Position numbers and translations under genes: made by a program. Shown piece after piece: positions 1 through 64,000 of a stretch of DNA of 64,000 nt; position 1 is the first letter of the stretch; every line of letters starts with the position of its first letter. The stretch is from Planctomycetota bacterium (lineage in GTDB: Bacteria > Planctomycetota > B15-G4): the NCBI GenBank assembly GCA_038212275.1, contig JBBQUR010000006.1, positions 96,001-160,000 of the forward strand. Reading direction: 5' to 3'. The notes beneath the pieces are model-generated. The model did not search any database, had not been told where the DNA came from, and was given only the letters and a program-made list of their open reading frames with translations.

Positions 1-350
1 GTCGCGAGATCTGCGAGCAGGAGTGCCGTGGCAAGCGTCGCCAGCAGTGCGACGATTCGTGCTGCTGGCTCGATGTCCAGCGGCAGTCGGCTCGCGAGCA
101 TCACCAGCCATGGCAGCCCCGGCGGATGATGGCTGTAGAACTCGGCTCCGGCGACGTCTGCGGGCGGCACGGGATTCACGACGGGCACGCCGTGCGTGGG
201 GAGCAAGCCGAGCGCCTGCTCATTGCGCGCGAAGATCGCGAACATGGCGCCGCAGTTCCCGTTCTGCCCGTCGGTGAATGGACCCGCGAGCCCACCGACG
301 TGGAGCGCGAGTCCGAGCAAGGTGATGAGGACGAAACGTCCTCTGGTCAG
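1..350 (-). CDS. Partial GT-C/ArnT (GT39/GT83-like) membrane glycosyltransferase; 3' end runs off the window and the start codon is uncertain (frame stays open further upstream)
   Basis: Manual minus-strand translation: LTRGRFVLITLLGLALHVGGLAGPFTDGQNGNCGAMFAIFARN...EFYSHHPPGLPWLVMLASRL...ARIVALLATLATALLL. A TM helix, an acidic loop and a Y-x-HHPPG motif are typical of the first loop of ArnT/PMT-like enzymes. Not in the ORF track because it is truncated. Confidence 0.55.
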   Translation of the reverse strand, partial: MTRGRFVLITLLGLALHVGGLAGPFTDGQNGNCGAMFAIFARNEQALGLLPTHGVPVVNPVPPADVAGAEFYSHHPPGLPWLVMLASRLPLDIEPAARIVALLATLATALLLADLA

Positions 351-733
351 TCCGGGTCGTGTCGTCGGCAGGCGCGCGCGGGAATCTCCGCCGCCACCGG
401 ACGTGTCGGCATCGTGTGCATCTCCACCTGCGTCAGCCGCCAGCTTGCCGACGCGATCCTGCGCTCCGGTCCCGGCCCCGGTGTCGGACTGCGTCGGGCG
501 GCGACTGTCCTGCGGCTTCAGCGGGCTGGTCCTTTGCGACGTGGGGTCGGATGCGTGCGGGGACTGATCGCGCCAGGAGTCTGCCGGCGTGACGGCAAGG
601 CCAGCGCCAAGGATCGCTGCTGCGTGCGCGAGTGCAAGCGTCGGCTGGAGGCATGTCGCGGGCCACGCCTTGATTCCCGACGCGAAGGACCCACACTTGG
701 CGTTCCCCCGCCAGACTGCCTGGAGTCCCGCAG

Positions 734-2920
734 ATGTCCGTCGCGAATGCCCCCTTCCAATCGGCCCGGAACGGCATCGGCGCCCTGAGGCTCGACTCGG
801 CGGTCACGGACCGCACGCTTGCCGCCCTGAAACCATGGCTCACGGAGGACCAGTTCGCGGCCTGGCGCCCCCAGCTCGAGTCGCTCATCGAGCGCGGGAA
901 ATTCGAACTTCTCGTGGACGCGTTCTGGCAGGTCATCCCGTTCGGCACGGGCGGCCGGCGCGGGCCGGTGGGGATCGGCCCCAATCGCTTCAATGCATGG
1001 ACCCTCGGTACATCGGTTCAGGGCCACGCCGAGATCCTCAAGGAGACGTATCCCGACGAAGACGTCTCGGTCGTCATCGCCTACGACGTGCGCGTCTTTC
1101 GCGACGTGCGCGGCATCTACGACCCCGCGCTGCCCAACCCGCTGCTCGGCACGACCTCGGCGGACTTCGCGATGCAGGCGGCAGGCGTGTATGCGGCCAA
1201 CGGCGTGCGCGTGCACATCCTCGATCCGGCGCGCGGCAGCTTCATGTCCACGCCGGAACTCTCGCTTGCGATCCGCCGGCTGGGAGCGCATGGCGGACTC
1301 AACGTCTCGGCCAGCCACAATCACCCCGACGACAACGGCGGCAAGTTCTACAACCGGCACGGCGGACAGGACGTTCCGCCGCATGACGAAATCCTCGCGC
1401 AGCGCGTCGAGCGCGTCGCGTCCGTGCGCAGCCTGCCTTACACACGCGCGCTGTCCGAAGGCTGGGTCACGCTCATCACGGAGGAGCAGAACCGACACTA
1501 TCTGAACGTGAATCGACGCTTGTCGCTGTGCCCGGAGCAGCGCGGCGGACGCATCGTCTTCACGCCGCTCAACGGCACGGGCTCGTGCACGGTGGGGCGC
1601 CTGCTTCGCGCGGAGGGCTTCGACGTCCGCGACGTCCCGAGTCAGGCCGCCTTCGACGGCGGCTTCACCCACGTGAAGTTCCTGGCTCCGAATCCGGAAG
1701 TGCCGGCCTGTTTCGAGGAGGCCGAAAAGGTCGCGACAGCGTGCGATGCCGACATGATCCTCGCCACGGATCCGGATGCGGACCGGATCGGGCTTGAGGT
1801 GCGACGCCCTGACGGCAGCTGGCGCTTCGTGAGCGGCAACGAGATCCTTTTCCTCGTGACACGTTTCGTGCTTGGGCGCCGTCGCGATCTCGGCAAGCTC
1901 CCCACGGACGCCTTCCTCCTGAAGACCGAGGTCACGTCGACGCTCGTCGCGACGATCGCGCGCAGCTACGGCTGCTCCGTCGTCGGGCGGTTGCTGGTCG
2001 GCTTCAAGTACATGGGCGAGGTGCTCGCGTCCCTCGAACAGACCGGCCGCTGGGAGGAGTTGCGAGCGAAGCCCGAGAGCTTCGTGCTCGGTGCCGAGGA
2101 GAGCCACGGCCTGCTGCTCACGCCCGCCATCCGCGACAAGGATGCGGGCGGCGCCGCGCTGGCGCTCGCGGAGCTCAACGCGTTGCTGAAGAGCCAGGGC
2201 CGCACGCTGCTCTCGGAGCTGGACGCGATCTACGCGCGCTTCGGCTACATGAGCAACCGCCTGGTGAACACGGTGATGTCCGGGTCGGCCGGGCTCTCGC
2301 GCATCCGCGACATCCAGGCCAGCCTGCGAAAGGATCCTCCGGTGGAGGTAGCCGGCATCGCGATCACGCATTGCGCAGACCTGCTCTCGGAAGACTGCTG
2401 GCTGGGCCCGATCAAATCCGGCACGGACGCCGCCTCGCGCAACGTGCTCGTCTTCACGCTGGCGGACGACAGCCGCGTGATCATCCGCCCCAGCGGCACG
2501 GAGCCGAAGAACAAGATCTACATCGAGGTGCCGGGCCGCACGCCCAAGGCCGACCTCACCACGGCGGAACTGCAGGTCGAACGCGAGCGCTGCGAGAACC
2601 GCGCCGTCGTGCTGGGTCGCGCCTTCGAGCGCCTCATGCTCGCGCGCGTCGGCATCGAGGTGCCCGATTATGCGCTGGCCGTGTCGGGGCTCGTGGGGCT
2701 CGACCAGAAGCAGCACTTCGCGCAGGTGTTCCTGCCCGACCTGGAGCAACGGGCGCGCGCGGGCGTCGACTTGACCGCCTTCGTCGAGCAGAGCCTCAAG
2801 CCGTACGGCAAGGATCCGCGGGACCTCGTGGCCTCGGGCGTGGCCGCCTGGCTGGCCATCACGGACCTGCCGGCTCCGGCGGCCGCGGCGATCCGCAGGG
2901 AGTTCCGCCTGGCGACCTGA
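734..2920 (+). CDS. Phosphoglucomutase/phosphomannomutase (alpha-D-phosphohexomutase family) with C-terminal extension
   Basis: FGTGGRRG, catalytic-Ser loop VSASHNHPDDNGGK, metal loop DPDADR, sugar loop GAEESHG, phosphate loop IRPSGTEPK. Confidence 0.93.
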   Translation: MSVANAPFQSARNGIGALRLDSAVTDRTLAALKPWLTEDQFAAWRPQLESLIERGKFELLVDAFWQVIPFGTGGRRGPVGIGPNRFNAWTLGTSVQGHAEILKETYPDEDVSVVIAYDVRVFRDVRGIYDPALPNPLLGTTSADFAMQAAGVYAANGVRVHILDPARGSFMSTPELSLAIRRLGAHGGLNVSASHNHPDDNGGKFYNRHGGQDVPPHDEILAQRVERVASVRSLPYTRALSEGWVTLITEEQNRHYLNVNRRLSLCPEQRGGRIVFTPLNGTGSCTVGRLLRAEGFDVRDVPSQAAFDGGFTHVKFLAPNPEVPACFEEAEKVATACDADMILATDPDADRIGLEVRRPDGSWRFVSGNEILFLVTRFVLGRRRDLGKLPTDAFLLKTEVTSTLVATIARSYGCSVVGRLLVGFKYMGEVLASLEQTGRWEELRAKPESFVLGAEESHGLLLTPAIRDKDAGGAALALAELNALLKSQGRTLLSELDAIYARFGYMSNRLVNTVMSGSAGLSRIRDIQASLRKDPPVEVAGIAITHCADLLSEDCWLGPIKSGTDAASRNVLVFTLADDSRVIIRPSGTEPKNKIYIEVPGRTPKADLTTAELQVERERCENRAVVLGRAFERLMLARVGIEVPDYALAVSGLVGLDQKQHFAQVFLPDLEQRARAGVDLTAFVEQSLKPYGKDPRDLVASGVAAWLAITDLPAPAAAAIRREFRLAT

Positions 2921-2971
2921 GTGCCGCCATGCAGCGCGGAGTCGGGGGGGCGACGGACGCGCCGCGGCGCA

Positions 2972-4840
2972 TCAGTGGCCGAGCATGCGCTTGAGATCTT
3001 CGAGGCCCGTCACGAGGGTGGGATCCGAGTCCGCAGCCGCCTGCAACTCCGCGACGATGGCGGCTGCCGCGGCCGGATCGTGATACGGGTTGCCGGGGTC
3101 CGGCACCGCATAGAGGAAGCCGCGATTGAGGCGCGTGGCGGCATGGCCCGGCATCCCTTGCTCCATGGAGTCGAGCGCCTCCAGGCATTCGGCCCAGCGT
3201 CCCAGCAGCAGGCTTGCCCGCGCCTGCAGGAGCAACGCGCGTGAGAAGCCAGGCTTCTCGGCCAGCGCGACATGTGCGTCGGCGAGTGCGGCCTCGACAG
3301 CCTGAAGGTCGCCGGGACGAGCCAGCGCGAGGCGCGCCTGCCCGGTGCTCGCCAACCCGTTGGCTCGAGTCGTGGCGTGATGCGCTGCCGGAAGCTGCGA
3401 GAACAGCGTGACGGCCGCCACGACCGCAAGTGCGGCACATCCACGCGCGAGTCCGGTGTGTCCGGCGCGGATTCTGTCCCATGCGGCGGCCCCGCCGATG
3501 GCGAGCAGCGGGATGAGGGGCAGGCGGAAGCGGCTGTAATGAAAGAAGAGCAGTGCCGTGAGCACCACCATGCCGCCGAGCGCGAGCATTGGCAGGCGCG
3601 GGGCGCGCCTCCAGCGTGCGCCCAGCACCGCGGCGCCGAGGCACAGCCCGAGCAGCACGCCGAAGGGCAGCGCGAGCAGCCGGAGCGGAGCGATGAGTCC
3701 GCGACCGGTCTCGGGGAAACTGGCGATGTCGGTCTCGAAGGATTCGGTGAGCGCCCGCGCGCGGAGCAGAACGCGCTGCAGGAACAGGCCCGGCCGTGAG
3801 GCGATGGCAGACAGGGTTGAGCGCACGAACCAGCCGGACACCGCGCCGTCCGAGAGCGCATGGCCGGCCTCGCGCTCGGCGATGCTTCGGGCCACGTCGG
3901 CCTGGCTCGCGATGTCGCCGAAGGCCTCCTTGTCGCTGCCGAAGGTACCGGTGAGGGGCCCGGTGTTCGCGAGCCAGAGGTTCACGCCGCCGTTGTCGGA
4001 GACCAGGATGACGTCACCGCTGGCGCGCAGGTTGTGCATCGCCGACGGCAGCAGCACGAGCACGGCGGCCACGGCGCACGCCAGCCACGGTCGGTGCGGG
4101 AGCGTGCCTGCCCAGAGCAGCAGGACGGGCAGGAGCAGCAGCGCCTGCGGGCGCAGCAGCGCTGCAAGAGCCAGAAGCGCACCGAGCAGTGCCGCGCGCG
4201 CCGTCACGCCGCGCGGCTTCGAGCCTGACGGCCCTGATGCCGCGGCCACTTGCCCGTGTGCGGCCGCCGCAAGGGCGTCCGCCGCGACGAGCGCCGCGAG
4301 CAGTGCCAGGCACGCCAGCGAGTCGCCCAGCAGGCGCGTCTCGTAGAAGCTCAGCGGGCCGTAGAAAAGCGTGAGCGCCGCGGCCAGCATCGCGCCAGAG
4401 TGCGAGATCCGTCGCCGCGCCAGGATGTAGGTCAGGGCGAGCAGCAGCGTCCCGCCAGCGGCCTGCAGCAGCAGTGCTGCCGCGAACTCGCCGTGCACGA
4501 CACCGGGCAGCGAGGCCAGGATCCGTGGATAGAGCGGGGGCAGATGATAGCTCTGCGCGGCGAGCGGGTCCGCCTCCACGCCGGCGAGGCCGCTCGCGCG
4601 GTCGAGGTAGTAGGCCGCATCGCTGGTGGGCAGTTGCGCGAGCGGATCCTCGGCGAGCGCCGACATCGCGATGACCAGCTTCAGGATGAGCGCGACGCCG
4701 AGCAGCAGGAGCAACGGCCGGCCGCCATCACGCAGAAGCGCGAGGGGCATCTCGGGCTCGGCAGGCTCGGCAGCCGACGCCGACCCCGGGTGCGGCGGCG
4801 GAAGGTGCGATCGGTCCTCCCTGCGGCGCGTTGAAGGCAT
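2972..4840 (-). CDS. GT-C (ArnT/PMT-like) membrane glycosyltransferase with C-terminal TPR-like region; alternative start at 4750
   Basis: C-terminal part of ORF 2972..5944: PTSDAAYY loop, YHLPPLYP, many TM helices, LRPQ, NGGVNLWLAN, SRFRLP, then helical TPR-like repeats (ALAEKPGFSRALLLQARASLLLGRW). Confidence 0.75.
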   Translation of the reverse strand: MPSTRRREDRSHLPPPHPGSASAAEPAEPEMPLALLRDGGRPLLLLLGVALILKLVIAMSALAEDPLAQLPTSDAAYYLDRASGLAGVEADPLAAQSYHLPPLYPRILASLPGVVHGEFAAALLLQAAGGTLLLALTYILARRRISHSGAMLAAALTLFYGPLSFYETRLLGDSLACLALLAALVAADALAAAAHGQVAAASGPSGSKPRGVTARAALLGALLALAALLRPQALLLLPVLLLWAGTLPHRPWLACAVAAVLVLLPSAMHNLRASGDVILVSDNGGVNLWLANTGPLTGTFGSDKEAFGDIASQADVARSIAEREAGHALSDGAVSGWFVRSTLSAIASRPGLFLQRVLLRARALTESFETDIASFPETGRGLIAPLRLLALPFGVLLGLCLGAAVLGARWRRAPRLPMLALGGMVVLTALLFFHYSRFRLPLIPLLAIGGAAAWDRIRAGHTGLARGCAALAVVAAVTLFSQLPAAHHATTRANGLASTGQARLALARPGDLQAVEAALADAHVALAEKPGFSRALLLQARASLLLGRWAECLEALDSMEQGMPGHAATRLNRGFLYAVPDPGNPYHDPAAAAAIVAELQAAADSDPTLVTGLEDLKRMLGH

Positions 4841-4954
4841 GCGGGCCGAGCGTATCATGCGGCCGTCACCTTGCGGTGCGTCGGACGCGCAGGTCCGGTT
4901 CGACGTGGGCGGCGTGATGACTGCGCTGACGGCGCGACAGGGCGGGAGTAGCCG

Positions 4955-7411
4955 ATGAGCCGTGAGCCCCCGGGCCTTGCCAGCAGGGAGAGCTTGTGCG
5001 CCGCCTTGTCCTGCGCGGTGCTCGTCGCGCTGCTGCTCGCGCCCGTCCTGTTCGGCGGAAAGAGCGCGCTGTCCTTCGAGTCGAGTGACCCGCGCATCGA
5101 CGTGCGGCCCTGGGCACAGGCCGCGGCGCCCGGCACGCCGCTGCCGGCGATCAATCCGATCACGTCGGACGTGAACTTCTACGTGCTGCCCGGACTCATC
5201 CGGCAGCGCCAGAGCGAGGCGTCGGGAGATCCCGGGCTGTGGGAAGACCGGCAGCTCCTCGGCTGCCCGCTGCGCGGCAACGTTCCCTTCCCGGACTTTT
5301 CGCCCGCGGCGTGGCTGCTCACGACGCTTGACCCTGTCTCCACGCTGGATTGGATGTTGTGGCTGCACCTGAGCGTGGCCGCATGGCTCGCGTACCGGGC
5401 GATGCGCCTGCTCGGCGCTGGCCCGCCCGCCGCCGCGTGCGCCGCCGCCGGATTCGCCTTGTCGGGCTGGATGTCGACGCGCTGGCACCTGCCGCACATC
5501 GTGTACACGACGGCCTGGTGGCCGGGCCTGATCGCTTCGCTCGGCTGGTGGAAGCGCGGCGCACTCTGGAGAGGCACCGCCGAGGGCGCGTTCTTCCTCG
5601 GCGTCATGCTGCGTTCCGGACATCCGCAGGTGGGACTCACACTGCTCCTGGCATGGATGGCTCTGGTCGTCGCGATGCGGCCCTTGCCGCTGCGGCGCCT
5701 GGTCATGCCGACGGCGCTGTTGAGTGTGCTGGGGGTGATGCTCGCCCTGCCTCCGCTGCTGGTGCTCGGCGAGACGTACGGGGAGTCGCTGCGCGCCACG
5801 CCGGAGACACGGGACATCACTGCCACGCAGGGCATGGCGCCGGGAGCGCTGTGCGCGTTGCTGTTGCCCGAGTTCTTCGGGCGCCCGTCCGACTTCGCCG
5901 GTGAGGATCCGCCGGCTGCCTCGATGAAGGAGTGGTTGCCGCAACGCCTGCTGCTCTCGGACGCGGCCTCGGACAACGTCGTCGAGAATGCGCTGTATCC
6001 GGGCGCGGTGCTGCTGCTGCTGCTGCCGCTCCTGCTGTGGCGCGGTGTCTCGCGCGAGGGTCGCTGGCTGGGTGCGCTGGCTTTCGTTGCCCTGCTGACC
6101 TGCCTCGCATGGCCATGGTTGCAGCGCGCCGTACCTTCCCTTGCCCTCGTCGCTGCCGGAAGCAGCCGACGCCTGCTCGTCGTGTGGTCGGCGGCCGCGC
6201 CGCTTGCAGGCGGCTTCGCCCTGCAGGCCCTCGTCGAGCGTCGCGTGCGCGTGACGACCTGCTGGATCGCCGCGACGCTGTGCGCGCTGGTCGTGCTGGC
6301 GGCTCCGATGCTGGCGGCCCGGCTGCAGGACCCGGCCGCGGACGACTTCGCGCTGCTTCTGGCGATCCAGGCGCGTCGGCAGGTCGCGCTGCTGGTCGCC
6401 GCCACCGTCGGTCTCTGGCTGGCCACGCGCGGCTCGCGCGTGCTGGCCTTCGTCCCGGCGCTGCTGCTGGCACTCGACCTCGCGGCGCTGGCCCTGGTGT
6501 TCAATCCTTTCCAGGAGCAGCGCGACCCCTTCCCGTCCACGCCGTCACTGGTGGCGCTGGCCGGCCGCGACGGGCGCGTGGCGGTGCTGGGGGACTCCCA
6601 TCTGCTGCCGCCCACGGCGGCTGCCACCGCGGGCATCGAGAGCGTCCACGGCGTGGCGGGCCTGCTGGGTCGGCGCACGGCCGAGCTGCTCGCCTGCATC
6701 GAGGGGCCGCTGTACGACCCGACCGACCCGCGTGTGCTGCGGCCCTTCCATGAGGCTGCGAGCCTCAGCCACCCGTTGCTCGACCTCCTCGCGGTGAGCA
6801 CCGTCGTGCATGCCGACCCCGGCCTTGCGGCGGCGAGCGGCTGGACCGTGCTCTTCGAGAATCCCGCGGAAGGCCTCGGCGCGGTGGCCCGGCCGACACC
6901 GGGGCCGCGCGCCTTCGTCTGCGGAGGCGCGGAGCTCGTGACCGACGACCACGAACGCCTGCAGCGCCTCGCCTCGCGGGACTTTCCAGTGCACGGCACG
7001 GTACTGCTGGAACGTGACACCGGGCTCTCCTTGCCTTCGCAGGGACCGATGCTCCCCGCGCGCCTCCTCGCCGCCGCCGACGCTTCGCCCGGGCAACCCG
7101 GCACGGTGAGACTGCAGACGGCCGCGCCGTTCGACGGAGTGCTGGTGCTTGCCAACTCGTGGGACCCGGGCTGGCGTGTGAGCGTGGACGGAGTGGACGG
7201 TCGCGTGCTCATCGCGGACCACGCCTTGCTGGGAGTGGCCTTGCCCGCGGGGGAGCATCTCGTGAGCTTCTCCTACGATCCGCACGGTCAGGGGCGCGCA
7301 CAGCTGGCCGCACTCGCGGCACTCGCCGGACTGATGGCCGTCGCCTGGGCGGCCTTCCGCGAGCGCCGCGCCTCGCAGTCGATGGACTCGCAAGCCTCCC
7401 GGCTGGCCTGA
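4955..7411 (+). CDS. YfhO-like multi-pass membrane protein (putative GT-C glycosyltransferase)
   Basis: N-terminal D...PGLW...LLGCP...FSP, HLSVA, AGFALSGW, SGHPQ; C-terminal GVLVLANSWDPGWRVSVDG...GVALPAGEHLVSFSYDP followed by a final TM helix, typical of YfhO. Confidence 0.8.
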   Translation: MSREPPGLASRESLCAALSCAVLVALLLAPVLFGGKSALSFESSDPRIDVRPWAQAAAPGTPLPAINPITSDVNFYVLPGLIRQRQSEASGDPGLWEDRQLLGCPLRGNVPFPDFSPAAWLLTTLDPVSTLDWMLWLHLSVAAWLAYRAMRLLGAGPPAAACAAAGFALSGWMSTRWHLPHIVYTTAWWPGLIASLGWWKRGALWRGTAEGAFFLGVMLRSGHPQVGLTLLLAWMALVVAMRPLPLRRLVMPTALLSVLGVMLALPPLLVLGETYGESLRATPETRDITATQGMAPGALCALLLPEFFGRPSDFAGEDPPAASMKEWLPQRLLLSDAASDNVVENALYPGAVLLLLLPLLLWRGVSREGRWLGALAFVALLTCLAWPWLQRAVPSLALVAAGSSRRLLVVWSAAAPLAGGFALQALVERRVRVTTCWIAATLCALVVLAAPMLAARLQDPAADDFALLLAIQARRQVALLVAATVGLWLATRGSRVLAFVPALLLALDLAALALVFNPFQEQRDPFPSTPSLVALAGRDGRVAVLGDSHLLPPTAAATAGIESVHGVAGLLGRRTAELLACIEGPLYDPTDPRVLRPFHEAASLSHPLLDLLAVSTVVHADPGLAAASGWTVLFENPAEGLGAVARPTPGPRAFVCGGAELVTDDHERLQRLASRDFPVHGTVLLERDTGLSLPSQGPMLPARLLAAADASPGQPGTVRLQTAAPFDGVLVLANSWDPGWRVSVDGVDGRVLIADHALLGVALPAGEHLVSFSYDPHGQGRAQLAALAALAGLMAVAWAAFRERRASQSMDSQASRLA

Positions 7412-7458
7412 GCGCTTCGAGCAGGTCGCTCGAGGCGACCGGCCGCTCCACCGGCCCG

Positions 7459-7566
7459 TGACCGGTGCGATGACCGGTGCGATGACCGGTGCGATGACCG
7501 GTGCGATGACCGGTGCGGTGAGCGGTGCGATAGCCGGTGCGTTGATGGCTGCGATGACTGCTGCGG
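7459..7566. repeat. 12-bp tandem repeat (TGACCGGTGCGA) x9, degenerating toward the right
   Basis: Four perfect copies at 7459-7506, then TGACCGGTGCGG, TGAGCGGTGCGA, TAGCCGGTGCGT, TGATGGCTGCGA, TGACTGCTGCGG; intergenic between convergent genes. Confidence 0.9.
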
Positions 7567-7627
7567 CGATCCGGCCAGTGTCTCGGCCGAGGCGTTGTCG
7601 AAGCACTGTCGTGCGCTTCAACGGGCT

Positions 7628-9205
7628 TCATGCGGTCCCCGAGAAATCGAGCAGCGGGAGCCGCAGGGCGAGCGCTTCGTCGATGTCGTGGCATCCGGCT
7701 TCGCCTCGACCATCGAGAGCTGCGATCGTGCGGGCAACCTCGATGAGGCGACGGACCGAACGCCCGGACAGCGCGAAGCTGCCGATGACGCGCTCGAGTC
7801 GTGCGTGCACAGCGCGATCGCGCGGCAACTCGTCGGTGGAGCGGGGCAGGTTGCGCGCGGCAGCCACACGCAGGGCGACGGCGGCGCTGCCCTCCGCACG
7901 GGCGCCGCCCAGCAGGTCGCGCGCCGGCGGCACCGGCACCTCGATGCACAGATCGAGCCGGTCGAGCAGCGGCCCGGAGATGCGCTGGCGGTAGCTCTGC
8001 AGTTGAAGCGGCGTGCACACGCAGCCGCGTCGTGGGTGGCCCAGGTATCCGCACGGGCATGGGTTCATCGCGCCCACCAGCCTGAAGTCTGCGGGGAAGG
8101 TGACCGTGGTGGCCGCGCGTGCCAGCCGCACGGCGCGATCCTCGAGGGGCTGGCGCAGCGCCTCGAGCAGCGAGCGGGGGAACTCGGGCAATTCGTCGAG
8201 GAAGAGCACGCCCGCGTGCGCGAGACTGACCTCGCCGGGCACGAGCGGACTGCCGCCGCCGATGAGTCCCGCACGCGAGATCGTGTGGTGAGGAGCACGA
8301 AACGGGGGCGTGCTGAGGATGCCGGACGGCACGGCCGTGAGTCCGTGCAGCGCCGTGACTTCGAGCGCGGTGGCCTGATCGAGCGGCGGTAGAATGCCCG
8401 GCAGGCGCTGCGCCAGCATCGTCTTGCCGGTGCCTGGCGGGCCCGTGAGCAGCAGGTTGTGACGCCCGGCTGCGGCGATCTCGAGCGTGCGCCGCGCGGC
8501 ACCCTGGCCTCGCACGTCCACGAGATCGAGCTGCGGCGCCGACACGTACCGGAGCGGCGGCGCCTCCGGTGCGGGCAGCCCGGCCAGCACCCCCAGCGCC
8601 TCGGGCAGGTTGCTCACGGCCTCCACAGTGAGTCCGCCGACGAGGCGCGCCTCGCCGCCGTTCTCCGCTGGCAGCAGCAGCCGCGCCATGCCGAGACGGC
8701 GCGCTTCCAGGGCGGAGAGCAGGGCACCACGCACGGGTCGCAGCCGCCCGTCGAGCGCGACCTCCCCGAGGATCGCACGGCCCACGAGGGCCTCCGCTGG
8801 CACGAGGCCAGCCAGCGCCAGGATGCCCACAGCCAGCGGCAGGTCGAAGCCATTGCCCTCCTTGTGCAGGTCGGCAGGGGCGAAGTTGGCGAGCACGGAT
8901 CGCCGCGGCACGGGCAGCCCGCAGCGCTCGAGGCAGCCGCGGATGCGATCGCGCGACTCGCGCAGCGCGTGGCCCGGCAGTCCCGTCATCACGATGCGCT
9001 GCATGAGCCCACCCGTGTACTGCAGCTCGATTTCCACCGGCACCGCACGCGCGCCGTGCAGGCACAGGGTCATGACGCGGCACGAGCGCACGACGGGAAT
9101 GACCGGTGGCTGCACCTCACTGGCCGCGTCGGACGGCGCATCGGACGCCGCCTCGAACGGCGCCTCGAACGGCGGGCCGGGGCGGTCGGTCGGCGGCGCC
9201 GTCAT
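7628..9205 (-). CDS. comM: YifB/ComM family Mg-chelatase-like AAA+ ATPase
   Basis: ESRDRIR, NFAPADLHKEGNGFDLPLA, Walker A GPPGTGKTML, PFRAPHHTIS, GEVSLAHAGVLFLDELPEF, MNPCPCGY, SGPLLDRLDL; ATG overlaps the comEC stop (ATGA). Confidence 0.92.
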   Translation of the reverse strand: MTAPPTDRPGPPFEAPFEAASDAPSDAASEVQPPVIPVVRSCRVMTLCLHGARAVPVEIELQYTGGLMQRIVMTGLPGHALRESRDRIRGCLERCGLPVPRRSVLANFAPADLHKEGNGFDLPLAVGILALAGLVPAEALVGRAILGEVALDGRLRPVRGALLSALEARRLGMARLLLPAENGGEARLVGGLTVEAVSNLPEALGVLAGLPAPEAPPLRYVSAPQLDLVDVRGQGAARRTLEIAAAGRHNLLLTGPPGTGKTMLAQRLPGILPPLDQATALEVTALHGLTAVPSGILSTPPFRAPHHTISRAGLIGGGSPLVPGEVSLAHAGVLFLDELPEFPRSLLEALRQPLEDRAVRLARAATTVTFPADFRLVGAMNPCPCGYLGHPRRGCVCTPLQLQSYRQRISGPLLDRLDLCIEVPVPPARDLLGGARAEGSAAVALRVAAARNLPRSTDELPRDRAVHARLERVIGSFALSGRSVRRLIEVARTIAALDGRGEAGCHDIDEALALRLPLLDFSGTA

Positions 9206-10485
9206 GGCACGAGATCCGCGAGGCGCTGCGACGTCCGCCGCACATGCGTCAGCGCCACGAGCGCCGCCACGACGGCGAGTCCGACGAGCGCACCGGGGAG
9301 GTCCGTCGGTGGCGGTCGCAGGGGCGCCGGCGCGACGCGCGCGAGCCAGGCCGACACGGTCAGCAGCGCGTGGGCCGTCGTGTCGAGAATCGGCCCGGTG
9401 ATCGGATCGAGCGCCGCAAAGAGTGCGCCGGGAAGAATGGCGACGAGGCCGACCGCGAGGATGACGGTGACGAACGGCACGAGCACCGGCGTCGCCAGCA
9501 GTCCGAAGGGCGCCACGCGCCCGAAGGTCTCGGCGCAGAGCGGGGCGGTGGCAAGGAAGGCGCCGCACGGCGCCAGTGCGAGGCCCAGAGGCGGCCGCAG
9601 CACGCCGGCCGCGGCGATGAGGCCGGCCACGGCGAGAAAGGACAGCTGCGCCGAGAGTTGATGGTGCAGCCCGGGCTCCCACGCCTCCATGACCAATGCG
9701 ACGACCGCAAGGCGTCGCAATCCCGGGGATCGACGCGCCGTGCGCAGGCCGATGGCCATGGCGCCGAAGCCGAGTGCGGATCGCACCAGCGGTGCACCGG
9801 CACCAGCCACCAGCACGAAGCTCCACACCAGCAGCGCCGTGCCGAACGCGATGCGCCCGAGCCCCGAGCGCTGCCAGCACGCGACAACGAGCGTCACGTT
9901 CTGTCCGGAGAGCGCCAGCAGGTGCGAGACCCCCAGCCGTGCCCAGTCGGCGGTCACGGGAAAGGGCACGTCCTGCCGTTGGCCGAGCAGCAACGCGGCC
10001 ACGATGCCCTGGCGATCGCGCGCGACGAGCTGCTTCGAGCGCTCCGCCGTGGCGGCGGCCCAGCGGTCGAGCCACGCGCCGCGTGGCGTGCCGTTGCCCA
10101 CGAGCGACACCGCCAGCACGTCGCCGTCGCTGCCGACGCGGGCTCGGACGGCAAGCTCCGTTCCGGCCGGCGGAGGCGAGAGCCCTTCGACGAAGCCCAG
10201 CGCGATGTCACCGCGCGCCGTCTGCAGGAACGGCCGCGCGCCAGGGGGCTCACGCCAGCGTCCGTGCAAGGCGATGGCGCCGGTTGCAGCCGTGTCCGCC
10301 GCCTGGTGCTTCGTCGCGACGTGCGGCGGCGGGATCTGCAGCGGCACCAGCGCGCAGCACAGCAGCGCCAGCACGACCAGGGGGCTTCCGCGCAGCGCCA
10401 CGCCGAGCAGCGGGACCAGCAGCCCCATGCCGGGTGGCGCCAGCAGCGCCGCCAGCGCCAGACCGACTTGCCATGTCTCATGCAC
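9202..10485 (-). CDS. comEC: ComEC/Rec2 competence membrane protein (Competence domain; no C-terminal metallo-beta-lactamase domain)
   Basis: ALLLGQR, GVSHLLALSGQNV, APLVRS, QLSFLAVAGL, AFLATAPL; multiple TM helices. Confidence 0.8.
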   Translation of the reverse strand: MHETWQVGLALAALLAPPGMGLLVPLLGVALRGSPLVVLALLCCALVPLQIPPPHVATKHQAADTAATGAIALHGRWREPPGARPFLQTARGDIALGFVEGLSPPPAGTELAVRARVGSDGDVLAVSLVGNGTPRGAWLDRWAAATAERSKQLVARDRQGIVAALLLGQRQDVPFPVTADWARLGVSHLLALSGQNVTLVVACWQRSGLGRIAFGTALLVWSFVLVAGAGAPLVRSALGFGAMAIGLRTARRSPGLRRLAVVALVMEAWEPGLHHQLSAQLSFLAVAGLIAAAGVLRPPLGLALAPCGAFLATAPLCAETFGRVAPFGLLATPVLVPFVTVILAVGLVAILPGALFAALDPITGPILDTTAHALLTVSAWLARVAPAPLRPPPTDLPGALVGLAVVAALVALTHVRRTSQRLADLVP

Positions 10486-10636
10486 GCCGTGAACGACGGC
10501 GCGCTGGCCTCTGCGTTACAGGGCCCCGTGCGCGAGCCCCTCCGGCGCGGCCGCGCCACGCGATCACCGGAGCAGCGGCAGCGAGCCGGGTGCCGGTTGC
10601 TAAGCTGGCCGGCCGCATGCCCGGACGACTCACGAC

Positions 10637-11478
<842 letters not shown>

Positions 11479-11482
<4 letters not shown>

Positions 11483-12012
11483 CACGCGCGGGCTTCTTCG
11501 CCGGCTCGTTCGACCCGCCGACGCTCGGGCACGTGGACCTCGTGGCGCGCGCGCGCGGCGTCGTGGACGAGGTCATCGTCGGCGTGGGACACAATGCGGA
11601 CAAGACGCCGTGGCTGCCGTTGTCCGAGCGGCTGGCGCTGCTCGCCGAGGTGCTGGGCAGCCGCGTGCGCGTCGTGTCGTACGCCGGGCTTTCGGTGGAT
11701 GCGGCGCGTGCGGCCGGCGCGTGCGTCCTGCTGCGTGGCGTGCGCAGCGAGACCGACATGGCCCTCGAACTGCAGATGGCACTGGCCAATCGCCGGCTGG
11801 CGCCCGAACTCGAGACAATCGTGCTCATCGGTTCGCCGGAGCTGTCGCACGTCAGTTCGCGTCTCGTGCGCGAGGTCCATCGCTCCGGCGGTGACGTGAG
11901 CCTCTTCGTTCCTCCGGCCGTCGTGGCCTGCCTGGCCCGTCGGCCCGGCGCCACGGCCAGCACCGCACCCGTTTCCAGCCCAGCGATCCAGCATCCCGAA
12001 AGGAAAGCATGA
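11479..12012 (+). CDS. coaD: Phosphopantetheine adenylyltransferase
   Basis: AGSFDPPTLGHVDL (T/HxGH motif), LLRGVR, ELQMALANRRL, VSSRLVREV; ATGA overlap with LOG. Confidence 0.9.
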
Positions 12013-12401
12013 ATTCCCGAGTTGCCGTGCAGACCACCGACGCCCCGGCCGCCATCGGCCCGTACAGCCAGGCCATCGTGTGCGGGGACTTCGTCTTCAC
12101 CTCCGGGCAGGTCGCGCTCGACCCGGCGACCGCGCAACTGGTCGGCGCCGACGTGTCCGTGCAGACGGTGCGCGTGCTGGCCAACCTCGCGGCCGTGCTC
12201 GAGAAGGCGGGGAGCAGCATGGCGGACATCGTGCGCACCACGGTCTACCTGCGCGACATGGCCGACTTCGCCGCAATGAACGCCGTCTATGCCGGCAGTT
12301 TCCATGGTGCGCCGCCCGCGCGGTCGACCGTGGCCGTCGCGGGACTGCCCAAGGATGCGCGCGTCGAGATCGACGCCATCGCGCGCGTGCGACGAGCCTG
12401 A
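12009..12401 (+). CDS. ridA: RidA/YjgF/UK114 family enamine/imine deaminase
   Basis: APAAIGPYSQA, SGQV, MNAVY, PPARSTV, LPKDARVEIDAIA. Confidence 0.92.
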   Translation: MNSRVAVQTTDAPAAIGPYSQAIVCGDFVFTSGQVALDPATAQLVGADVSVQTVRVLANLAAVLEKAGSSMADIVRTTVYLRDMADFAAMNAVYAGSFHGAPPARSTVAVAGLPKDARVEIDAIARVRRA

Positions 12402-12402
12402 A

Positions 12403-12975
12403 GTGACACTGGACCTCGCGCTGGGTACGGGCCTCGTGGACCGCGGGCTGGCCGTGCTGGCCATGCTCGCGTCCATCCGCCCGTTGCTGGCGGGCAGCCT
12501 CGGAAGCCGCAGCCACCTCTCGTGGAAGCGCAGCATCGTGCTGCTCTGCGGCGGGGCCAGCGCACTGGTCGGTGCGGTGGGGCTGCTCGCACTGCGCCAC
12601 GTGCTCTTCGCCGAGGACTTCTACCTGCCGTCGCTGCTCGGCGGGACGCTCGCGTTCTTCGGCGGCATGCTCGGCGTGTCCACGCTCATCGCGGGACGCG
12701 GCCCGAGCGGCCTGTCGGAGGACAGCGCCCTGCGGTCGGCGACGCAGGCCGTCGCCATGGTGCTTTACGTCGCGGCGCCGCGTCCGGCGCTGGCGCTGCT
12801 GGGGGCCACGCGGCTGCTGCGCAGCGCGCTTCCCTGGACGACGTCCGAGCGTCGCGGGTGGCGCATCGTCGAAGGGCTCGCGCTCATCGCCTTGTGTTTC
12901 GTGCCGCGGGACGCGTCGCTGGGCGGACTGCGCATCCTGGCGCCGGACCTGCTGGCCGTCATCCGCCAGGGCTAG
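12403..12975 (+). CDS. Hypothetical membrane protein
   Basis: GTG 1 bp after the ridA stop, in frame with ORF 12289..12975; several hydrophobic segments; no recognised family. Confidence 0.55.
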   Translation: MTLDLALGTGLVDRGLAVLAMLASIRPLLAGSLGSRSHLSWKRSIVLLCGGASALVGAVGLLALRHVLFAEDFYLPSLLGGTLAFFGGMLGVSTLIAGRGPSGLSEDSALRSATQAVAMVLYVAAPRPALALLGATRLLRSALPWTTSERRGWRIVEGLALIALCFVPRDASLGGLRILAPDLLAVIRQG

Positions 12976-13079
12976 GCGCTCACGTCCTGAAGCCACGACG
13001 GAACTGCGACGAAACAGCAGCGAGTCGCGCGTGGCATGAGCTGCGCCGCAGCCCGTGTGGCCGACCTTCAACACCGGAC

Positions 13080-13148
13080 GCAAGTCCCGCATTTCCAGAT
13101 GCTTGCACAAGCGCTGCGATTGACACACCACGCGCACCTGCTTACGGT
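13080..13148 (+). promoter_or_regulatory. Sigma70-type promoter of the ABC operon with an upstream IHF-like imperfect palindrome
   Basis: TTGACA (13120-13125) - 17 bp - TACGGT (13143-13148); upstream GCAAGT-N15-GCTTGC (13080-13106). Confidence 0.65.
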
Positions 13149-13252
13149 GCGCGCCGCCGATCGCCGCCGATCGCCGGCGCCGCCCAGGCATCGGATCGCA
13201 CCCGAAAGCCCGGGACCCTGGCGGCGTCCCGAAGCACACCCGGAGACCTGCC

Positions 13253-15340
13253 ATGAAGCGCACGCCCGTGATGTTCGCCGGCCTCGTGGTCGCAGCCGCT
13301 GTCGGCATGGCAGGGGTCGGGTGCGGGCAGGACGCGGGCTCGCCGGCGGTGCGCGGCGCCGATGCGAAGAGCGCCCTGCCATCGGCCGCTGCCGCGGACG
13401 ACCCGGGTGCGTCGTCGGCGGCGATGCAGGCGTCCCTCGAGACACTGGCCGAGCAGTTCGGCGGCGGCGTGCGGCCCGAGGACGTCGGAGGCCCGCACGT
13501 TCCGCCGATCGACCTCTTCAACCCGGACAAGCGCGAGGCCAGGCCGGCGCTCGGCGGACGCGTCATCGCGCACATGCCCACCGAGCCGGCCAACATCAAC
13601 TACATGCTCGACAACCAGGGCACGACGACGACGATCCTCAAGTCGTGTCACTCCGCGCTGCTGCTCTTCAACTGGGAGACCTGGAAGCAGGAGCTGGCGC
13701 TGGCCGAGCGCATGGACATCGAGGACACGCTCATCCTCAAGGGCGGCCGCGGAGCGGACAACGGCAACATCGTCTTCGGCAAGGTCGTCGAGGACGGCGA
13801 CGACTACGTCGTGACCTCCGGCAGCCCGGCGCACGCGATGGAGGAACGGCGCGTGCCGAAGGCCGACGTCGAGTCGCTCGAGCGGGGCACCGTCTTCACC
13901 TTCAAGCTGCGCCCCGACGTGCTCTGGCAGGACGGGCATCCCTTCGACGCACAGGACGTGCTGTTCACGTGGCAGGCCTACCTCAACCCCACGGTGAAGT
14001 GCGAGCAGTCGCGCTTCCGCTTCCAGGAAATCGTCGCGGGCGAGCTGCTCGACAAGCTCGCGGTGCGCTTCTTCTACCGGCAGCAGTACTACTCCGCGGT
14101 CGAGACCTTCAACGACTCGATGTGCATCCTGCCGCGGCACCTCTACGACCTGCACGACCCGGACAACAAGGACTTCGACGCGAAGGCGACGGCCGAGCAG
14201 TGCGGCACGTACATCAACGACAACCCGCACAACATCGAATGGGTGGGGCTGGGGCCGTACCGCGTGACGAAGTGGGAGCGCAACCAGTACATCGAGGCCG
14301 AGCGCTTCCCCGGCTACTTCGAGAAGGATCCCGCCAGGGCCGGCTACCTCGACACGCTGCGCTGGCGCTTCATCAAGGATGACGACGCAGCCTTCAACGC
14401 GCTGCTCAACGGCGACATCGACATCTTCTGGCGCGTGAAAACCGAGGACTACATGGGCGACAACACGGCCCAGAAGGCCTTCGTCGACCGCTACTACAAG
14501 GCCTACACCTATGCCGGCCAGTACAACTACACCGCGTGGAACATGTCCCGCAGCAAGCTGAGCGACGTGCGCGTGCGCACCGCGCTGGCCCTGGCCTTCG
14601 ACGTGCGCGGCTGGATCAAGTCCAAGTACTCGGGGCTCGCCGTGGCTGTCACCGGGCCGGCCTTCTTCCTCTCGCCGGCCTACAACCGCGAGGTCCTGCC
14701 GCTGCCGTACGATCCGGACAAGGCCGAGGAACTGCTCACCGAGGCCGGGTGGTATGACCGCAACGGCGACGGCACCGTGGACAAGGACGGCGAGGAACTG
14801 GTCATCGGCTTCCTCTACCCGGCGGGCAACAAGGCCAGCGAGTCCCTGGCCACGAAGATGCAGGAGAGCTACGCGAAGATCGGCGTGAAGCTCGCCATGG
14901 AGCCCATGGAATTCGCCTCGATGCAGGAGCGGATGAAGGACCGCAAGTTCGATTCGGCCAGCCAGTCGTGGACCATTCCCGAACTGGAGAGCGATCCATA
15001 CCAGATCTGGGACAGCGCGCAGGCGGCCGTCGGACTGCGCAGCTCGAACTATTCGGCCTACGCGGACCCGCTCACGGACGAACTCATCGACAAGGGCCGC
15101 CGCGAGCTGGACTTCGCCACGCGCCAGGATGACTGGCGTGCGATGCACAAGCGCATCTACGAGCTTCAGCCCTACATGTTCGGGCAGACGCCGCCGATCA
15201 AGATCGCCTTCAACAAGGCGCTGCGCGGCGTCAAGCTCTTCAACTTCACGCCCGGCTTCCGGCTGCGCGACCTTTACTACCCGGAAGGCACGCCCGGCAC
15301 GCGCCCCATGGACGGTGTCGGCGGCGGCAGCGGCCGCTAG
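13253..15340 (+). CDS. ABC transporter substrate-binding lipoprotein, family 5 (peptide/nickel, OppA/AppA-like)
   Basis: Signal peptide ending GVGC; FKLRPDVLWQDGHPFDAQDVLFT; GLGPYRVTKW; DVRVRTALALAFD; YDPDKAEELLTEAGW. Confidence 0.9.
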   Translation: MKRTPVMFAGLVVAAAVGMAGVGCGQDAGSPAVRGADAKSALPSAAAADDPGASSAAMQASLETLAEQFGGGVRPEDVGGPHVPPIDLFNPDKREARPALGGRVIAHMPTEPANINYMLDNQGTTTTILKSCHSALLLFNWETWKQELALAERMDIEDTLILKGGRGADNGNIVFGKVVEDGDDYVVTSGSPAHAMEERRVPKADVESLERGTVFTFKLRPDVLWQDGHPFDAQDVLFTWQAYLNPTVKCEQSRFRFQEIVAGELLDKLAVRFFYRQQYYSAVETFNDSMCILPRHLYDLHDPDNKDFDAKATAEQCGTYINDNPHNIEWVGLGPYRVTKWERNQYIEAERFPGYFEKDPARAGYLDTLRWRFIKDDDAAFNALLNGDIDIFWRVKTEDYMGDNTAQKAFVDRYYKAYTYAGQYNYTAWNMSRSKLSDVRVRTALALAFDVRGWIKSKYSGLAVAVTGPAFFLSPAYNREVLPLPYDPDKAEELLTEAGWYDRNGDGTVDKDGEELVIGFLYPAGNKASESLATKMQESYAKIGVKLAMEPMEFASMQERMKDRKFDSASQSWTIPELESDPYQIWDSAQAAVGLRSSNYSAYADPLTDELIDKGRRELDFATRQDDWRAMHKRIYELQPYMFGQTPPIKIAFNKALRGVKLFNFTPGFRLRDLYYPEGTPGTRPMDGVGGGSGR

Positions 15341-15359
15341 GTCCGGGCGCGGAGCGGTC

Positions 15360-16367
15360 ATGTTCGTCTACGTTCTGCGCCGCGTGCTCTGGATGGTGCC
15401 GACCATGCTCGGCATCACGTTCCTGCTGTTCCTCGTGATGCAGCTCGCGCCGGGCGATCCGGCCTCGGTGCTGTTCGGCAACGCGGGCGAGATGGGCGGT
15501 GCGAGCACGAACGCGGCGGGCGGCATCGAGGACGCGATCCGCAGGTTCCGCGAGCAGAATCACCTCGACGAGCCGATCCCGAGCCAGTACCTGCACTGGC
15601 TGAAGTCCGTCGCCATGCTGGACTTCGGCGCGGAGTTCGCGCGACCGAATGTGCGCATCATGGACGAGCTCGGGCGCCGGATGCAGGTCACCGTGCCGCT
15701 TGCCGTGATCTCCGTGCTGCTGAGCTACCTCATCGCGTTGCCGCTGGGCATTCTCTCCGCGGTCCGGCAGCGCTCGCTGCTCGACAAGTCGGCGACACTC
15801 GCGCTCTTCCTGCTCTACTCGCTGCCGCAGTTCTGGGTGGGCCTGATGCTGGTGCTCGTCTTCGGCGCCACCGGACTGCACTGGCTGCCCGTCATCGGCC
15901 TGCACGACAAGGACATCTCCCCCGACGCCGGCTGGGCGTACTGGAAGGATCTGCTGCTGCACGTGATCCTGCCGATCACGGTCCTGACCTTCGGCGGACT
16001 GGCGTACCTGTCGCGGCAGATGCGCGTCGGCATGCTCGAGGTCGTGCGGCAGGACTACATCCGCACCGCGCGCGCCAAGGGGCTCCCCGAGAGGACGGTG
16101 ATCATGCGCCACGCGCTGCGCAACTCGCTCATCCCGGTGGTCACCGTGTTCGCGACGATCCTGCCCGTGCTCATCGGCGGCTCCGTGATCGTCGAGCTGA
16201 TCTTCGACATTCCCGGCATGGGGCTCTACGCCTACGAAGGCCTGCTGAAGCGCGACTACAACGTGGTCATGGCGACCACCACGCTCTCGGCGCTGCTCAC
16301 GCTCTGCGGCTTCCTGATCTCGGACATCCTGTACGGCCTCGTCGATCCGCGGATCAGCTATGACTGA
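15360..16367 (+). CDS. Peptide ABC transporter permease (OppB/DppB-like)
   Basis: YVLRRVLWMVPT, APGDP, EAA loop DYIRTARAKGL...HALRNSLIP, C-terminal DPRISY. Confidence 0.92.
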   Translation: MFVYVLRRVLWMVPTMLGITFLLFLVMQLAPGDPASVLFGNAGEMGGASTNAAGGIEDAIRRFREQNHLDEPIPSQYLHWLKSVAMLDFGAEFARPNVRIMDELGRRMQVTVPLAVISVLLSYLIALPLGILSAVRQRSLLDKSATLALFLLYSLPQFWVGLMLVLVFGATGLHWLPVIGLHDKDISPDAGWAYWKDLLLHVILPITVLTFGGLAYLSRQMRVGMLEVVRQDYIRTARAKGLPERTVIMRHALRNSLIPVVTVFATILPVLIGGSVIVELIFDIPGMGLYAYEGLLKRDYNVVMATTTLSALLTLCGFLISDILYGLVDPRISYD

Positions 16368-18108
16368 CGCACGAGATCCCCGGGCCGCGCCGCCCGGAGC
16401 CGCGGTCTACAGCAAGGACTACTGGGACCTGGTCCTCGCGCAGCTGCGCAAGCGGCCCTCGGTGCGCCTCTCGCTGGTGCTGCTCGCGCTGCTCTATGGC
16501 ACGGCGATCTACGCGCCCTTCCTCGCGGGTGACCGGCCGCTGATGATCCGTGCCACGGACGCGGCCAGCTACCGCAAGGCGCAGCGCCTGCTCGTGCCGA
16601 TCGCGACGAACTACCGCGGCCTGGTCGTGGCCGGCGAGGCGGGCTTTCATCCGCCGGCGGCGAAGCCCGGCGAGTCGGCGCAGAGCTTCGACAGCGCGCT
16701 GGCCGCGGAGGGGGACGCCCTGCGCCAGAAGGCGGAGCTCATGGCCGGCCAGCTCTCCCGCGAGGACGACGTGCTGCTGCGCGAACTGCTGGCCGCACTC
16801 GATGCGGCGGACCGAGCGACCGTCGGCCACGATGCCGCGGCGGCCGCGGCCGCCGGCGACCGGGCCGTCGAGCTGGCAAAGCGCGCCAAGGCGCAACTCG
16901 TGCCGACGGAAGCGGGCGCGGCTCCGGAGGCCGGGCGCAGCGTCACGCTGTGCGAACGCACGCTCTGGCCAGCCTTCGATGCGATCTCGCGCGGCGAGCT
17001 GTACTTCATGGGTCTGTGGCTGCTCGTGCTGAGCTGGCCGCTGTGGAATGCAGCCGTCAACCGCTGGCTGCTGCGTGGCGACCGCGAGGCGATCCGCCAC
17101 GCGCGCCGCCGCAAGGCGCTCGCGCTCGTCCTGCTGCCGCTGCTGCCGCTGCCCTTCTGGAGCAGCGACGCGGACCCGTTCGCGACCAGCCCGTACAAGG
17201 CGGGTCTTGGAAACGGCGACATCGTGGCCAGCAAGGTCGTCTTCCCGCTGCTGGCCTTTGGTCTCGCGGAGCAGAACGATGCGGAGTACTACCGCGCGCC
17301 CACCTGGCACGAGGACTCCGAGTTCGACGAGGCGGGGCGGCGCGTGCACGCCCGGCACGCTCCGGCCGCCACGGACTTCGCCGCGACAAGCTCTCCCGTC
17401 GAGGTGCGCTACGCCGAGCCCGCGCTGAACGCGGCCAGCCGGCATCCGCTGGGCACGGACACGCTCGGGCGCGACGTCCTCGTGCGCCTGATCTGGGGCG
17501 GGCGCGTCTCACTCTCGGTCGGCCTGGTGTCCACGCTCTTCCTCGTGCTCATCGGCGTCGTGCTCGGCGCGCTGGCCGGCTACTACGGCGGCGTCACGGA
17601 CCTGGTCATCTCGCGCATCATCGAGATCTTCCAGTGCTTCCCGGCCTTCTTCCTCATCCTGATCGTCGTGGTCTTCCTCGGGCCGAGCATCATCAACATC
17701 ATGGTCGTGCTGGGCATCACACGCTGGCCCGGCGTGGCGCGGCTCGTGCGCGGCGAGTTCCTGCGGCTGCGGGAGCAGGACTTCGTCGTGGCCAGCGAGG
17801 CGCTGGGCGTGCCCGAACGCCGCACGATCTTCCGGCACATCCTGCCCAATGCGATGGGGCCGGTGCTGGTGGCCGCGACCTTCAGCGTGGCCAGCGGCAT
17901 CCTCACGGAATCGGCCCTGTCCTTCCTCGGCTTCGGCGTGCTCGCGCCGGTGCCGAGCTGGGGCAGCCTGCTCACCGAGAACCGCTCGCCCGAGTACTGG
18001 TGGATCCAGATCTTCCCGGGTCTGATGATCTTCCTGACCGTCACCCTCTACAACCTGCTGGGCGAGGGCGTGTCCGACGCGCTCGACCCGCGACAGAAGA
18101 CCGCATGA
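16360..18108 (+). CDS. Peptide ABC transporter permease (OppC/DppC-like) with a large N-terminal insertion
   Basis: [25 protein letters not shown] loop [10 protein letters not shown]...RHILPNA, DALDPR; 582 aa. Confidence 0.9.
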
Positions 18109-19145
18109 GCGACCAGAGAACTCCGGCCGCGAACCACGAGCCGCGTGCGATGAACGACACGCTGCTCGAGATCCGCAACCTGGCCACGTGCTTCGACACT
18201 GACGACGGCGTCGTGCACGCCGTCGCGGGCGTGAGCTACCGCATCGCGAAGGGCGAGACGCTTGGCGTCGTGGGCGAGTCGGGCTGCGGCAAGAGCGTCA
18301 CGGCCATGTCCATCCTGCGGCTCAATCCGGTGCCGCCCACGCGCTACGTGGGCGGGCAGATCCTCTTCCGCGGACGCGACCTGCTCACGCTGCCCGAGCC
18401 GGAACTCCGGGCGGTGCGCGGCAACGAGATCGCGATGATCTTCCAGGAGCCGATGACCTCGCTGAACCCCGTGTACACGGTCGGCGCGCAGATCGCCGAG
18501 GTGCTCACGCTGCACCGCGGCATGAAGGCCGGCGAGGCGCGGGAGCACGCCATCGGCATGCTGCGCAAGGTGGGCATCCCGTCGCCCGAGACGCGCGTCG
18601 ACGAGTATCCGCACCAGATGTCCGGCGGCATGAAGCAACGCGTGATGATCGCGATGGCTCTGGCCTGCGACCCGGCGCTGCTCATCGCGGACGAGCCGAC
18701 GACCGCGCTCGACGTCACCATTCAGGCACAGATCCTCGAGCTGCTGCAGGAGATGCAGGCGCAGCTGGGCATGTCCATCCTGCTGATCACGCACGATCTC
18801 GGCGTGGTGGCCGAGACGGCCGACCACGTCGCGGTGATGTATGCAGGCCGCATCGTGGAGTACGCGGCCACCGACGAGCTCTTCGCGCGGCCGCTGCATC
18901 CGTACACGTGGGGGCTGTTCCAGTCGCTCCCGGAGATGCACGCGGCGGGCGACCGGCGCCTGCGCGAAATCCCGGGCACGGTCCCCAACCCGCTGCACCT
19001 GCCGAGCGGCTGCCCCTTCCGCACGCGCTGCAGCAACGCCATCGCCCGCTGCGCGCAGGAGGAGCCGCCGCTCGTGCCGCACGGCAAGGGCCATCTGCTC
19101 GCGTGCCACGTGCCGATGGACGTGCCGTCGGGGGTGTCCTCGTGA
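18105..19145 (+). CDS. Peptide ABC transporter ATP-binding protein (OppD/DppD-like)
   Basis: [28 protein letters not shown]-terminal [12 protein letters not shown] overlap with upstream gene. Confidence 0.93.
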
Positions 19146-20179
19146 GCGCGCCGCCTGCCGCGCCCGCTTCAGCCGCCGTCGCCGGTGCGCCGGGCCGTCC
19201 GCTGCTCGACGTGCGCGACCTGCGCAAGCACTTCCCGGTGCGCAAGGGGCTGTTCTCGCGCGTGGTCGCCAGCGTGAAGGCCGTGGACGGCGTGAGCTTC
19301 CACCTCGCTCCGGGCGAGACGCTCGGCCTCGTCGGCGAGTCGGGCTGCGGCAAGACCACGGTGGGACGCTCGATCCTGCGCCTCATCGAGCCCACCGGCG
19401 GCAGCGTGCGCTTCGACGGTCAGGACGTGCTGGCGGCGGGCCGCGACGAGCTGCGCGCCATGCGCCGGCACATGCAGATCATCTTCCAGGACCCGTACGC
19501 CTCGCTCAATCCGCGCATGTCCGTGGCGGACATCGTGGGCGAGGGTCTGCGCGTGCACGGCCTGGTGTCGGGCCGCGCGCAGCTGCAGGAGGCCGTGCGC
19601 GAGCTGCTCGTCAAGGTGCGCCTCGATCCGAGCTACGTGAACCGCTATCCGCACGAGTTCTCGGGCGGGCAGCGCCAGCGCATCGGCATCGCGCGCGCCC
19701 TGTCGCTGCGCCCGCGCTTCATCGTGTGCGACGAGGCCGTGTCCGCGCTGGACGTCTCGATCCAGGCGCAGATCATCAACCTGCTCATGGACCTGCGCGA
19801 CGAGTTCGGCCTCGGCTACCTCTTCGTCGCGCATGACCTCTCGGTGGTGCGGCACATCAGCCACCGCGTCGCGGTCATGTACCTCGGGCGCATCGTGGAG
19901 ACCGGCGCCACGGCCGACCTCTTCGCGCAGCCGAAGCATCCTTACACGAACGCCCTGCTCTCGGCCGCGCCGGTGGCCGACGCCCGTCGGCGCAAGCAGC
20001 GCATCATCCTGCGCGGCGACGTGCCCTCTCCGAAGAACCCTCCGCCCGGATGCGCCTTCCACACGCGCTGTCCCGCCGTGATGGAGATCTGCCGCAGCGA
20101 GGCGCCGCCGCTGCGCGATGTCGGCGGAGGCCACCACTACGCCTGCCACCTGCCGCCGGAGCGCGCGCCGCTCGGCTGA
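19142..20179 (+). CDS. Peptide ABC transporter ATP-binding protein (OppF/DppF-like)
   Basis: [38 protein letters not shown] overlap. Confidence 0.93.
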
Positions 20180-20356
20180 GCTAGCTCCTGGTGCGGCGCG
20201 TTCCCGGTGCGGCGCGTTCCGCACGCCGGCTCACCCGGGCCGCGACAAGGGTGGTATGGTGCCGCGCTCCCCCGAACGAACGGTCGCGCGACGGCGGCGG
20301 TCTGCCCGCCGTGCGACCGGTGTCTCCATGGCCGTGTCTCTCTCCGGGTTTCCTGC

Positions 20357-22936
20357 ATGCGCGCTCTCGTCATCGCGGCTCTCTTCACGCTCGTGTCGTC
20401 CTTCCCTGCCGCGCAGGCGCAACAGGCCGAGGCCGAGACGGGCGCGCCCCTGACCCGGCCCGCCTCGCTGGCGGTCCTCGCCGGCCCGCTTCCGTCGGAC
20501 ACCGTCGCGCTGCTGCGCAGGGCGCTCCCCTTTCACGGGGATTTCGGCGACTTCCTGCTCGTGCAGGCCGATGCCGGACAGCAGCGCTGGCTCGCGGAGC
20601 GGGGGCTGCACCCGCTGCTGCTCGGCGCCTGGCCTGCGGGCCGGCAGCTTGGCGTCGTCGATCCGGCCGAGTTGCCGGGCGATGCCACGCTGCTCTACGC
20701 GACCGCGCACTCGGCGCTCGTCGCGGTGGATGCAGGACACGGCTTCGCGACGGGCTGCCTGCACGGCGTGCCCGTCTCGCCGACGCGGCAGCGGCCGGGC
20801 GCGGCCTTCGTGATGCCGGCGGTGGCCGCCGCTCTTCCGGGCAGCGCCGCGCTGCTCGCGACCGATCCGCGCATCGCGCCGCTGCTGCCGCAGGTGAGCG
20901 CCTCGAACATCGAGGCCACGGTCGCGCAGCTCTCCTCGAACTTCACGCGCCGCGCCGACAGCGCGCAGGTGCTCGTCGCACGCGACTGGATCCTGGCGCA
21001 GCTCGCCGCGATCCCGGGCCTCACGGTCACGACCGAGACCTTCAACGGCAGCTACGCGCCCAACATCGTCGCGACGAAGACCGGCGCGGTGCATCCCGAG
21101 CGGCTGGTCATCCTGGGCGCGCACTACGACTCGATCAACGGCGCGGGCTCCTCGCTGGCGGCGCCCGGCGCGGACGACAATGCCTCGGGCTCGGCCGGCC
21201 TGCTGGAGGCCGCGCGCCTGCTCGCGCAGGGCAACTACGAGAACACGGTGCGCTGCGTCTGGTTCTGCGCCGAGGAATTGGGACTGCTCGGCAGCGAGGC
21301 CATGGCGGCGGCGCTCGACGCGCAGGACGAGCATGTCGTGGCCATGCTCAACATGGACATGATCGCGCACAGGGAGGCGGGCGATGCCTTCGACCTCGAC
21401 TTCGCCACGAACAACACGGATCCGTCGCTGGTGCAGTTCTGCCGCGACATCACGGCGGCGTACGTGCCCACGCTGCCCACCGTCACCGGCGTGCTCACGG
21501 CCGGCTCGTCGGACCATGCGCCGTTCGCGGGGCACGGCTTTCCGGCCGCGTTCTTCTTCGAGGACCTCACGCAGTTCAGCCAGGTGATCCACACCGCCAA
21601 CGATGCGCTTCCGTCCAGCCCCAACGACTTCACGCTGGCGCGGGCGATCACGCAGTCCTTCGTGGCCGCGGCGGCGACGCTCGCGTCGCCCGTGGACATG
21701 GCGCTGGTGCACGTCGCGCTGGCCGACAGCGCGGATTCGGGCGGCCCCTACGCGCTCCTGGCGGAAGCGACATCGCTGAGCGCGGCGAGCGTTGTCGCGG
21801 TGGAGGCGCACTTCAGCTTGAACGGCGGCGCGGAGCAGGTCGTGTCGCTGCTGCCGTCCGTGAACCCCGCATCGTGGGTGGGCTCGCTGCCCGGCGTCGC
21901 GGGCCACGGAGAAGTGCGCTACTGGCTGCTCGCCACCGACAGCGGCGGCTTTCAGCAGTGGCTGCCCGAGTCCTTCGCGCCGGGCGGCGCGACCTACGGC
22001 TTCTCCGTCGGCACCTACACGCCCGCGTACACCGAGGGCTTCGAGGGCGCCTCCGACGCCGGATGGACGCACGCCCAGCTGGCCACGCAGGACGACTGGC
22101 AGCGCGGCGCGCCGCAGGGCAAAGGTGGCGACCCGGCCGTCGCGGCCGCGGGCACGTCCGTGTGGGGCAACGACCTCGGCGGCAGCGGCTTCAACGGCAT
22201 CTACCAGCCGAACGTGAACAACTTCCTCGAGTCGCCGGCGCTCGACCTGAGCGGAAAGACCGGCCTGCACCTGCGCTACAAGCGCTGGCTCACCGTCGAG
22301 GACGCGCTCTTCGACCAGGCCACGATCAAGGTCAACGGCACGACGGTGTGGACCAACCCGGCGACGCCCGGCGGCGGCAGCAACACGGCGGACTCGGCGT
22401 GGACGCTGCACGACGTCGACATCTCGGCGCTCGCCGACGACAACCCTGCGGTGAAGCTGCGCTTCGGGCTGCAGTCGGACGGTGGCCTGGAGTTCGGCGG
22501 CTGGAACCTGGACGAGTTGCAGGTGTCGTCCGTCGGGCCGGGCGCCGTGGCCTCGCTCGTGACATCGGCGCTGCACGTCTCGGGGGCGGCGGGCGGCAGC
22601 GTGAGCTTTGCCGTCCACGGCGGGGCGGCGCGCGCCGGGCGCAAGTATCTGCTGGCGCTCTCCGCGTCCGGCTCGGCGCCGGGCACGCCGGCCGGCTCGG
22701 TCACGATTCCGCTCAACTTCGACGCCGTGACCTCGATCGGCTTCCAGTTCCTCAACACGCCGCTGTTCGCGAACTTCGGCGGCCTGCTCGACGCGTCCGG
22801 CAACGCGGCGGCGACCTGGATCGTGCCGCCGGGACTGCCCGCAGCCGCCGCAGGCGTGCCGCTGCAGTTCGCAGCCTTCACGCTCGGCCCGCTGGACTTT
22901 GCGACCAACGCGGTGAGCGTGACGCTGCAGCCCTGA
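20357..22936 (+). CDS. Secreted M28 family metallopeptidase with C-terminal beta-rich modules and a ~125-aa terminal domain
   Basis: Signal peptide MRALVIAALF...AQA; GAHYDS, APGADDNASG, AEELGLLGS, NMDMI, SSDHAPF, HTAND. Confidence 0.88.
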   Translation: MRALVIAALFTLVSSFPAAQAQQAEAETGAPLTRPASLAVLAGPLPSDTVALLRRALPFHGDFGDFLLVQADAGQQRWLAERGLHPLLLGAWPAGRQLGVVDPAELPGDATLLYATAHSALVAVDAGHGFATGCLHGVPVSPTRQRPGAAFVMPAVAAALPGSAALLATDPRIAPLLPQVSASNIEATVAQLSSNFTRRADSAQVLVARDWILAQLAAIPGLTVTTETFNGSYAPNIVATKTGAVHPERLVILGAHYDSINGAGSSLAAPGADDNASGSAGLLEAARLLAQGNYENTVRCVWFCAEELGLLGSEAMAAALDAQDEHVVAMLNMDMIAHREAGDAFDLDFATNNTDPSLVQFCRDITAAYVPTLPTVTGVLTAGSSDHAPFAGHGFPAAFFFEDLTQFSQVIHTANDALPSSPNDFTLARAITQSFVAAAATLASPVDMALVHVALADSADSGGPYALLAEATSLSAASVVAVEAHFSLNGGAEQVVSLLPSVNPASWVGSLPGVAGHGEVRYWLLATDSGGFQQWLPESFAPGGATYGFSVGTYTPAYTEGFEGASDAGWTHAQLATQDDWQRGAPQGKGGDPAVAAAGTSVWGNDLGGSGFNGIYQPNVNNFLESPALDLSGKTGLHLRYKRWLTVEDALFDQATIKVNGTTVWTNPATPGGGSNTADSAWTLHDVDISALADDNPAVKLRFGLQSDGGLEFGGWNLDELQVSSVGPGAVASLVTSALHVSGAAGGSVSFAVHGGAARAGRKYLLALSASGSAPGTPAGSVTIPLNFDAVTSIGFQFLNTPLFANFGGLLDASGNAAATWIVPPGLPAAAAGVPLQFAAFTLGPLDFATNAVSVTLQP

Positions 22937-23015
22937 GCCTGGCAACGCGCCGGGCCAGCCCGACAGCCAGCCCGCGTTCCCGCTTGCTCGTCGGCCGGTC
23001 GACGCCAGGCGGCGC

Positions 23016-24032
23016 TCAGGCGAAGCGGCTGCCGCGCGGGTCCAGCGCGTCGCGCAGCGAATCGCCGAGCGCGTTGAGCGACGACAGCGTCGCCACGAGG
23101 GCGAGGCCCGGAAACACGATGAGCCACCAGCTCGTGGAGATCACCGTGAGCTGCTCGAGGCCCTCGCTCGCCAGCAGGCCCCAGCTCACGCCGGGCGCCT
23201 CGACGCCGAGGCCGAGGAAAGAAAGGAAAGCCTCGAAGAGCATGACGCGCGGCACGGTGAGCGTGAGGTAGATGCAGACCAGTCCCCACAGGTGCGGCAG
23301 GATGTGCCGCAGCATGATGTGGGTGTCGCCGCCGCCCAGCGCGCGTGCGGCGGCCACGAAGTCGCGCTCGCGCAGCGACAGCACCTGGCCGCGCACGATG
23401 CGCGCCATCGTGAGCCACGACACGGCACCGATGACCGCGTAGAGCACGACCTCGCGCGTGATCCCGAGCGCTGCGAGGCGCGTCGCATGCTCGCGCAGCA
23501 GCGCCACGATGAGGATCACGAGGAAGAGCAGCGGGATCGCGTAGAGCACGTCGACGATGCGCATGAGCACCGCGTCCACGCGACCGCCCGTGAAGCCGGC
23601 GACCAGGCCCCAGCTCACGCCGATCAGCACCGAGACGAGCGTGGCCAGCAGACCCACGAGCAGCGAGACGCGCGCGCCCCAGACCACGCGTGCGAACACG
23701 TCGCGCCCCAGAGCGTCCGTGCCGCAGAGGCCGGCCAGCTCGCGCTCGCCGAAGATCGCGCGGCGCACGGCGTCGGCCGCCGGGTGGTCCTCGGCTTGCA
23801 GCGCGGCCCGGGCCGGCTCGCGCAGTCTCCAGGCCGGCGACGGGGGCTGGCCGGAGCGCGCGGGGTCCATCGCCGACGGGTCGGGCAGCGGCAGCAGCGG
23901 AGCGCCCAGCGCGAGCAGCGTGACGGACACCAGCAGGCCGACGGCCGCGAGCGTGCCGCGGCGCCGCCGAAGCCGTGTCCAGAACGAGGGCCTCGACGGC
24001 GGCGGCTCCGCAGCCGGCGTCCCCGTGCTCAT
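23016..24032 (-). CDS. Oligopeptide ABC permease (OppC-like), second set
   Basis: GTDALGRDVF, GARVSLLVG, DFVAAARALG...RHILP, DALDPR; ATGA overlap. Confidence 0.9.
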   Translation of the reverse strand: MSTGTPAAEPPPSRPSFWTRLRRRRGTLAAVGLLVSVTLLALGAPLLPLPDPSAMDPARSGQPPSPAWRLREPARAALQAEDHPAADAVRRAIFGERELAGLCGTDALGRDVFARVVWGARVSLLVGLLATLVSVLIGVSWGLVAGFTGGRVDAVLMRIVDVLYAIPLLFLVILIVALLREHATRLAALGITREVVLYAVIGAVSWLTMARIVRGQVLSLRERDFVAAARALGGGDTHIMLRHILPHLWGLVCIYLTLTVPRVMLFEAFLSFLGLGVEAPGVSWGLLASEGLEQLTVISTSWWLIVFPGLALVATLSSLNALGDSLRDALDPRGSRFA

Positions 24033-24946
24033 GCGACCTCGATGCGCGGGTCGAGCAGGCCGTAGGCCAGGTCCGCGAGCAGGTTGAAGCCGGAGACCAG
24101 CGCCGTGTAGACGATGACCACGCCGAGGGCGAGGTTGTAGTCCGCATTGAAGGCGGAGTCGACGAAGTGGCTGCCCATGCCGGAGATGGCGAAGACGCGC
24201 TCCACCACGAGCGAACCCGAGAGGATGCCTGCCGCCGCCGGGCCGACGTACGAGACGACGGGCAGCAGCGCCACGCGCGCCGCATGTCCCCACAGGATGC
24301 CCGACGGCGAGCGGCCCTTGGCGCGCGCGGTGCGGATCCAGTCCTCGCCGAAGGTCTCCAGCAGGCCTGCGCGGAAGAGGCGCGCGATCGACGCCGCGAA
24401 CGGCAGGCCGAGCGCGAGCGACGGCAGCACGAGCTGCGCGGGGCTGCCCCAGCCCGCGACGGGGAAGAGACGCCAGTGGAACGAGAACAGCAGCACGAGC
24501 ACGCCGGCCAGCACGAAGTTGGGCAACGCGATGCCGAGCGTGGCCGCGCCCATGACCCCCGTGTCGATCCAGCTGCCGCGGCGTGCGGCGGCCAGCGCAC
24601 CGGCCGTCAGCCCGACCGCCAGCGCGATGAGCAGAGCGAGGGCGCCGAGCAGCGCGGAGATGGGCAGGCTCTCGGCGAGGATCTGGCCGACGCTGTAGTC
24701 GCGGTAGCGCAGCGACGGCCCGAAGTTCCCGTGCAGCAGCCCGCCGACGTAGCGCGCGTACTGCTCGGGGAGCGGCGCGGCGAGGTCGTAGGCGGCCATG
24801 AGGTTGGCGCGGATCACGGGATCGAGGGCGCGGCTCTCGTCGAAGGGCCCGCCGGGCAGCGAGCGGACCAGCACGAAGGACAGTGTGACGACCGCGAAGA
24901 GGATGACCGCGGCCCACAGCAGTCGCGAGAGCAGCCAGCGCGTCAC
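24029..24946 (-). CDS. Oligopeptide ABC permease (OppB-like), second set
   Basis: PGGPF, GNFGPS, DWIRTARAKG, LLDPRI; GTGA overlap with the SBP gene. Confidence 0.9.
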   Translation of the reverse strand: MTRWLLSRLLWAAVILFAVVTLSFVLVRSLPGGPFDESRALDPVIRANLMAAYDLAAPLPEQYARYVGGLLHGNFGPSLRYRDYSVGQILAESLPISALLGALALLIALAVGLTAGALAAARRGSWIDTGVMGAATLGIALPNFVLAGVLVLLFSFHWRLFPVAGWGSPAQLVLPSLALGLPFAASIARLFRAGLLETFGEDWIRTARAKGRSPSGILWGHAARVALLPVVSYVGPAAAGILSGSLVVERVFAISGMGSHFVDSAFNADYNLALGVVIVYTALVSGFNLLADLAYGLLDPRIEVA

Positions 24947-26544
24947 GGCGCGTCCTCCGCGACGACGGAGAGGTCGCGCAGCGGGTGCACGTCGAGCAGG
25001 TTGTCGTGGAATCCGCGGACCGTCGGCGCCACGAGGTTCACGTTGGCGCGCTGGAAGATCGGCGCCAGGACGCAGGCGTCGACGAGGCGCTGCTCGGCGC
25101 GGGCCTGCAGCCGCGCGCGCTCGGCAGGGTCGGGGGCGCCGGCCGCCAGGCCGAGCAAGGCATCGTAGGTCGCGTCGGCGAAGTGGCTGCGGTTGTTGCC
25201 GCTCTCGCTGGCGAAGATGTCGAGGAACGCCTCCGGCGCGACGTAGTCGGCGGTCCAGACGCTCCACGACACGTCGTAGGCACCCCTGGTCTGGCTGTCG
25301 AGGAAGACCTTCCACGGCTGGGCCACGAGGCGGCAGCGCACGCCGAGCCGCTCGCGCCACTGCGCCGCGAGCGACTCGCACAGGTCGCGGGCGGTCTGCA
25401 GCTGAGGGTGCAGCAGCTCGAACACCGGGAAGCCGGCGCCTCCGGGGAAGCCGGCTTCGGCCAGGAGGTCGCGGGCGCGGGCCGGGTCGAAGCTCGGCCA
25501 GAGCGGCGGCTCGTAGCCGGACATGCCACGCGGCACGAAGGTGTCGGCGGCCGTCTCGCCGCCGCGCACGACGTCCCTGGCGATGCTCTCCCGGTCGAGA
25601 GCGAGGAGCAGCGCGAGTCGCACGCTGGGGTCGCTGAAGGGGGAGCGTTCGTGGTTGTAGCGGAGGAAGGTCAGGCCGCACTGCGGGCCGCGCAGGCAGT
25701 CGGGGCGTCCGAGCAGAGCGCCGTACAGGCCGGAGGGCGGCCGCACGACCCAGTCTGCGCTGCCGGTCAGGTACAGGTTCACCTGCGTCGTGCCCGAGTC
25801 GGCGGCCCAGGCGTCGATGCTGGCCAGCGCCACTTCGTCGCGGCCCCAGTAGCCGTCGAAGCGCTGCAGGCGCAGCCGGTCGCGCACGCGACGCTCCACG
25901 AGCCGGAAGGGCCCGTTGGTGACCAGGTGCTCGGGCGCGATCCACTGGCGGCCCCAGCGCTCCACGCAGGCGCGCTGCACGGTGCAGGCGAAGGGCAGGG
26001 CGAGGATGGCGGGCAACGCCGGCGTCGGGCGCTCGAGGCTGAGCACCAGCTCGGTGTCGGAGAGCGCCTCGACACCCAGGGCGCCGGCGTCGGGGGCGGC
26101 CGCGTGGCCGTACGCGAAGGCTCCCTTGAGGCACCAGAGCATCGGGGCATTGGGCGCCGCGGTGGACGGATGCAGCACGCGGCGCAGCGTGTAGGCCACG
26201 TCGTGCGCGGTGACGGGCGTGCCGTCGGTCCAGAGGCTGTCGGAGCGGACGTCGAAGCGGACGCTCAGGCCGTCCTCCGAGACGGTCCAGCGACTGGCCA
26301 TGCCGGGGAGCGCTTCGGCTGTCACCGGGTCCTGGCGCGTGAGGCCCTCGAACAGTGCCTGCACGATGCGCGCTTCGGGCACGCCCGTGATGCTGGCAGG
26401 GTCCAGCGACGAGATCTCCGCCTGGTTGCAGAAGCTGAAGTCGGCGGGCGCCCGCAGCGAGGCGCCGCCCCAGACCGCCACGGCGGCGAGGGCGCCGAGA
26501 GCCAGCAGGACCGCACCCGCGAGGCGGGCCCTTTCAGCGCGCAC
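24943..26544 (-). CDS. Oligopeptide ABC substrate-binding protein (OppA-like), second set
   Basis: SLDPA, LFEGL, WTDGTPVTAHD, VTNGPF, FDPARARDLLAEAGFPGG. Confidence 0.88.
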   Translation of the reverse strand: MRAERARLAGAVLLALGALAAVAVWGGASLRAPADFSFCNQAEISSLDPASITGVPEARIVQALFEGLTRQDPVTAEALPGMASRWTVSEDGLSVRFDVRSDSLWTDGTPVTAHDVAYTLRRVLHPSTAAPNAPMLWCLKGAFAYGHAAAPDAGALGVEALSDTELVLSLERPTPALPAILALPFACTVQRACVERWGRQWIAPEHLVTNGPFRLVERRVRDRLRLQRFDGYWGRDEVALASIDAWAADSGTTQVNLYLTGSADWVVRPPSGLYGALLGRPDCLRGPQCGLTFLRYNHERSPFSDPSVRLALLLALDRESIARDVVRGGETAADTFVPRGMSGYEPPLWPSFDPARARDLLAEAGFPGGAGFPVFELLHPQLQTARDLCESLAAQWRERLGVRCRLVAQPWKVFLDSQTRGAYDVSWSVWTADYVAPEAFLDIFASESGNNRSHFADATYDALLGLAAGAPDPAERARLQARAEQRLVDACVLAPIFQRANVNLVAPTVRGFHDNLLDVHPLRDLSVVAEDAP

Positions 26545-26556
26545 GATGCGCGTCGG

Positions 26557-27285
26557 TCATGGCGGCAGGGCGATCCCGAAGTCGCGCTCGAGAACCGGCA
26601 CGAGTTCTTCCAGCGAGTGGACCTCGTAGCGCGGCGCGGTGCGGCCCTGCACGCCCTCGAAGCGATTGTCGCGGTGGATGCGCACCGGCACGAGCCCCGC
26701 CGCATTGCACGGATCCACGTCGTGCAGCGGGTGGTCGCCGATGTACATGACCTCCTGCGGCAGCAGGCCGAGCGTGGCGCAGGCGCGCTGATAGAGCTTC
26801 GGGTTCGGTTTGCTGATGCCGACCTGGTCGCTGATGAAGATCGCCGCCGGGTTGAGCCACGGGACGACGTTGAGCAGCAGCAGCTTCTCGGCCTGCTTGA
26901 CCTCGAGTCCGTGCGTGATGATGCCCAGCATGATGTCGCCCTGCTCGTGCACACGGCGCAGGAAGGGCAGCACGTCGGGGAAGGGTTGCAGCTCGGCCTT
27001 CGTCGCGTGGTAGGCCATGATGCCCGCCGCGATGATCAGTGCGCGGTTCGTGCCGGCCCAGCTGGTAGGCGGCAGGCGCAGCAGCAGCTTGTCGAAGTGA
27101 CCGCCGTAGTTGCTGGTGAACTCGGCGATGACCTCGTCGAGTTCGCGGCGCACCTCGGTCACGGGCAGGCGCAGTCCCTGTCGCACCATGGCATCCACGG
27201 CCCTGCGCCGCGCGAGCGACGCGAACTGCGTCGTGCTGAACAACGTGTCGTCGACGTCGAAGAAGATCGCGCTGAGCTTCGCCAC
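26557..27285 (-). CDS. HAD superfamily IA hydrolase (TIGR02253-like)
   Basis: Motif I FFDVDDTL, motif II ITHG, motif III KP, motif IV YIGDHPLHDV. Confidence 0.88.
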   Translation of the reverse strand: MAKLSAIFFDVDDTLFSTTQFASLARRRAVDAMVRQGLRLPVTEVRRELDEVIAEFTSNYGGHFDKLLLRLPPTSWAGTNRALIIAAGIMAYHATKAELQPFPDVLPFLRRVHEQGDIMLGIITHGLEVKQAEKLLLLNVVPWLNPAAIFISDQVGISKPNPKLYQRACATLGLLPQEVMYIGDHPLHDVDPCNAAGLVPVRIHRDNRFEGVQGRTAPRYEVHSLEELVPVLERDFGIALPP

Positions 27286-27437
27286 GCAGGGATTCTGGGC
27301 CTGCTGCGTGCAGCGATCAAGGCTCAGCCGGCCTGATCATCCGACGCCTCCCCGCGCGCCCGATGGGGTGCCGGTGGGGCAGGCCGGCCCGCCCCGGCGC
27401 ACGCGCGAGTCCGGCGTCAGCGCGGGATCGCGCGAGT

Positions 27438-29969
27438 TCAGCGCGGGTTGGCGCTGCTGATCGGGCGCGTGTCCATTTCGCTGAAGTCGGAGATCGTGGC
27501 CCGGATGATGATGATCAGGTCCTCGGTCTCGTCGGTCAGGCCCTTCTCGCGGAAGAGGAAGCCAAGCACCGGGATGTCGCCCAGCCAGGGCGTCTGGGCC
27601 GTGCGGTTCTTGTAGTTCACGTGCTTGAGGCCGCCGATCACCACCGAGCCCCGGTCGGGAACCACGACGGTGGTCTGGGCATCGCTGACGTCGAGCTGCG
27701 GCAGCGAGAACTGGACCGCGCTGCTGATGCCGCCGAGGTTGGTCGAGATCTGGCGGATCGGGCGCCGGAGGTCGGCCACGGTGGCCTGCACGTCCAGCGT
27801 CACGTACTTGCGGTCGAAGGAGATCGTGGGCCGCACGTCGAGCACGATGCCTTCCTGCACGACGCCGATGAACGGATCGGCGATGAAGGCGCCGTTGGCC
27901 ACGTCGACGTCGTAGCCCTGCACGAACGAGACCTCGTTCACGACGGTCACGAAGGCACGCTGCGTGTTGTAGACCGAGACGACGGGCGAGCTGATCTCGG
28001 TGGCATTGCGGCTCTTCTGCACCGCGTTGATGACGATGTTGAACTCGTCGTCGCCGAGGACCGCGATCTGGAAGGCGCCGCCGCCGACGGTCGAGAGCAG
28101 GCCGCCGAGCGGATCGTTGAAGAAGTTCTCCGACACGCCCGCGTACTTGGAGTTGCCCTTGTCGAAGAAGAAACCGGCGTTCGGGTTGCCCGTGCCGTTT
28201 CCGTTGTTGTCGAGGCCCTGAGAGTTCGCCGGATCGACGGCGGTCAGGTCGACCTCGGTGCCGAGGTTGCCGCCGGGGCCGAGGCCGCGGAGGTCGGTGC
28301 CGATTTCCTCGATGAAGGCGTCGGTGATCTCGAAGAAGCGGGCCTCGAGCGTGACCATCGTGGTGGAGAAGGCGCGCAGGTCGTTCAGGAAGTCCGCGAC
28401 CTGCTGCTGCACTTCGGGCGTGTGGATCACGAGCAGGTTGTTGCTGTCCACGAAGTCGATGCTGTAGCCGAGGCCGGCGTCCCACGATTCGCGGTCGATG
28501 TTCTCGCGCACGAGGTTGAGCACCTCGTCGGGCTCGATGAGGCGCACCTTCTCGAGCTCCGAGCTGAAGATCGTGTTCTCGTTGCTGTCGCCCGCCTCGC
28601 CGGGGAGCGGGATGTCACGGATGTCGGGGCCCTTGAAGTCCGTGATGGGGAAGGTCAGGTCCTGGATGTCGTGGATATGCGGGACGGGAAGGCCGGCCGC
28701 TTTGGTCTTCAGGGTGATGTACACGCGGCCGTTGCGGATCATCCATGCCAGGTCCTTGCCGACCTGATCCACGAGGATGTTCAGCAGCGACTCCACCGGG
28801 ATGTCGCGCAGGTCGTTGATCGTGACGTACTCGGCGGCGCTGTCGAGCGCTGCCGTGACCTCCGGGTCCACCGAAACCGGGATGTCCGTCGTGAAGAAGA
28901 TGTTGTTGGCGACCTGGGCCAGAGTCAGCTCCTGGAAGTCGGCGTTCATGCGCGTGGACTTCAGCTTGGCGATGAGCGCCACCGCCTCGGGATCCGGAGC
29001 CTTGCCCAGCACGCCGCCGCCGGTGCGAAGGCGCGTGAGCTCGGCCCAGCGCTCGCCGTCGGGCGCGGTGAGGATGTCGTTGGTCGGGATGCGCACCGCG
29101 TCCATCGACTCGCGCCAGCGCGTGAATTCCTCGCGTCGCTGCTTCAGGAACTCGCGATTCGCGTTCTCACGGCGACCCTCACGGGCCGCCTCGACGAGCT
29201 GCAGCGCCTGGGCGTTGTCCGGCTGCTCCTTCAGGGCCTCCTCGGCCAGTTCCGCGGAGGCGGCGAAGTCGTTGCGCAGGAACTTCGCGGCGGAGGCATC
29301 GAGGAGCGCGTCCACCTTCGCCTGGTTCTGCTGAGTCAGTTGCGACTCCTCCGCCTGCAGCGCGAGGTAGGCGGCCTTCTCCTTGTTCAGGCGCTCGGTC
29401 GTGGACGATCCGCTGGCGGCGTTCTCGGCCTTGTCGAGCAGGCTGCGCGCGTTGTTGGAGATCTCGCCCCAGTCCACGCCCGAAGACCACTGGACCTGAT
29501 TGACGACGTTGCGCGCGAGGGCGCTCGCCTTCATCGAGTCGCCGGCCTCGAGGAGCGCCTTGGCGGTGGCGAGGTCCTGCTGCGCGGCAGCCTTCATCTG
29601 CTGGCGCTGCGCCTCGTAGCGCTGCGCGGCGGAGACCGCGAGCGCGCGCGCCTCGGCCTCGGGCTTGCCCTGCAGCAGCTGGATCTGCGCGAGGTAGTCG
29701 CCGACGACGCGGTTGGTCACGTCGAGGTCGCGCGCGAGGAGCAACTCGGACTCGGCGTGCGCGAGATCGAGGCGTTCCTCGAAGGCCCGCGCATTCGCGA
29801 GGTGCCGCTCGACGAGCAGATAGTTCTTCTGCGCGATGAGATCGAGTCGGGCGCGCTCGGCCGCGACCTTGTCGGACATGGAGTCCTGAGCCGGAGCGTG
29901 CACGGCGAGCATGAGCAGCGCCAGAAGCGCGAGCAGTGCGACCGGGGAGTGGACAGCGAGGCGCTTCAT
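27438..29969 (-). CDS. Secretin-family outer-membrane protein 2 (GspD/PilQ-like) with long helical N-terminus
   Basis: Signal peptide MKRLAVHS...VHAPA; N3-like LLVIHTPEVQQQVADFLNDLR; MVTLEARFFE; GIVLDVRPTIS; PDRGSVVIGGL; PWLGDIPVLGFLFR; LIIIIRATI. Confidence 0.85.
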   Translation of the reverse strand: MKRLAVHSPVALLALLALLMLAVHAPAQDSMSDKVAAERARLDLIAQKNYLLVERHLANARAFEERLDLAHAESELLLARDLDVTNRVVGDYLAQIQLLQGKPEAEARALAVSAAQRYEAQRQQMKAAAQQDLATAKALLEAGDSMKASALARNVVNQVQWSSGVDWGEISNNARSLLDKAENAASGSSTTERLNKEKAAYLALQAEESQLTQQNQAKVDALLDASAAKFLRNDFAASAELAEEALKEQPDNAQALQLVEAAREGRRENANREFLKQRREEFTRWRESMDAVRIPTNDILTAPDGERWAELTRLRTGGGVLGKAPDPEAVALIAKLKSTRMNADFQELTLAQVANNIFFTTDIPVSVDPEVTAALDSAAEYVTINDLRDIPVESLLNILVDQVGKDLAWMIRNGRVYITLKTKAAGLPVPHIHDIQDLTFPITDFKGPDIRDIPLPGEAGDSNENTIFSSELEKVRLIEPDEVLNLVRENIDRESWDAGLGYSIDFVDSNNLLVIHTPEVQQQVADFLNDLRAFSTTMVTLEARFFEITDAFIEEIGTDLRGLGPGGNLGTEVDLTAVDPANSQGLDNNGNGTGNPNAGFFFDKGNSKYAGVSENFFNDPLGGLLSTVGGGAFQIAVLGDDEFNIVINAVQKSRNATEISSPVVSVYNTQRAFVTVVNEVSFVQGYDVDVANGAFIADPFIGVVQEGIVLDVRPTISFDRKYVTLDVQATVADLRRPIRQISTNLGGISSAVQFSLPQLDVSDAQTTVVVPDRGSVVIGGLKHVNYKNRTAQTPWLGDIPVLGFLFREKGLTDETEDLIIIIRATISDFSEMDTRPISSANPR

Positions 29970-30086
29970 CAGCAGGAATCTCCAGGGCGGCCCGAGGCCG
30001 GGAGGGTCAGCTTGCCTCTCGGCCCGCCACGCGGGGCCGTGCTTCGGTGGCACGGCCATGCGTTGGGGGGCGGATGCTAGCATCGG

Positions 30087-30527
30087 TCACGCGTCGAACG
30101 CCACGCCGGCAAAGGTGATGTCCAGCATCCCGGCCTTGATGCACTCGTCCACCACCTTGACCACGTGGGCGTAGGTGATGCCGCGATAGGGGTAGAGCGT
30201 GGCCTTCATGTCGGGGCTCACGCGCTTCAGTTCGGACAGCTTGGCCCGCAGGGTGGTCAGGTTGGGGATCTTGGACGCGTTCAGGGTGATGAAGAACCCG
30301 TCCGGCAGGCTCTTGTCAGCGAAGAGCCCGATCTCGGCCTTGAGCAGGTTGGCGTCGGTCTGGGTGCTGTTGACACCCAGGTCCTTGGGGAGCTGCGTCT
30401 CCAGCTTGCCCTCGAGCGCTTTGAACTTGATCGTGGTCAGGAAGAAGATGATGAGCTGGAACACGACGTCGATCATCGGCGTCATGTCCGCCTCGGTCGC
30501 GTCCAGGTTGTACTGCTTGCTTCCCAT
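30087..30527 (-). CDS. ExbD/TolR family protein
   Basis: DMTPMIDVVFQLIIFF (conserved TM Asp); C-terminal YAHVVKVVDEC...ITF. Confidence 0.88.
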   Translation of the reverse strand: MGSKQYNLDATEADMTPMIDVVFQLIIFFLTTIKFKALEGKLETQLPKDLGVNSTQTDANLLKAEIGLFADKSLPDGFFITLNASKIPNLTTLRAKLSELKRVSPDMKATLYPYRGITYAHVVKVVDECIKAGMLDITFAGVAFDA

Positions 30528-30530
30528 CGC

Positions 30531-30992
30531 TCAGGACTCCTCGGGCTGGCCGGCCGCCAGATGGATCTTGTAGATGCGGATGCCCATCTCGCCGCAGATG
30601 CGCAGCAGCTTCTGCACGTGCTTGAACTCCGTGGTCTGATCCGCACGGATCAGCAACGCGCGCTCGGACAGTCCCTGAGCGTCCTTCTTGCCCTTGAGCA
30701 CGGCGTCGGCGAGCAGCGCGCGGATGACCTGCTGCGTGGCCGGGTCGTCGAGCGTGCTGTACTCCTTGCGCTTGATCTGGATGGAGCCGTTTTTCATCAG
30801 GTTGACGGTGAGGCGTCCCGTCTCCTGTTCGTCCTTCACCGCCTGCGTGGCGAGCGGGAGCTTGATGTCGGCCAGCTCCTGCTGGGTCATGTCCGTCACG
30901 ACCATGAAGAAGATGATGAGCTGGAACACGACGTCGATCATCGGCGTCATGTCCATCTTCGTGGCTTCCATCTCGTACTTCTTGTTGCCCAT
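30531..30992 (-). CDS. ExbD/TolR family protein
   Basis: DMTPMIDVVFQLIIFFMV, IKLP, LLIRADQ. Confidence 0.9.
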   Translation of the reverse strand: MGNKKYEMEATKMDMTPMIDVVFQLIIFFMVVTDMTQQELADIKLPLATQAVKDEQETGRLTVNLMKNGSIQIKRKEYSTLDDPATQQVIRALLADAVLKGKKDAQGLSERALLIRADQTTEFKHVQKLLRICGEMGIRIYKIHLAAGQPEES

Positions 30993-31087
30993 GGCTCAGC
31001 TCCTCATGCCGACGGGGCTTCGGGGCAGCAGCGCGCGGACGCGGGGCGGCAGATCCGTCCCGGTCTCGCGGCGGCTGCAGGCGGACG

Positions 31088-31837
31088 TCACGACGCGTTC
31101 CGCGGACGGAAGCGCTCGAACATGTCTTCGATGACCGAACCGACCTCGATGGTGAAGGACACCATGCGGTTGCGCAGGATCACGAAGGCCGACGTCACGG
31201 GGATGGCGACCATCAGACCGAGCAGCGTGGTGATCAGCGCCGACGCGATGTTGTGCGCGAGCTGGTCCGGCGTGGCCTGACCCTTGGTGGCGGCGATCTG
31301 CTCGAAGGCCGCGATCATGCCCTGCACCGTACCGAGCAGTCCGAGCATCGGGGCGATGGCGGCGATCAGCGAGAGCCACGCCAGCTTGGCGTTCACCTTC
31401 GTGACCTCCTCGTCCATCATCTCCTCGAGGTGCTTCTCCATCGTCTCGAAGGACACGTTGATCTTCGGCAGGCCGGCGGCCACGACGTTGGTGAAGAAGC
31501 AGGGCTCCGACTCGCAGACCTCCATGGCCTCCTGATACTCCTCGGCCTCGAGCAGCGCCTCGATCTCGTCCACGATCTCCGGAGGCGCCATCTTCACCTT
31601 CCGGATCTCGATGAAGAGCTTGATGATCAGCGTGAGGCCGATCACGGAGAGCAACTCGATCACCCAGCCGATGTAGCCGGCGTCGTACTGGAACTTGTCG
31701 AAGCCCGACATCTCCTGCGCCGCCGGAGCGGGAGCGGCGCCCTCGACCGGAGCGTCTTGCGCGGCGACGATCGCGGGGAGCACGAGGAGGGCCAGCAAGG
31801 CCAGGGCGGGCAGCAGGTACTTGATCTTGGCCTTCAT
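31088..31837 (-). CDS. MotA/TolQ/ExbB proton channel family protein
   Basis: Signal-like N-terminus; APMLGLLGTVQGMIAAF; IASALITTLLGLMVAIP. Confidence 0.9.
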   Translation of the reverse strand: MKAKIKYLLPALALLALLVLPAIVAAQDAPVEGAAPAPAAQEMSGFDKFQYDAGYIGWVIELLSVIGLTLIIKLFIEIRKVKMAPPEIVDEIEALLEAEEYQEAMEVCESEPCFFTNVVAAGLPKINVSFETMEKHLEEMMDEEVTKVNAKLAWLSLIAAIAPMLGLLGTVQGMIAAFEQIAATKGQATPDQLAHNIASALITTLLGLMVAIPVTSAFVILRNRMVSFTIEVGSVIEDMFERFRPRNAS

Positions 31838-31872
31838 GAATGAGGTTCTCATTGGGTAGGTACAGGCGGGGA

Positions 31873-32979
31873 TCATGGGAGTGACTCCTGGGCCAGCTTG
31901 GCCCAGCGCGTGTCGGGGTAGCGTGCGACGACTTCCTGGAAGCACGCCATGGCGCGCTGGTGCCCGTTGGGCTCCTTGCCTGCCGCGGCGAGCGCTTCCG
32001 CGCAGCGGCCGAGGTAGTACACGGCGCGCGCGCGTTCGTCCGGGATGGCGGTGGAGGTCAGGGCCACGCGGGTGAAGGCCAGCTGGGCCTCCTTGAGCTT
32101 CGCCGGGTCGTGGAAGTCGCATTCGGCCAGGCCGTTCGCCGCCGCCGCCTGGACGGCCGGGTCGCCCTTGCCGTCGCGGGCCAGCGTCTCGTAGTAGCTG
32201 CGCGCGCCAGACAGGTCCTTGGCTTCGAGCAGACAGGTGCCGGTGCCGACGCGCGCCGCGAGGCCGAGCTTGGCCATCACGGGCACAAGATCGGGGCGGT
32301 CCGCGAGGCGGTCCTTGGACGCGGCCGCGGCTTCCGCGTCGGCGAAGGCCTGCGTGGCGCCCTTGGTGTTGCGGGCCGCGAGGAGGGCGTCACCTTCGGC
32401 GAGGTGCACGCGCACCTTCCAGTCGGGCGTGACTTTGCCGTCCTTCACGAGCGCCAGCACGGCGTCGAGTGCGGCGCGCGCCGTCGCGGCGTCGCCTGCC
32501 GCCGTGGCGTAGTCGGCCTTGTCGAGCAGCGCCTGCGGGAGCAACCGATGATCCGGATACTTCTTGAGGAACTCGTCGATGGCGCTCAGCGCCGCGGTCA
32601 GCCCGGTCTTGCCGCGCGCCGCGGCGGCCTGCGCCTGGCGCAGCAGCGCGTGCGCCGCAACCCACGGCGGCGCAGTGTCCTTGCTCGCGGCGCCGAACAG
32701 CGTCTCGGCATTCACGAGGTCGGAACCTGCCAGCGCTTTCAGCCCCTTCTCGTAGGACTCGCTGCCGGGGCCGTACTCGATCTCGGTGATGTCCGCCGTC
32801 TTGCGCGTGGATTCGCCGCCGCCCTTGGTCGAGAACTTCACCGAGTCGAGCGTCTCGGACAGGATGACCACGTTGGCCTGCGGGATCTCCTTGCGCTCCT
32901 TGTTCAGCAGCGTCAGCCGCCCCTGGGCGGCGACGCCCGGCGCGAGCAGCAACGGCGCGAGCAGCAGGGCAAGGCGCAT
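31873..32979 (-). CDS. Exported TPR protein (CpoB/BamD-like helical repeats)
   Basis: Signal peptide MRLALLLAPLLLAPGVAAQ; FLKKYPDHRLLPQAL; ARAVYYLGRC...EVVARYPDTRWA. Confidence 0.75.
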   Translation of the reverse strand: MRLALLLAPLLLAPGVAAQGRLTLLNKERKEIPQANVVILSETLDSVKFSTKGGGESTRKTADITEIEYGPGSESYEKGLKALAGSDLVNAETLFGAASKDTAPPWVAAHALLRQAQAAAARGKTGLTAALSAIDEFLKKYPDHRLLPQALLDKADYATAAGDAATARAALDAVLALVKDGKVTPDWKVRVHLAEGDALLAARNTKGATQAFADAEAAAASKDRLADRPDLVPVMAKLGLAARVGTGTCLLEAKDLSGARSYYETLARDGKGDPAVQAAAANGLAECDFHDPAKLKEAQLAFTRVALTSTAIPDERARAVYYLGRCAEALAAAGKEPNGHQRAMACFQEVVARYPDTRWAKLAQESLP

Positions 32980-33034
32980 GAGCGGACGTGGTGCCACACG
33001 GGTCTCGCGAGTTCGGGGCGCGAAGGAACGGCGC

Positions 33035-33064
33035 ATTCTAGCGGTGCCTCTCCGGAACGATCAA
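33035..33064 (-). promoter_or_regulatory. Putative sigma70 promoter for the TPR-exbB-exbD-exbD-secretin 2 sub-operon
   Basis: Minus strand TTGATC (33064-33059) - 18 bp - TAGAAT (33040-33035), in the intergenic gap. Confidence 0.45.
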
Positions 33065-33102
33065 TGCGGGCAGGGCGCCGCCGGGGCCGAGAAAGCTCGG
33101 GC

Positions 33103-35901
33103 TCAGGGAATCTTCTTCTCGAGGTACTTGAACAGGGGCCTGAAGGAGGGCGAGTACTGCTTCTCCGGCGGGAGGTCCTTGAGCGACTCCTCGTCGTAGC
33201 TCGGATACAGCACCGCCAGATTGTTCAGCGCCTTGCGCGCATCGATCAGCGACTGCGGCAGGGCCGCGCCTTCGCGGTACTGGGTGTAGAGCGTCCCGAG
33301 TTTGGACTCCCACCAGATGCGCTCGCTGGGGGCGTTCACCTTGGCGTTCGCGAACAGCGTGCTCCACAGCTTGTAGGCATCGCCGTAGTCGCCGCTGCCC
33401 GGAATCTCGACGATGGAGCCGTCGGGTCGGAGCTCCAGCCAGCCGCCGTAACCCCGCGCGGCGCCCACGAGCACGCGGACATCGGAGGGGCGCCGGCTCT
33501 CGAGATCCTTCCAGTAGGGGCGCGCCCGGCCGAACTCGTTCGACTGGTTGTAGGACAGCGCCAGGCCGATCCGGGCCTCGTCGAGCGAGGCCGGCGGGAT
33601 GTTGCTGCCCGGCTTGCCGAAGACCTCCAGCGACTTCAGGTAGCTGCGCTGCGCGAGGTCCGGCTTGCCCACGCGCGAGTACCACTCGCCGATGGAGAGC
33701 AGGTTGGTGAACGACGGGAAGCCGCTCAGTTCGGCCGAGTTCCAGAGCGCGTCCGCGGCGCGTCCGAGCAGCGCGTCCGCGCCGGCGTTGTCGCCCTTGG
33801 CGCGGGCGGCTTCACTGGCCTTGACCAGCGCACTGGAGAGCTGGAACCAGCCCACGCGCAGGTAGCTGCTGTCGGCGCGAAAGGCTGCCAGGTCCTCGAC
33901 GGCCTTGGTGGCCGCGTCGACATCGCCCTTCATCGCACAGGCGAGGATGCGCTGATACTTCACGCTCTCCACGAGTCCGGCCTGGCTTGACAGCTTCTCC
34001 TCGAAGCCCTCGAGCACCTTCAGTGCGTCGACGGGCTTTTCCATGCCGGCCGAGAGCAGCAGGTCGGCCTTGTAGTAAAGGGCCGAACCCAGCGCCGCGT
34101 CGCGGCGGTTGCGCGCGTCGGCATTCGGCGGGGCGAAGGCCGGGTCGCTGGCGCGCTTGATGAGCAGGTCATACGCCGCCAGCGCCTCCTTCGGCTTGCC
34201 CGCGCCGGCAAGCGCGCGGCCCTGGTAGACGAGCGAGAGTTCGTAGCTGGGAGCGTCCTCCGTGACGGCCTTCAGGTCCTCCACGGCGGCGAGGAAGGCC
34301 TCGGGCTCCGGCGGCGACGTGCCGTTGGCAATGTCGAAGCTTTCCTTGGCCTGCGAGAAGGCGAGGTCCGCGACGATGCCCATCTTGATGAGCCGGTCGC
34401 GTGCCTGGTCGCGCAGGGTCTTGTCGAAGGCGTCCTTGGTCTCGAGATAGCGGCGGTCGTAGTTCTTCGACATGCCGCCCGCGGCGCTCTCCTGCACCTC
34501 GAGAGGCGCCTTCTGAGCGACGGCCGCGTCGAGTGCCATGCCGAAGGCGAGGGCCGCCTCGAGGTTGAGCTTGTCGGATGCGTAGGCCCGTGCCGCGCCG
34601 AGCCACGCCGGCACGAGGAACTCCTTGAGCTCGGCGTCCTGGCGCAGCGAGCCCGCGACACGCGCGAACTGGAACGCCGCCTCGGCGTAATCCTTGCGGT
34701 CGTTGAGTCCCTTGGCGGCCGCCATGAGCACGGCGGGGGAGGCGTCCCCGATGCCGGACTCGCTGACGAGGGTCGCGAGCAGGTCGCGCGCCCTTTCGCC
34801 TTGCGGCAGCGACGCACCCTGATCCGCGACCAGCTTGACGATGTCCAGCGCCTTGCCGCCGCGGCCCAGCGCCTGCAGCTGGTCCGCCCAGGCGAGCAGC
34901 ACGTCGAAGCCCGCGCCGCCAAAGGCCAGATTCGCCTTCGCGTGCGCCTGCAGCATCGTCTCGATGACGGCGTTGGCGCCGTCGGCGTCTCCGCCGTCCG
35001 CCTTGATGGTCGCGATCTCGCCCCACGTGCGGTCGAACAGCTCCGCGATGAACGGGGCGGCCGCCGGGTTCTGCAGCGCGTTGTCCCAGAACCACTGCGC
35101 CTTCTCGAGCACGTCGTTCTGCAGGAAGAGGGCCTTCTCCAGGTCGCCGAGCTTGCGCTTCACGACACCCTGGTAGTGCACCGCGAAGTGCTGGGTGATG
35201 ACCTCCTCGTCAAGCTCCCACTGGAAGTCGTTGAGCAGGTCGAAGGCCTGCTCGAGCCGGTACTCGCGGTCCTTGGCGACGTCGGCCCAGTCCACGGCGT
35301 TCAGGCCGCGCTCGTACAGCGTCAGCGAGGCGAGCTGGCGGAAGTTGTCGGCCGCGTCGAGGTTGCCGCGATCTCCGGCCGCCTTCTCCTGGTCCTTGTA
35401 CTCGGCCTGCAGCCGGACGCGCACTTCGTCGGATTGCTTGTAGTCCGCTTCGGCCAGCGCGCGGAGCGTCTCGACCTGATCTTTCGGCGCGTCCTTGAGC
35501 TGTCGGGCGCGCAGGCGGCCGCGCGCCTGGAGCACGTCGGCCAGTTCCTTGAGCGCCGCCGGGCGGCTCGGGTGATAGACGTAGGCGGTGCCCGGCTTGG
35601 CCCAGTCGGAGAGCAGCTCGACCGACGCGGACTGGTACTTCATCTGGCGCTCGGCATCGTTCGTGGCCTCGCTGGCCTTGCGATCGATTCGCGCCTCGGT
35701 GAAGTCGAGCGTGCCCTTCTCTTCCGGCGTGAGCTTGCCGATGCGCAGGTCGGTCAGCAGGTCGAAGGCAAGGTCGTAGTAGCGGTACCTGGCGAGGTTG
35801 TCCGCGAACTGGATGTCATCCAGCAGGAGCGAATTGCCGGTCTGCGCCCACGTGAGCGGCGCGAGACAGGTCAGGGTGAGGAGGCCGGCGCGGAACAGCA
35901 T
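33103..35901 (-). CDS. Large exported TPR/alpha-solenoid protein (932 aa)
   Basis: Signal peptide MLFRAGLLTLTCLAPLTWAQ; Ala/Leu-rich helical repeats throughout; host-like codon usage; starts 5 bp after the secretin 1 stop. Confidence 0.75.
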   Translation of the reverse strand: MLFRAGLLTLTCLAPLTWAQTGNSLLLDDIQFADNLARYRYYDLAFDLLTDLRIGKLTPEEKGTLDFTEARIDRKASEATNDAERQMKYQSASVELLSDWAKPGTAYVYHPSRPAALKELADVLQARGRLRARQLKDAPKDQVETLRALAEADYKQSDEVRVRLQAEYKDQEKAAGDRGNLDAADNFRQLASLTLYERGLNAVDWADVAKDREYRLEQAFDLLNDFQWELDEEVITQHFAVHYQGVVKRKLGDLEKALFLQNDVLEKAQWFWDNALQNPAAAPFIAELFDRTWGEIATIKADGGDADGANAVIETMLQAHAKANLAFGGAGFDVLLAWADQLQALGRGGKALDIVKLVADQGASLPQGERARDLLATLVSESGIGDASPAVLMAAAKGLNDRKDYAEAAFQFARVAGSLRQDAELKEFLVPAWLGAARAYASDKLNLEAALAFGMALDAAVAQKAPLEVQESAAGGMSKNYDRRYLETKDAFDKTLRDQARDRLIKMGIVADLAFSQAKESFDIANGTSPPEPEAFLAAVEDLKAVTEDAPSYELSLVYQGRALAGAGKPKEALAAYDLLIKRASDPAFAPPNADARNRRDAALGSALYYKADLLLSAGMEKPVDALKVLEGFEEKLSSQAGLVESVKYQRILACAMKGDVDAATKAVEDLAAFRADSSYLRVGWFQLSSALVKASEAARAKGDNAGADALLGRAADALWNSAELSGFPSFTNLLSIGEWYSRVGKPDLAQRSYLKSLEVFGKPGSNIPPASLDEARIGLALSYNQSNEFGRARPYWKDLESRRPSDVRVLVGAARGYGGWLELRPDGSIVEIPGSGDYGDAYKLWSTLFANAKVNAPSERIWWESKLGTLYTQYREGAALPQSLIDARKALNNLAVLYPSYDEESLKDLPPEKQYSPSFRPLFKYLEKKIP

Positions 35902-35906
35902 GGAAG

Positions 35907-38831
35907 TCAGCGCGTGAAACCGAAGTTCGGCTCATGCTCCTGCGACACGAGGATCGTGGCCTTGAGCAGGATGATGAGCTTGCGCTTGCTGGTGTACTCG
36001 CCCTGGCGCGTGAAGAGAGCGCCGAGAACCGGGATGTCGCTGATGAACGGGACACCCGAGTTGTTGTTCTGGTCCACGGAGGTCTTGAGTCCGCCGAGCA
36101 TGAGCGTGGCGCCGTCGGGAATCGTGGCCACCGTGCGCACGCGCTGCACGCGCAGTTCCGGCAGTTCGATGATGACGTCGTTGCTGCCCGGCGTGCCGAG
36201 GCTCACGGCAACGTCCGGCAGGACGTCGCCGGTTTCATCCGGGATGAGCGCCGTCACGGTGGGGCGCAGCTCGAGGGTCACGAAGCGCCGGTCGGCCGAG
36301 GCCACGGCGCGCACGTCGAGCATCACGCCCTGCATGACGTTGTCGAGTTCGGGCTGCGCGATGACGGCCGACTGCGCGATTTCCGGCTCGAAGTCCCGCA
36401 CGTAGGAATAGATCGAGAGCGCCTTCACGTTGCCGCGCTGGCCGCTGCGCAGCGTGAGCGTCGGCGCGTTGACCACGTTGCTGGTCTGGTACTTCTCGAC
36501 CGCGTGCAGCACCGCGTTGACGTTCGTGTCGTTCAGGAAGAGCGCGTCGACCGAGAGTCCGCCGGCATTGTTCAGGGTGCCCGACTCGCCGAGGCTGAAG
36601 TCGTACAGGTTCTCGATGCGGCCCTTCACGTCGCCGTTCGAGCTGCCGTTGTAGAAGCCGGGGTCATTGCCCGTGCCGATGCCGGTCGGGTTGCTCGGGG
36701 TGCCGAAGCCGCCCGCGCCGGACTGGCCGAAGTCTTCCAGCGGGAATCCGCCGGTGAGGTCGCCGGGGAGGCCGCGGAGATCGACGCCGATGTCCTCGAG
36801 GAAGCTGTCCTCGACCTCGATGAAGCGGGTCTCGATGTTGATGAGCGTGCCGCTGTTCGCGCGCAGGTCGAGCAGCAGCGCCCGGATCTGGGCCTGCACT
36901 TCGGGCGTCTGGCGCACGACGAGCGTGCCCTTCAGCAGCTGGATGGTGCGATTGGGATCGTCCGTCCACGACTCCTTCGCGATGTTGTCCTGGATCAGGG
37001 TGAGCAGCTTGTCCGCGCCGATGAAGGCCAGCGGCTCGTCGTCCTCGACGCCCGTGGTGTAGCTCTCCTTGTCCACGCCGGACGGCCGCAGGTTGAAGTC
37101 CTCGGCCTTGTAGTCCTTGGCGACCAGGGTCAGGTCCTTGATGTCATACATCTGCAGGACGTAGTCGTTGCGCGCCTCGTCCTTCGTGATGATGCGCACG
37201 ACGCCGTCGCGCACCGTGTAGCTGAGCGGCGTCTCCGAGAGATCCTCGAGCAGGATCTTGAGGATGCGCTCGATCGACTGCGGCGCCCTGTCCTCGAGCG
37301 TGTAGGCCTGCGTGCCGCCCAGGTCCCTCACGGCTGGCGACAGCAGGAAGTTGACGCCGGACACGGCCTTGAGGTGGGTCAGCACGCCATCCAGCGGCTC
37401 ATCCTTGAAGCTCACCGGGATCCGCTTCTGCAACTGGTCCGAGACGGCGGTGTCCAGCTCGGACGTCGTGACCGGGTTGCCGGCGAACACCTTGGCGCCA
37501 CGGTCGCTGATCTTTTCCCAGTCCTTGGCCTCGGGGTACAGGACGATGTCGTTCTGCGGCATCGCCTCGTGCGCGATCTCGTCGAAGGTGTCCTGCCACT
37601 CGTTCTTGTACTCGCGGCGGATTTCACCCGTCTTCGCATTGTGTCGCGCGAGGCCAACCACTCGCTGCAGCTCGGTGGCGCCTGCATTCTGCGGATCGAT
37701 CTCGAGCACTGCGGCCAGGGCGGCCTCGGCGGCCACGAAGTCGTCCTTCAGGAAGGCCGTGTTCGCGGTATCCATGAGCGCCGCCACCTGGCGCTCGAGT
37801 TGCGTGGCTTCCGCGAGGTCGAGTTCTTCCTGGTGCTTCTGTGCGAGCGTGATGAGCCTGGTGCCGCGCTTGGATTCGAGATCCTCGGCCTGCCGGCGCG
37901 CGGCACTGACCATGGCCGCGATGCCGGCTTCGCTGAGCGTGCCGTCCTGCGCGGAGGGCGAGGCTTTCAACAGGGCGAGCGCGTCCTCGAACTTGCGCTT
38001 GCCGGTCTCGGGGTCGCCCGCGGCCATCGCGACGCGACCCTGCTCGATCAGGCTGCGCACTTCGAGCTCGGCCTGCTGGAGTCGCGCACCGGCCTTGTCG
38101 CGGGCACCGAGAGCCACGACGGCCAACTCCGAGTTCTTGTCGCCGAGCAGCGCGCCGGTCCGCTCGAACAGGTCGCGCGCGGCGGGGTCGGTCGGGTCGA
38201 GCTCGTAGGCGTTCGCGAAGTTGTCGTGCGCCGCCTGCAGGTCGCCTGCGTTCATCGCGGTGACGCCGGCCTGCACGAAGGCCGCGACGAGTGCCGCCAC
38301 GCGGTCATCGACGAGCGCAGCGTGCTGCCTGCTCTGCTCGAGCACGAGCGAGAGGTCTCCCGTCGAAATCGGTGTGGGCGCCGTGGCGGGCGCCGTCGCG
38401 GGTGCCGGCTTGTCCTGAACGGGTGCGGGCGCGGGGGGCGGCGGCGGCAGCATCTCCGTGGGCGCCGTCACGGGCACGGCCACCGGCTTCGACGTCGTGG
38501 CGGGCAGCGCAACCGGCGCCGCGGGAACGGGCTGGGCCGCGCCCGGAGCCACGGGCTGGGCCACGGGCTGGGTCGCCGGCGGGGGCGTCTTGCCGTCGCG
38601 GATGGCGGCCGCCCGCGCCTTGTACTCCTCGAGCCACTGCGGGTCTCCGGGCGCCAGTTCGGTGGTCGGAACCAGCGCTTCCTCCGGGACGGCGACGATG
38701 GGCGGCTCGATCGGGGAGCTGCTCTGCTGAGTCGCCGGCGATCCGCAGCCGGCAAGGCCGACCACGAGGATCAGGAGACGCGAGCGGTGGGAGTGAAGCA
38801 TGTCACAGGGCGTCCGCGGGGAATGCGTCAT
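35907..38831 (-). CDS. Secretin-family outer-membrane protein 1, predicted lipoprotein with Pro/Ala-rich linker and TPR-like N-terminus; alternative start at 38801
   Basis: Lipobox LAGC; LVVRQTPEVQAQIRALLLDLR; INIETRFIE; GVMLDVR; IPDGATLMLGGL; GVPFISDIPVLGALF; LIILLKATI. Confidence 0.85.
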   Translation of the reverse strand: MTHSPRTPCDMLHSHRSRLLILVVGLAGCGSPATQQSSSPIEPPIVAVPEEALVPTTELAPGDPQWLEEYKARAAAIRDGKTPPPATQPVAQPVAPGAAQPVPAAPVALPATTSKPVAVPVTAPTEMLPPPPPAPAPVQDKPAPATAPATAPTPISTGDLSLVLEQSRQHAALVDDRVAALVAAFVQAGVTAMNAGDLQAAHDNFANAYELDPTDPAARDLFERTGALLGDKNSELAVVALGARDKAGARLQQAELEVRSLIEQGRVAMAAGDPETGKRKFEDALALLKASPSAQDGTLSEAGIAAMVSAARRQAEDLESKRGTRLITLAQKHQEELDLAEATQLERQVAALMDTANTAFLKDDFVAAEAALAAVLEIDPQNAGATELQRVVGLARHNAKTGEIRREYKNEWQDTFDEIAHEAMPQNDIVLYPEAKDWEKISDRGAKVFAGNPVTTSELDTAVSDQLQKRIPVSFKDEPLDGVLTHLKAVSGVNFLLSPAVRDLGGTQAYTLEDRAPQSIERILKILLEDLSETPLSYTVRDGVVRIITKDEARNDYVLQMYDIKDLTLVAKDYKAEDFNLRPSGVDKESYTTGVEDDEPLAFIGADKLLTLIQDNIAKESWTDDPNRTIQLLKGTLVVRQTPEVQAQIRALLLDLRANSGTLINIETRFIEVEDSFLEDIGVDLRGLPGDLTGGFPLEDFGQSGAGGFGTPSNPTGIGTGNDPGFYNGSSNGDVKGRIENLYDFSLGESGTLNNAGGLSVDALFLNDTNVNAVLHAVEKYQTSNVVNAPTLTLRSGQRGNVKALSIYSYVRDFEPEIAQSAVIAQPELDNVMQGVMLDVRAVASADRRFVTLELRPTVTALIPDETGDVLPDVAVSLGTPGSNDVIIELPELRVQRVRTVATIPDGATLMLGGLKTSVDQNNNSGVPFISDIPVLGALFTRQGEYTSKRKLIILLKATILVSQEHEPNFGFTR

Positions 38832-39865
38832 GGCAGGTCCACATTCAGTGTGCGCACTGCACCGTCCCGGGTGGCCAACGTCGCAACGAGGCGCGTCACC
38901 GGTTTCAGGACTTGCGTTTGCGTGGTTCGGGGTTCGTGAGTTTCGGGGTCGAGAACGAGACTTCCGTCGGTCGTGAGCAGCAGGCGCTGTTGCGTGGTCA
39001 GCGCGTCCTCCTGCCTGGTCTGCAGTGCCTTGAGGGTCAGTCCCGTGGTGGTGGACCCCGTTCGGACTTCTTCGCCGATGCGTGCCGTCACCTGACGGTC
39101 GCCCACGGCGTTGGGCAGGTTCACCTGGATCAGGAACACGGCCTGGTCGCCGGTCGCCCGAACCAGACTCAAGCTGAAGTGCTCCGGGGTCGCTACGGTA
39201 ACCAGATCGCTGCGTTCGGCGTCCACGAGCACGTCTTCCGACCCGTCGTGACGCAGGAGCACGGCCCAGACCTGGTAGCCCATGCGACTTGCCGCAAGCG
39301 GCAGCTGGACATCCCGCCAGAGGACTTCGCTGAGAGGCAGCGTGGCCATCAGGGTGAGTTCAGCGCCGTCGATGGCGCGGTAGATGCGCTGCCCGACTCG
39401 CAGGTCGCTGCCTTCGCGCTCCAGTGCCGCCGCGCGCACGCGATTCATCGGCCCCGGATTCCACGTCAGCGTCACCACGCCGAGGCCGTAGCCTGCCTCG
39501 AGAGCGTCGGGCGACACGAGCCCCGTGCTGCGGGACGGGGTCTCGAACGGACTGCGCACGCGGCGCGCCTCGAAGTCCTGCAGTTCCGACACATCGAACA
39601 CTGCGCGCGCGAGGGTGCCGACGACTTGCGGCTGCTGGGCAAGCGCCCACTCGGCCGCATCGAAGGCTCCGCGCTGTTCCGACATGTTCGAGGGCCGCAT
39701 CGCCTCCTCTAGCCGAGTCTCCAAGACTGATTCGGCAGCCTTAGTTCGTCGTAAGTCGTTGCTGTACAACAGATTATGTACAAAGAGCGCAAGGGCGGAA
39801 ACGATAAGAGATGCCGCCAGCCCTGTCAATACGAGAATCCTCGCCGAGCGGGCGCTGCTGCTCAT
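38828..39865 (-). CDS. Single-pass membrane protein of unknown function, in the position normally held by pilP
   Basis: ATGA overlaps at both ends; N-terminal TM ILVLTGLAASLIVSALALFV; beta-rich FN3/Ig-like segment VVTLTWNP...RIYR. Confidence 0.6.
   Translation of the reverse strand: MSSSARSARILVLTGLAASLIVSALALFVHNLLYSNDLRRTKAAESVLETRLEEAMRPSNMSEQRGAFDAAEWALAQQPQVVGTLARAVFDVSELQDFEARRVRSPFETPSRSTGLVSPDALEAGYGLGVVTLTWNPGPMNRVRAAALEREGSDLRVGQRIYRAIDGAELTLMATLPLSEVLWRDVQLPLAASRMGYQVWAVLLRHDGSEDVLVDAERSDLVTVATPEHFSLSLVRATGDQAVFLIQVNLPNAVGDRQVTARIGEEVRTGSTTTGLTLKALQTRQEDALTTQQRLLLTTDGSLVLDPETHEPRTTQTQVLKPVTRLVATLATRDGAVRTLNVDLP
39750..39829 (-). promoter_or_regulatory. Intragenic sigma70-like promoter with a downstream palindromic operator/IHF-like site
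   Basis: Minus strand TTGACA (39829-39824) - 17 bp - TATCGT (39806-39801); imperfect palindrome CGTAAGTCGTTG-ctgta-CAACAGATTATG (39750-39778); TGTACA-N8-TGTACA (39763-39782). Confidence 0.55.
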
Positions 39866-40581
39866 GGCCCACCCTCGGCGTCGCGCGCGAAGTAAATCGC
39901 GACGGTCACGGCGAGTCGCACCGGCGGCGTGTCGAACGCCTGCAACTGCAAGCCCCATCGTTCCGGTTCGATGCGACGCAGCGAGCAGCTGAGCACCCCG
40001 GCGAACGGCAGCCCGCCCGTCGGCTGCGGAGTGAGGCGTTCGAGGACGCCGACCGCCTCCGTGAGGCTGCAGCTGAGGACGATGCTGGCCTGCATCTGCT
40101 CGAGCTGTTCGATGTGAGGTGTGGGCACGAGCTTGCCCCCGTCGGAGAGCTCCAGCACCTCCAGCCCCTTCGCGTCGCCCAGCGCCTCCAGCAGAAGGGA
40201 GAGCGCCTCTTCCGCCTCGGCCGAGCTGGCCCGCTGGGCGCGTACGCTGCTTCCGAGCCGGGACTCCAGGGCAAGGGCTCGATCCTTGCGCGCCTCCAGC
40301 AACTCGTCGAAGGCGGGCAGGGCCGCGGGCTCCTGCACTCCCGTGAGCCAATTCAGCCGGCGTCGGGCGAGTTCCGCGAGTCGGTCGCGGTCGCCCAGCA
40401 GGGCGCCGAGCTCCGCAGTGAGGTTGGGTGGCAAGCGCGCTTCCATGGCCTTGACCGAGGCCTCGCGTGCCAGCAGGTCGGCGTGTGCCAGGCGCTCCGC
40501 CGCCAGCGCCGGGCGTCCGACGACGAAGAACTCGGCCACCGCGGCCAGCAACAGGACGGCAAGCACCACCAGCGTCTTCAC
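39862..40581 (-). CDS. PilO/GspM-like inner-membrane alignment protein (putative)
   Basis: N-terminal TM helix, coiled coil, then an alpha/beta (ferredoxin-like) pattern; directly downstream of pilM-pilN with GTGA overlap. The call relies mainly on position. Confidence 0.55.
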   Translation of the reverse strand: MKTLVVLAVLLLAAVAEFFVVGRPALAAERLAHADLLAREASVKAMEARLPPNLTAELGALLGDRDRLAELARRRLNWLTGVQEPAALPAFDELLEARKDRALALESRLGSSVRAQRASSAEAEEALSLLLEALGDAKGLEVLELSDGGKLVPTPHIEQLEQMQASIVLSCSLTEAVGVLERLTPQPTGGLPFAGVLSCSLRRIEPERWGLQLQAFDTPPVRLAVTVAIYFARDAEGGP

Positions 40582-42050
40582 GAGACCGCCAGCTCCACGA
40601 CCCAGCGGGAAAGCGCCGAGCCCGGAGCCGGTTCAGGACCGCGCACGCGCACATCGGCCCAGTCGCCGCCAAAGGCCGCATTCAGGCGTTCGCCGAGCGC
40701 CTCATCCTGGCTCGGGTCCGCGTGCAGCGTCAGCGTCATGACGCCGGGGTGTCCCGGCTCGGCTGCGGACAGCCAGAGCTGCTCCAGGTGCAGGTTCGCG
40801 ACATCCAGTCCCGAGATCACGTCGGCGAGTCGAGCCAGGGCGCGACGCGGTTGAAGCGCTTCGGTGCGGCGCTGAGCCAGGCTGAGCAGGGCCTCCGCGC
40901 TCGCGGCGGCTTCCGCACGCTCCGCGGCCGTCTCGTCGCGGCGACGCTGCACGTCCGCGAGGCTGCCCGCCAGGCTGATGGGCAGCGCGGTCTGCAAGCG
41001 CGTCGTGTTCCAGCGGGCCAGCTCGCCGATGCCGACCAATGTCGCGCTGGCGACCAGCACGCTGGCGGCGATGGTCGGCACGCGACGCAGCGCCTCGCGC
41101 TCGGGGCTGGCCACTTCGATCGGGGCCGAGATGCGCCCGAGTTTCAGGCCGCAGAGCGCGAGCCCGAAGGCCTTGCCCATCGCCAGCGCCTGCTCGGGAG
41201 AATGGCCCTCGTGCGAGACGCGCCGTGCTGCACGGATGCGCTGCAGCGCGTCGAGGCGCGCGACACGCAGGCCCGTGGCCGAGCGCAGCGCGGTGGTGAA
41301 CGCCGCGTCACAGGCGCCCTCCTCGGTGAGCACGAGTTCGACCGGCGCAAAGGGCTGCTCCGGCGGGAGAAGGGTCGCGACCGCCGCGGCGATTTCCGCC
41401 TTGAACCGGGCGGCCAGCTCGGCGGGCTCGCCGTGCTGCAGTCCCAGCGGCAGGTGTCGCATCCAGACGCCGCCCGGCCGCGCGAGGACCAGCTCGCTGG
41501 CCACCTCGCCGACGGCGAGCAGCACCCGGTCCTGGTTCTGCGGCCGCTCGTGCTCCACGAACGAAGCCAGCGCGAAGCCGGGCGTCTCGAGCGCGTCGCA
41601 CGCGACGTGCCGCGAGACGAGCTCGGCGCGGAAGGCATCGACCGTGGCGCGCGGCAACGCCCACGTGAGCGCCTGACTTTCCAGCGGCCCGCGGCGCACG
41701 TGGTGGCGGATGACGAGGTCATCCTCGGGGCGGCCCGTTTCGGCCAGCACCTCGTAGCGCACGAGCTCGTCGAGTCGCGTACCGTCCAGCGCGGGGATGA
41801 GGTAGGTGCGGCTGAAGATCCCGCGCGACGGAGCGGAGATGACCAGCATGGTGCCACCGGAGACGGGATGCCTGGCCAGCAGCGCGGGCAGCGCATCGAG
41901 CGCGGCCTGCTGCGGGTCGCGTTCGCCCGCACAGCCCACGCGCCAGCTCGCCGTCCAGGTCACGCGCCGACCCGACCGGACCAGTCGCACGGCCTTCAGC
42001 GTGCCGTCCGAGAGGTCGATGCCGACGGCGCTCTGGCCGAAGAGGCTCAT
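40578..42050 (-). CDS. pilM: PilM (actin-like) - PilN-like fusion protein
   Basis: AVGIDLSDGTLKAVRL, LDELVRYE, RHLPLG, ELVLTEEGA, AFGLALCGL (PilM), followed by a TM helix, coiled coil and a small periplasmic domain (PilN-like). Confidence 0.72.
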   Translation of the reverse strand: MSLFGQSAVGIDLSDGTLKAVRLVRSGRRVTWTASWRVGCAGERDPQQAALDALPALLARHPVSGGTMLVISAPSRGIFSRTYLIPALDGTRLDELVRYEVLAETGRPEDDLVIRHHVRRGPLESQALTWALPRATVDAFRAELVSRHVACDALETPGFALASFVEHERPQNQDRVLLAVGEVASELVLARPGGVWMRHLPLGLQHGEPAELAARFKAEIAAAVATLLPPEQPFAPVELVLTEEGACDAAFTTALRSATGLRVARLDALQRIRAARRVSHEGHSPEQALAMGKAFGLALCGLKLGRISAPIEVASPEREALRRVPTIAASVLVASATLVGIGELARWNTTRLQTALPISLAGSLADVQRRRDETAAERAEAAASAEALLSLAQRRTEALQPRRALARLADVISGLDVANLHLEQLWLSAAEPGHPGVMTLTLHADPSQDEALGERLNAAFGGDWADVRVRGPEPAPGSALSRWVVELAVS

Positions 42051-42919
42051 GTCTCGCGCATCAGCTCCATGACCCGCTGAATGTCCTGCCACGTGGGCAC
42101 CTTTGCCGCGGGATTCCGCAGCAGATAGGCAGGGTGGTAGGTGGTGATGACAGGAATCCCGCGCCAGTCGTGCGTCCGGCCGCGCAGGGCGCCCATGGAC
42201 TCCTCGGTGTCGAGCAGGCGGCGCGCCGCGGTGGCGCCGAGCGTGCAGATGACCCGCGGCGCGATGGCCAGGAGCTGGCGGTCCAGGAAGTCGGCGCAGG
42301 CGGCGGCCTCGGCGGGCTCGGGCACGCGGTTGCCCGGCGGCCGGCACTTCACCACGTTGGCGATGAAGACCTCGGCTCGGGTGAGCTTCATGCCCTTGGT
42401 GATGATGTCTTCGAGCAGCTGCCCTGCGCGACCGACGAAGGGGCGACCCGTGCGATCCTCGTCCGCCCCAGGCCCTTCGCCGACGAAGACGACCTGCGCG
42501 CGCGGATGCCCTTCGCCGGGCACGGTCTTGCCGCGCGTCTCGCACAGGACGCAGGCGCGGCACGCGGCCACTTCGGCGGCGACGGCCGCCAGCAAGGACT
42601 CGCCATCCTCCGCCGGCTGCCCTCGCACCGGCTGCCCTCGCGCCGGTTGCCCTCGCGCCGGTTGCCCTTGCGAGGATGGCCGTTGCGCGGATGGTCCTCG
42701 CGCTGGCTGCCGCGCAGCCGATGTCGCGGCAGGCACAGCGGGCGCCTGCCCGCCCCGCTCAGGCTTGCCCGACGCGGCGGACGCAGCGGGCGTGATGGAC
42801 GCGGCGGGTGCGGCGGGTGCCGGTTGCGCGCTCGCGCCGGACAGCGGCAGCGCTTTCACGCCCGCCGCCTGCATCGAACGAAGGTAGCGGGCCGCGCTCT
42901 CGTGCATGGGGCGCGTCAT
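42047..42919 (-). CDS. Uracil-DNA glycosylase, family 4 (4Fe-4S), with low-complexity N-terminal linker
   Basis: CRACVLC, VGEGPGADED, PFVGRAGQLL, NVVKCRPPGNR, TYHPAYLLRNP. Confidence 0.92.
   Translation of the reverse strand: MTRPMHESAARYLRSMQAAGVKALPLSGASAQPAPAAPAASITPAASAASGKPERGGQAPAVPAATSAARQPARGPSAQRPSSQGQPARGQPARGQPVRGQPAEDGESLLAAVAAEVAACRACVLCETRGKTVPGEGHPRAQVVFVGEGPGADEDRTGRPFVGRAGQLLEDIITKGMKLTRAEVFIANVVKCRPPGNRVPEPAEAAACADFLDRQLLAIAPRVICTLGATAARRLLDTEESMGALRGRTHDWRGIPVITTYHPAYLLRNPAAKVPTWQDIQRVMELMRET
42611..42672. repeat. 15-bp coding tandem repeat (~4 copies, GQPAR-like) in the UDG linker
   Basis: (C[G/A]CCGG[C/T]TGCCCT[C/T]G)n; protein ...QGQPARGQPARGQPVRGQPAE... Confidence 0.75.
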
Positions 42920-43728
42920 GGTAGCGATCCTCCCGCCGCGCCGCCCGCCTGCGCCGGCGCCGCCCGCGCGGACGCAGGCCCGTCGGCCGTCGAGGCTGCT
43001 GCGAGGACGGCCAGTGCGAGTGCGGCCGTCTCCACGCGCAGCACGGTGCTGCCGAGGCACACGCGCCGTGCGCCGCAGGACATCGCCTGTTCCTGCTCGG
43101 CTGCGGTGAAGCCGCCTTCCGGTCCGACCAGCGCGACCAGCCCGCGCTGTGCGGAGCGCGCCGGCACGCCGGCCGCCGCGCTGTCCCGCTCCGCCGCGTT
43201 GTCCCGCTCAGGCGCGCTGTCCGGCTCCGGCGGGCTGGCCAGCCAGAGTTCAGCCTGCGCGGCCGCGGCGGCGGCGAGCACAGTTCCCAGCGGGGCCGGT
43301 GCTTCCACGGGCATGCGGTGCAGGCGACCGCACTGCAGCAGCGCTTCGTCCGAGAGCCGGGCCAGGCGCTGCAGTCGCGCGGCTCCCAGGTCGCGCTCGC
43401 CGTAGCGCGTCTCGAGCAGAAGCAGCCGGCTCACGCCGAGTTCGCAGGCCTTTTCCACCAGCCACTCGAGTCTCGGGAGTCGCGGCACGGCCACGGCGAG
43501 CGTGACGGCAAAGGGGGCGGCCGGCGCCTGCGGCGCGCGCGACTCGATGTGCACGCGGCCCGGCGCCACGAGTCGCGCCCGCGCGCAGCCGCCTCGGCCG
43601 TCGACGAGAATGGTCTCGTCACCGACGCGCAGCCGCAGCACGCGTTCGACGTGATGTCGCGTGGGTGCGTCGAGGGCCAGTTCATCGGCGCGCAGGTCGG
43701 GCAGCAGGCAACGCGGGATGTGAGCCAT
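42916..43728 (-). CDS. rsmE: 16S rRNA m3U1498 methyltransferase
   Basis: HHVERVLRL, EWLVEKACELGV, EALLQCGR, LVGPEGGF, LGSTVLRVETA. Confidence 0.9.
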   Translation of the reverse strand: MAHIPRCLLPDLRADELALDAPTRHHVERVLRLRVGDETILVDGRGGCARARLVAPGRVHIESRAPQAPAAPFAVTLAVAVPRLPRLEWLVEKACELGVSRLLLLETRYGERDLGAARLQRLARLSDEALLQCGRLHRMPVEAPAPLGTVLAAAAAAQAELWLASPPEPDSAPERDNAAERDSAAAGVPARSAQRGLVALVGPEGGFTAAEQEQAMSCGARRVCLGSTVLRVETAALALAVLAAASTADGPASARAAPAQAGGAAGGSLP

Positions 43729-43847
43729 GGGGAGGCATGTGATACCGTTCGCCCCCTGCGCTCGTCCAAGCGCCGCTGCGCGGCCGGGCTCGGATGCTCG
43801 ACGCTCCGTGCTGCGGTCGTGTTCCGCTGTCGTCGCCCGGAGTCCCC

Positions 43848-45308
43848 ATGCGCCTGTCCGCCGCGCCCGCGTCCGCACTCAAGTCCGCCACACCGTTGCT
43901 CGCGCTGCTCGTGGACAGTGCCACGCGTGCGGAACTTCCCGGAGGCGTGCTCGGCGCCCGCGCCGCAGCGCTGATCAAGAGCGGCGTCTTCAAGGCGGAG
44001 CCGCGCAAGGCGCTCGTGCTGCACGCCGAGTCTCGCGGGGGGGCGCGTGCGCTGCTGCTCATCGGCATGGGCAAGGTCGGCGAGCTGACGGCCGAGGACT
44101 TCCGTCGCGCCGGCGCGATCGCTGCCTCTCAGGCGGCCGAGCTGCGCGCCGAGTCGCTCGTGCTGGCCGGCGCCGGCGACGTGCGCCTCGACGGGGAGCA
44201 CCTGCAGGCCGTGGGCGAAGGTCTCGTGCTCGCCGGCTATCGCTATCCGGCAAAGCGTGACGACAAGGCTTCTGCGCCGCCGAAGAAGGCGCAGGTCGTC
44301 ACCGCGCTGCGGAGCGCCCCGGAGGTGCTTGCCGCCGCGCAGGCGCTCGGCGAGGCGGCCAACCTGGTGCGCGAACTGGGCGACCTGCCCGGCAACACCG
44401 TGACGCCGCGCTACCTCGCCAGGACCGCGCAGGCCGTTTCGCGCAAGGGCAAGCTGCGCTGCCGGGTGCACGGCAAGCGCGAGCTGCAGCGCATGAAGAT
44501 GGGCGGCATCCTCGCGGTGAACCAGGGCTCCACGCAGGAGCCCTTCCTCATCGAGATGGAATATCGCGGCGCGCGTCCCAAGGTCACGGTGTGCATCGTG
44601 GGCAAGGGCCTCACCTTCGACTCGGGCGGCATCTCGCTGAAGCCCGCCGACAAGATGGAGGAGATGAAGTACGACATGTGCGGCGGCGCCGCGACCATCG
44701 GACTCATGCAGGCGCTGTCCGTGCTGAAGCCCGCGGGGTTGCGCGTCATCGGCATCGTCGGCACGACGGACAACATGCCGGGGCCGAACGCCTACAAGCC
44801 GGGCGACGTGGTGACGACCGCGTCGGGCAAGACCATCGAGGTCATCAACACGGACGCCGAGGGACGCGTCGTGCTCGCCGACGCGCTGCACTTCGCGCGA
44901 CGCTTCGACCCGGACGCGATCATCGACATGGCGACCCTCACGGGTGCCATCGTGGTCGCGCTCGGCAGCGAGACCGCGGGCCTGTTCACGAAGGACGACG
45001 GCCTCGCGAAGCGGCTGCTCGCCGCGGGCGACCGCACCGGCGAGAACGTCTGGCGCATGCCGACGTATCCCGCCTACGCCGAGAAGATCAAGAGCCGCGT
45101 CGCGGACGTGAAGAACAGCTCCGGCCGCGAAGCCGGTTCGTGCACCGCGGCCGCCTTCCTCTTCACCTTCACCGAGGGTGTGCCGCACGCGCACCTCGAC
45201 ATCGCCGGCACCGCGTGGAACGGACGTCGGCGCGACTATCACCTCGAGGGCGGTACCGGCTTCGGCGTGCGCCTGCTCTACGACGCCCTCCTGCACTGGA
45301 ACGACTGA
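43848..45308 (+). CDS. pepA: Leucyl aminopeptidase (M17)
   Basis: VGKGLTFDSGGISLKP, MKYDMCG, NTDAEGRVVLAD, DMATLTGA, HLDIAGT. Confidence 0.95.
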   Translation: MRLSAAPASALKSATPLLALLVDSATRAELPGGVLGARAAALIKSGVFKAEPRKALVLHAESRGGARALLLIGMGKVGELTAEDFRRAGAIAASQAAELRAESLVLAGAGDVRLDGEHLQAVGEGLVLAGYRYPAKRDDKASAPPKKAQVVTALRSAPEVLAAAQALGEAANLVRELGDLPGNTVTPRYLARTAQAVSRKGKLRCRVHGKRELQRMKMGGILAVNQGSTQEPFLIEMEYRGARPKVTVCIVGKGLTFDSGGISLKPADKMEEMKYDMCGGAATIGLMQALSVLKPAGLRVIGIVGTTDNMPGPNAYKPGDVVTTASGKTIEVINTDAEGRVVLADALHFARRFDPDAIIDMATLTGAIVVALGSETAGLFTKDDGLAKRLLAAGDRTGENVWRMPTYPAYAEKIKSRVADVKNSSGREAGSCTAAAFLFTFTEGVPHAHLDIAGTAWNGRRRDYHLEGGTGFGVRLLYDALLHWND

Positions 45309-45309
45309 C

Positions 45310-45777
45310 ATGTTGAAGCTGCTGCTCGCCTTGTCCCCCGAGCGCTTCGGCGCGATCTACCTCGCGCTGCCCCCGGAGCTGGCGCGCGCGCTGGACGGCG
45401 CCATCGCGACGATGCTCCATGCGCGGCCGGCCATGGTGGCGCGTCAGCCCGCGGCGGTACGCGTCAAGGCGTTGCGCGCCTTCCTCATGCGGACGCGCGA
45501 CGAGGCCCTGGCCGGCGACCTGCTGCGCGCCTACTTTCTCGGGCCGCGGCTGCCGCTCGTCGTGCAGTTCCTCGACGCCACCGGAGTGAAGCACGAGAAG
45601 GGCCAGGTCGGCGAGGACGGCAAGCCCGACCCGGCCAAGGTGCCCGAAGCGATTGCCGCACTGAACGCCGCGCACGATCCGCAGGACGTGCAGCTCTACC
45701 TTGTCATCGCCGCCATGCAATGGCCCGACGTGGCGGAGATCAAAGCCGCGATGGTCGCGCCAGCCGTGCCGGCCTGA
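45310..45777 (+). CDS. Hypothetical helical protein, probably co-transcribed with pepA
   Basis: ATG 1 bp after the pepA stop; host-like codon usage; FLDATGVKHEKG segment looks conserved. Confidence 0.65.
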   Translation: MLKLLLALSPERFGAIYLALPPELARALDGAIATMLHARPAMVARQPAAVRVKALRAFLMRTRDEALAGDLLRAYFLGPRLPLVVQFLDATGVKHEKGQVGEDGKPDPAKVPEAIAALNAAHDPQDVQLYLVIAAMQWPDVAEIKAAMVAPAVPA

Positions 45778-45924
45778 GCCCTCGTTCCGCGGGAAGCACG
45801 CCTCTCTCGTGGGCACGTGCGGGAGCACTCGTGTCCAATTGAGGCACTGCCTCTACTGGACACATCGCGCGACGGGACCCCGCACGCGATGCGGCGTCGA
45901 TCGTGTTGGCGGCGCCGGCGCGCG

Positions 45925-46932
45925 TCAGAGATCGACCTCGGGCGTGAAGAAGGCGGCGCCGGCCTCTTCGGGCAGCGGCCTGCCTGTCATGCGCGCACGC
46001 CGCAGCAACTCCCAGTGGAAGCGGTAGCTGGCGCGGTCGTGCAACAGGCCGTCGTGGCGGATGGGACCCCAGTGCGCGCGCTGTGCGGCGAGCAGCACGG
46101 CGCCCGCCGTGGAGACCTCGCCGTCGTCGGGCGCGAAGGCCGCAGCGATCGGCGCGATTTGCGACGGATGAATGGACCACATGCGCAGGAAGCCGAACTC
46201 GCGGCGCGCGCGCAGAGCATCCGCGCCGGCCTGCTCGGGGTGATCGAGGTCCGTGGTCACGTTGTGTGACGGCACGAGGCCGTGCGCGAGCGCCGCCGCG
46301 ACGATGGTCGACTTCGCCCGGCGCACGAGTGCGTGCTCGAATTGCCCCGGGGAGCGCATGGCCTCTGCGCCGATCGCGCCGTGGTGCGCGCTGACGAAGT
46401 CCATCAGGCCGAATTCCAGCGTCGCCATCCACGGCAGCGCGGCGATGCGGAAGGCATCCTGCAGTGCGCCGTGCGTCTCGATGAGCACGTGGATGGGAAT
46501 CTCGCGCCCGACCTTCGCCGCCGCACACGCATTCTGGATGTACGTGAGCATCTCCACGACCTGCCGCACCGACGTGGCCTTGGGCAGCGTGATGTGCGCG
46601 AGCCGCGCGCCGGCGCCGCGCACCAGCTGGTCGACGTCCTGACGCCACCACGGGCTCGACCAGTCGTGGATGCGCGCTCCGGCCTTGCCCAGCGCGTTGG
46701 TCGGCCCGGCCAGCAGCTCCACGACGAGTTGCGCGTGCTCGCGCTCCCGACCGGCCGTCGCGCCGTCCTCGAGATCCAGCGTCACGTCGAAGACGGGGCC
46801 GAGTTCGGACTGCAGCGCGAGCGCACGGCGCATGAAGCGCTCGGTGCCGGCGTAATGATCGCAACTGGGGATCACGGGGAACTGGCGCTCGCCCTCGAAC
46901 AGCGCCTCGTCGGGATGCAGCAGTTTGCCCAC
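45925..46932 (-). CDS. HpcH/HpaI aldolase / citrate lyase beta (CitE-like) family protein
   Basis: CDHYAG, TLDLEDGA, ITLPK, HVLIETHGA, FGLMDFVS, RMWSIHPSQI, HDRASYR. Confidence 0.85.
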   Translation of the reverse strand: MGKLLHPDEALFEGERQFPVIPSCDHYAGTERFMRRALALQSELGPVFDVTLDLEDGATAGREREHAQLVVELLAGPTNALGKAGARIHDWSSPWWRQDVDQLVRGAGARLAHITLPKATSVRQVVEMLTYIQNACAAAKVGREIPIHVLIETHGALQDAFRIAALPWMATLEFGLMDFVSAHHGAIGAEAMRSPGQFEHALVRRAKSTIVAAALAHGLVPSHNVTTDLDHPEQAGADALRARREFGFLRMWSIHPSQIAPIAAAFAPDDGEVSTAGAVLLAAQRAHWGPIRHDGLLHDRASYRFHWELLRRARMTGRPLPEEAGAAFFTPEVDL

Positions 46933-47183
46933 GGGGAGCAGTATCCATGCGCGGGCGCCGAGTCGAAGAGTTCATCCCGCGGGAGCGGCACGCCTCGGGC
47001 GGAAGCGGCGCGCTGCAGCCGGGAGCGGCGTGCCGCGGCGCCCGGACGTCGGCGCGCGGCTGTCGGCGCGCGGCTGCCCTTCCGTGGCGCACGTCGCCCT
47101 GCTATCGTCCGCGCCTCGCGACGAGCCCTCGTCGGCAACGTGCCGGGGCACCTGGTGCCCGGCAGGGCGTCGCGGCGACCTCC

Positions 47184-47259
47184 GGCGGCATAGCCAAGTT
47201 GGTAAGGCAACGGATTGCAAATCCGTTATTCCCCGGTTCGAATCCGGGTGCCGCCTCCA
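47184..47259 (+). tRNA. tRNA-Cys (GCA)
   Basis: Acceptor stem GGCGGCA/TGCCGCC, anticodon arm ACGGA-TTGCAAA-TCCGT, T arm CCCGG-TTCGAAT-CCGGG, discriminator U, encoded CCA. Confidence 0.96.
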
Positions 47260-47305
47260 TCGCCGCGCTTGCGCCGGCCCTGCGGAGATCGAGGTGCCCG
47301 ACGCG

Positions 47306-49579
47306 ATGACCTCTCCGGCCGGCCGGACGCCCGGTGACGAGCCGTCGCGCGAAGAGTTCCGCGTGCAGGGCATGGACTGCGCGGAGGAAGTGAGCAAGCT
47401 GCGCCGCGCCTTCGCCGCGGTGCCCGGCTTCGCGGATCTCGACGTGGACCTGCTCGCGGGCCGTCTCTCGGTGCACTTCGACCCCGCGCGTGCGAACCGG
47501 GCTGCGCTGCTGGCGGCCATCGAGAAGGCCGGCATGCGCGGAGAGCCGTGGACGGAGGAGCCGCTGGCGCGGCGCTCGACGCGCGACGCGCTGGCACTCG
47601 TCGGCGCGCTGGCCATCGTGGCCGGCATGGTTGTTCACTGGGCCGACGGCGGGGCCCTGCTGCCGGCGCTGCAGGGCGTGGACGCACCGCGCGCGGCACT
47701 CGTGCTCTACGCGCTGGCCGTCCTGGCCACCGCCGGTCCGCTGCTGCCGCGGGCCTGGGCCGCGGTGCGCTCGCTCTCCCCGGACATGCACCTGCTCATG
47801 GTGGCCGCCATCACCGGCGCGATCGTGCTCGGCGACTGGCTCGAGGCTGCCACCGTCGCGGTGCTCTTCGCGCTCTCGCTGCAGCTCGAGGCGTGGAGCG
47901 TCGGACGCGCGCGCCGCGCCGTCGCCGGGCTGCTGTCGCTGTCGCCGGGCAGCGCGGAACTGCTGCATGACGGCCACGGCCACCGCGTGCCCATCTCCGC
48001 GGTCACCGTCGGCGCGCGCGTGCTCGTGCGCCCCGGCGAACGCGTGCCGCTCGACGGCACCATCGTCGACGGCCGCAGCGATCTCGACGAGTCGCCGCTG
48101 ACGGGCGAGAGCCGCACGGTGGCCAAGGGGCCGGGCGACTCCGTCTTCGCCGGTTCGATGAACGGCGCGGGCGCGCTGCAACTGCAGATCACGCGCGCCA
48201 GTGTCGACAGCACGGTGGCGCGCATCGCGCGGCTCGTCAGCGAGGCGCACCGCCAGCGCGGCGCGAGCGAGCGCTTCGTGGAGCGTTTCGCCCGGCTCTA
48301 CACGCCGATCGTCATGGCGCTCGCGGCGCTCGCCTTCATCGCGCCGCCGCTGCTGTTTGCGCGGAGCTGGAGCGAGTCGGGCTACGCGGCGCTCGTGCTG
48401 CTCGTCATCGCCTGCCCCTGCGCCCTCGTGATCTCGACGCCGGTGTCCGTGGTCTGCGCGCTGGCCAGTGCGGCGCGCGCCGGCGTGCTGATCAAGGGCG
48501 GCCGCTTCATCGAGGAGCCCGCGCGCCTGCGCTGCCTGGCCTTCGACAAGACCGGAACGCTCACGACGGGGCGTCCGACGATCGTGGAGATCGAGCCCTT
48601 CGAGGGGCACGACGTGCGCGAGCTGCTCGCGATCGCCAGCGCCATCGAGTCCGCGAGCACGCATCCGCTGGCTGGCGCGATCGTCGCGCACGCGCGCGCG
48701 CTGGGCGTCTCGCCAGCGGTCGCGCAGGAAGTGCGCGAGCTGCCCGGACGCGGCGCCGAGGGCCGCATCGAGGGCGCGCTCGCCTGGATCGGCAGCCACG
48801 CCGTGCTGGAGGAGCGCGGTCAGGAAACGCCCGAGCAGCACCGCCGACTGGTGCAGCTGGAGGCGCAGGGCCGGTCGGTCGTGATCCTCGGCACGGACGA
48901 GCACGTGTGCGGACTCTTCGTGCTCGCCGACGAGCCGCGACCGCACGCAGCTGCCGCGCTGGCGCAGCTGAGAACGCTGGGACTCTCGCGACTCGTGCTG
49001 CTCACCGGCGACAACGCCGGTTCGGCGCATGCGCTGGCGGCGCGCCTCGGCATGTCCGGCTCGCAGGACGGGTCCGGCCTGCATGGTCCGCTCGAGGTGC
49101 GCGCGGGCCTGCTGCCCGAGCGCAAGCTGGCGGTCATCGCGGAGCTGTCGAGCCGCTCGGGGCCGGTGGGCATGGTGGGCGACGGCATCAACGACGCGCC
49201 GGCGCTTGCCGCCGCGGCGGTCGGCATCGCGCTGGGCGGGGCGGCGAGCGACGTGGCCATCGAGACCGCCGACATCGTCATCATGTCGGGCGACCTGCGC
49301 CGGCTGCCGTGGCTCGTGTCGCACAGCCGGCGCACGCTGGCGATCATCCGCCAGAACATCGCCGTGGCGATCGGCGTGAAAGTGGTGGTCATCGTCGCGG
49401 CGCTGGCGGGGCACGCCACGCTCTGGGCGGCGATCGCCGCCGACATGGGCGTCTCGATGGCTGTCGTGGCCAACGCGTTGCGCCTGCTGCGCGCGGCGCC
49501 GCTGGGTGAGCCCGCCGGAACGTCGGAGGCCCGAGACGCGCCGGTCAGCGCGACGGGGCCGACACCCGGCGCAGCGTGA
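47306..49579 (+). CDS. Heavy-metal-translocating P1B-type ATPase (Zn/Cd/Pb, ZntA/CadA-like)
   Basis: N-terminal GMDCAEE metal-binding-domain variant, TGES, CPC, DKTGTLT, HP, GDGINDAPAL. Confidence 0.92.
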   Translation: MTSPAGRTPGDEPSREEFRVQGMDCAEEVSKLRRAFAAVPGFADLDVDLLAGRLSVHFDPARANRAALLAAIEKAGMRGEPWTEEPLARRSTRDALALVGALAIVAGMVVHWADGGALLPALQGVDAPRAALVLYALAVLATAGPLLPRAWAAVRSLSPDMHLLMVAAITGAIVLGDWLEAATVAVLFALSLQLEAWSVGRARRAVAGLLSLSPGSAELLHDGHGHRVPISAVTVGARVLVRPGERVPLDGTIVDGRSDLDESPLTGESRTVAKGPGDSVFAGSMNGAGALQLQITRASVDSTVARIARLVSEAHRQRGASERFVERFARLYTPIVMALAALAFIAPPLLFARSWSESGYAALVLLVIACPCALVISTPVSVVCALASAARAGVLIKGGRFIEEPARLRCLAFDKTGTLTTGRPTIVEIEPFEGHDVRELLAIASAIESASTHPLAGAIVAHARALGVSPAVAQEVRELPGRGAEGRIEGALAWIGSHAVLEERGQETPEQHRRLVQLEAQGRSVVILGTDEHVCGLFVLADEPRPHAAAALAQLRTLGLSRLVLLTGDNAGSAHALAARLGMSGSQDGSGLHGPLEVRAGLLPERKLAVIAELSSRSGPVGMVGDGINDAPALAAAAVGIALGGAASDVAIETADIVIMSGDLRRLPWLVSHSRRTLAIIRQNIAVAIGVKVVVIVAALAGHATLWAAIAADMGVSMAVVANALRLLRAAPLGEPAGTSEARDAPVSATGPTPGAA

Positions 49580-51275
49580 GCTCCTCGCTCTCCTGCACAT
49601 CCAGCTCTCCGTCGGCCGCGGCCAGCGCCTCGTCGAGGGTCGGCAGCTCGATCACGCGCACGGTCATCGGCACGTCGGGCGGGAGCTTGTTCCAGAGAAA
49701 GTCCGGGATCGTGTAGCGGTCGCGCATCGACAGGCCGTACTCCTCCCACGTGTGCAGCGACGTGGTGAGGCCGGGGATGGAGAAGTGCACCGTGAAGCGC
49801 GTGTCCGGATCGTCGGGCAGCTTCCACCTCAGCTCCGGCGGCGCCACGTGCCGGCTGCCGTCCTTCGGCGCCGCCAGCCGCATCACGGAGAGGCGCCGCT
49901 CCTCGGGCACGCGCGCGATCGGATCGAAGGCCATGAAGTGCGCGTCGCGCGCCCGCGACGGGGGCCAGTAGGCCGGGCCCAGGTCGTGGACCTGCGCGTG
50001 GAAGCAGAGCAGGGCGAGGCCTGCACCAACGCACAGCGCGGGCAGGCGCGGCATCCAGCACCAGCAGGCGGCGACGAGGCAGGCCAGCGCGGGCAGCGTG
50101 GGGTGCAGGTAGCGGCCGTGCAGCTGGTTGAAGTCGAGGAAATACTTCGTGGCGGCGACGAGGTTGACGGCGACGGCGGCGCCGAAGAGCAGCATGACGC
50201 GGCCGTCCACGCCGGCGCGCGCCATGCGCCGTCGCACCGGCGTGAGCGCAGCCAGCAGGGGCGCGAGCCCCGCCAGTGCCGCGAAGGCCAGCAGCGAGTA
50301 GGGCGCGGCGCGGAAGTTGCCCGAGAGCTGGCCGATGTAGCTGCGTGCGATGGCGGGCAGGAAGCGCAGCAGCGCATCGACGGTGCCGATCGTGCGCGTG
50401 CCGCCGAACTTCGCGGCGATGACGCTCCAGCCGAAGGGGTCGCCGTAGTGCGCGACGTTCCACGCGAAGTACAGCCCGGTGGTCACCGCGAAGCCCGCGA
50501 CGAAGCCGTCGAACGTGCGCAGGCTCACGCGCCACGGCTCGCCGCGCGGGCGGCGCAGCAGCAGCGCCAGCGGCAGCAGCGGCAGCAGGAAGGTCGCGGA
50601 GAGTTTGGCCAGGTGCGCGAGGCCCACGAGCGTGCCGACCGCGAAGCCGGAGCCTCTCGTCGGTGCAGGGTCGCGGGCCAGCCGGACCTCGGCCAGCAGC
50701 GCGAAGGTGGCCAGCGCGATGGCGAGCGGATCGTTGGAGAGGCCGCCGCACAGCGACACGAAGGCCGGGTTGAAGGCGACGAGGGCGGCGGCGCCGAGCG
50801 CGACGCCCGCGGAGCCCGGAACCGCGCGGCGCCCCAGCGCATACGCGCCGCACACCACCGCCACGCCGCACAGCACGTCGAGCATGCGCAGCAGGTGGAA
50901 GCGTCGCGCGGGGCCGGCAAAGGGAAAGATCTCGTCGACGCCGTGCAGGAAGCGGGCGGGTCCGGGGGCGCCGGCGAGGTCGGCGCGCCGCGCGAGAAAG
51001 ACCGTGTCCGCGATGCCGAGCGCGTGGGCGCCGGCCGTGAACATCCAGTAGGCCAGCGGTGGTTGCACGCCCTCGTTGAGCGCCAGGACCGGCATGTCCG
51101 TCAGGTCGGGCATCGTGCCGCGCGTGGCCCAGTGCTCGATGACCTGCCAGTGCTCGTATTCGTCGGCCGGTTCCCACAGCGGCAGCAGCAGCGAGGCATT
51201 GACCGCCAGCGCGACGAAGGCCGCGACGATCGCCCCCAGCAGGAGGCGCGCGGCGGCGGGCGAGAGGGGCCTCAT
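49545..51275 (-). CDS. GT-C-type (ArnT-like) membrane glycosyltransferase
   Basis: WEPADEYEH loop, QPPLAY, SNDPL, LAKLS, HGRYLHP; many TM helices and a small C-terminal extracytoplasmic domain. Confidence 0.72.
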   Translation of the reverse strand: MRPLSPAAARLLLGAIVAAFVALAVNASLLLPLWEPADEYEHWQVIEHWATRGTMPDLTDMPVLALNEGVQPPLAYWMFTAGAHALGIADTVFLARRADLAGAPGPARFLHGVDEIFPFAGPARRFHLLRMLDVLCGVAVVCGAYALGRRAVPGSAGVALGAAALVAFNPAFVSLCGGLSNDPLAIALATFALLAEVRLARDPAPTRGSGFAVGTLVGLAHLAKLSATFLLPLLPLALLLRRPRGEPWRVSLRTFDGFVAGFAVTTGLYFAWNVAHYGDPFGWSVIAAKFGGTRTIGTVDALLRFLPAIARSYIGQLSGNFRAAPYSLLAFAALAGLAPLLAALTPVRRRMARAGVDGRVMLLFGAAVAVNLVAATKYFLDFNQLHGRYLHPTLPALACLVAACWCWMPRLPALCVGAGLALLCFHAQVHDLGPAYWPPSRARDAHFMAFDPIARVPEERRLSVMRLAAPKDGSRHVAPPELRWKLPDDPDTRFTVHFSIPGLTTSLHTWEEYGLSMRDRYTIPDFLWNKLPPDVPMTVRVIELPTLDEALAAADGELDVQESEELTLRRVSAPSR

Positions 51276-51391
51276 GCAGCAGACTCTCGCAAACGGCCGG
51301 CGCTCCCGGTAGGAAGGAGCGCTCGTCGGGTGGCCGGGATGCGGCGCCCGGGCGCCGACGCCGCGCGATCAGGCATCCCCGGGAGTGCGAC

Positions 51392-52042
51392 ATGGCTGCT
51401 GCGCTGCGCGAGATCGGCTGGGCCCGCGCACTGCGCTACGGATGGCTCGAACTGGCCATGCTGCTGCACGCCGCGTTGCTGCTGCCTCCGCTGCGCGCCG
51501 GCTGGTTGCGCCTGCTCGGCGCGCGCATCGCCGGCGGCGCGCTGCTCATGGACGTGCGCTTCTCCAACCTGGACCGCACCGGCCTGGCCGGGCTTTCCAT
51601 CGGCAGGCGCTGCTACCTCGGCCGCGGCGTGCGCCTCGATCTCGCGGACCGCATCGAGCTGCTCGACGACACCACGCTGGCCGACGGCTGCGTCGTGCTC
51701 ACGCACCTCAACGTCGGCTACCGCGAGCACCCGCTGCAGGCCGCCTTTCCCTCGATGCACGCACCGGCTCGCCTCGGGCCCGGAGCCTTCGTCGGCGCCG
51801 GCGCGCTCATCCTGCCGGGCTGCTCGGTCGGCGCGCGCGCCTTCGTGGCGGCCGGCAGCGTGGTGACCGCCAGCGTGCCCGACGGCGCCATCGTCGCCGG
51901 CAACCCGGCGCGCGTCATCGGCGACGTTGCGGCGCGCGCGGCCGCGCAGGCCGGGCAGGCCGGGAGCGTCGCGTCCGCAGCGCCGCGGACAGCGCCGGCA
52001 GCGCCCTCAGCGCCCTCAGCGCCTGGGCGCGTGGACGGCTGA
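51392..52042 (+). CDS. Hexapeptide-repeat (left-handed beta-helix) acyltransferase
   Basis: IGRRCYLG, LGPGAFVGAGALILPGCSVG, VAGNPARVI. Confidence 0.85.
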   Translation: MAAALREIGWARALRYGWLELAMLLHAALLLPPLRAGWLRLLGARIAGGALLMDVRFSNLDRTGLAGLSIGRRCYLGRGVRLDLADRIELLDDTTLADGCVVLTHLNVGYREHPLQAAFPSMHAPARLGPGAFVGAGALILPGCSVGARAFVAAGSVVTASVPDGAIVAGNPARVIGDVAARAAAQAGQAGSVASAAPRTAPAAPSAPSAPGRVDG

Positions 52043-52046
52043 GAGC

Positions 52047-52781
52047 TCAGCGCTCGCGGAAGAGCCGCGCGCGGAAGCGGCACAGCTGCAGGAAGTAGAC
52101 CGCGCTGTCCCGCAGCGGACGCACCGTCGACGCCTTGTCGAAGCGGCGCACGAAAGTCACCGGCACCTCCACGATCGCGAGGCCCGCGCGCTCGGCGCGC
52201 ACCGAGAGCTCGGTGTCGAAGAACCAGCCCTGGTCGTGCACGCCATCCAGCACCGGCAGGATGGCGGCGCGGCGGAACCACTTGCAGCCCGATTCCGTGT
52301 CGCGCAGCGCCGTGCCCAGCACGGTGCGCATGAGTCGCGAGTAGCCGCGCGACAGCAGGTGCCGCAGCAGGGAATGCGCTTCCAGCGTGTAGGAGCGCCG
52401 CCCGATGACCATGTCCGCGCCGGCCTCCAGCGCGTCGAGGCAGGGGCCGATGGCCTCCTCCGAGATTTCGAGGTCGATGTCGAGAAAGCCGGCGAGGCGG
52501 CCCCGCGCGAGGCGCAGACCGTCCGCGACCACGCCGCCGCGGCCGGTGTTCGCAGCGTGGTGCGCCGTGCGCAGCGGAAGCTCCGGATGGGCGGCCACGA
52601 AGGCGTCGATGAGAGCGCGCGTGTCGTCGGGGCTGGCATCGTCGATGAGCAGCAGCTCCCACGACAGCCCGCGGCGCGCCAACCAGCTCGTCAGGCGACG
52701 CAGGCTCTCCGGCAGCGTCGGGCCTTCGCGGTAGCACGGCACGATCACCGTGAGTTCGGGACTCTCAAGCGCCATGCTCAT
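52047..52781 (-). CDS. GT2 glycosyltransferase (polyprenyl/dolichyl-phosphate sugar synthase-like)
   Basis: VIVPCYRE, IDDASPDDT, NTGRG, FLDIDL (DxD), DTESGCK, WFFDTEL. Confidence 0.88.
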   Translation of the reverse strand: MSMALESPELTVIVPCYREGPTLPESLRRLTSWLARRGLSWELLLIDDASPDDTRALIDAFVAAHPELPLRTAHHAANTGRGGVVADGLRLARGRLAGFLDIDLEISEEAIGPCLDALEAGADMVIGRRSYTLEAHSLLRHLLSRGYSRLMRTVLGTALRDTESGCKWFRRAAILPVLDGVHDQGWFFDTELSVRAERAGLAIVEVPVTFVRRFDKASTVRPLRDSAVYFLQLCRFRARLFRER

Positions 52782-52807
52782 CGCCGCCGCAGTCTAGCGG
52801 TGCCGCG

Positions 52808-52861
52808 GGTCGCTTTCAGGCCGCCGGTCGCTGTCAAGCTGCAGGTCGCTGTCAGGCTGCA
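52808..52861. repeat. 18-bp tandem repeat x3 in a divergent intergenic region
   Basis: GGTCGCTTTCAGGCCGCC / GGTCGCTGTCAAGCTGCA / GGTCGCTGTCAGGCTGCA. Confidence 0.7.
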
Positions 52862-52956
52862 GGTGTGCGCGCTCCGGGACGCGGATAGGCTCAGTCGCGC
52901 GGCGTTCGGCGCGACGGCCGGACGCGCGCGCCGCAGCTCCCGCTTTCGAGTCCTGC

Positions 52957-53901
52957 ATGCCCGCCGACTTCTCCGTGATCTGCCCCGCCTGCGGTGGTGA
53001 GGTGCCGCTGGGCGCGGCGTCGACCGGACCGGCATGCAGGCGCTGCGGTCGGGCGCTCGAGCAGCGCGACGGCATCACGCTGCTGGATGCGGCGGCGGGC
53101 GCCGGCGACTATCCCGCCGCGGTCTACGACGTCATCGCGCCCGTCGAGGGCGTGCACTGGTGGCACGCCTCGCGCAACGAAGTCATCCGGCGCGCCTTGC
53201 TGCCCGCGGCGCGCAAGCGCGGCTTGACCACGGTCGCGGAGGTGGGCTGCGGCACGGGCTTCGTGCTTGCCGCGCTGGAGGCCGCAGGCTTCGACGTGTG
53301 CGGCTTCGACATGCAGATCGAGGGCCTGCGACACGCGCGCGGCCGCACCGGCGCGCCCCTGGTGCGCAGCGGCACGCGAGCGCTCCCGCTCGCAAGGCCC
53401 GTGGACATCGTCGCGCTGTGCGATGTGCTCGAGCACGCCGACGAAGCGCCGTTGCTGGCCGACTGCCGCGCGGCTCTTGCGCCGCGCGGACTGCTGCTCG
53501 TGACGGTGCCCGCACGGCCCGGACTGTGGTCGCTGGAGGACGAACTCTCCGGCCACCGCCGACGCTACACGCGAGCCAGCCTGCGTGCGGCACTGCAGGC
53601 GGCGGGCCTGCGGCCGGTGCTGCTGCGGCCGTATCACGCGCTCGTCACGCTGCCGGCGCTCCTGCATCGCCGCGGCCGCGGAGCGCGGCGTCGCGCACGC
53701 CTGGCGACGCCGGTGTCGGGCGCGACGGGGCCGGATCCGGCGGCGTTCTTCGCGGAAGCGCTGCGGCCGCCGTCGCGCGCGATCTCGCTGGCGATGCGTC
53801 TGGCGCTGGGCGTCGAGAATCGCGTCGGCACGCTTTTCAGCCTGCCGTTCGGAAGTTCCCTGCTGGCTCTGGCGGAACGCGACGACGCCCCCGCGTCCTG
53901 A
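52957..53901 (+). CDS. Class I SAM-dependent methyltransferase with N-terminal Trm112-like zinc ribbon
   Basis: CPACG...CRRCG; EVGCGTG; DVLEH; VTVPA; GHRRRY. Confidence 0.85.
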   Translation: MPADFSVICPACGGEVPLGAASTGPACRRCGRALEQRDGITLLDAAAGAGDYPAAVYDVIAPVEGVHWWHASRNEVIRRALLPAARKRGLTTVAEVGCGTGFVLAALEAAGFDVCGFDMQIEGLRHARGRTGAPLVRSGTRALPLARPVDIVALCDVLEHADEAPLLADCRAALAPRGLLLVTVPARPGLWSLEDELSGHRRRYTRASLRAALQAAGLRPVLLRPYHALVTLPALLHRRGRGARRRARLATPVSGATGPDPAAFFAEALRPPSRAISLAMRLALGVENRVGTLFSLPFGSSLLALAERDDAPAS

Positions 53902-53941
53902 GACGCGGAGGCGTCGCGAACGACCTCGCGCTGATGTCAGC

Positions 53942-55339
53942 TCAGGGAGTCAGGCTCTTCAGTCCGTTCGACATGGCAAAGCCCTTCGGCGCGCCCGGGT
54001 CGAGGATGAGGCACTGCCAGTAGAGTTCGACTCCAGCCGGCAGTCCCGCCGGCCAGACGAACTGGAGACCGATGGAGCCGCTCGGGGCGATCCCCGAGAT
54101 CGTCAGCAGCAGGTCCGGGAACGGAACGAGGACGCCCTGCTTGAAGGGCGCGAAAAGGCTGGTGAGACCGATGACGAACGCGGCGGCCGCACTGGGCTTG
54201 CCGTTCGTCAGCACCACGCTGGTGTCGCTGCCGGCGGTGAGCGGGCCCGAGCCAAGCAGAACCGGCACGCCGGTGGTCCCCTCCAGACCGTTGCCGAGGT
54301 TCGTCCACTGCGGCGCGGGCGCGGGCAGTTCGACGATGAAGCCCCTGGACGCGAACGGACTCGAGCCCTCGCCGGCGCCTACGACGATGCGGCCGTCGTC
54401 GCTGACGGCGGTGCAGACCTGGAGCGGCGGAGCGCCGTTCAGGCCGAGCGCGGTCAGTCGGGTGTTGAGCGAGATCATGCCGTCGATGGAGGTCCAGACC
54501 CACGCCTGGCGGCTGAGCGACACGTAGTCGAAGCCGACGATGGTGTTGGCGTCCTCGCTGATGCCGGAAGCCGCGGCGGCCCAGCCGGAGGGATGCAGCT
54601 TGCCGAGGTTCGTGGCGAAGCCGGTCTGCTGGTTGCGGACGAAGGCGCTGTAGTAGCCGCCCGAGAAGTACAGCGTGCCGACGGAGAGGCCGCCGTTCGA
54701 AGTGAAGCTGTACACCTCGCCTTGCAGGTTGGCGTCGACGACGGCGCCGGACGTGTTGGGGGACCAGAAGGCGGGCGTTCGGCTGAACGTTCCCTGGGCA
54801 AAGCCGCCGAGCGTCGAGCCGTCGCTGGAGATCGTGCTGCAGCGATTGTGTCCGTTGGCGAGACCCTCCAGCTCCTGCATGCCGGTGGCCGCCGTCCAGC
54901 GGAAGCCGCGTCCGTCGCAACCACCGAACCAGGACAGGCCGACGATGGTGCTGCCGTCGCCGGAAATGTCGTAGGCATTGCTGCGGCTCGGGCAGCTTGC
55001 CGCGCTGGGCAGCCAGCCAAGGCTCAGCCAGCCGCCGGCCTGGGTCCAGATGGCGGCGACGTCTGCTCCGATCACCGAGTCGTAGATGTCGCCGCAGGCC
55101 ACGGTGCCGTCATCCGAGATGGCCTTCATGCGGCCGCCCGCGATGAGCGTCGGCGCCGGATCCTGCTTCCAGTGCCAGATGAAACTGCCGCTGCCCGAGG
55201 TGCCGCACACGATCGAACCATCGGGCGTGAGGTCGGCGATGAAGGTCTGGTTGTCCATGAGGACGAGTTGCTGGGAGAAGGCGGGCGTCGCGAGCGCGAG
55301 CGCAGCCAGGAGCGGCAGGTTCAGGATTCTTGCGAGCAT
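53942..55339 (-). CDS. Secreted HAF-like repeat (beta-propeller) protein with C-terminal ~120-aa domain, paralog A
   Basis: Signal peptide ...ATPAFSQ; repeated (A)xxISxDGxxxVG and F/WxWT..G M..L units. Confidence 0.8.
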   Translation of the reverse strand: MLARILNLPLLAALALATPAFSQQLVLMDNQTFIADLTPDGSIVCGTSGSGSFIWHWKQDPAPTLIAGGRMKAISDDGTVACGDIYDSVIGADVAAIWTQAGGWLSLGWLPSAASCPSRSNAYDISGDGSTIVGLSWFGGCDGRGFRWTAATGMQELEGLANGHNRCSTISSDGSTLGGFAQGTFSRTPAFWSPNTSGAVVDANLQGEVYSFTSNGGLSVGTLYFSGGYYSAFVRNQQTGFATNLGKLHPSGWAAAASGISEDANTIVGFDYVSLSRQAWVWTSIDGMISLNTRLTALGLNGAPPLQVCTAVSDDGRIVVGAGEGSSPFASRGFIVELPAPAPQWTNLGNGLEGTTGVPVLLGSGPLTAGSDTSVVLTNGKPSAAAAFVIGLTSLFAPFKQGVLVPFPDLLLTISGIAPSGSIGLQFVWPAGLPAGVELYWQCLILDPGAPKGFAMSNGLKSLTP

Positions 55340-55454
55340 GAAGTGTTCTCCTGCATGGGAATGATGAGGGCGTGAGGGAAGAATCGGGCCACGGGATCGC
55401 GAGCTGCGATGCGGCACGCGAGCTGTCGTGCGAGGTCGGGCAGCACGACTCGCC

Positions 55455-56852
55455 TCAGGGTGTCGTGCTCTTCAGTGCATTGGAGATGGAAAAGCCTTTT
55501 GGCCCGAGCGGGTCCACGACGACGCACTGCCAGAAGGTGGCGACGCCGCTCGGCACGCCGGCGGGCCACGCGAAGGGAAAACCGACCGAGCCGCTGGGGG
55601 CAAGCGCCGGAATCGTCACGATCAGGTCCGGGAAGGGGACGAGGATGCCCTGCTTGAAGGGCGCGTCGATCCGGCTCAGGCCGACGATCAAGGCGGCAGG
55701 GCTGCTGCGCTTGCCATGCGTGAGCACGACGTTGGTGGAGCTGCCGGCCGTGAGCGCGCCGGTGCCGACGAGCAGCGGCACGCCGTTGGTGCCGGCCAAT
55801 CCGTTGCCGAGGTCGGTCCACTGCGGTTGCGCGGACTTCAGCTCGACGATGTAGCCGAGGCTGTCGAAGGCGCCCGGTCCCTGGGCTCCGCCGATGACGA
55901 CGTTGCCGTCATCGCTGACGCCCCTGCAGATGAGCAGCGGCGGTGCGCCGGTCACGCCGAGTGCGGTGAGGCGGTTGTTCAGCGAGATCATGCCGTCGGC
56001 GGAGGTCCAGACCCAGGCCTCGCGGCCGAGCGAGATGTAGTCGTAGCCGACGACCGTCCGCCCGTCCTCGCTGATGTCCTGCGCGTTGCTGGCCCAGTTG
56101 GAGTGGAGGCTGCCGAGGTTCGTCATCACGCCGGTCTGCTTGCTGCGGAGGAAGGCGCGATAGAAGGACTGGCCGGCAAAGCCGAACTCGCCGACGGACA
56201 TGCTGCCGTCCTCGTTGAAGCCGCTGACCTCGCCGCGGGTCGCGGCATCGATGACCGCACCGGACGTGTTCGGCTCCCAGTAGGCCGGCGTGCGCTCGAA
56301 ATTGCCCTGCGCGAATCCGCCGAGCGTCGATCCGTCACCGGAGATCGCGCTGCAGCGATTGTTGCCGTTGGCCAGATTCTGCAGCTCCTGCATTCCCGTG
56401 GCAGCGGTCCAGCGCATGCCGCGCGCATTGCAGGACACCCAGGAGAGGCCGACCACCGTCGTTCCGTCGCCCGAGAGGTCGTAGGCCGTGCTGCGCGAAG
56501 GACAGCTCAGCGCGTTGGGGAGCCAGCCGCAGCTCTGCCAGCCCGTCGCTGCCGTCCACCGGGCGGCGACCTGAGCATCCACGATCGGGTCGATGATGTT
56601 GCCGGCCACCACGGTGCCGTCGTCGGAGACGGCCTCGATGGTGCCGCCGAGGATGACCGTCGGCGCGGGATCCACGCGCCAGCGCCAGATGAAACCGTCG
56701 GCGTAGTTCCACGTGCCGACGACGACCTCGCCGTCCGGCGTGATGTCCGTGGCCCAGCTTCCGAGCGGCAGCGTGACGAGCTTCTGCGCGACGACCTGTC
56801 CGGTGAGGGCAAGTGCGGCGACCAGGACCGAGGCGATGATTCGTGAAGTCAT
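55455..56852 (-). CDS. Secreted HAF-like repeat (beta-propeller) protein with C-terminal ~120-aa domain, paralog B
   Basis: Signal peptide ...GQVVAQ; same repeats; colinear with 53942..55339. Confidence 0.8.
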   Translation of the reverse strand: MTSRIIASVLVAALALTGQVVAQKLVTLPLGSWATDITPDGEVVVGTWNYADGFIWRWRVDPAPTVILGGTIEAVSDDGTVVAGNIIDPIVDAQVAARWTAATGWQSCGWLPNALSCPSRSTAYDLSGDGTTVVGLSWVSCNARGMRWTAATGMQELQNLANGNNRCSAISGDGSTLGGFAQGNFERTPAYWEPNTSGAVIDAATRGEVSGFNEDGSMSVGEFGFAGQSFYRAFLRSKQTGVMTNLGSLHSNWASNAQDISEDGRTVVGYDYISLGREAWVWTSADGMISLNNRLTALGVTGAPPLLICRGVSDDGNVVIGGAQGPGAFDSLGYIVELKSAQPQWTDLGNGLAGTNGVPLLVGTGALTAGSSTNVVLTHGKRSSPAALIVGLSRIDAPFKQGILVPFPDLIVTIPALAPSGSVGFPFAWPAGVPSGVATFWQCVVVDPLGPKGFSISNALKSTTP

Positions 56853-57038
56853 GAAGTGTCCAGGGGCAGTGTGTGCGGAAGGGCCTTTCCGGGAAGTCCC
56901 GGCTTCCGGGAGCGCGTGGAGTCACGCGCGCAAGCCCGACCGGAATCTCGGAAGGCTACTCGCGACGAGCACGGCAAGGGGCCCAATTGTTGCGGCGCCC
57001 GAAAGTTTTTGGAGCCTCGATGAGCGGGCGAATTGTCC

Positions 57039-57737
57039 CTACGTCGTGCGGCGATTCACGCTGACGCGCGCCCCGTGGGCGCGGAGCGCGATCGCGCCCG
57101 CGAATCCCTCGGCGGGCTCCCACGCCAGGAGCCTCCAGGTCGCGGGTGCTTCCGGCTCGCCGTCCATGCGTTCGATCCTCACGGGCACGTCGGGCGCGAG
57201 CGAGACGTCGAAGCTGTCCAGCGCGCGGGACAGGCCGTCGCCCAGGGATTTCAGCACGGCCTCCTTCCGCGTCCAGCACCGGTAGAAGCCGCAGAGCTGG
57301 TCGGACTCGGGCAGCGCCCGCAGCGCGGCGACCTCGCTGCGCGAAAAGAAGTGCTCGGCGACATCCTCGCGCAGGGGCTCGATGGCCTCGATGTCGAGGC
57401 CCAGTTCGGCGTCGTCCGAGATGGCCAGTGCGGCAAGTCCCCGTGCATGGCTCAGGTTGAAGTGCGGCACCGGGCCGGACGCCGCCAGCGTCGGCTTGCC
57501 GTGCGCGGAATAGGCGAATCGCAGCGAGCCGGGTGACGAAGCCACGCGCGCCGCGAGCAGTTCGCGGAGGCGCCCGCGAGCGACGACGTGGTGTTCGCGG
57601 TCTCGCGCGAAGTGGTAGCGATCGGCGCGCGCCCGCTCGTCCTCGGTCAGGAAGTGCTCGAGGCGCTGCCGCTCGTCGAGCCCGACATCGAGCGACCAGG
57701 TCCAGAGGTCGATGGTGATGGATCTGCTCATCGTCAC
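57039..57737 (-). CDS. Sfp/HetI-type 4'-phosphopantetheinyl transferase
   Basis: HGKP, FNLSHA, LGLDIE, FYRCWTRKEAVLKSLGDGL. Confidence 0.92.
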   Translation of the reverse strand: MTMSRSITIDLWTWSLDVGLDERQRLEHFLTEDERARADRYHFARDREHHVVARGRLRELLAARVASSPGSLRFAYSAHGKPTLAASGPVPHFNLSHARGLAALAISDDAELGLDIEAIEPLREDVAEHFFSRSEVAALRALPESDQLCGFYRCWTRKEAVLKSLGDGLSRALDSFDVSLAPDVPVRIERMDGEPEAPATWRLLAWEPAEGFAGAIALRAHGARVSVNRRTT

Positions 57738-57815
57738 GGCTGGGACCGGCAGGCCGGGGCTGCGCGCTTCGGACCGTGGGCGTTCCGGCGCGCCGGCAGC
57801 CGACGCTGCGGCCTC

Positions 57816-60158
57816 TCAGGGCAGCAGGGTCACCGTCAGGGCATTGCTCAGCACGACGTTCGAGGGATGCGCCGCCCCCGTGTCCTTGGTGGCCATCTGT
57901 GCGACGAGCACGATGTTGGCGAGCACCGGGGAGTTGGCCAGCGGGAGCGTGGCCGTGAAGGCGCCGGCGCCGGCGGCACCGGCCGTTCCCCCCGACGGGT
58001 AGGTGAGCCAGAGCACCTGACCGCCGACATGAAAGGTCCCGCCGAAGGCCGTGAGCGGCGTGTCGACGGCGCTGAGGGCCAGGTAGACGAGCGAGCCGCC
58101 GACGAAGCCTTCGCCCCGGAAGCCGAAAGCCGCATTCCCGAGCAAGGGCAGGCCGCCGCTGAGCGTGGCGCGCGGCGTGAGGCCGCCGGTGCCCGGCGTG
58201 CCTCCGCCCAGCACGACGACGGGCGAGGCGTGAGCGAGTTCCCAGGTGGACGCCGAGGCGGAGCCGATGAGCAGCGAGCCGTCGGAGGTGTCGAGCGCCA
58301 GTGCGGTCGCGTTGGCGTCGAGCGGCATGTCGAGGGCCACTTCGAAGCTGTCGCCGCGGTTGCCGGAAACGAGCACCGATCCGTCGGCGTCGGAGACCCA
58401 CAGCAGGCCGGGCTGCTGCGGATGGAGCAGCAGCTCCGAGTCCGCGTGCAGGCTGACGCCGAGCGAGTGCCAGCTGCCGCCGCCGTTGTCCGTGCGCCAC
58501 AGCCCGGAACCGCTGTCGCCGCGATACGCCACGCCGGGTGCGAAGGGATCGAACTCCAGCAGCACGGCCGGCCCGGCATTCGTCAGCGCCGGCTGCAGCG
58601 TGGACCAGGTGAGCCCGGCGTTGAGGCTCTGCGCCCACTGATTGTTGTCGGACAGCTGCAGGACGCGCCCCGGCACGTGCGGATCCCATGCCACGGCGCG
58701 CGTGGCCCAGCCGCTCGTGCCGGCGACATCGGTCCAGGTGTTGCCGCCATCGAGGCTGCGGATGAGCGCCTTGGTGCCGAAGGCCGCGGGAGACATGCCT
58801 GCGATGACGCGCTGCGGATTGCCCGGATCGAAGGCGATGTCCTGCACGCTGCCCGCGCCGTAGGTCTCGTAGACCTTGCTGAAGCTCTGTCCGCCGTCGG
58901 TGAGCACGACGATCTGCGCGTTGTCCTGGAAGGACCCCACGCCGCCGGTCAGCCAGCGCGTCGCGTCGGTCGGATCGACGGCGATCGCGCGCGTGTCGGT
59001 GCCGAGGTCGTAGTGCCACGCCGTGGGCGTGAGGATCTCGCCGGACTCGCCGGCATAGACGCCGCTGCCGATGCCGATGACGCGCGGCCCGCCCGGGCTC
59101 GTGATCGCGACCGCGTTGATGTGCGAGACGAGGAAGCCGAGGTGCTGCCAGCTCGTGGGCGCGCCGGCGGGCATCACGTAGAGGCCGCCGCCGGCCTGGT
59201 CGTACAGGCCGCCGCCTTCGCAGCCGAAGTAGCGCGGGCCGGTGGCGGGCAGTGCGAGCGCGGTCGGGATCGGCGTGCTCTCCGGCCAGCCGTCGGTCGC
59301 GTCGAACCACGTCGCGCCTCCGTCGGTGGTCTGCACGAGGCTGGTGAGCGTCGCGTACCAGAGGCGGGCACCGCCGCCTTCCCATGCGAAGAACTCTCCG
59401 TTGCCGGCCGTCACCGCGGAGACGATGGGGTCGAAGCTCGCGCCGCCGTTCGTGCTGCGGAACATGCCGTTGAACGGCGTCCCGAGGAAGACCACGTCCG
59501 GGTCGGTCGGCGAGACGGTGAGGCACTGCACCCACTGCGAGAAGGCGCCGCCGACGGGCGCGAAGCTCGCGCCGCCGTTGCTGCTCTTGCGCACGCCGTG
59601 GAAGCTTCCCGCGTAGGCCGTTCCGCCATCCGCGGAGAGAGCGAGGCTGTCGAAGATCTCGCCGGCGAAGGGCACCAGCGTCGCGGTCGTCGTCCAGCTC
59701 AGGCCGCCGTTGGCCGAGCGATGGATGTTGAAGGCGTCGTAGGCGAGCACCGTGCTGCCGGTGGCGGGGAGCGCGAGGCCCTTGAGCGACTCGTCGGCGA
59801 CGAGCGGCAGCGTCGTCCAGGTCGCACCGAAGTCCGCCGAGCGCACGATGCGCGTGCCATCGATCGCGTACAGGCCGTGCACCTCGCCGGGCACCTGGGC
59901 CAGGTCCGACGCGTTCGCCGAGAGCCCGGCGCCGAAGGGCTCGAAGGTGACGCCGGCGTCTGCCGAGCGCATGAGCCCCTTGGTGTACTGGATGACGAGG
60001 ATCACGTCGGCGTCGAGCGGATCCACGAGGATCGAACCTGCCGAGCCGCCGAGCGGGCCAAGCGAGACGGGCACGCTGCCGGGTTCGAGCTGCGAGAAGG
60101 CTGCGGGGAGCAGAGACAGCGCGAACAGCGTGCAGCCGAGGACGTGGCGGGCGGACAT
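57816..60158 (-). CDS. Secreted BNR/Asp-box (sortilin/YCF48-like) beta-propeller protein with C-terminal ~135-aa domain
   Basis: Signal peptide MSARHVLG...PAAFSQ; more than 10 S/T-x-D/N-G-G-x-S/T-W/F repeats. Confidence 0.85.
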   Translation of the reverse strand: MSARHVLGCTLFALSLLPAAFSQLEPGSVPVSLGPLGGSAGSILVDPLDADVILVIQYTKGLMRSADAGVTFEPFGAGLSANASDLAQVPGEVHGLYAIDGTRIVRSADFGATWTTLPLVADESLKGLALPATGSTVLAYDAFNIHRSANGGLSWTTTATLVPFAGEIFDSLALSADGGTAYAGSFHGVRKSSNGGASFAPVGGAFSQWVQCLTVSPTDPDVVFLGTPFNGMFRSTNGGASFDPIVSAVTAGNGEFFAWEGGGARLWYATLTSLVQTTDGGATWFDATDGWPESTPIPTALALPATGPRYFGCEGGGLYDQAGGGLYVMPAGAPTSWQHLGFLVSHINAVAITSPGGPRVIGIGSGVYAGESGEILTPTAWHYDLGTDTRAIAVDPTDATRWLTGGVGSFQDNAQIVVLTDGGQSFSKVYETYGAGSVQDIAFDPGNPQRVIAGMSPAAFGTKALIRSLDGGNTWTDVAGTSGWATRAVAWDPHVPGRVLQLSDNNQWAQSLNAGLTWSTLQPALTNAGPAVLLEFDPFAPGVAYRGDSGSGLWRTDNGGGSWHSLGVSLHADSELLLHPQQPGLLWVSDADGSVLVSGNRGDSFEVALDMPLDANATALALDTSDGSLLIGSASASTWELAHASPVVVLGGGTPGTGGLTPRATLSGGLPLLGNAAFGFRGEGFVGGSLVYLALSAVDTPLTAFGGTFHVGGQVLWLTYPSGGTAGAAGAGAFTATLPLANSPVLANIVLVAQMATKDTGAAHPSNVVLSNALTVTLLP

Positions 60159-60380
60159 GGGTGCTGCTCCGAGGGGGGCGGGAACGCTGCGACCATACCA
60201 CTGGAGTTGCCGTCGGCGGCGATGCGCGGCGCGGGTCGCGCGGCGGCAGAGCCGCTGTCGGCTCCGGCCGGTGCGGGTGCGGGTGCGGGCGCGTGATCCG
60301 CGGCGGCGCGAGGTGCGTAGGGTATTCTCGGCCTGTTTCCTCGTGCACGTTCGCGACATGTCGACAGGAGCAGCAGACGG

Positions 60381-64000
<3,620 letters not shown>

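Follow-up and report, generated by a model that had tools for sequence, protein, structure and literature searches.

The closest known relatives of the system described here are the Akkermansia Amuc_1098-1101/MUL loci and the TPR-tolQ-tolR-tolR cassette of PVC bacteria. Amuc_1098-1101 of Akkermansia muciniphila form a 'pili-like' cluster in which PilQ is Amuc_1098 (Ottman et al. 2016, PMC4960237). The MUL genes (Davey et al. 2023, as cited in PMC12418764 and PMC12570417), summarized as 'pili and periplasmic protein complexes', are needed to accumulate mucin products in internal compartments (PMC12418764). The PVC cassette comprises one TPR gene, a gene like tolQ, two heterologous tolR-like genes and a vWA transducer, and the word 'secretin' has 0 occurrences in the main text of the article describing it (Williams-Jones et al. 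2025, Mol Biol Evol msaf138, PMC12204202). Our literature searches turned up no description of the system below.

The locus lies on contig C6 of an uncultured planctomycete, within a 64,000-nt window (the whole stretch of DNA that was analysed), where ten co-oriented abutting genes occupy positions 27438-42050 of the minus strand (Table 1). Gene boundaries were taken from GC3 frame plots and ORF lists, and together with Pfam they confirm the ten-gene cluster of two secretins and an ExbB-ExbD-ExbD set that the original prediction had drawn. Overlaps of 4 nt occur at four junctions (UDG/PilMN, PilMN/PilO-like, PilO-like/SP and SP/Sec1), in the first of which the UDG stop overlaps the PilMN start, and the remaining gaps between genes are ~3 to 117 nt. 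Most probably the ten genes make up a single operon encoding an envelope-spanning machine. Our reading, offered tentatively, is that TPR scaffolds couple a TonB-less proton motor to a pair of secretins, whose task would probably be to take up polymers; as such the cluster suggests, without proving, a new way to power a large pore.

Table 1. Genes of the cluster and its conserved neighbours in the 64,000-nt window.
Feature	Coordinates	Strand	Basis
Family-4 uracil-DNA glycosylase (UDG), conserved upstream neighbour	42047..42700 (5' end approximate)	-	TIGR00758, 194.6 bits
PilMN, PilM-PilN fusion, 490 aa	40578..42050	-	Profile matches to PilM and PilN
'PilO-like' small bitopic protein, 239 aa	39862..40581	-	PilO position, topology
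SP, bitopic with two FN3-like domains, 345 aa	38828..39865	-	AlphaFold model
Sec1, TPR-lipoprotein secretin, 974 aa	35907..38831	-	PF00263, lipobox
T932, exported TPR/alpha-solenoid superhelix, 932 aa	33103..35901	-	AlphaFold model
TPR2, exported BamD/CpoB-like TPR protein, 387 aa	31873..33036	-	Pfam TPR/YfiO
ExbB/TolQ-family proton channel	31088..31852 (or start 31837)	-	PF01618
ExbD1, TolR/ExbD family, 153 aa	30531..30992	-	PF02472
ExbD2, heterologous second ExbD, 146 aa	30087..30527	-	PF02472
Sec2, second secretin, 843 aa	27438..29969	-	PF00263
HAD-type hydrolase, conserved downstream neighbour	26557..27336	-	TIGR02253, 155.6 bits (cut-off 169.75)

Sec1 carries the secretin domain (PF00263, 83.8 bits) at residues 777-961, a TPR_2 repeat at 184-215 and the lipobox LAGC. 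Sec2 matches the same model at 92.1 bits and has a type-I signal peptide; its length is counted from the Met preceding this peptide, the ORF itself extending to 30083. The Pfam search of the cluster gave no Secretin_N match at E<=0.01. Across loci the two proteins are ~29% identical, and in a quick tree they stand together (58 rows) apart from the genome's five other, canonical secretins (SH-aLRT 99), with Sec1 forming a 30-row group (support 97) and Sec2 a 26-row group (support 93). Since each has its own group with parallel branching, the duplication is older than the families sampled, and Sec1 and Sec2 are thus old paralogues specific to this cluster.

Between the secretin genes lies the motor. 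ExbB (MotA_ExbB, PF01618, 94.9 bits) has an N-terminal signal-like helix, and PF02472 matches ExbD1 at 71.2 bits and ExbD2 at 65.9 bits. The transmembrane aspartate D20 is invariant in 24 sequences of each ExbD, and in ExbD2 a KFK-LEGK motif follows the TM helix. A FastTree analysis placed all 33 secretin-linked and 5 T932-linked ExbB rows in one 38-row group (support 98), nested in a 77-row PVC-rich group of TPR-ExbB-ExbD-ExbD loci (support 93). The original prediction had named, as part of a finding that would count against it, an ExbB/ExbD set serving a separate TonB and receptor. The genome has its own TBDT-ExbB-ExbD-TonB-TPR locus on contig C20, the ExbB of which falls in another, 34-row group, so that the cluster's set is not needed for TonB. 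Neither TonB, TolA nor a vWA-type transducer is encoded in the cluster, and no vWA gene or other TMH-linker-globular transducer was seen downstream of ExbD2, where this family has Sec2 straight away and others first have a sulfatase-like TPR lipoprotein.

For the larger TPR protein, T932, Pfam gave no match at E<=0.01, and AlphaFold (pLDDT 89.7) models it as a TPR superhelix built wholly of helices, ~45 in number. Among its many Foldseek matches to TPR proteins (Ctr9, Ski3 and IFT-A) is the C. jejuni flagellar periplasmic scaffold 9hmf_K, an earlier example of MotAB-family stators surrounded by large periplasmic TPR proteins. With this query T932 turned up in 37 of 41 relatives and in 35 among 301 genomes from the phylum, and it is the signature gene of the cluster. 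TPR2, always immediately upstream of ExbB, matches Pfam TPR_6/YfiO and, under both cut-offs, NCBIfam BamD (44.8 bits) and YbgF (34.8 bits).

Two alternatives start from the motor and its TPR partners. In the first, which we consider improbable, a TolQ/TolR-like motor and a CpoB-like TPR protein would stabilize or remodel the outer membrane of a lineage without a classical Tol system, the secretin-fold proteins being anchors and not pores. The best NCBIfam matches are indeed tolQ for ExbB (76.8 bits, cut-off 221), tolR (56 bits) and YbgF/CpoB, but all score far under their equivalog cut-offs. The genome has only two MotA/ExbB-family loci, and as the other is TonB-linked, no further TolQ candidate was found. 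We know of no secretin that acts as a mere anchor, and the phylum-level distribution of T932 is narrow for an essential envelope function. For its part, a published effort to find alternative transducers where species have no TolA/TonB-type proteins lends this alternative some precedent (Williams-Jones et al., PMC12204202). The same article suggests that the PVC cassette might serve gliding (PMC12204202), in line with a second alternative, in which one TolQ-like and two TolR-like proteins would drive periplasmic TPR proteins for surface motility or adhesion as in the Myxococcus AglRQS/Glt machine. The one-plus-two stator arrangement and the large TPR proteins fit such a motor. Secretins, however, are to our knowledge not part of the Glt machine, and we regard this alternative as extremely improbable.

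Upstream of Sec1 lies a module recalling pilus assembly. A profile of 19 PilMN sequences matched Myxococcus xanthus PilM (3jc8; E=2.2e-39, positions 5-315) and PilN (E=0.01, positions 324-426), so the predicted fusion is real, with a cytoplasmic actin-like PilM domain, one TM helix and a PilN-like periplasmic part. Its sole NCBIfam match is Amuc_1101_fam (23.1 bits, cut-off 650). The label 'PilO-like' fared less well. Position and topology fit, including an N-terminal hydrophobic helix and a start and stop that each overlap a neighbour, but homology to PilO was undetected: Pfam, NCBIfam and PDB-profile searches gave no match, and hhalign against Pfam-verified PilO returned a probability of 0.1%. 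SP, in the PilP/GspC position immediately before Sec1, is modelled by AlphaFold (pLDDT 82.8) as a TM helix, a disordered linker and two FN3-like beta-sandwich domains; residues 113-254 align with FN3 domains (VIA-align Z 11-12, Foldseek E ~3e-4), and a PDB sequence search gave no match. The TM helix has a conserved His-Asn, H30 being in the majority consensus of a 16-sequence alignment but absent from its list of invariant or nearly invariant columns. The PilMN gene is missing from the loci of genomes G126 and G145, where the core is still present and no high-scoring PilMN orthologue was found elsewhere in either genome. The PilMN/PilO-like/SP module is therefore an optional accessory outside the core.

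This core consists of seven genes in fixed order (secretin, two TPR proteins, ExbB, two ExbD, secretin), which together with both flanks was found in 27 fetched loci: 18 of 20 from relatives, 7 of 15 at phylum-level T932 matches and 2 of 80 retrieved by ExbB similarity. Carriers belong to the Planctomycetota and span at least nine family codes, namely f1, f2, f4, f5, f22, f46, f51, f67 and f91, and further MAGs, and T932 identity among core-bearing loci falls to ~23%. Linkage is thus kept well beyond close relatives, contrary to the lack of conservation that the original prediction had named as refuting it, and the joining of two modules in one locus is borne out. Several loci count against our reading. 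Locus L020, from a 73%-complete MAG, has both secretins and the TPR genes without ExbB/ExbD, and L030, L034 and L046 have T932-TPR2-ExbB-ExbD with no secretin within the stretch fetched.

The UDG and HAD flanks are as well conserved as the core, so gene order by itself is no proof of shared function. UDG adjoins the cluster even in loci without PilMN, and the YjjG noncanonical pyrimidine nucleotidase model picks up the HAD protein as well (63.5 bits, cut-off 159.9). The same window contains a ComEC-type 'Competence' ORF at 9202-10515. From these neighbours one could construct a machine for DNA uptake or handling, in which secretins admit DNA, the motor pulls it, and UDG and the nucleotidase-like HAD process it; PilQ/HofQ secretins are, after all, known DNA entry pores. 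Yet known competence pores rely on pilus retraction ATPases, the ComEC-like ORF is ~17 kb from the cluster, and UDG and HAD may be housekeeping neighbours. We judge this proposal very improbable.

A whole-genome Pfam search found no T2SSE, T2SSF, N_methyl, TonB_C or TonB-dependent receptor barrel match on contig C6, and 8, 10, 33, 2 and 1 matches elsewhere, respectively, the N_methyl matches being scattered over other contigs; these absences hold at Pfam sensitivity and for a genome 91% complete. The predicted lack of ATPase, platform protein, prepilin, TonB and receptor is thereby upheld for the entire contig. Contig C1, however, carries an orphan trio of PilB-like (558 aa), PilB-like (565 aa) and PilC (396 aa) proteins with no PilM, secretin or pilin alongside, and there are an orphan PilM on contig C10 and an orphan 483-aa secretin on contig C9. 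'No ATPase' therefore holds for the locus and not for the cell, and the trio is the main caveat to the motor-secretin reading, since it could, with the orphan PilM and scattered prepilins, serve the PilMN/Sec1 half.

Taken further, this caveat becomes a rival in which two systems adjoin. PilMN, the PilO-like protein, SP and the secretins would supply the alignment and outer-membrane components of an ordinary ATP-driven type IV pilus or type II-like system whose ATPases, platform protein and pilins lie elsewhere, for instance in the C1 trio, and the TPR-ExbB-ExbD-ExbD genes would be an independent PVC-type force-transducing cassette with the same location or regulation. The true PilM-PilN nature of PilMN agrees with it, as do loci with this ExbB lineage but no secretins in Kiritimatiellota, Verrucomicrobiota and other Planctomycetota, the conserved UDG and HAD neighbours, and L112 from the Omnitrophota, where TPR-ExbB-ExbD adjoins a complete PilM-PilO-PilQ-PilB-PilC-pilin operon. 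Against it, the motor genes sit between and not beside the secretin genes in all 27 loci from distant families, the core persists where a PilMN orthologue is absent, Sec1 and Sec2 are an old branch distinct from secretins adjoining ATPases, and the orphan PilM and 483-aa secretin could complete the trio without the cluster. On balance we find two separate systems rather unlikely, though the likeliest of the rivals.

For the motor-secretin reading, we infer physical coupling, cargo and direction as follows. An ExbB pentamer enclosing an ExbD1/ExbD2 heterodimer in the inner membrane would turn proton flow into movement, as suggested by the family and by the aspartate retained in both ExbD proteins. 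TPR2 and T932 would hold the motor and link it to Sec1 and Sec2, presumably through the long N-terminal TPR-bearing periplasmic parts of the lipoprotein Sec1 and of Sec2. In lineages that have them, the PilM-N fusion, SP and the small bitopic protein may make up an inner-membrane platform on which Sec1 docks, as a pilMNOPQ-like gene order and the overlap of start and stop codons suggest. The motor might then open or gate the secretin pores, or pull cargo through them. As to direction, we think it more likely that a large polymer is taken up into the periplasm, the analogy being the MUL genes of Akkermansia, whose role has been defined genetically. Of the PMF-energised secretin locus originally proposed, the single conserved locus and its separateness from TonB stand, and the PilMNO-like part proved optional. 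That this part is dispensable in G126 and G145, and that homology to the Akkermansia families is weak or undetected, both weigh against the scheme.

Compared with ExbB-ExbD-TonB systems, the cluster shares both families and the TM aspartate, but its contig has no TonB_C protein or TBDT, the genome has a separate TonB locus, and its ExbB belongs to another tree group. With type IVa PilMNOPQ and T2SS GspC/L/M plus GspD it shares PilM-PilN homology, the secretin domain, and a bitopic protein and a beta-sandwich protein ahead of the secretin. It differs in lacking ATPase, platform protein, pilin, a Secretin_N match and detectable PilO homology, in its tandem FN3-like domains on a TM anchor in place of the PilP lipoprotein, and in its second secretin and embedded motor. 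As in the PVC cassette, a TolQ-like gene and two differing TolR-like genes are immediately preceded by a TPR gene, and the cluster's ExbB falls in the group rich in Kiritimatiellota/Verrucomicrobiota loci of that layout; in L056 and L081 the motor is followed by vWA genes, whereas here Sec2 comes after ExbD2.

Akkermansia shows the same order of a PilM-like gene, two genes of ~240-390 aa and a large secretin with N-terminal TPRs, an order that we confirmed in the Verrucomicrobiales locus L122, where the NCBIfam cut-offs for Amuc_1101, 1100, 1099 and 1098 are passed by the four genes. Amuc_1098 (907 aa; TPRs 71-239, secretin domain 650-876) is laid out like Sec1. Family membership nevertheless fails for Sec1 (Amuc_1098, 88.7 bits, cut-off 750) and, by the score above, for PilMN, and hhalign gave 0.6% for PilO-like against an Amuc_1100 set and 1.2% for SP against an Amuc_1099 set (three sequences per set). 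Two Verrucomicrobiales genomes each have two Amuc_1098-family secretins, like the pair here, as well as a TPR-ExbB-ExbD-ExbD locus. The Amuc_1098-type secretin loci and the motor loci occupy different contigs in the three Verrucomicrobial genomes checked, which fits the separate sites given for Akkermansia in the original prediction, whereas in the planctomycete cluster the motor lies between the secretins.

Within the window, which has a G+C content of approximately 70%, GC3 frame plots and ORF lists resolved ten genes, all on the minus strand and together spanning 27438-42050. They encode a PilM-PilN fusion (PilMN), a bitopic protein in the position of PilO (the 'PilO-like' protein), a single-pass protein with FN3-like domains (SP), a first secretin (Sec1), two exported TPR proteins (T932 and TPR2), an ExbB, two ExbDs, and finally a second secretin paralogous to the first (Sec2). 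Four of the junctions are 4-nt overlaps, one of them shared with the upstream uracil-DNA glycosylase gene (UDG), and the remaining gaps measure approximately 3-117 nt, which bears out the co-oriented set of ten overlapping or abutting genes described in the original prediction. These genes are listed in the table together with the flanking HAD hydrolase gene, other genes noted in the window, and features of the source genome (G000) and related loci.

Genes of the secretin-motor cluster, its surroundings, and features elsewhere in the source genome and in related loci (unprefixed coordinates are those of the window)
Feature	Position	Strand	Remarks
PilMN, PilM-PilN fusion		minus	490 aa
PilO-position bitopic protein		minus	239 aa
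SP, bitopic		minus	345 aa
Sec1		minus	974 aa; lipobox LAGC
T932		minus	932 aa; signal peptide
TPR2		minus	387 aa; signal peptide
ExbB	start 31852 or 31837	minus	
ExbD1, then ExbD2		minus	upstream of Sec2
Sec2		minus	843 aa counted from the Met preceding the signal peptide
UDG, family-4 uracil-DNA glycosylase	42047-42700	minus	ATGA overlap with PilMN start
HAD hydrolase, TIGR02253-like	26557-27336	minus	3' of Sec2
ComEC/Rec2 'Competence' domain ORF	9202-10515	minus	PF03772, E=2.1e-33; ~17 kb from cluster
Peptide-type ABC transporter genes	13124-18108		
OppA-like binding protein	24943-26556		
Phosphopantetheinyl transferase	57039-57815	minus	
NRPS module	60321-63998	plus	C-A-PCP domains; continues past window end
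TonB locus, contig C20	L120 (G000:C20:36000-50000)		TBDT 1001 aa (CarboxypepD_reg N-terminus), ExbB 483 aa (DUF3450-like N-terminal extension), ExbD, TonB, TPR protein 498 aa
PilB-like, PilB-like, PilC trio, contig C1	L116 (G000:C1:24000-43900) 7394-12024		between housekeeping genes
Orphan PilM_2, contig C10	L117:9727-11433		
Orphan secretin, contig C9	L118:8514-9965		483 aa; adjoins OmpH-like gene
ORF with C-terminal part of secretin domain only	L119 (G000:C9:168000-187900) 6792-7562		256 aa
Second TonB_C protein	L119 15974-17212		412 aa; adjoins MacB/FtsX-type permease
N_methyl prepilin ORFs	G000:C19:79744-88329		at least 9 in ~9 kb; contig without ATPase or secretin match
Aberrant core locus	L020 (G017) 8653-15089		T932 and TPR2 as single 1275-aa ORF; sulfatase-like gene over several frames
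Sulfatase-like gene	L010-L019, L021-L026, e.g. L012:9257-11263		between ExbD2 and Sec2

Both secretins carry the PF00263 domain at their C-terminus (Sec1, 83.8 bits; Sec2, 92.1 bits; Pfam cut-off 27.5), and Pfam places a TPR in the N-terminus of Sec1. The ring-building N0/N1 domains (Secretin_N PF03958, STN) gave no Pfam match at E<=0.01 in either protein, and NCBIfam GspD/PilQ alignments extend back to approximately residue 545 in Sec2 and 634 in Sec1. The motor subunits were recognized as ExbB (PF01618, 94.9 bits) and as ExbD1 and ExbD2 (PF02472, 71.2 and 65.9 bits), all scoring under the NCBIfam exbB and ExbD cut-offs, with the invariant transmembrane aspartate present in both ExbDs. TPR2 was assigned by Pfam to TPR/YfiO. 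T932 had no Pfam match at E<=0.01, and its predicted fold is a TPR superhelix (pLDDT 89.7) whose Foldseek neighbours include Ctr9, Ski3, IFT-A and, among many others, a Campylobacter flagellar-motor periplasmic scaffold. A complex prediction of the ExbD1 and ExbD2 periplasmic domains with TPR2 scored 0.00 against a mark of 0.32 and counts neither way.

PilMN likewise found no Pfam match; a profile built from 19 orthologues matched Myxococcus xanthus PilM (3jc8; E=2.2e-39) and PilN (E=0.01), and the predicted PilM-PilN fusion is therefore upheld. The label 'PilO-like' fared worse, being without sequence support: the protein had no NCBIfam match, hhalign gave none to PilO or to Akkermansia Amuc_1100, and profile searches of the PDB with it and with SP returned nothing below E=0.1. 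In the predicted fold of SP (pLDDT 82.8), a long transmembrane helix leads through a disordered linker to two sandwich domains resembling FN3, a generic likeness (Z 11-12). Such a topology would fit a TonB-like transducer, which we offer as an idea; a His sits at that end of the helix which faces the periplasm, and by-eye inspection of SP found no SHLS-type motif.

T932 is present in 37 of 41 relatives and, when used as a single-sequence query, in 35 of the 301 genomes sampled across the phylum. The core order Sec1-T932-TPR2-ExbB-ExbD1-ExbD2-Sec2 stands in 18 of 20 loci from five families of the order; one of the two others is truncated by a contig end, and the second (L020, from a 73%-complete MAG) is missing ExbB/ExbD and is either a decaying copy or an assembly error. 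At the weaker phylum-level T932 matches 15 loci were fetched: seven hold the full core, three have T932 and ExbB/ExbD with no secretin within the fetched stretch (TPR2 being detected in L034 only), and five are weak or unrelated matches. The secretin-TPR-ExbB-ExbD-ExbD linkage seen in the window is thus conserved far past its near relatives. A scan for loci with an ExbB alignment (one genome per species, best 80 of 596 loci kept) recovered the secretin-linked form in L037-L041 and L043, all from Planctomycetota, with the complete core in L037 and L038; no named cultured strain carried this form among those best 80 of 596.

Conserved order by itself is no proof of shared function, since the UDG and HAD flanks are conserved equally with the core. 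In the phylum-level loci UDG keeps its place immediately upstream of the cluster, also where PilMN is missing, and the HAD hydrolase comes after Sec2 in many loci. This observation favours the main rival to a single machine, namely that two neighbouring systems lie side by side and that the pilus-like half is served by a distant ATPase trio on contig C1.

The PilMN, PilO-like and SP genes are missing from the loci of two genomes (G126 and G145), where the PilM matches elsewhere are at paralogue level (109 and 89 bits, vs 439-467 bits for the in-cluster orthologues of G088 and G090). The PilMN platform is accordingly taken to be an add-on, and the core to be secretin-TPR-motor-secretin. In families other than that of the window, ExbD2 and Sec2 are separated by an additional gene, whose product is a lipoprotein combining a sulfatase-family domain (PF00884) with TPRs; a guess that this gene encoded a vWA transducer was ruled out by that assignment. 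The lipoprotein reads T-L-P-S-H where sulfatases carry their C-x-P-x-R motif, and this suggests not a sulfatase but a phosphotransferase or hydrolase with a Thr nucleophile. The gene is missing in the window's family, and it has no clear orthologue among the many sulfatase genes of G000.

Whole-genome Pfam searches confirmed that the cluster has no ATPase, platform protein, pilin, TonB or TBDT in its vicinity, with no match to any of these on its contig, C6. GspE/PilB ATPases (PF00437) gave 8 matches genome-wide, GspF/PilC platforms (PF00482) 10 match segments at five loci (contigs C1, C4, C10, and C12 twice), and N_methyl prepilins or pseudopilins (PF07963) 33 matches, none of these on C6; TonB_C was found on C9 and C20 only, and the single TBDT on C20 only. 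G000 otherwise possesses five secretins with strong matches, plus a short fragment, and four of those five adjoin ATPase and platform genes (C4, C10, and C12 twice). The MotA/ExbB family is represented in the genome at just two loci, the cluster's own and a canonical TBDT-ExbB-ExbD-TonB-TPR locus on C20. The orphan PilB-PilB-PilC trio on C1, which lacks an adjacent PilM, secretin or pilin, is a caveat to the absence of an ATPase at the locus, and it is on this trio that the reading as two neighbouring systems draws.

In a quick IQ-TREE run, Sec1 and Sec2 (58 rows) separated from the remaining five secretins of G000 with SH-aLRT 99. Each formed its own group (Sec1, 30 rows, 97; Sec2, 26 rows, 93), the internal branching of the two running in parallel, and two rows on long branches, both from L028, fell in neither. 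A FastTree analysis of 111 ExbB rows placed every secretin-linked row (33) and T932-linked row (5) in one group (98), nearest to which are rows from other Planctomycetota and then Kiritimatiellota, the whole being nested in a 77-row group (93) that includes Verrucomicrobiota. The TonB-linked ExbB of G000 lies in another group, on a long branch. On comparative evidence, a single putative machine appears the best explanation for the conserved placement of a dedicated, TonB-independent motor between two dedicated secretins.

To our knowledge, every characterised secretin is partnered either by an ATP-driven inner-membrane machine or by phage assembly proteins, and ExbB/ExbD-type motors act via TonB, TolA or similar transducers. 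A motor nested between secretins, with TPR scaffolds and with neither transducer nor ATPase in the operon, points to a different mode of coupling. Although speculative and in our judgement rather unlikely, it is exciting to think that a TonB-less ExbB-ExbD1-ExbD2 motor, held by TPR scaffolds in the periplasm, might directly gate or drive paired secretin pores as proton-powered importers of large polymers, and that the cluster might be the ancestral, still-fused version of machinery that Akkermansia has split into its pili-like and mucin utilisation (MUL) loci. If true, this would constitute a third route for energising the outer membrane besides TonB and Tol, and the cluster would become a candidate for the way, long sought, in which Planctomycetota take up macromolecules. 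Such a mode of coupling would also link the Akkermansia mucin-uptake genes, genetically defined but mechanistically unexplained, with newly described TolQR-like cassettes of the PVC group, and would bear on how PVC bacteria bring large polymers into the periplasm. We found no published description of a secretin-TPR-ExbB-ExbD-ExbD-secretin cluster in the literature on Planctomycetota secretins and ExbB or on Akkermansia MUL.

The pili-like cluster of Akkermansia offers one comparison. Ottman et al. (2016, PMC4960237) describe Amuc_1098 as a highly abundant secretin of the outer membrane, 907 aa long and bearing TPRs at its N-terminus. The Verrucomicrobiales locus L122 holds Amuc_1101, 1100, 1099 and 1098 in order, all over the NCBIfam cut-offs, and the succession there and in L124 of a PilM-like gene, two mid-size genes and a TPR-secretin parallels PilMN, PilO-like, SP and Sec1. 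Family scores differ: Sec1 and Sec2 reach 88.7 and 46.1 bits with Amuc_1098_fam (cut-off 750), PilMN reaches 23.1 bits with Amuc_1101_fam (cut-off 650), Amuc_1100_fam and Amuc_1099_fam had no NCBIfam match in the cluster at E<=0.01, and hhalign of three-sequence sets gave 0.6% for the PilO-like protein vs Amuc_1100 and 1.2% for SP vs Amuc_1099. With these scores below cut-off and the small-protein profile comparisons negative, the relation is one of architecture and perhaps of distant ancestry, family membership not being demonstrated. Of three Verrucomicrobial genomes (G324, G325, G326; L122-L126), two from Verrucomicrobiales each possess two Amuc_1098-family secretins over the NCBIfam cut-off, one within an Amuc_1101-1100-1099-1098 locus and the other solitary, and the third, G325, has a tandem pair, with in-frame stops, 3' of a PilM-like gene; paired TPR-secretins may be a PVC-wide trait. 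The original prediction placed the PilM/secretin and TPR/ExbBD modules at separate sites in Akkermansia, and the three Verrucomicrobial genomes fit, all having the motor locus on a different contig from the Amuc_1098-type secretins.

A second comparison is the PVC TPR-tolQ-tolR-tolR-vWA cassette, which Williams-Jones et al. (PMC12204202) propose to be a novel system, driven by the PMF and with its function unknown; the word 'secretin' has zero occurrences in the main text of that paper. Like the cassette, the cluster has a gene for a TPR protein, a TolQ-like ExbB and two ExbDs, its ExbB falling in a PVC-rich tree group; unlike it, the cluster has no vWA match (Pfam, NCBIfam), and Sec2 comes after ExbD2. 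Verrucomicrobial and Kiritimatiellal loci show the cassette layout, made up of a giant TPR protein (approximately 1000-1100 aa), a protein of 250-300 aa, ExbB and two ExbDs, with a vWA protein after the motor in L056. The vWA gene of L081 comes after the only ExbD detected there and after a TPR protein of 772 aa, itself 3' of the motor. Three Kiritimatiellia loci (L082, L087, L071) have, instead of the vWA gene, a 567-585-aa protein 3' of ExbD2 with weak similarity to the squalene-hopene cyclase C-terminal domain, followed in L082 by MacB/FtsX and ABC ATPase genes.

Among better-known systems, the cluster differs from Tol-Pal in scoring below equivalog level (tolQ 76.8 bits, cut-off 221; tolR 56, cut-off 127.3) and in having no TolA-like gene by Pfam or NCBIfam. 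It shares the PF01618 and PF02472 families with TonB systems, yet neither TonB_C nor a TBDT is on its contig. An Omnitrophota locus (L112), considered as an independent link of ExbBD to PilM and secretin, was dropped as support because a complete T4P operon (ATPase, PilC, pilin) adjoins its TPR-ExbB-ExbD set. Unlike T4P/T2SS, the cluster is without PF00437, PF00482 and PF07963 genes in the locus, while the PilM/PilN alignment proteins are present. Finally, it resembles the Myxococcus AglRQS gliding motor in combining one TolQ-like with two TolR-like stator subunits, a likeness of arrangement only.
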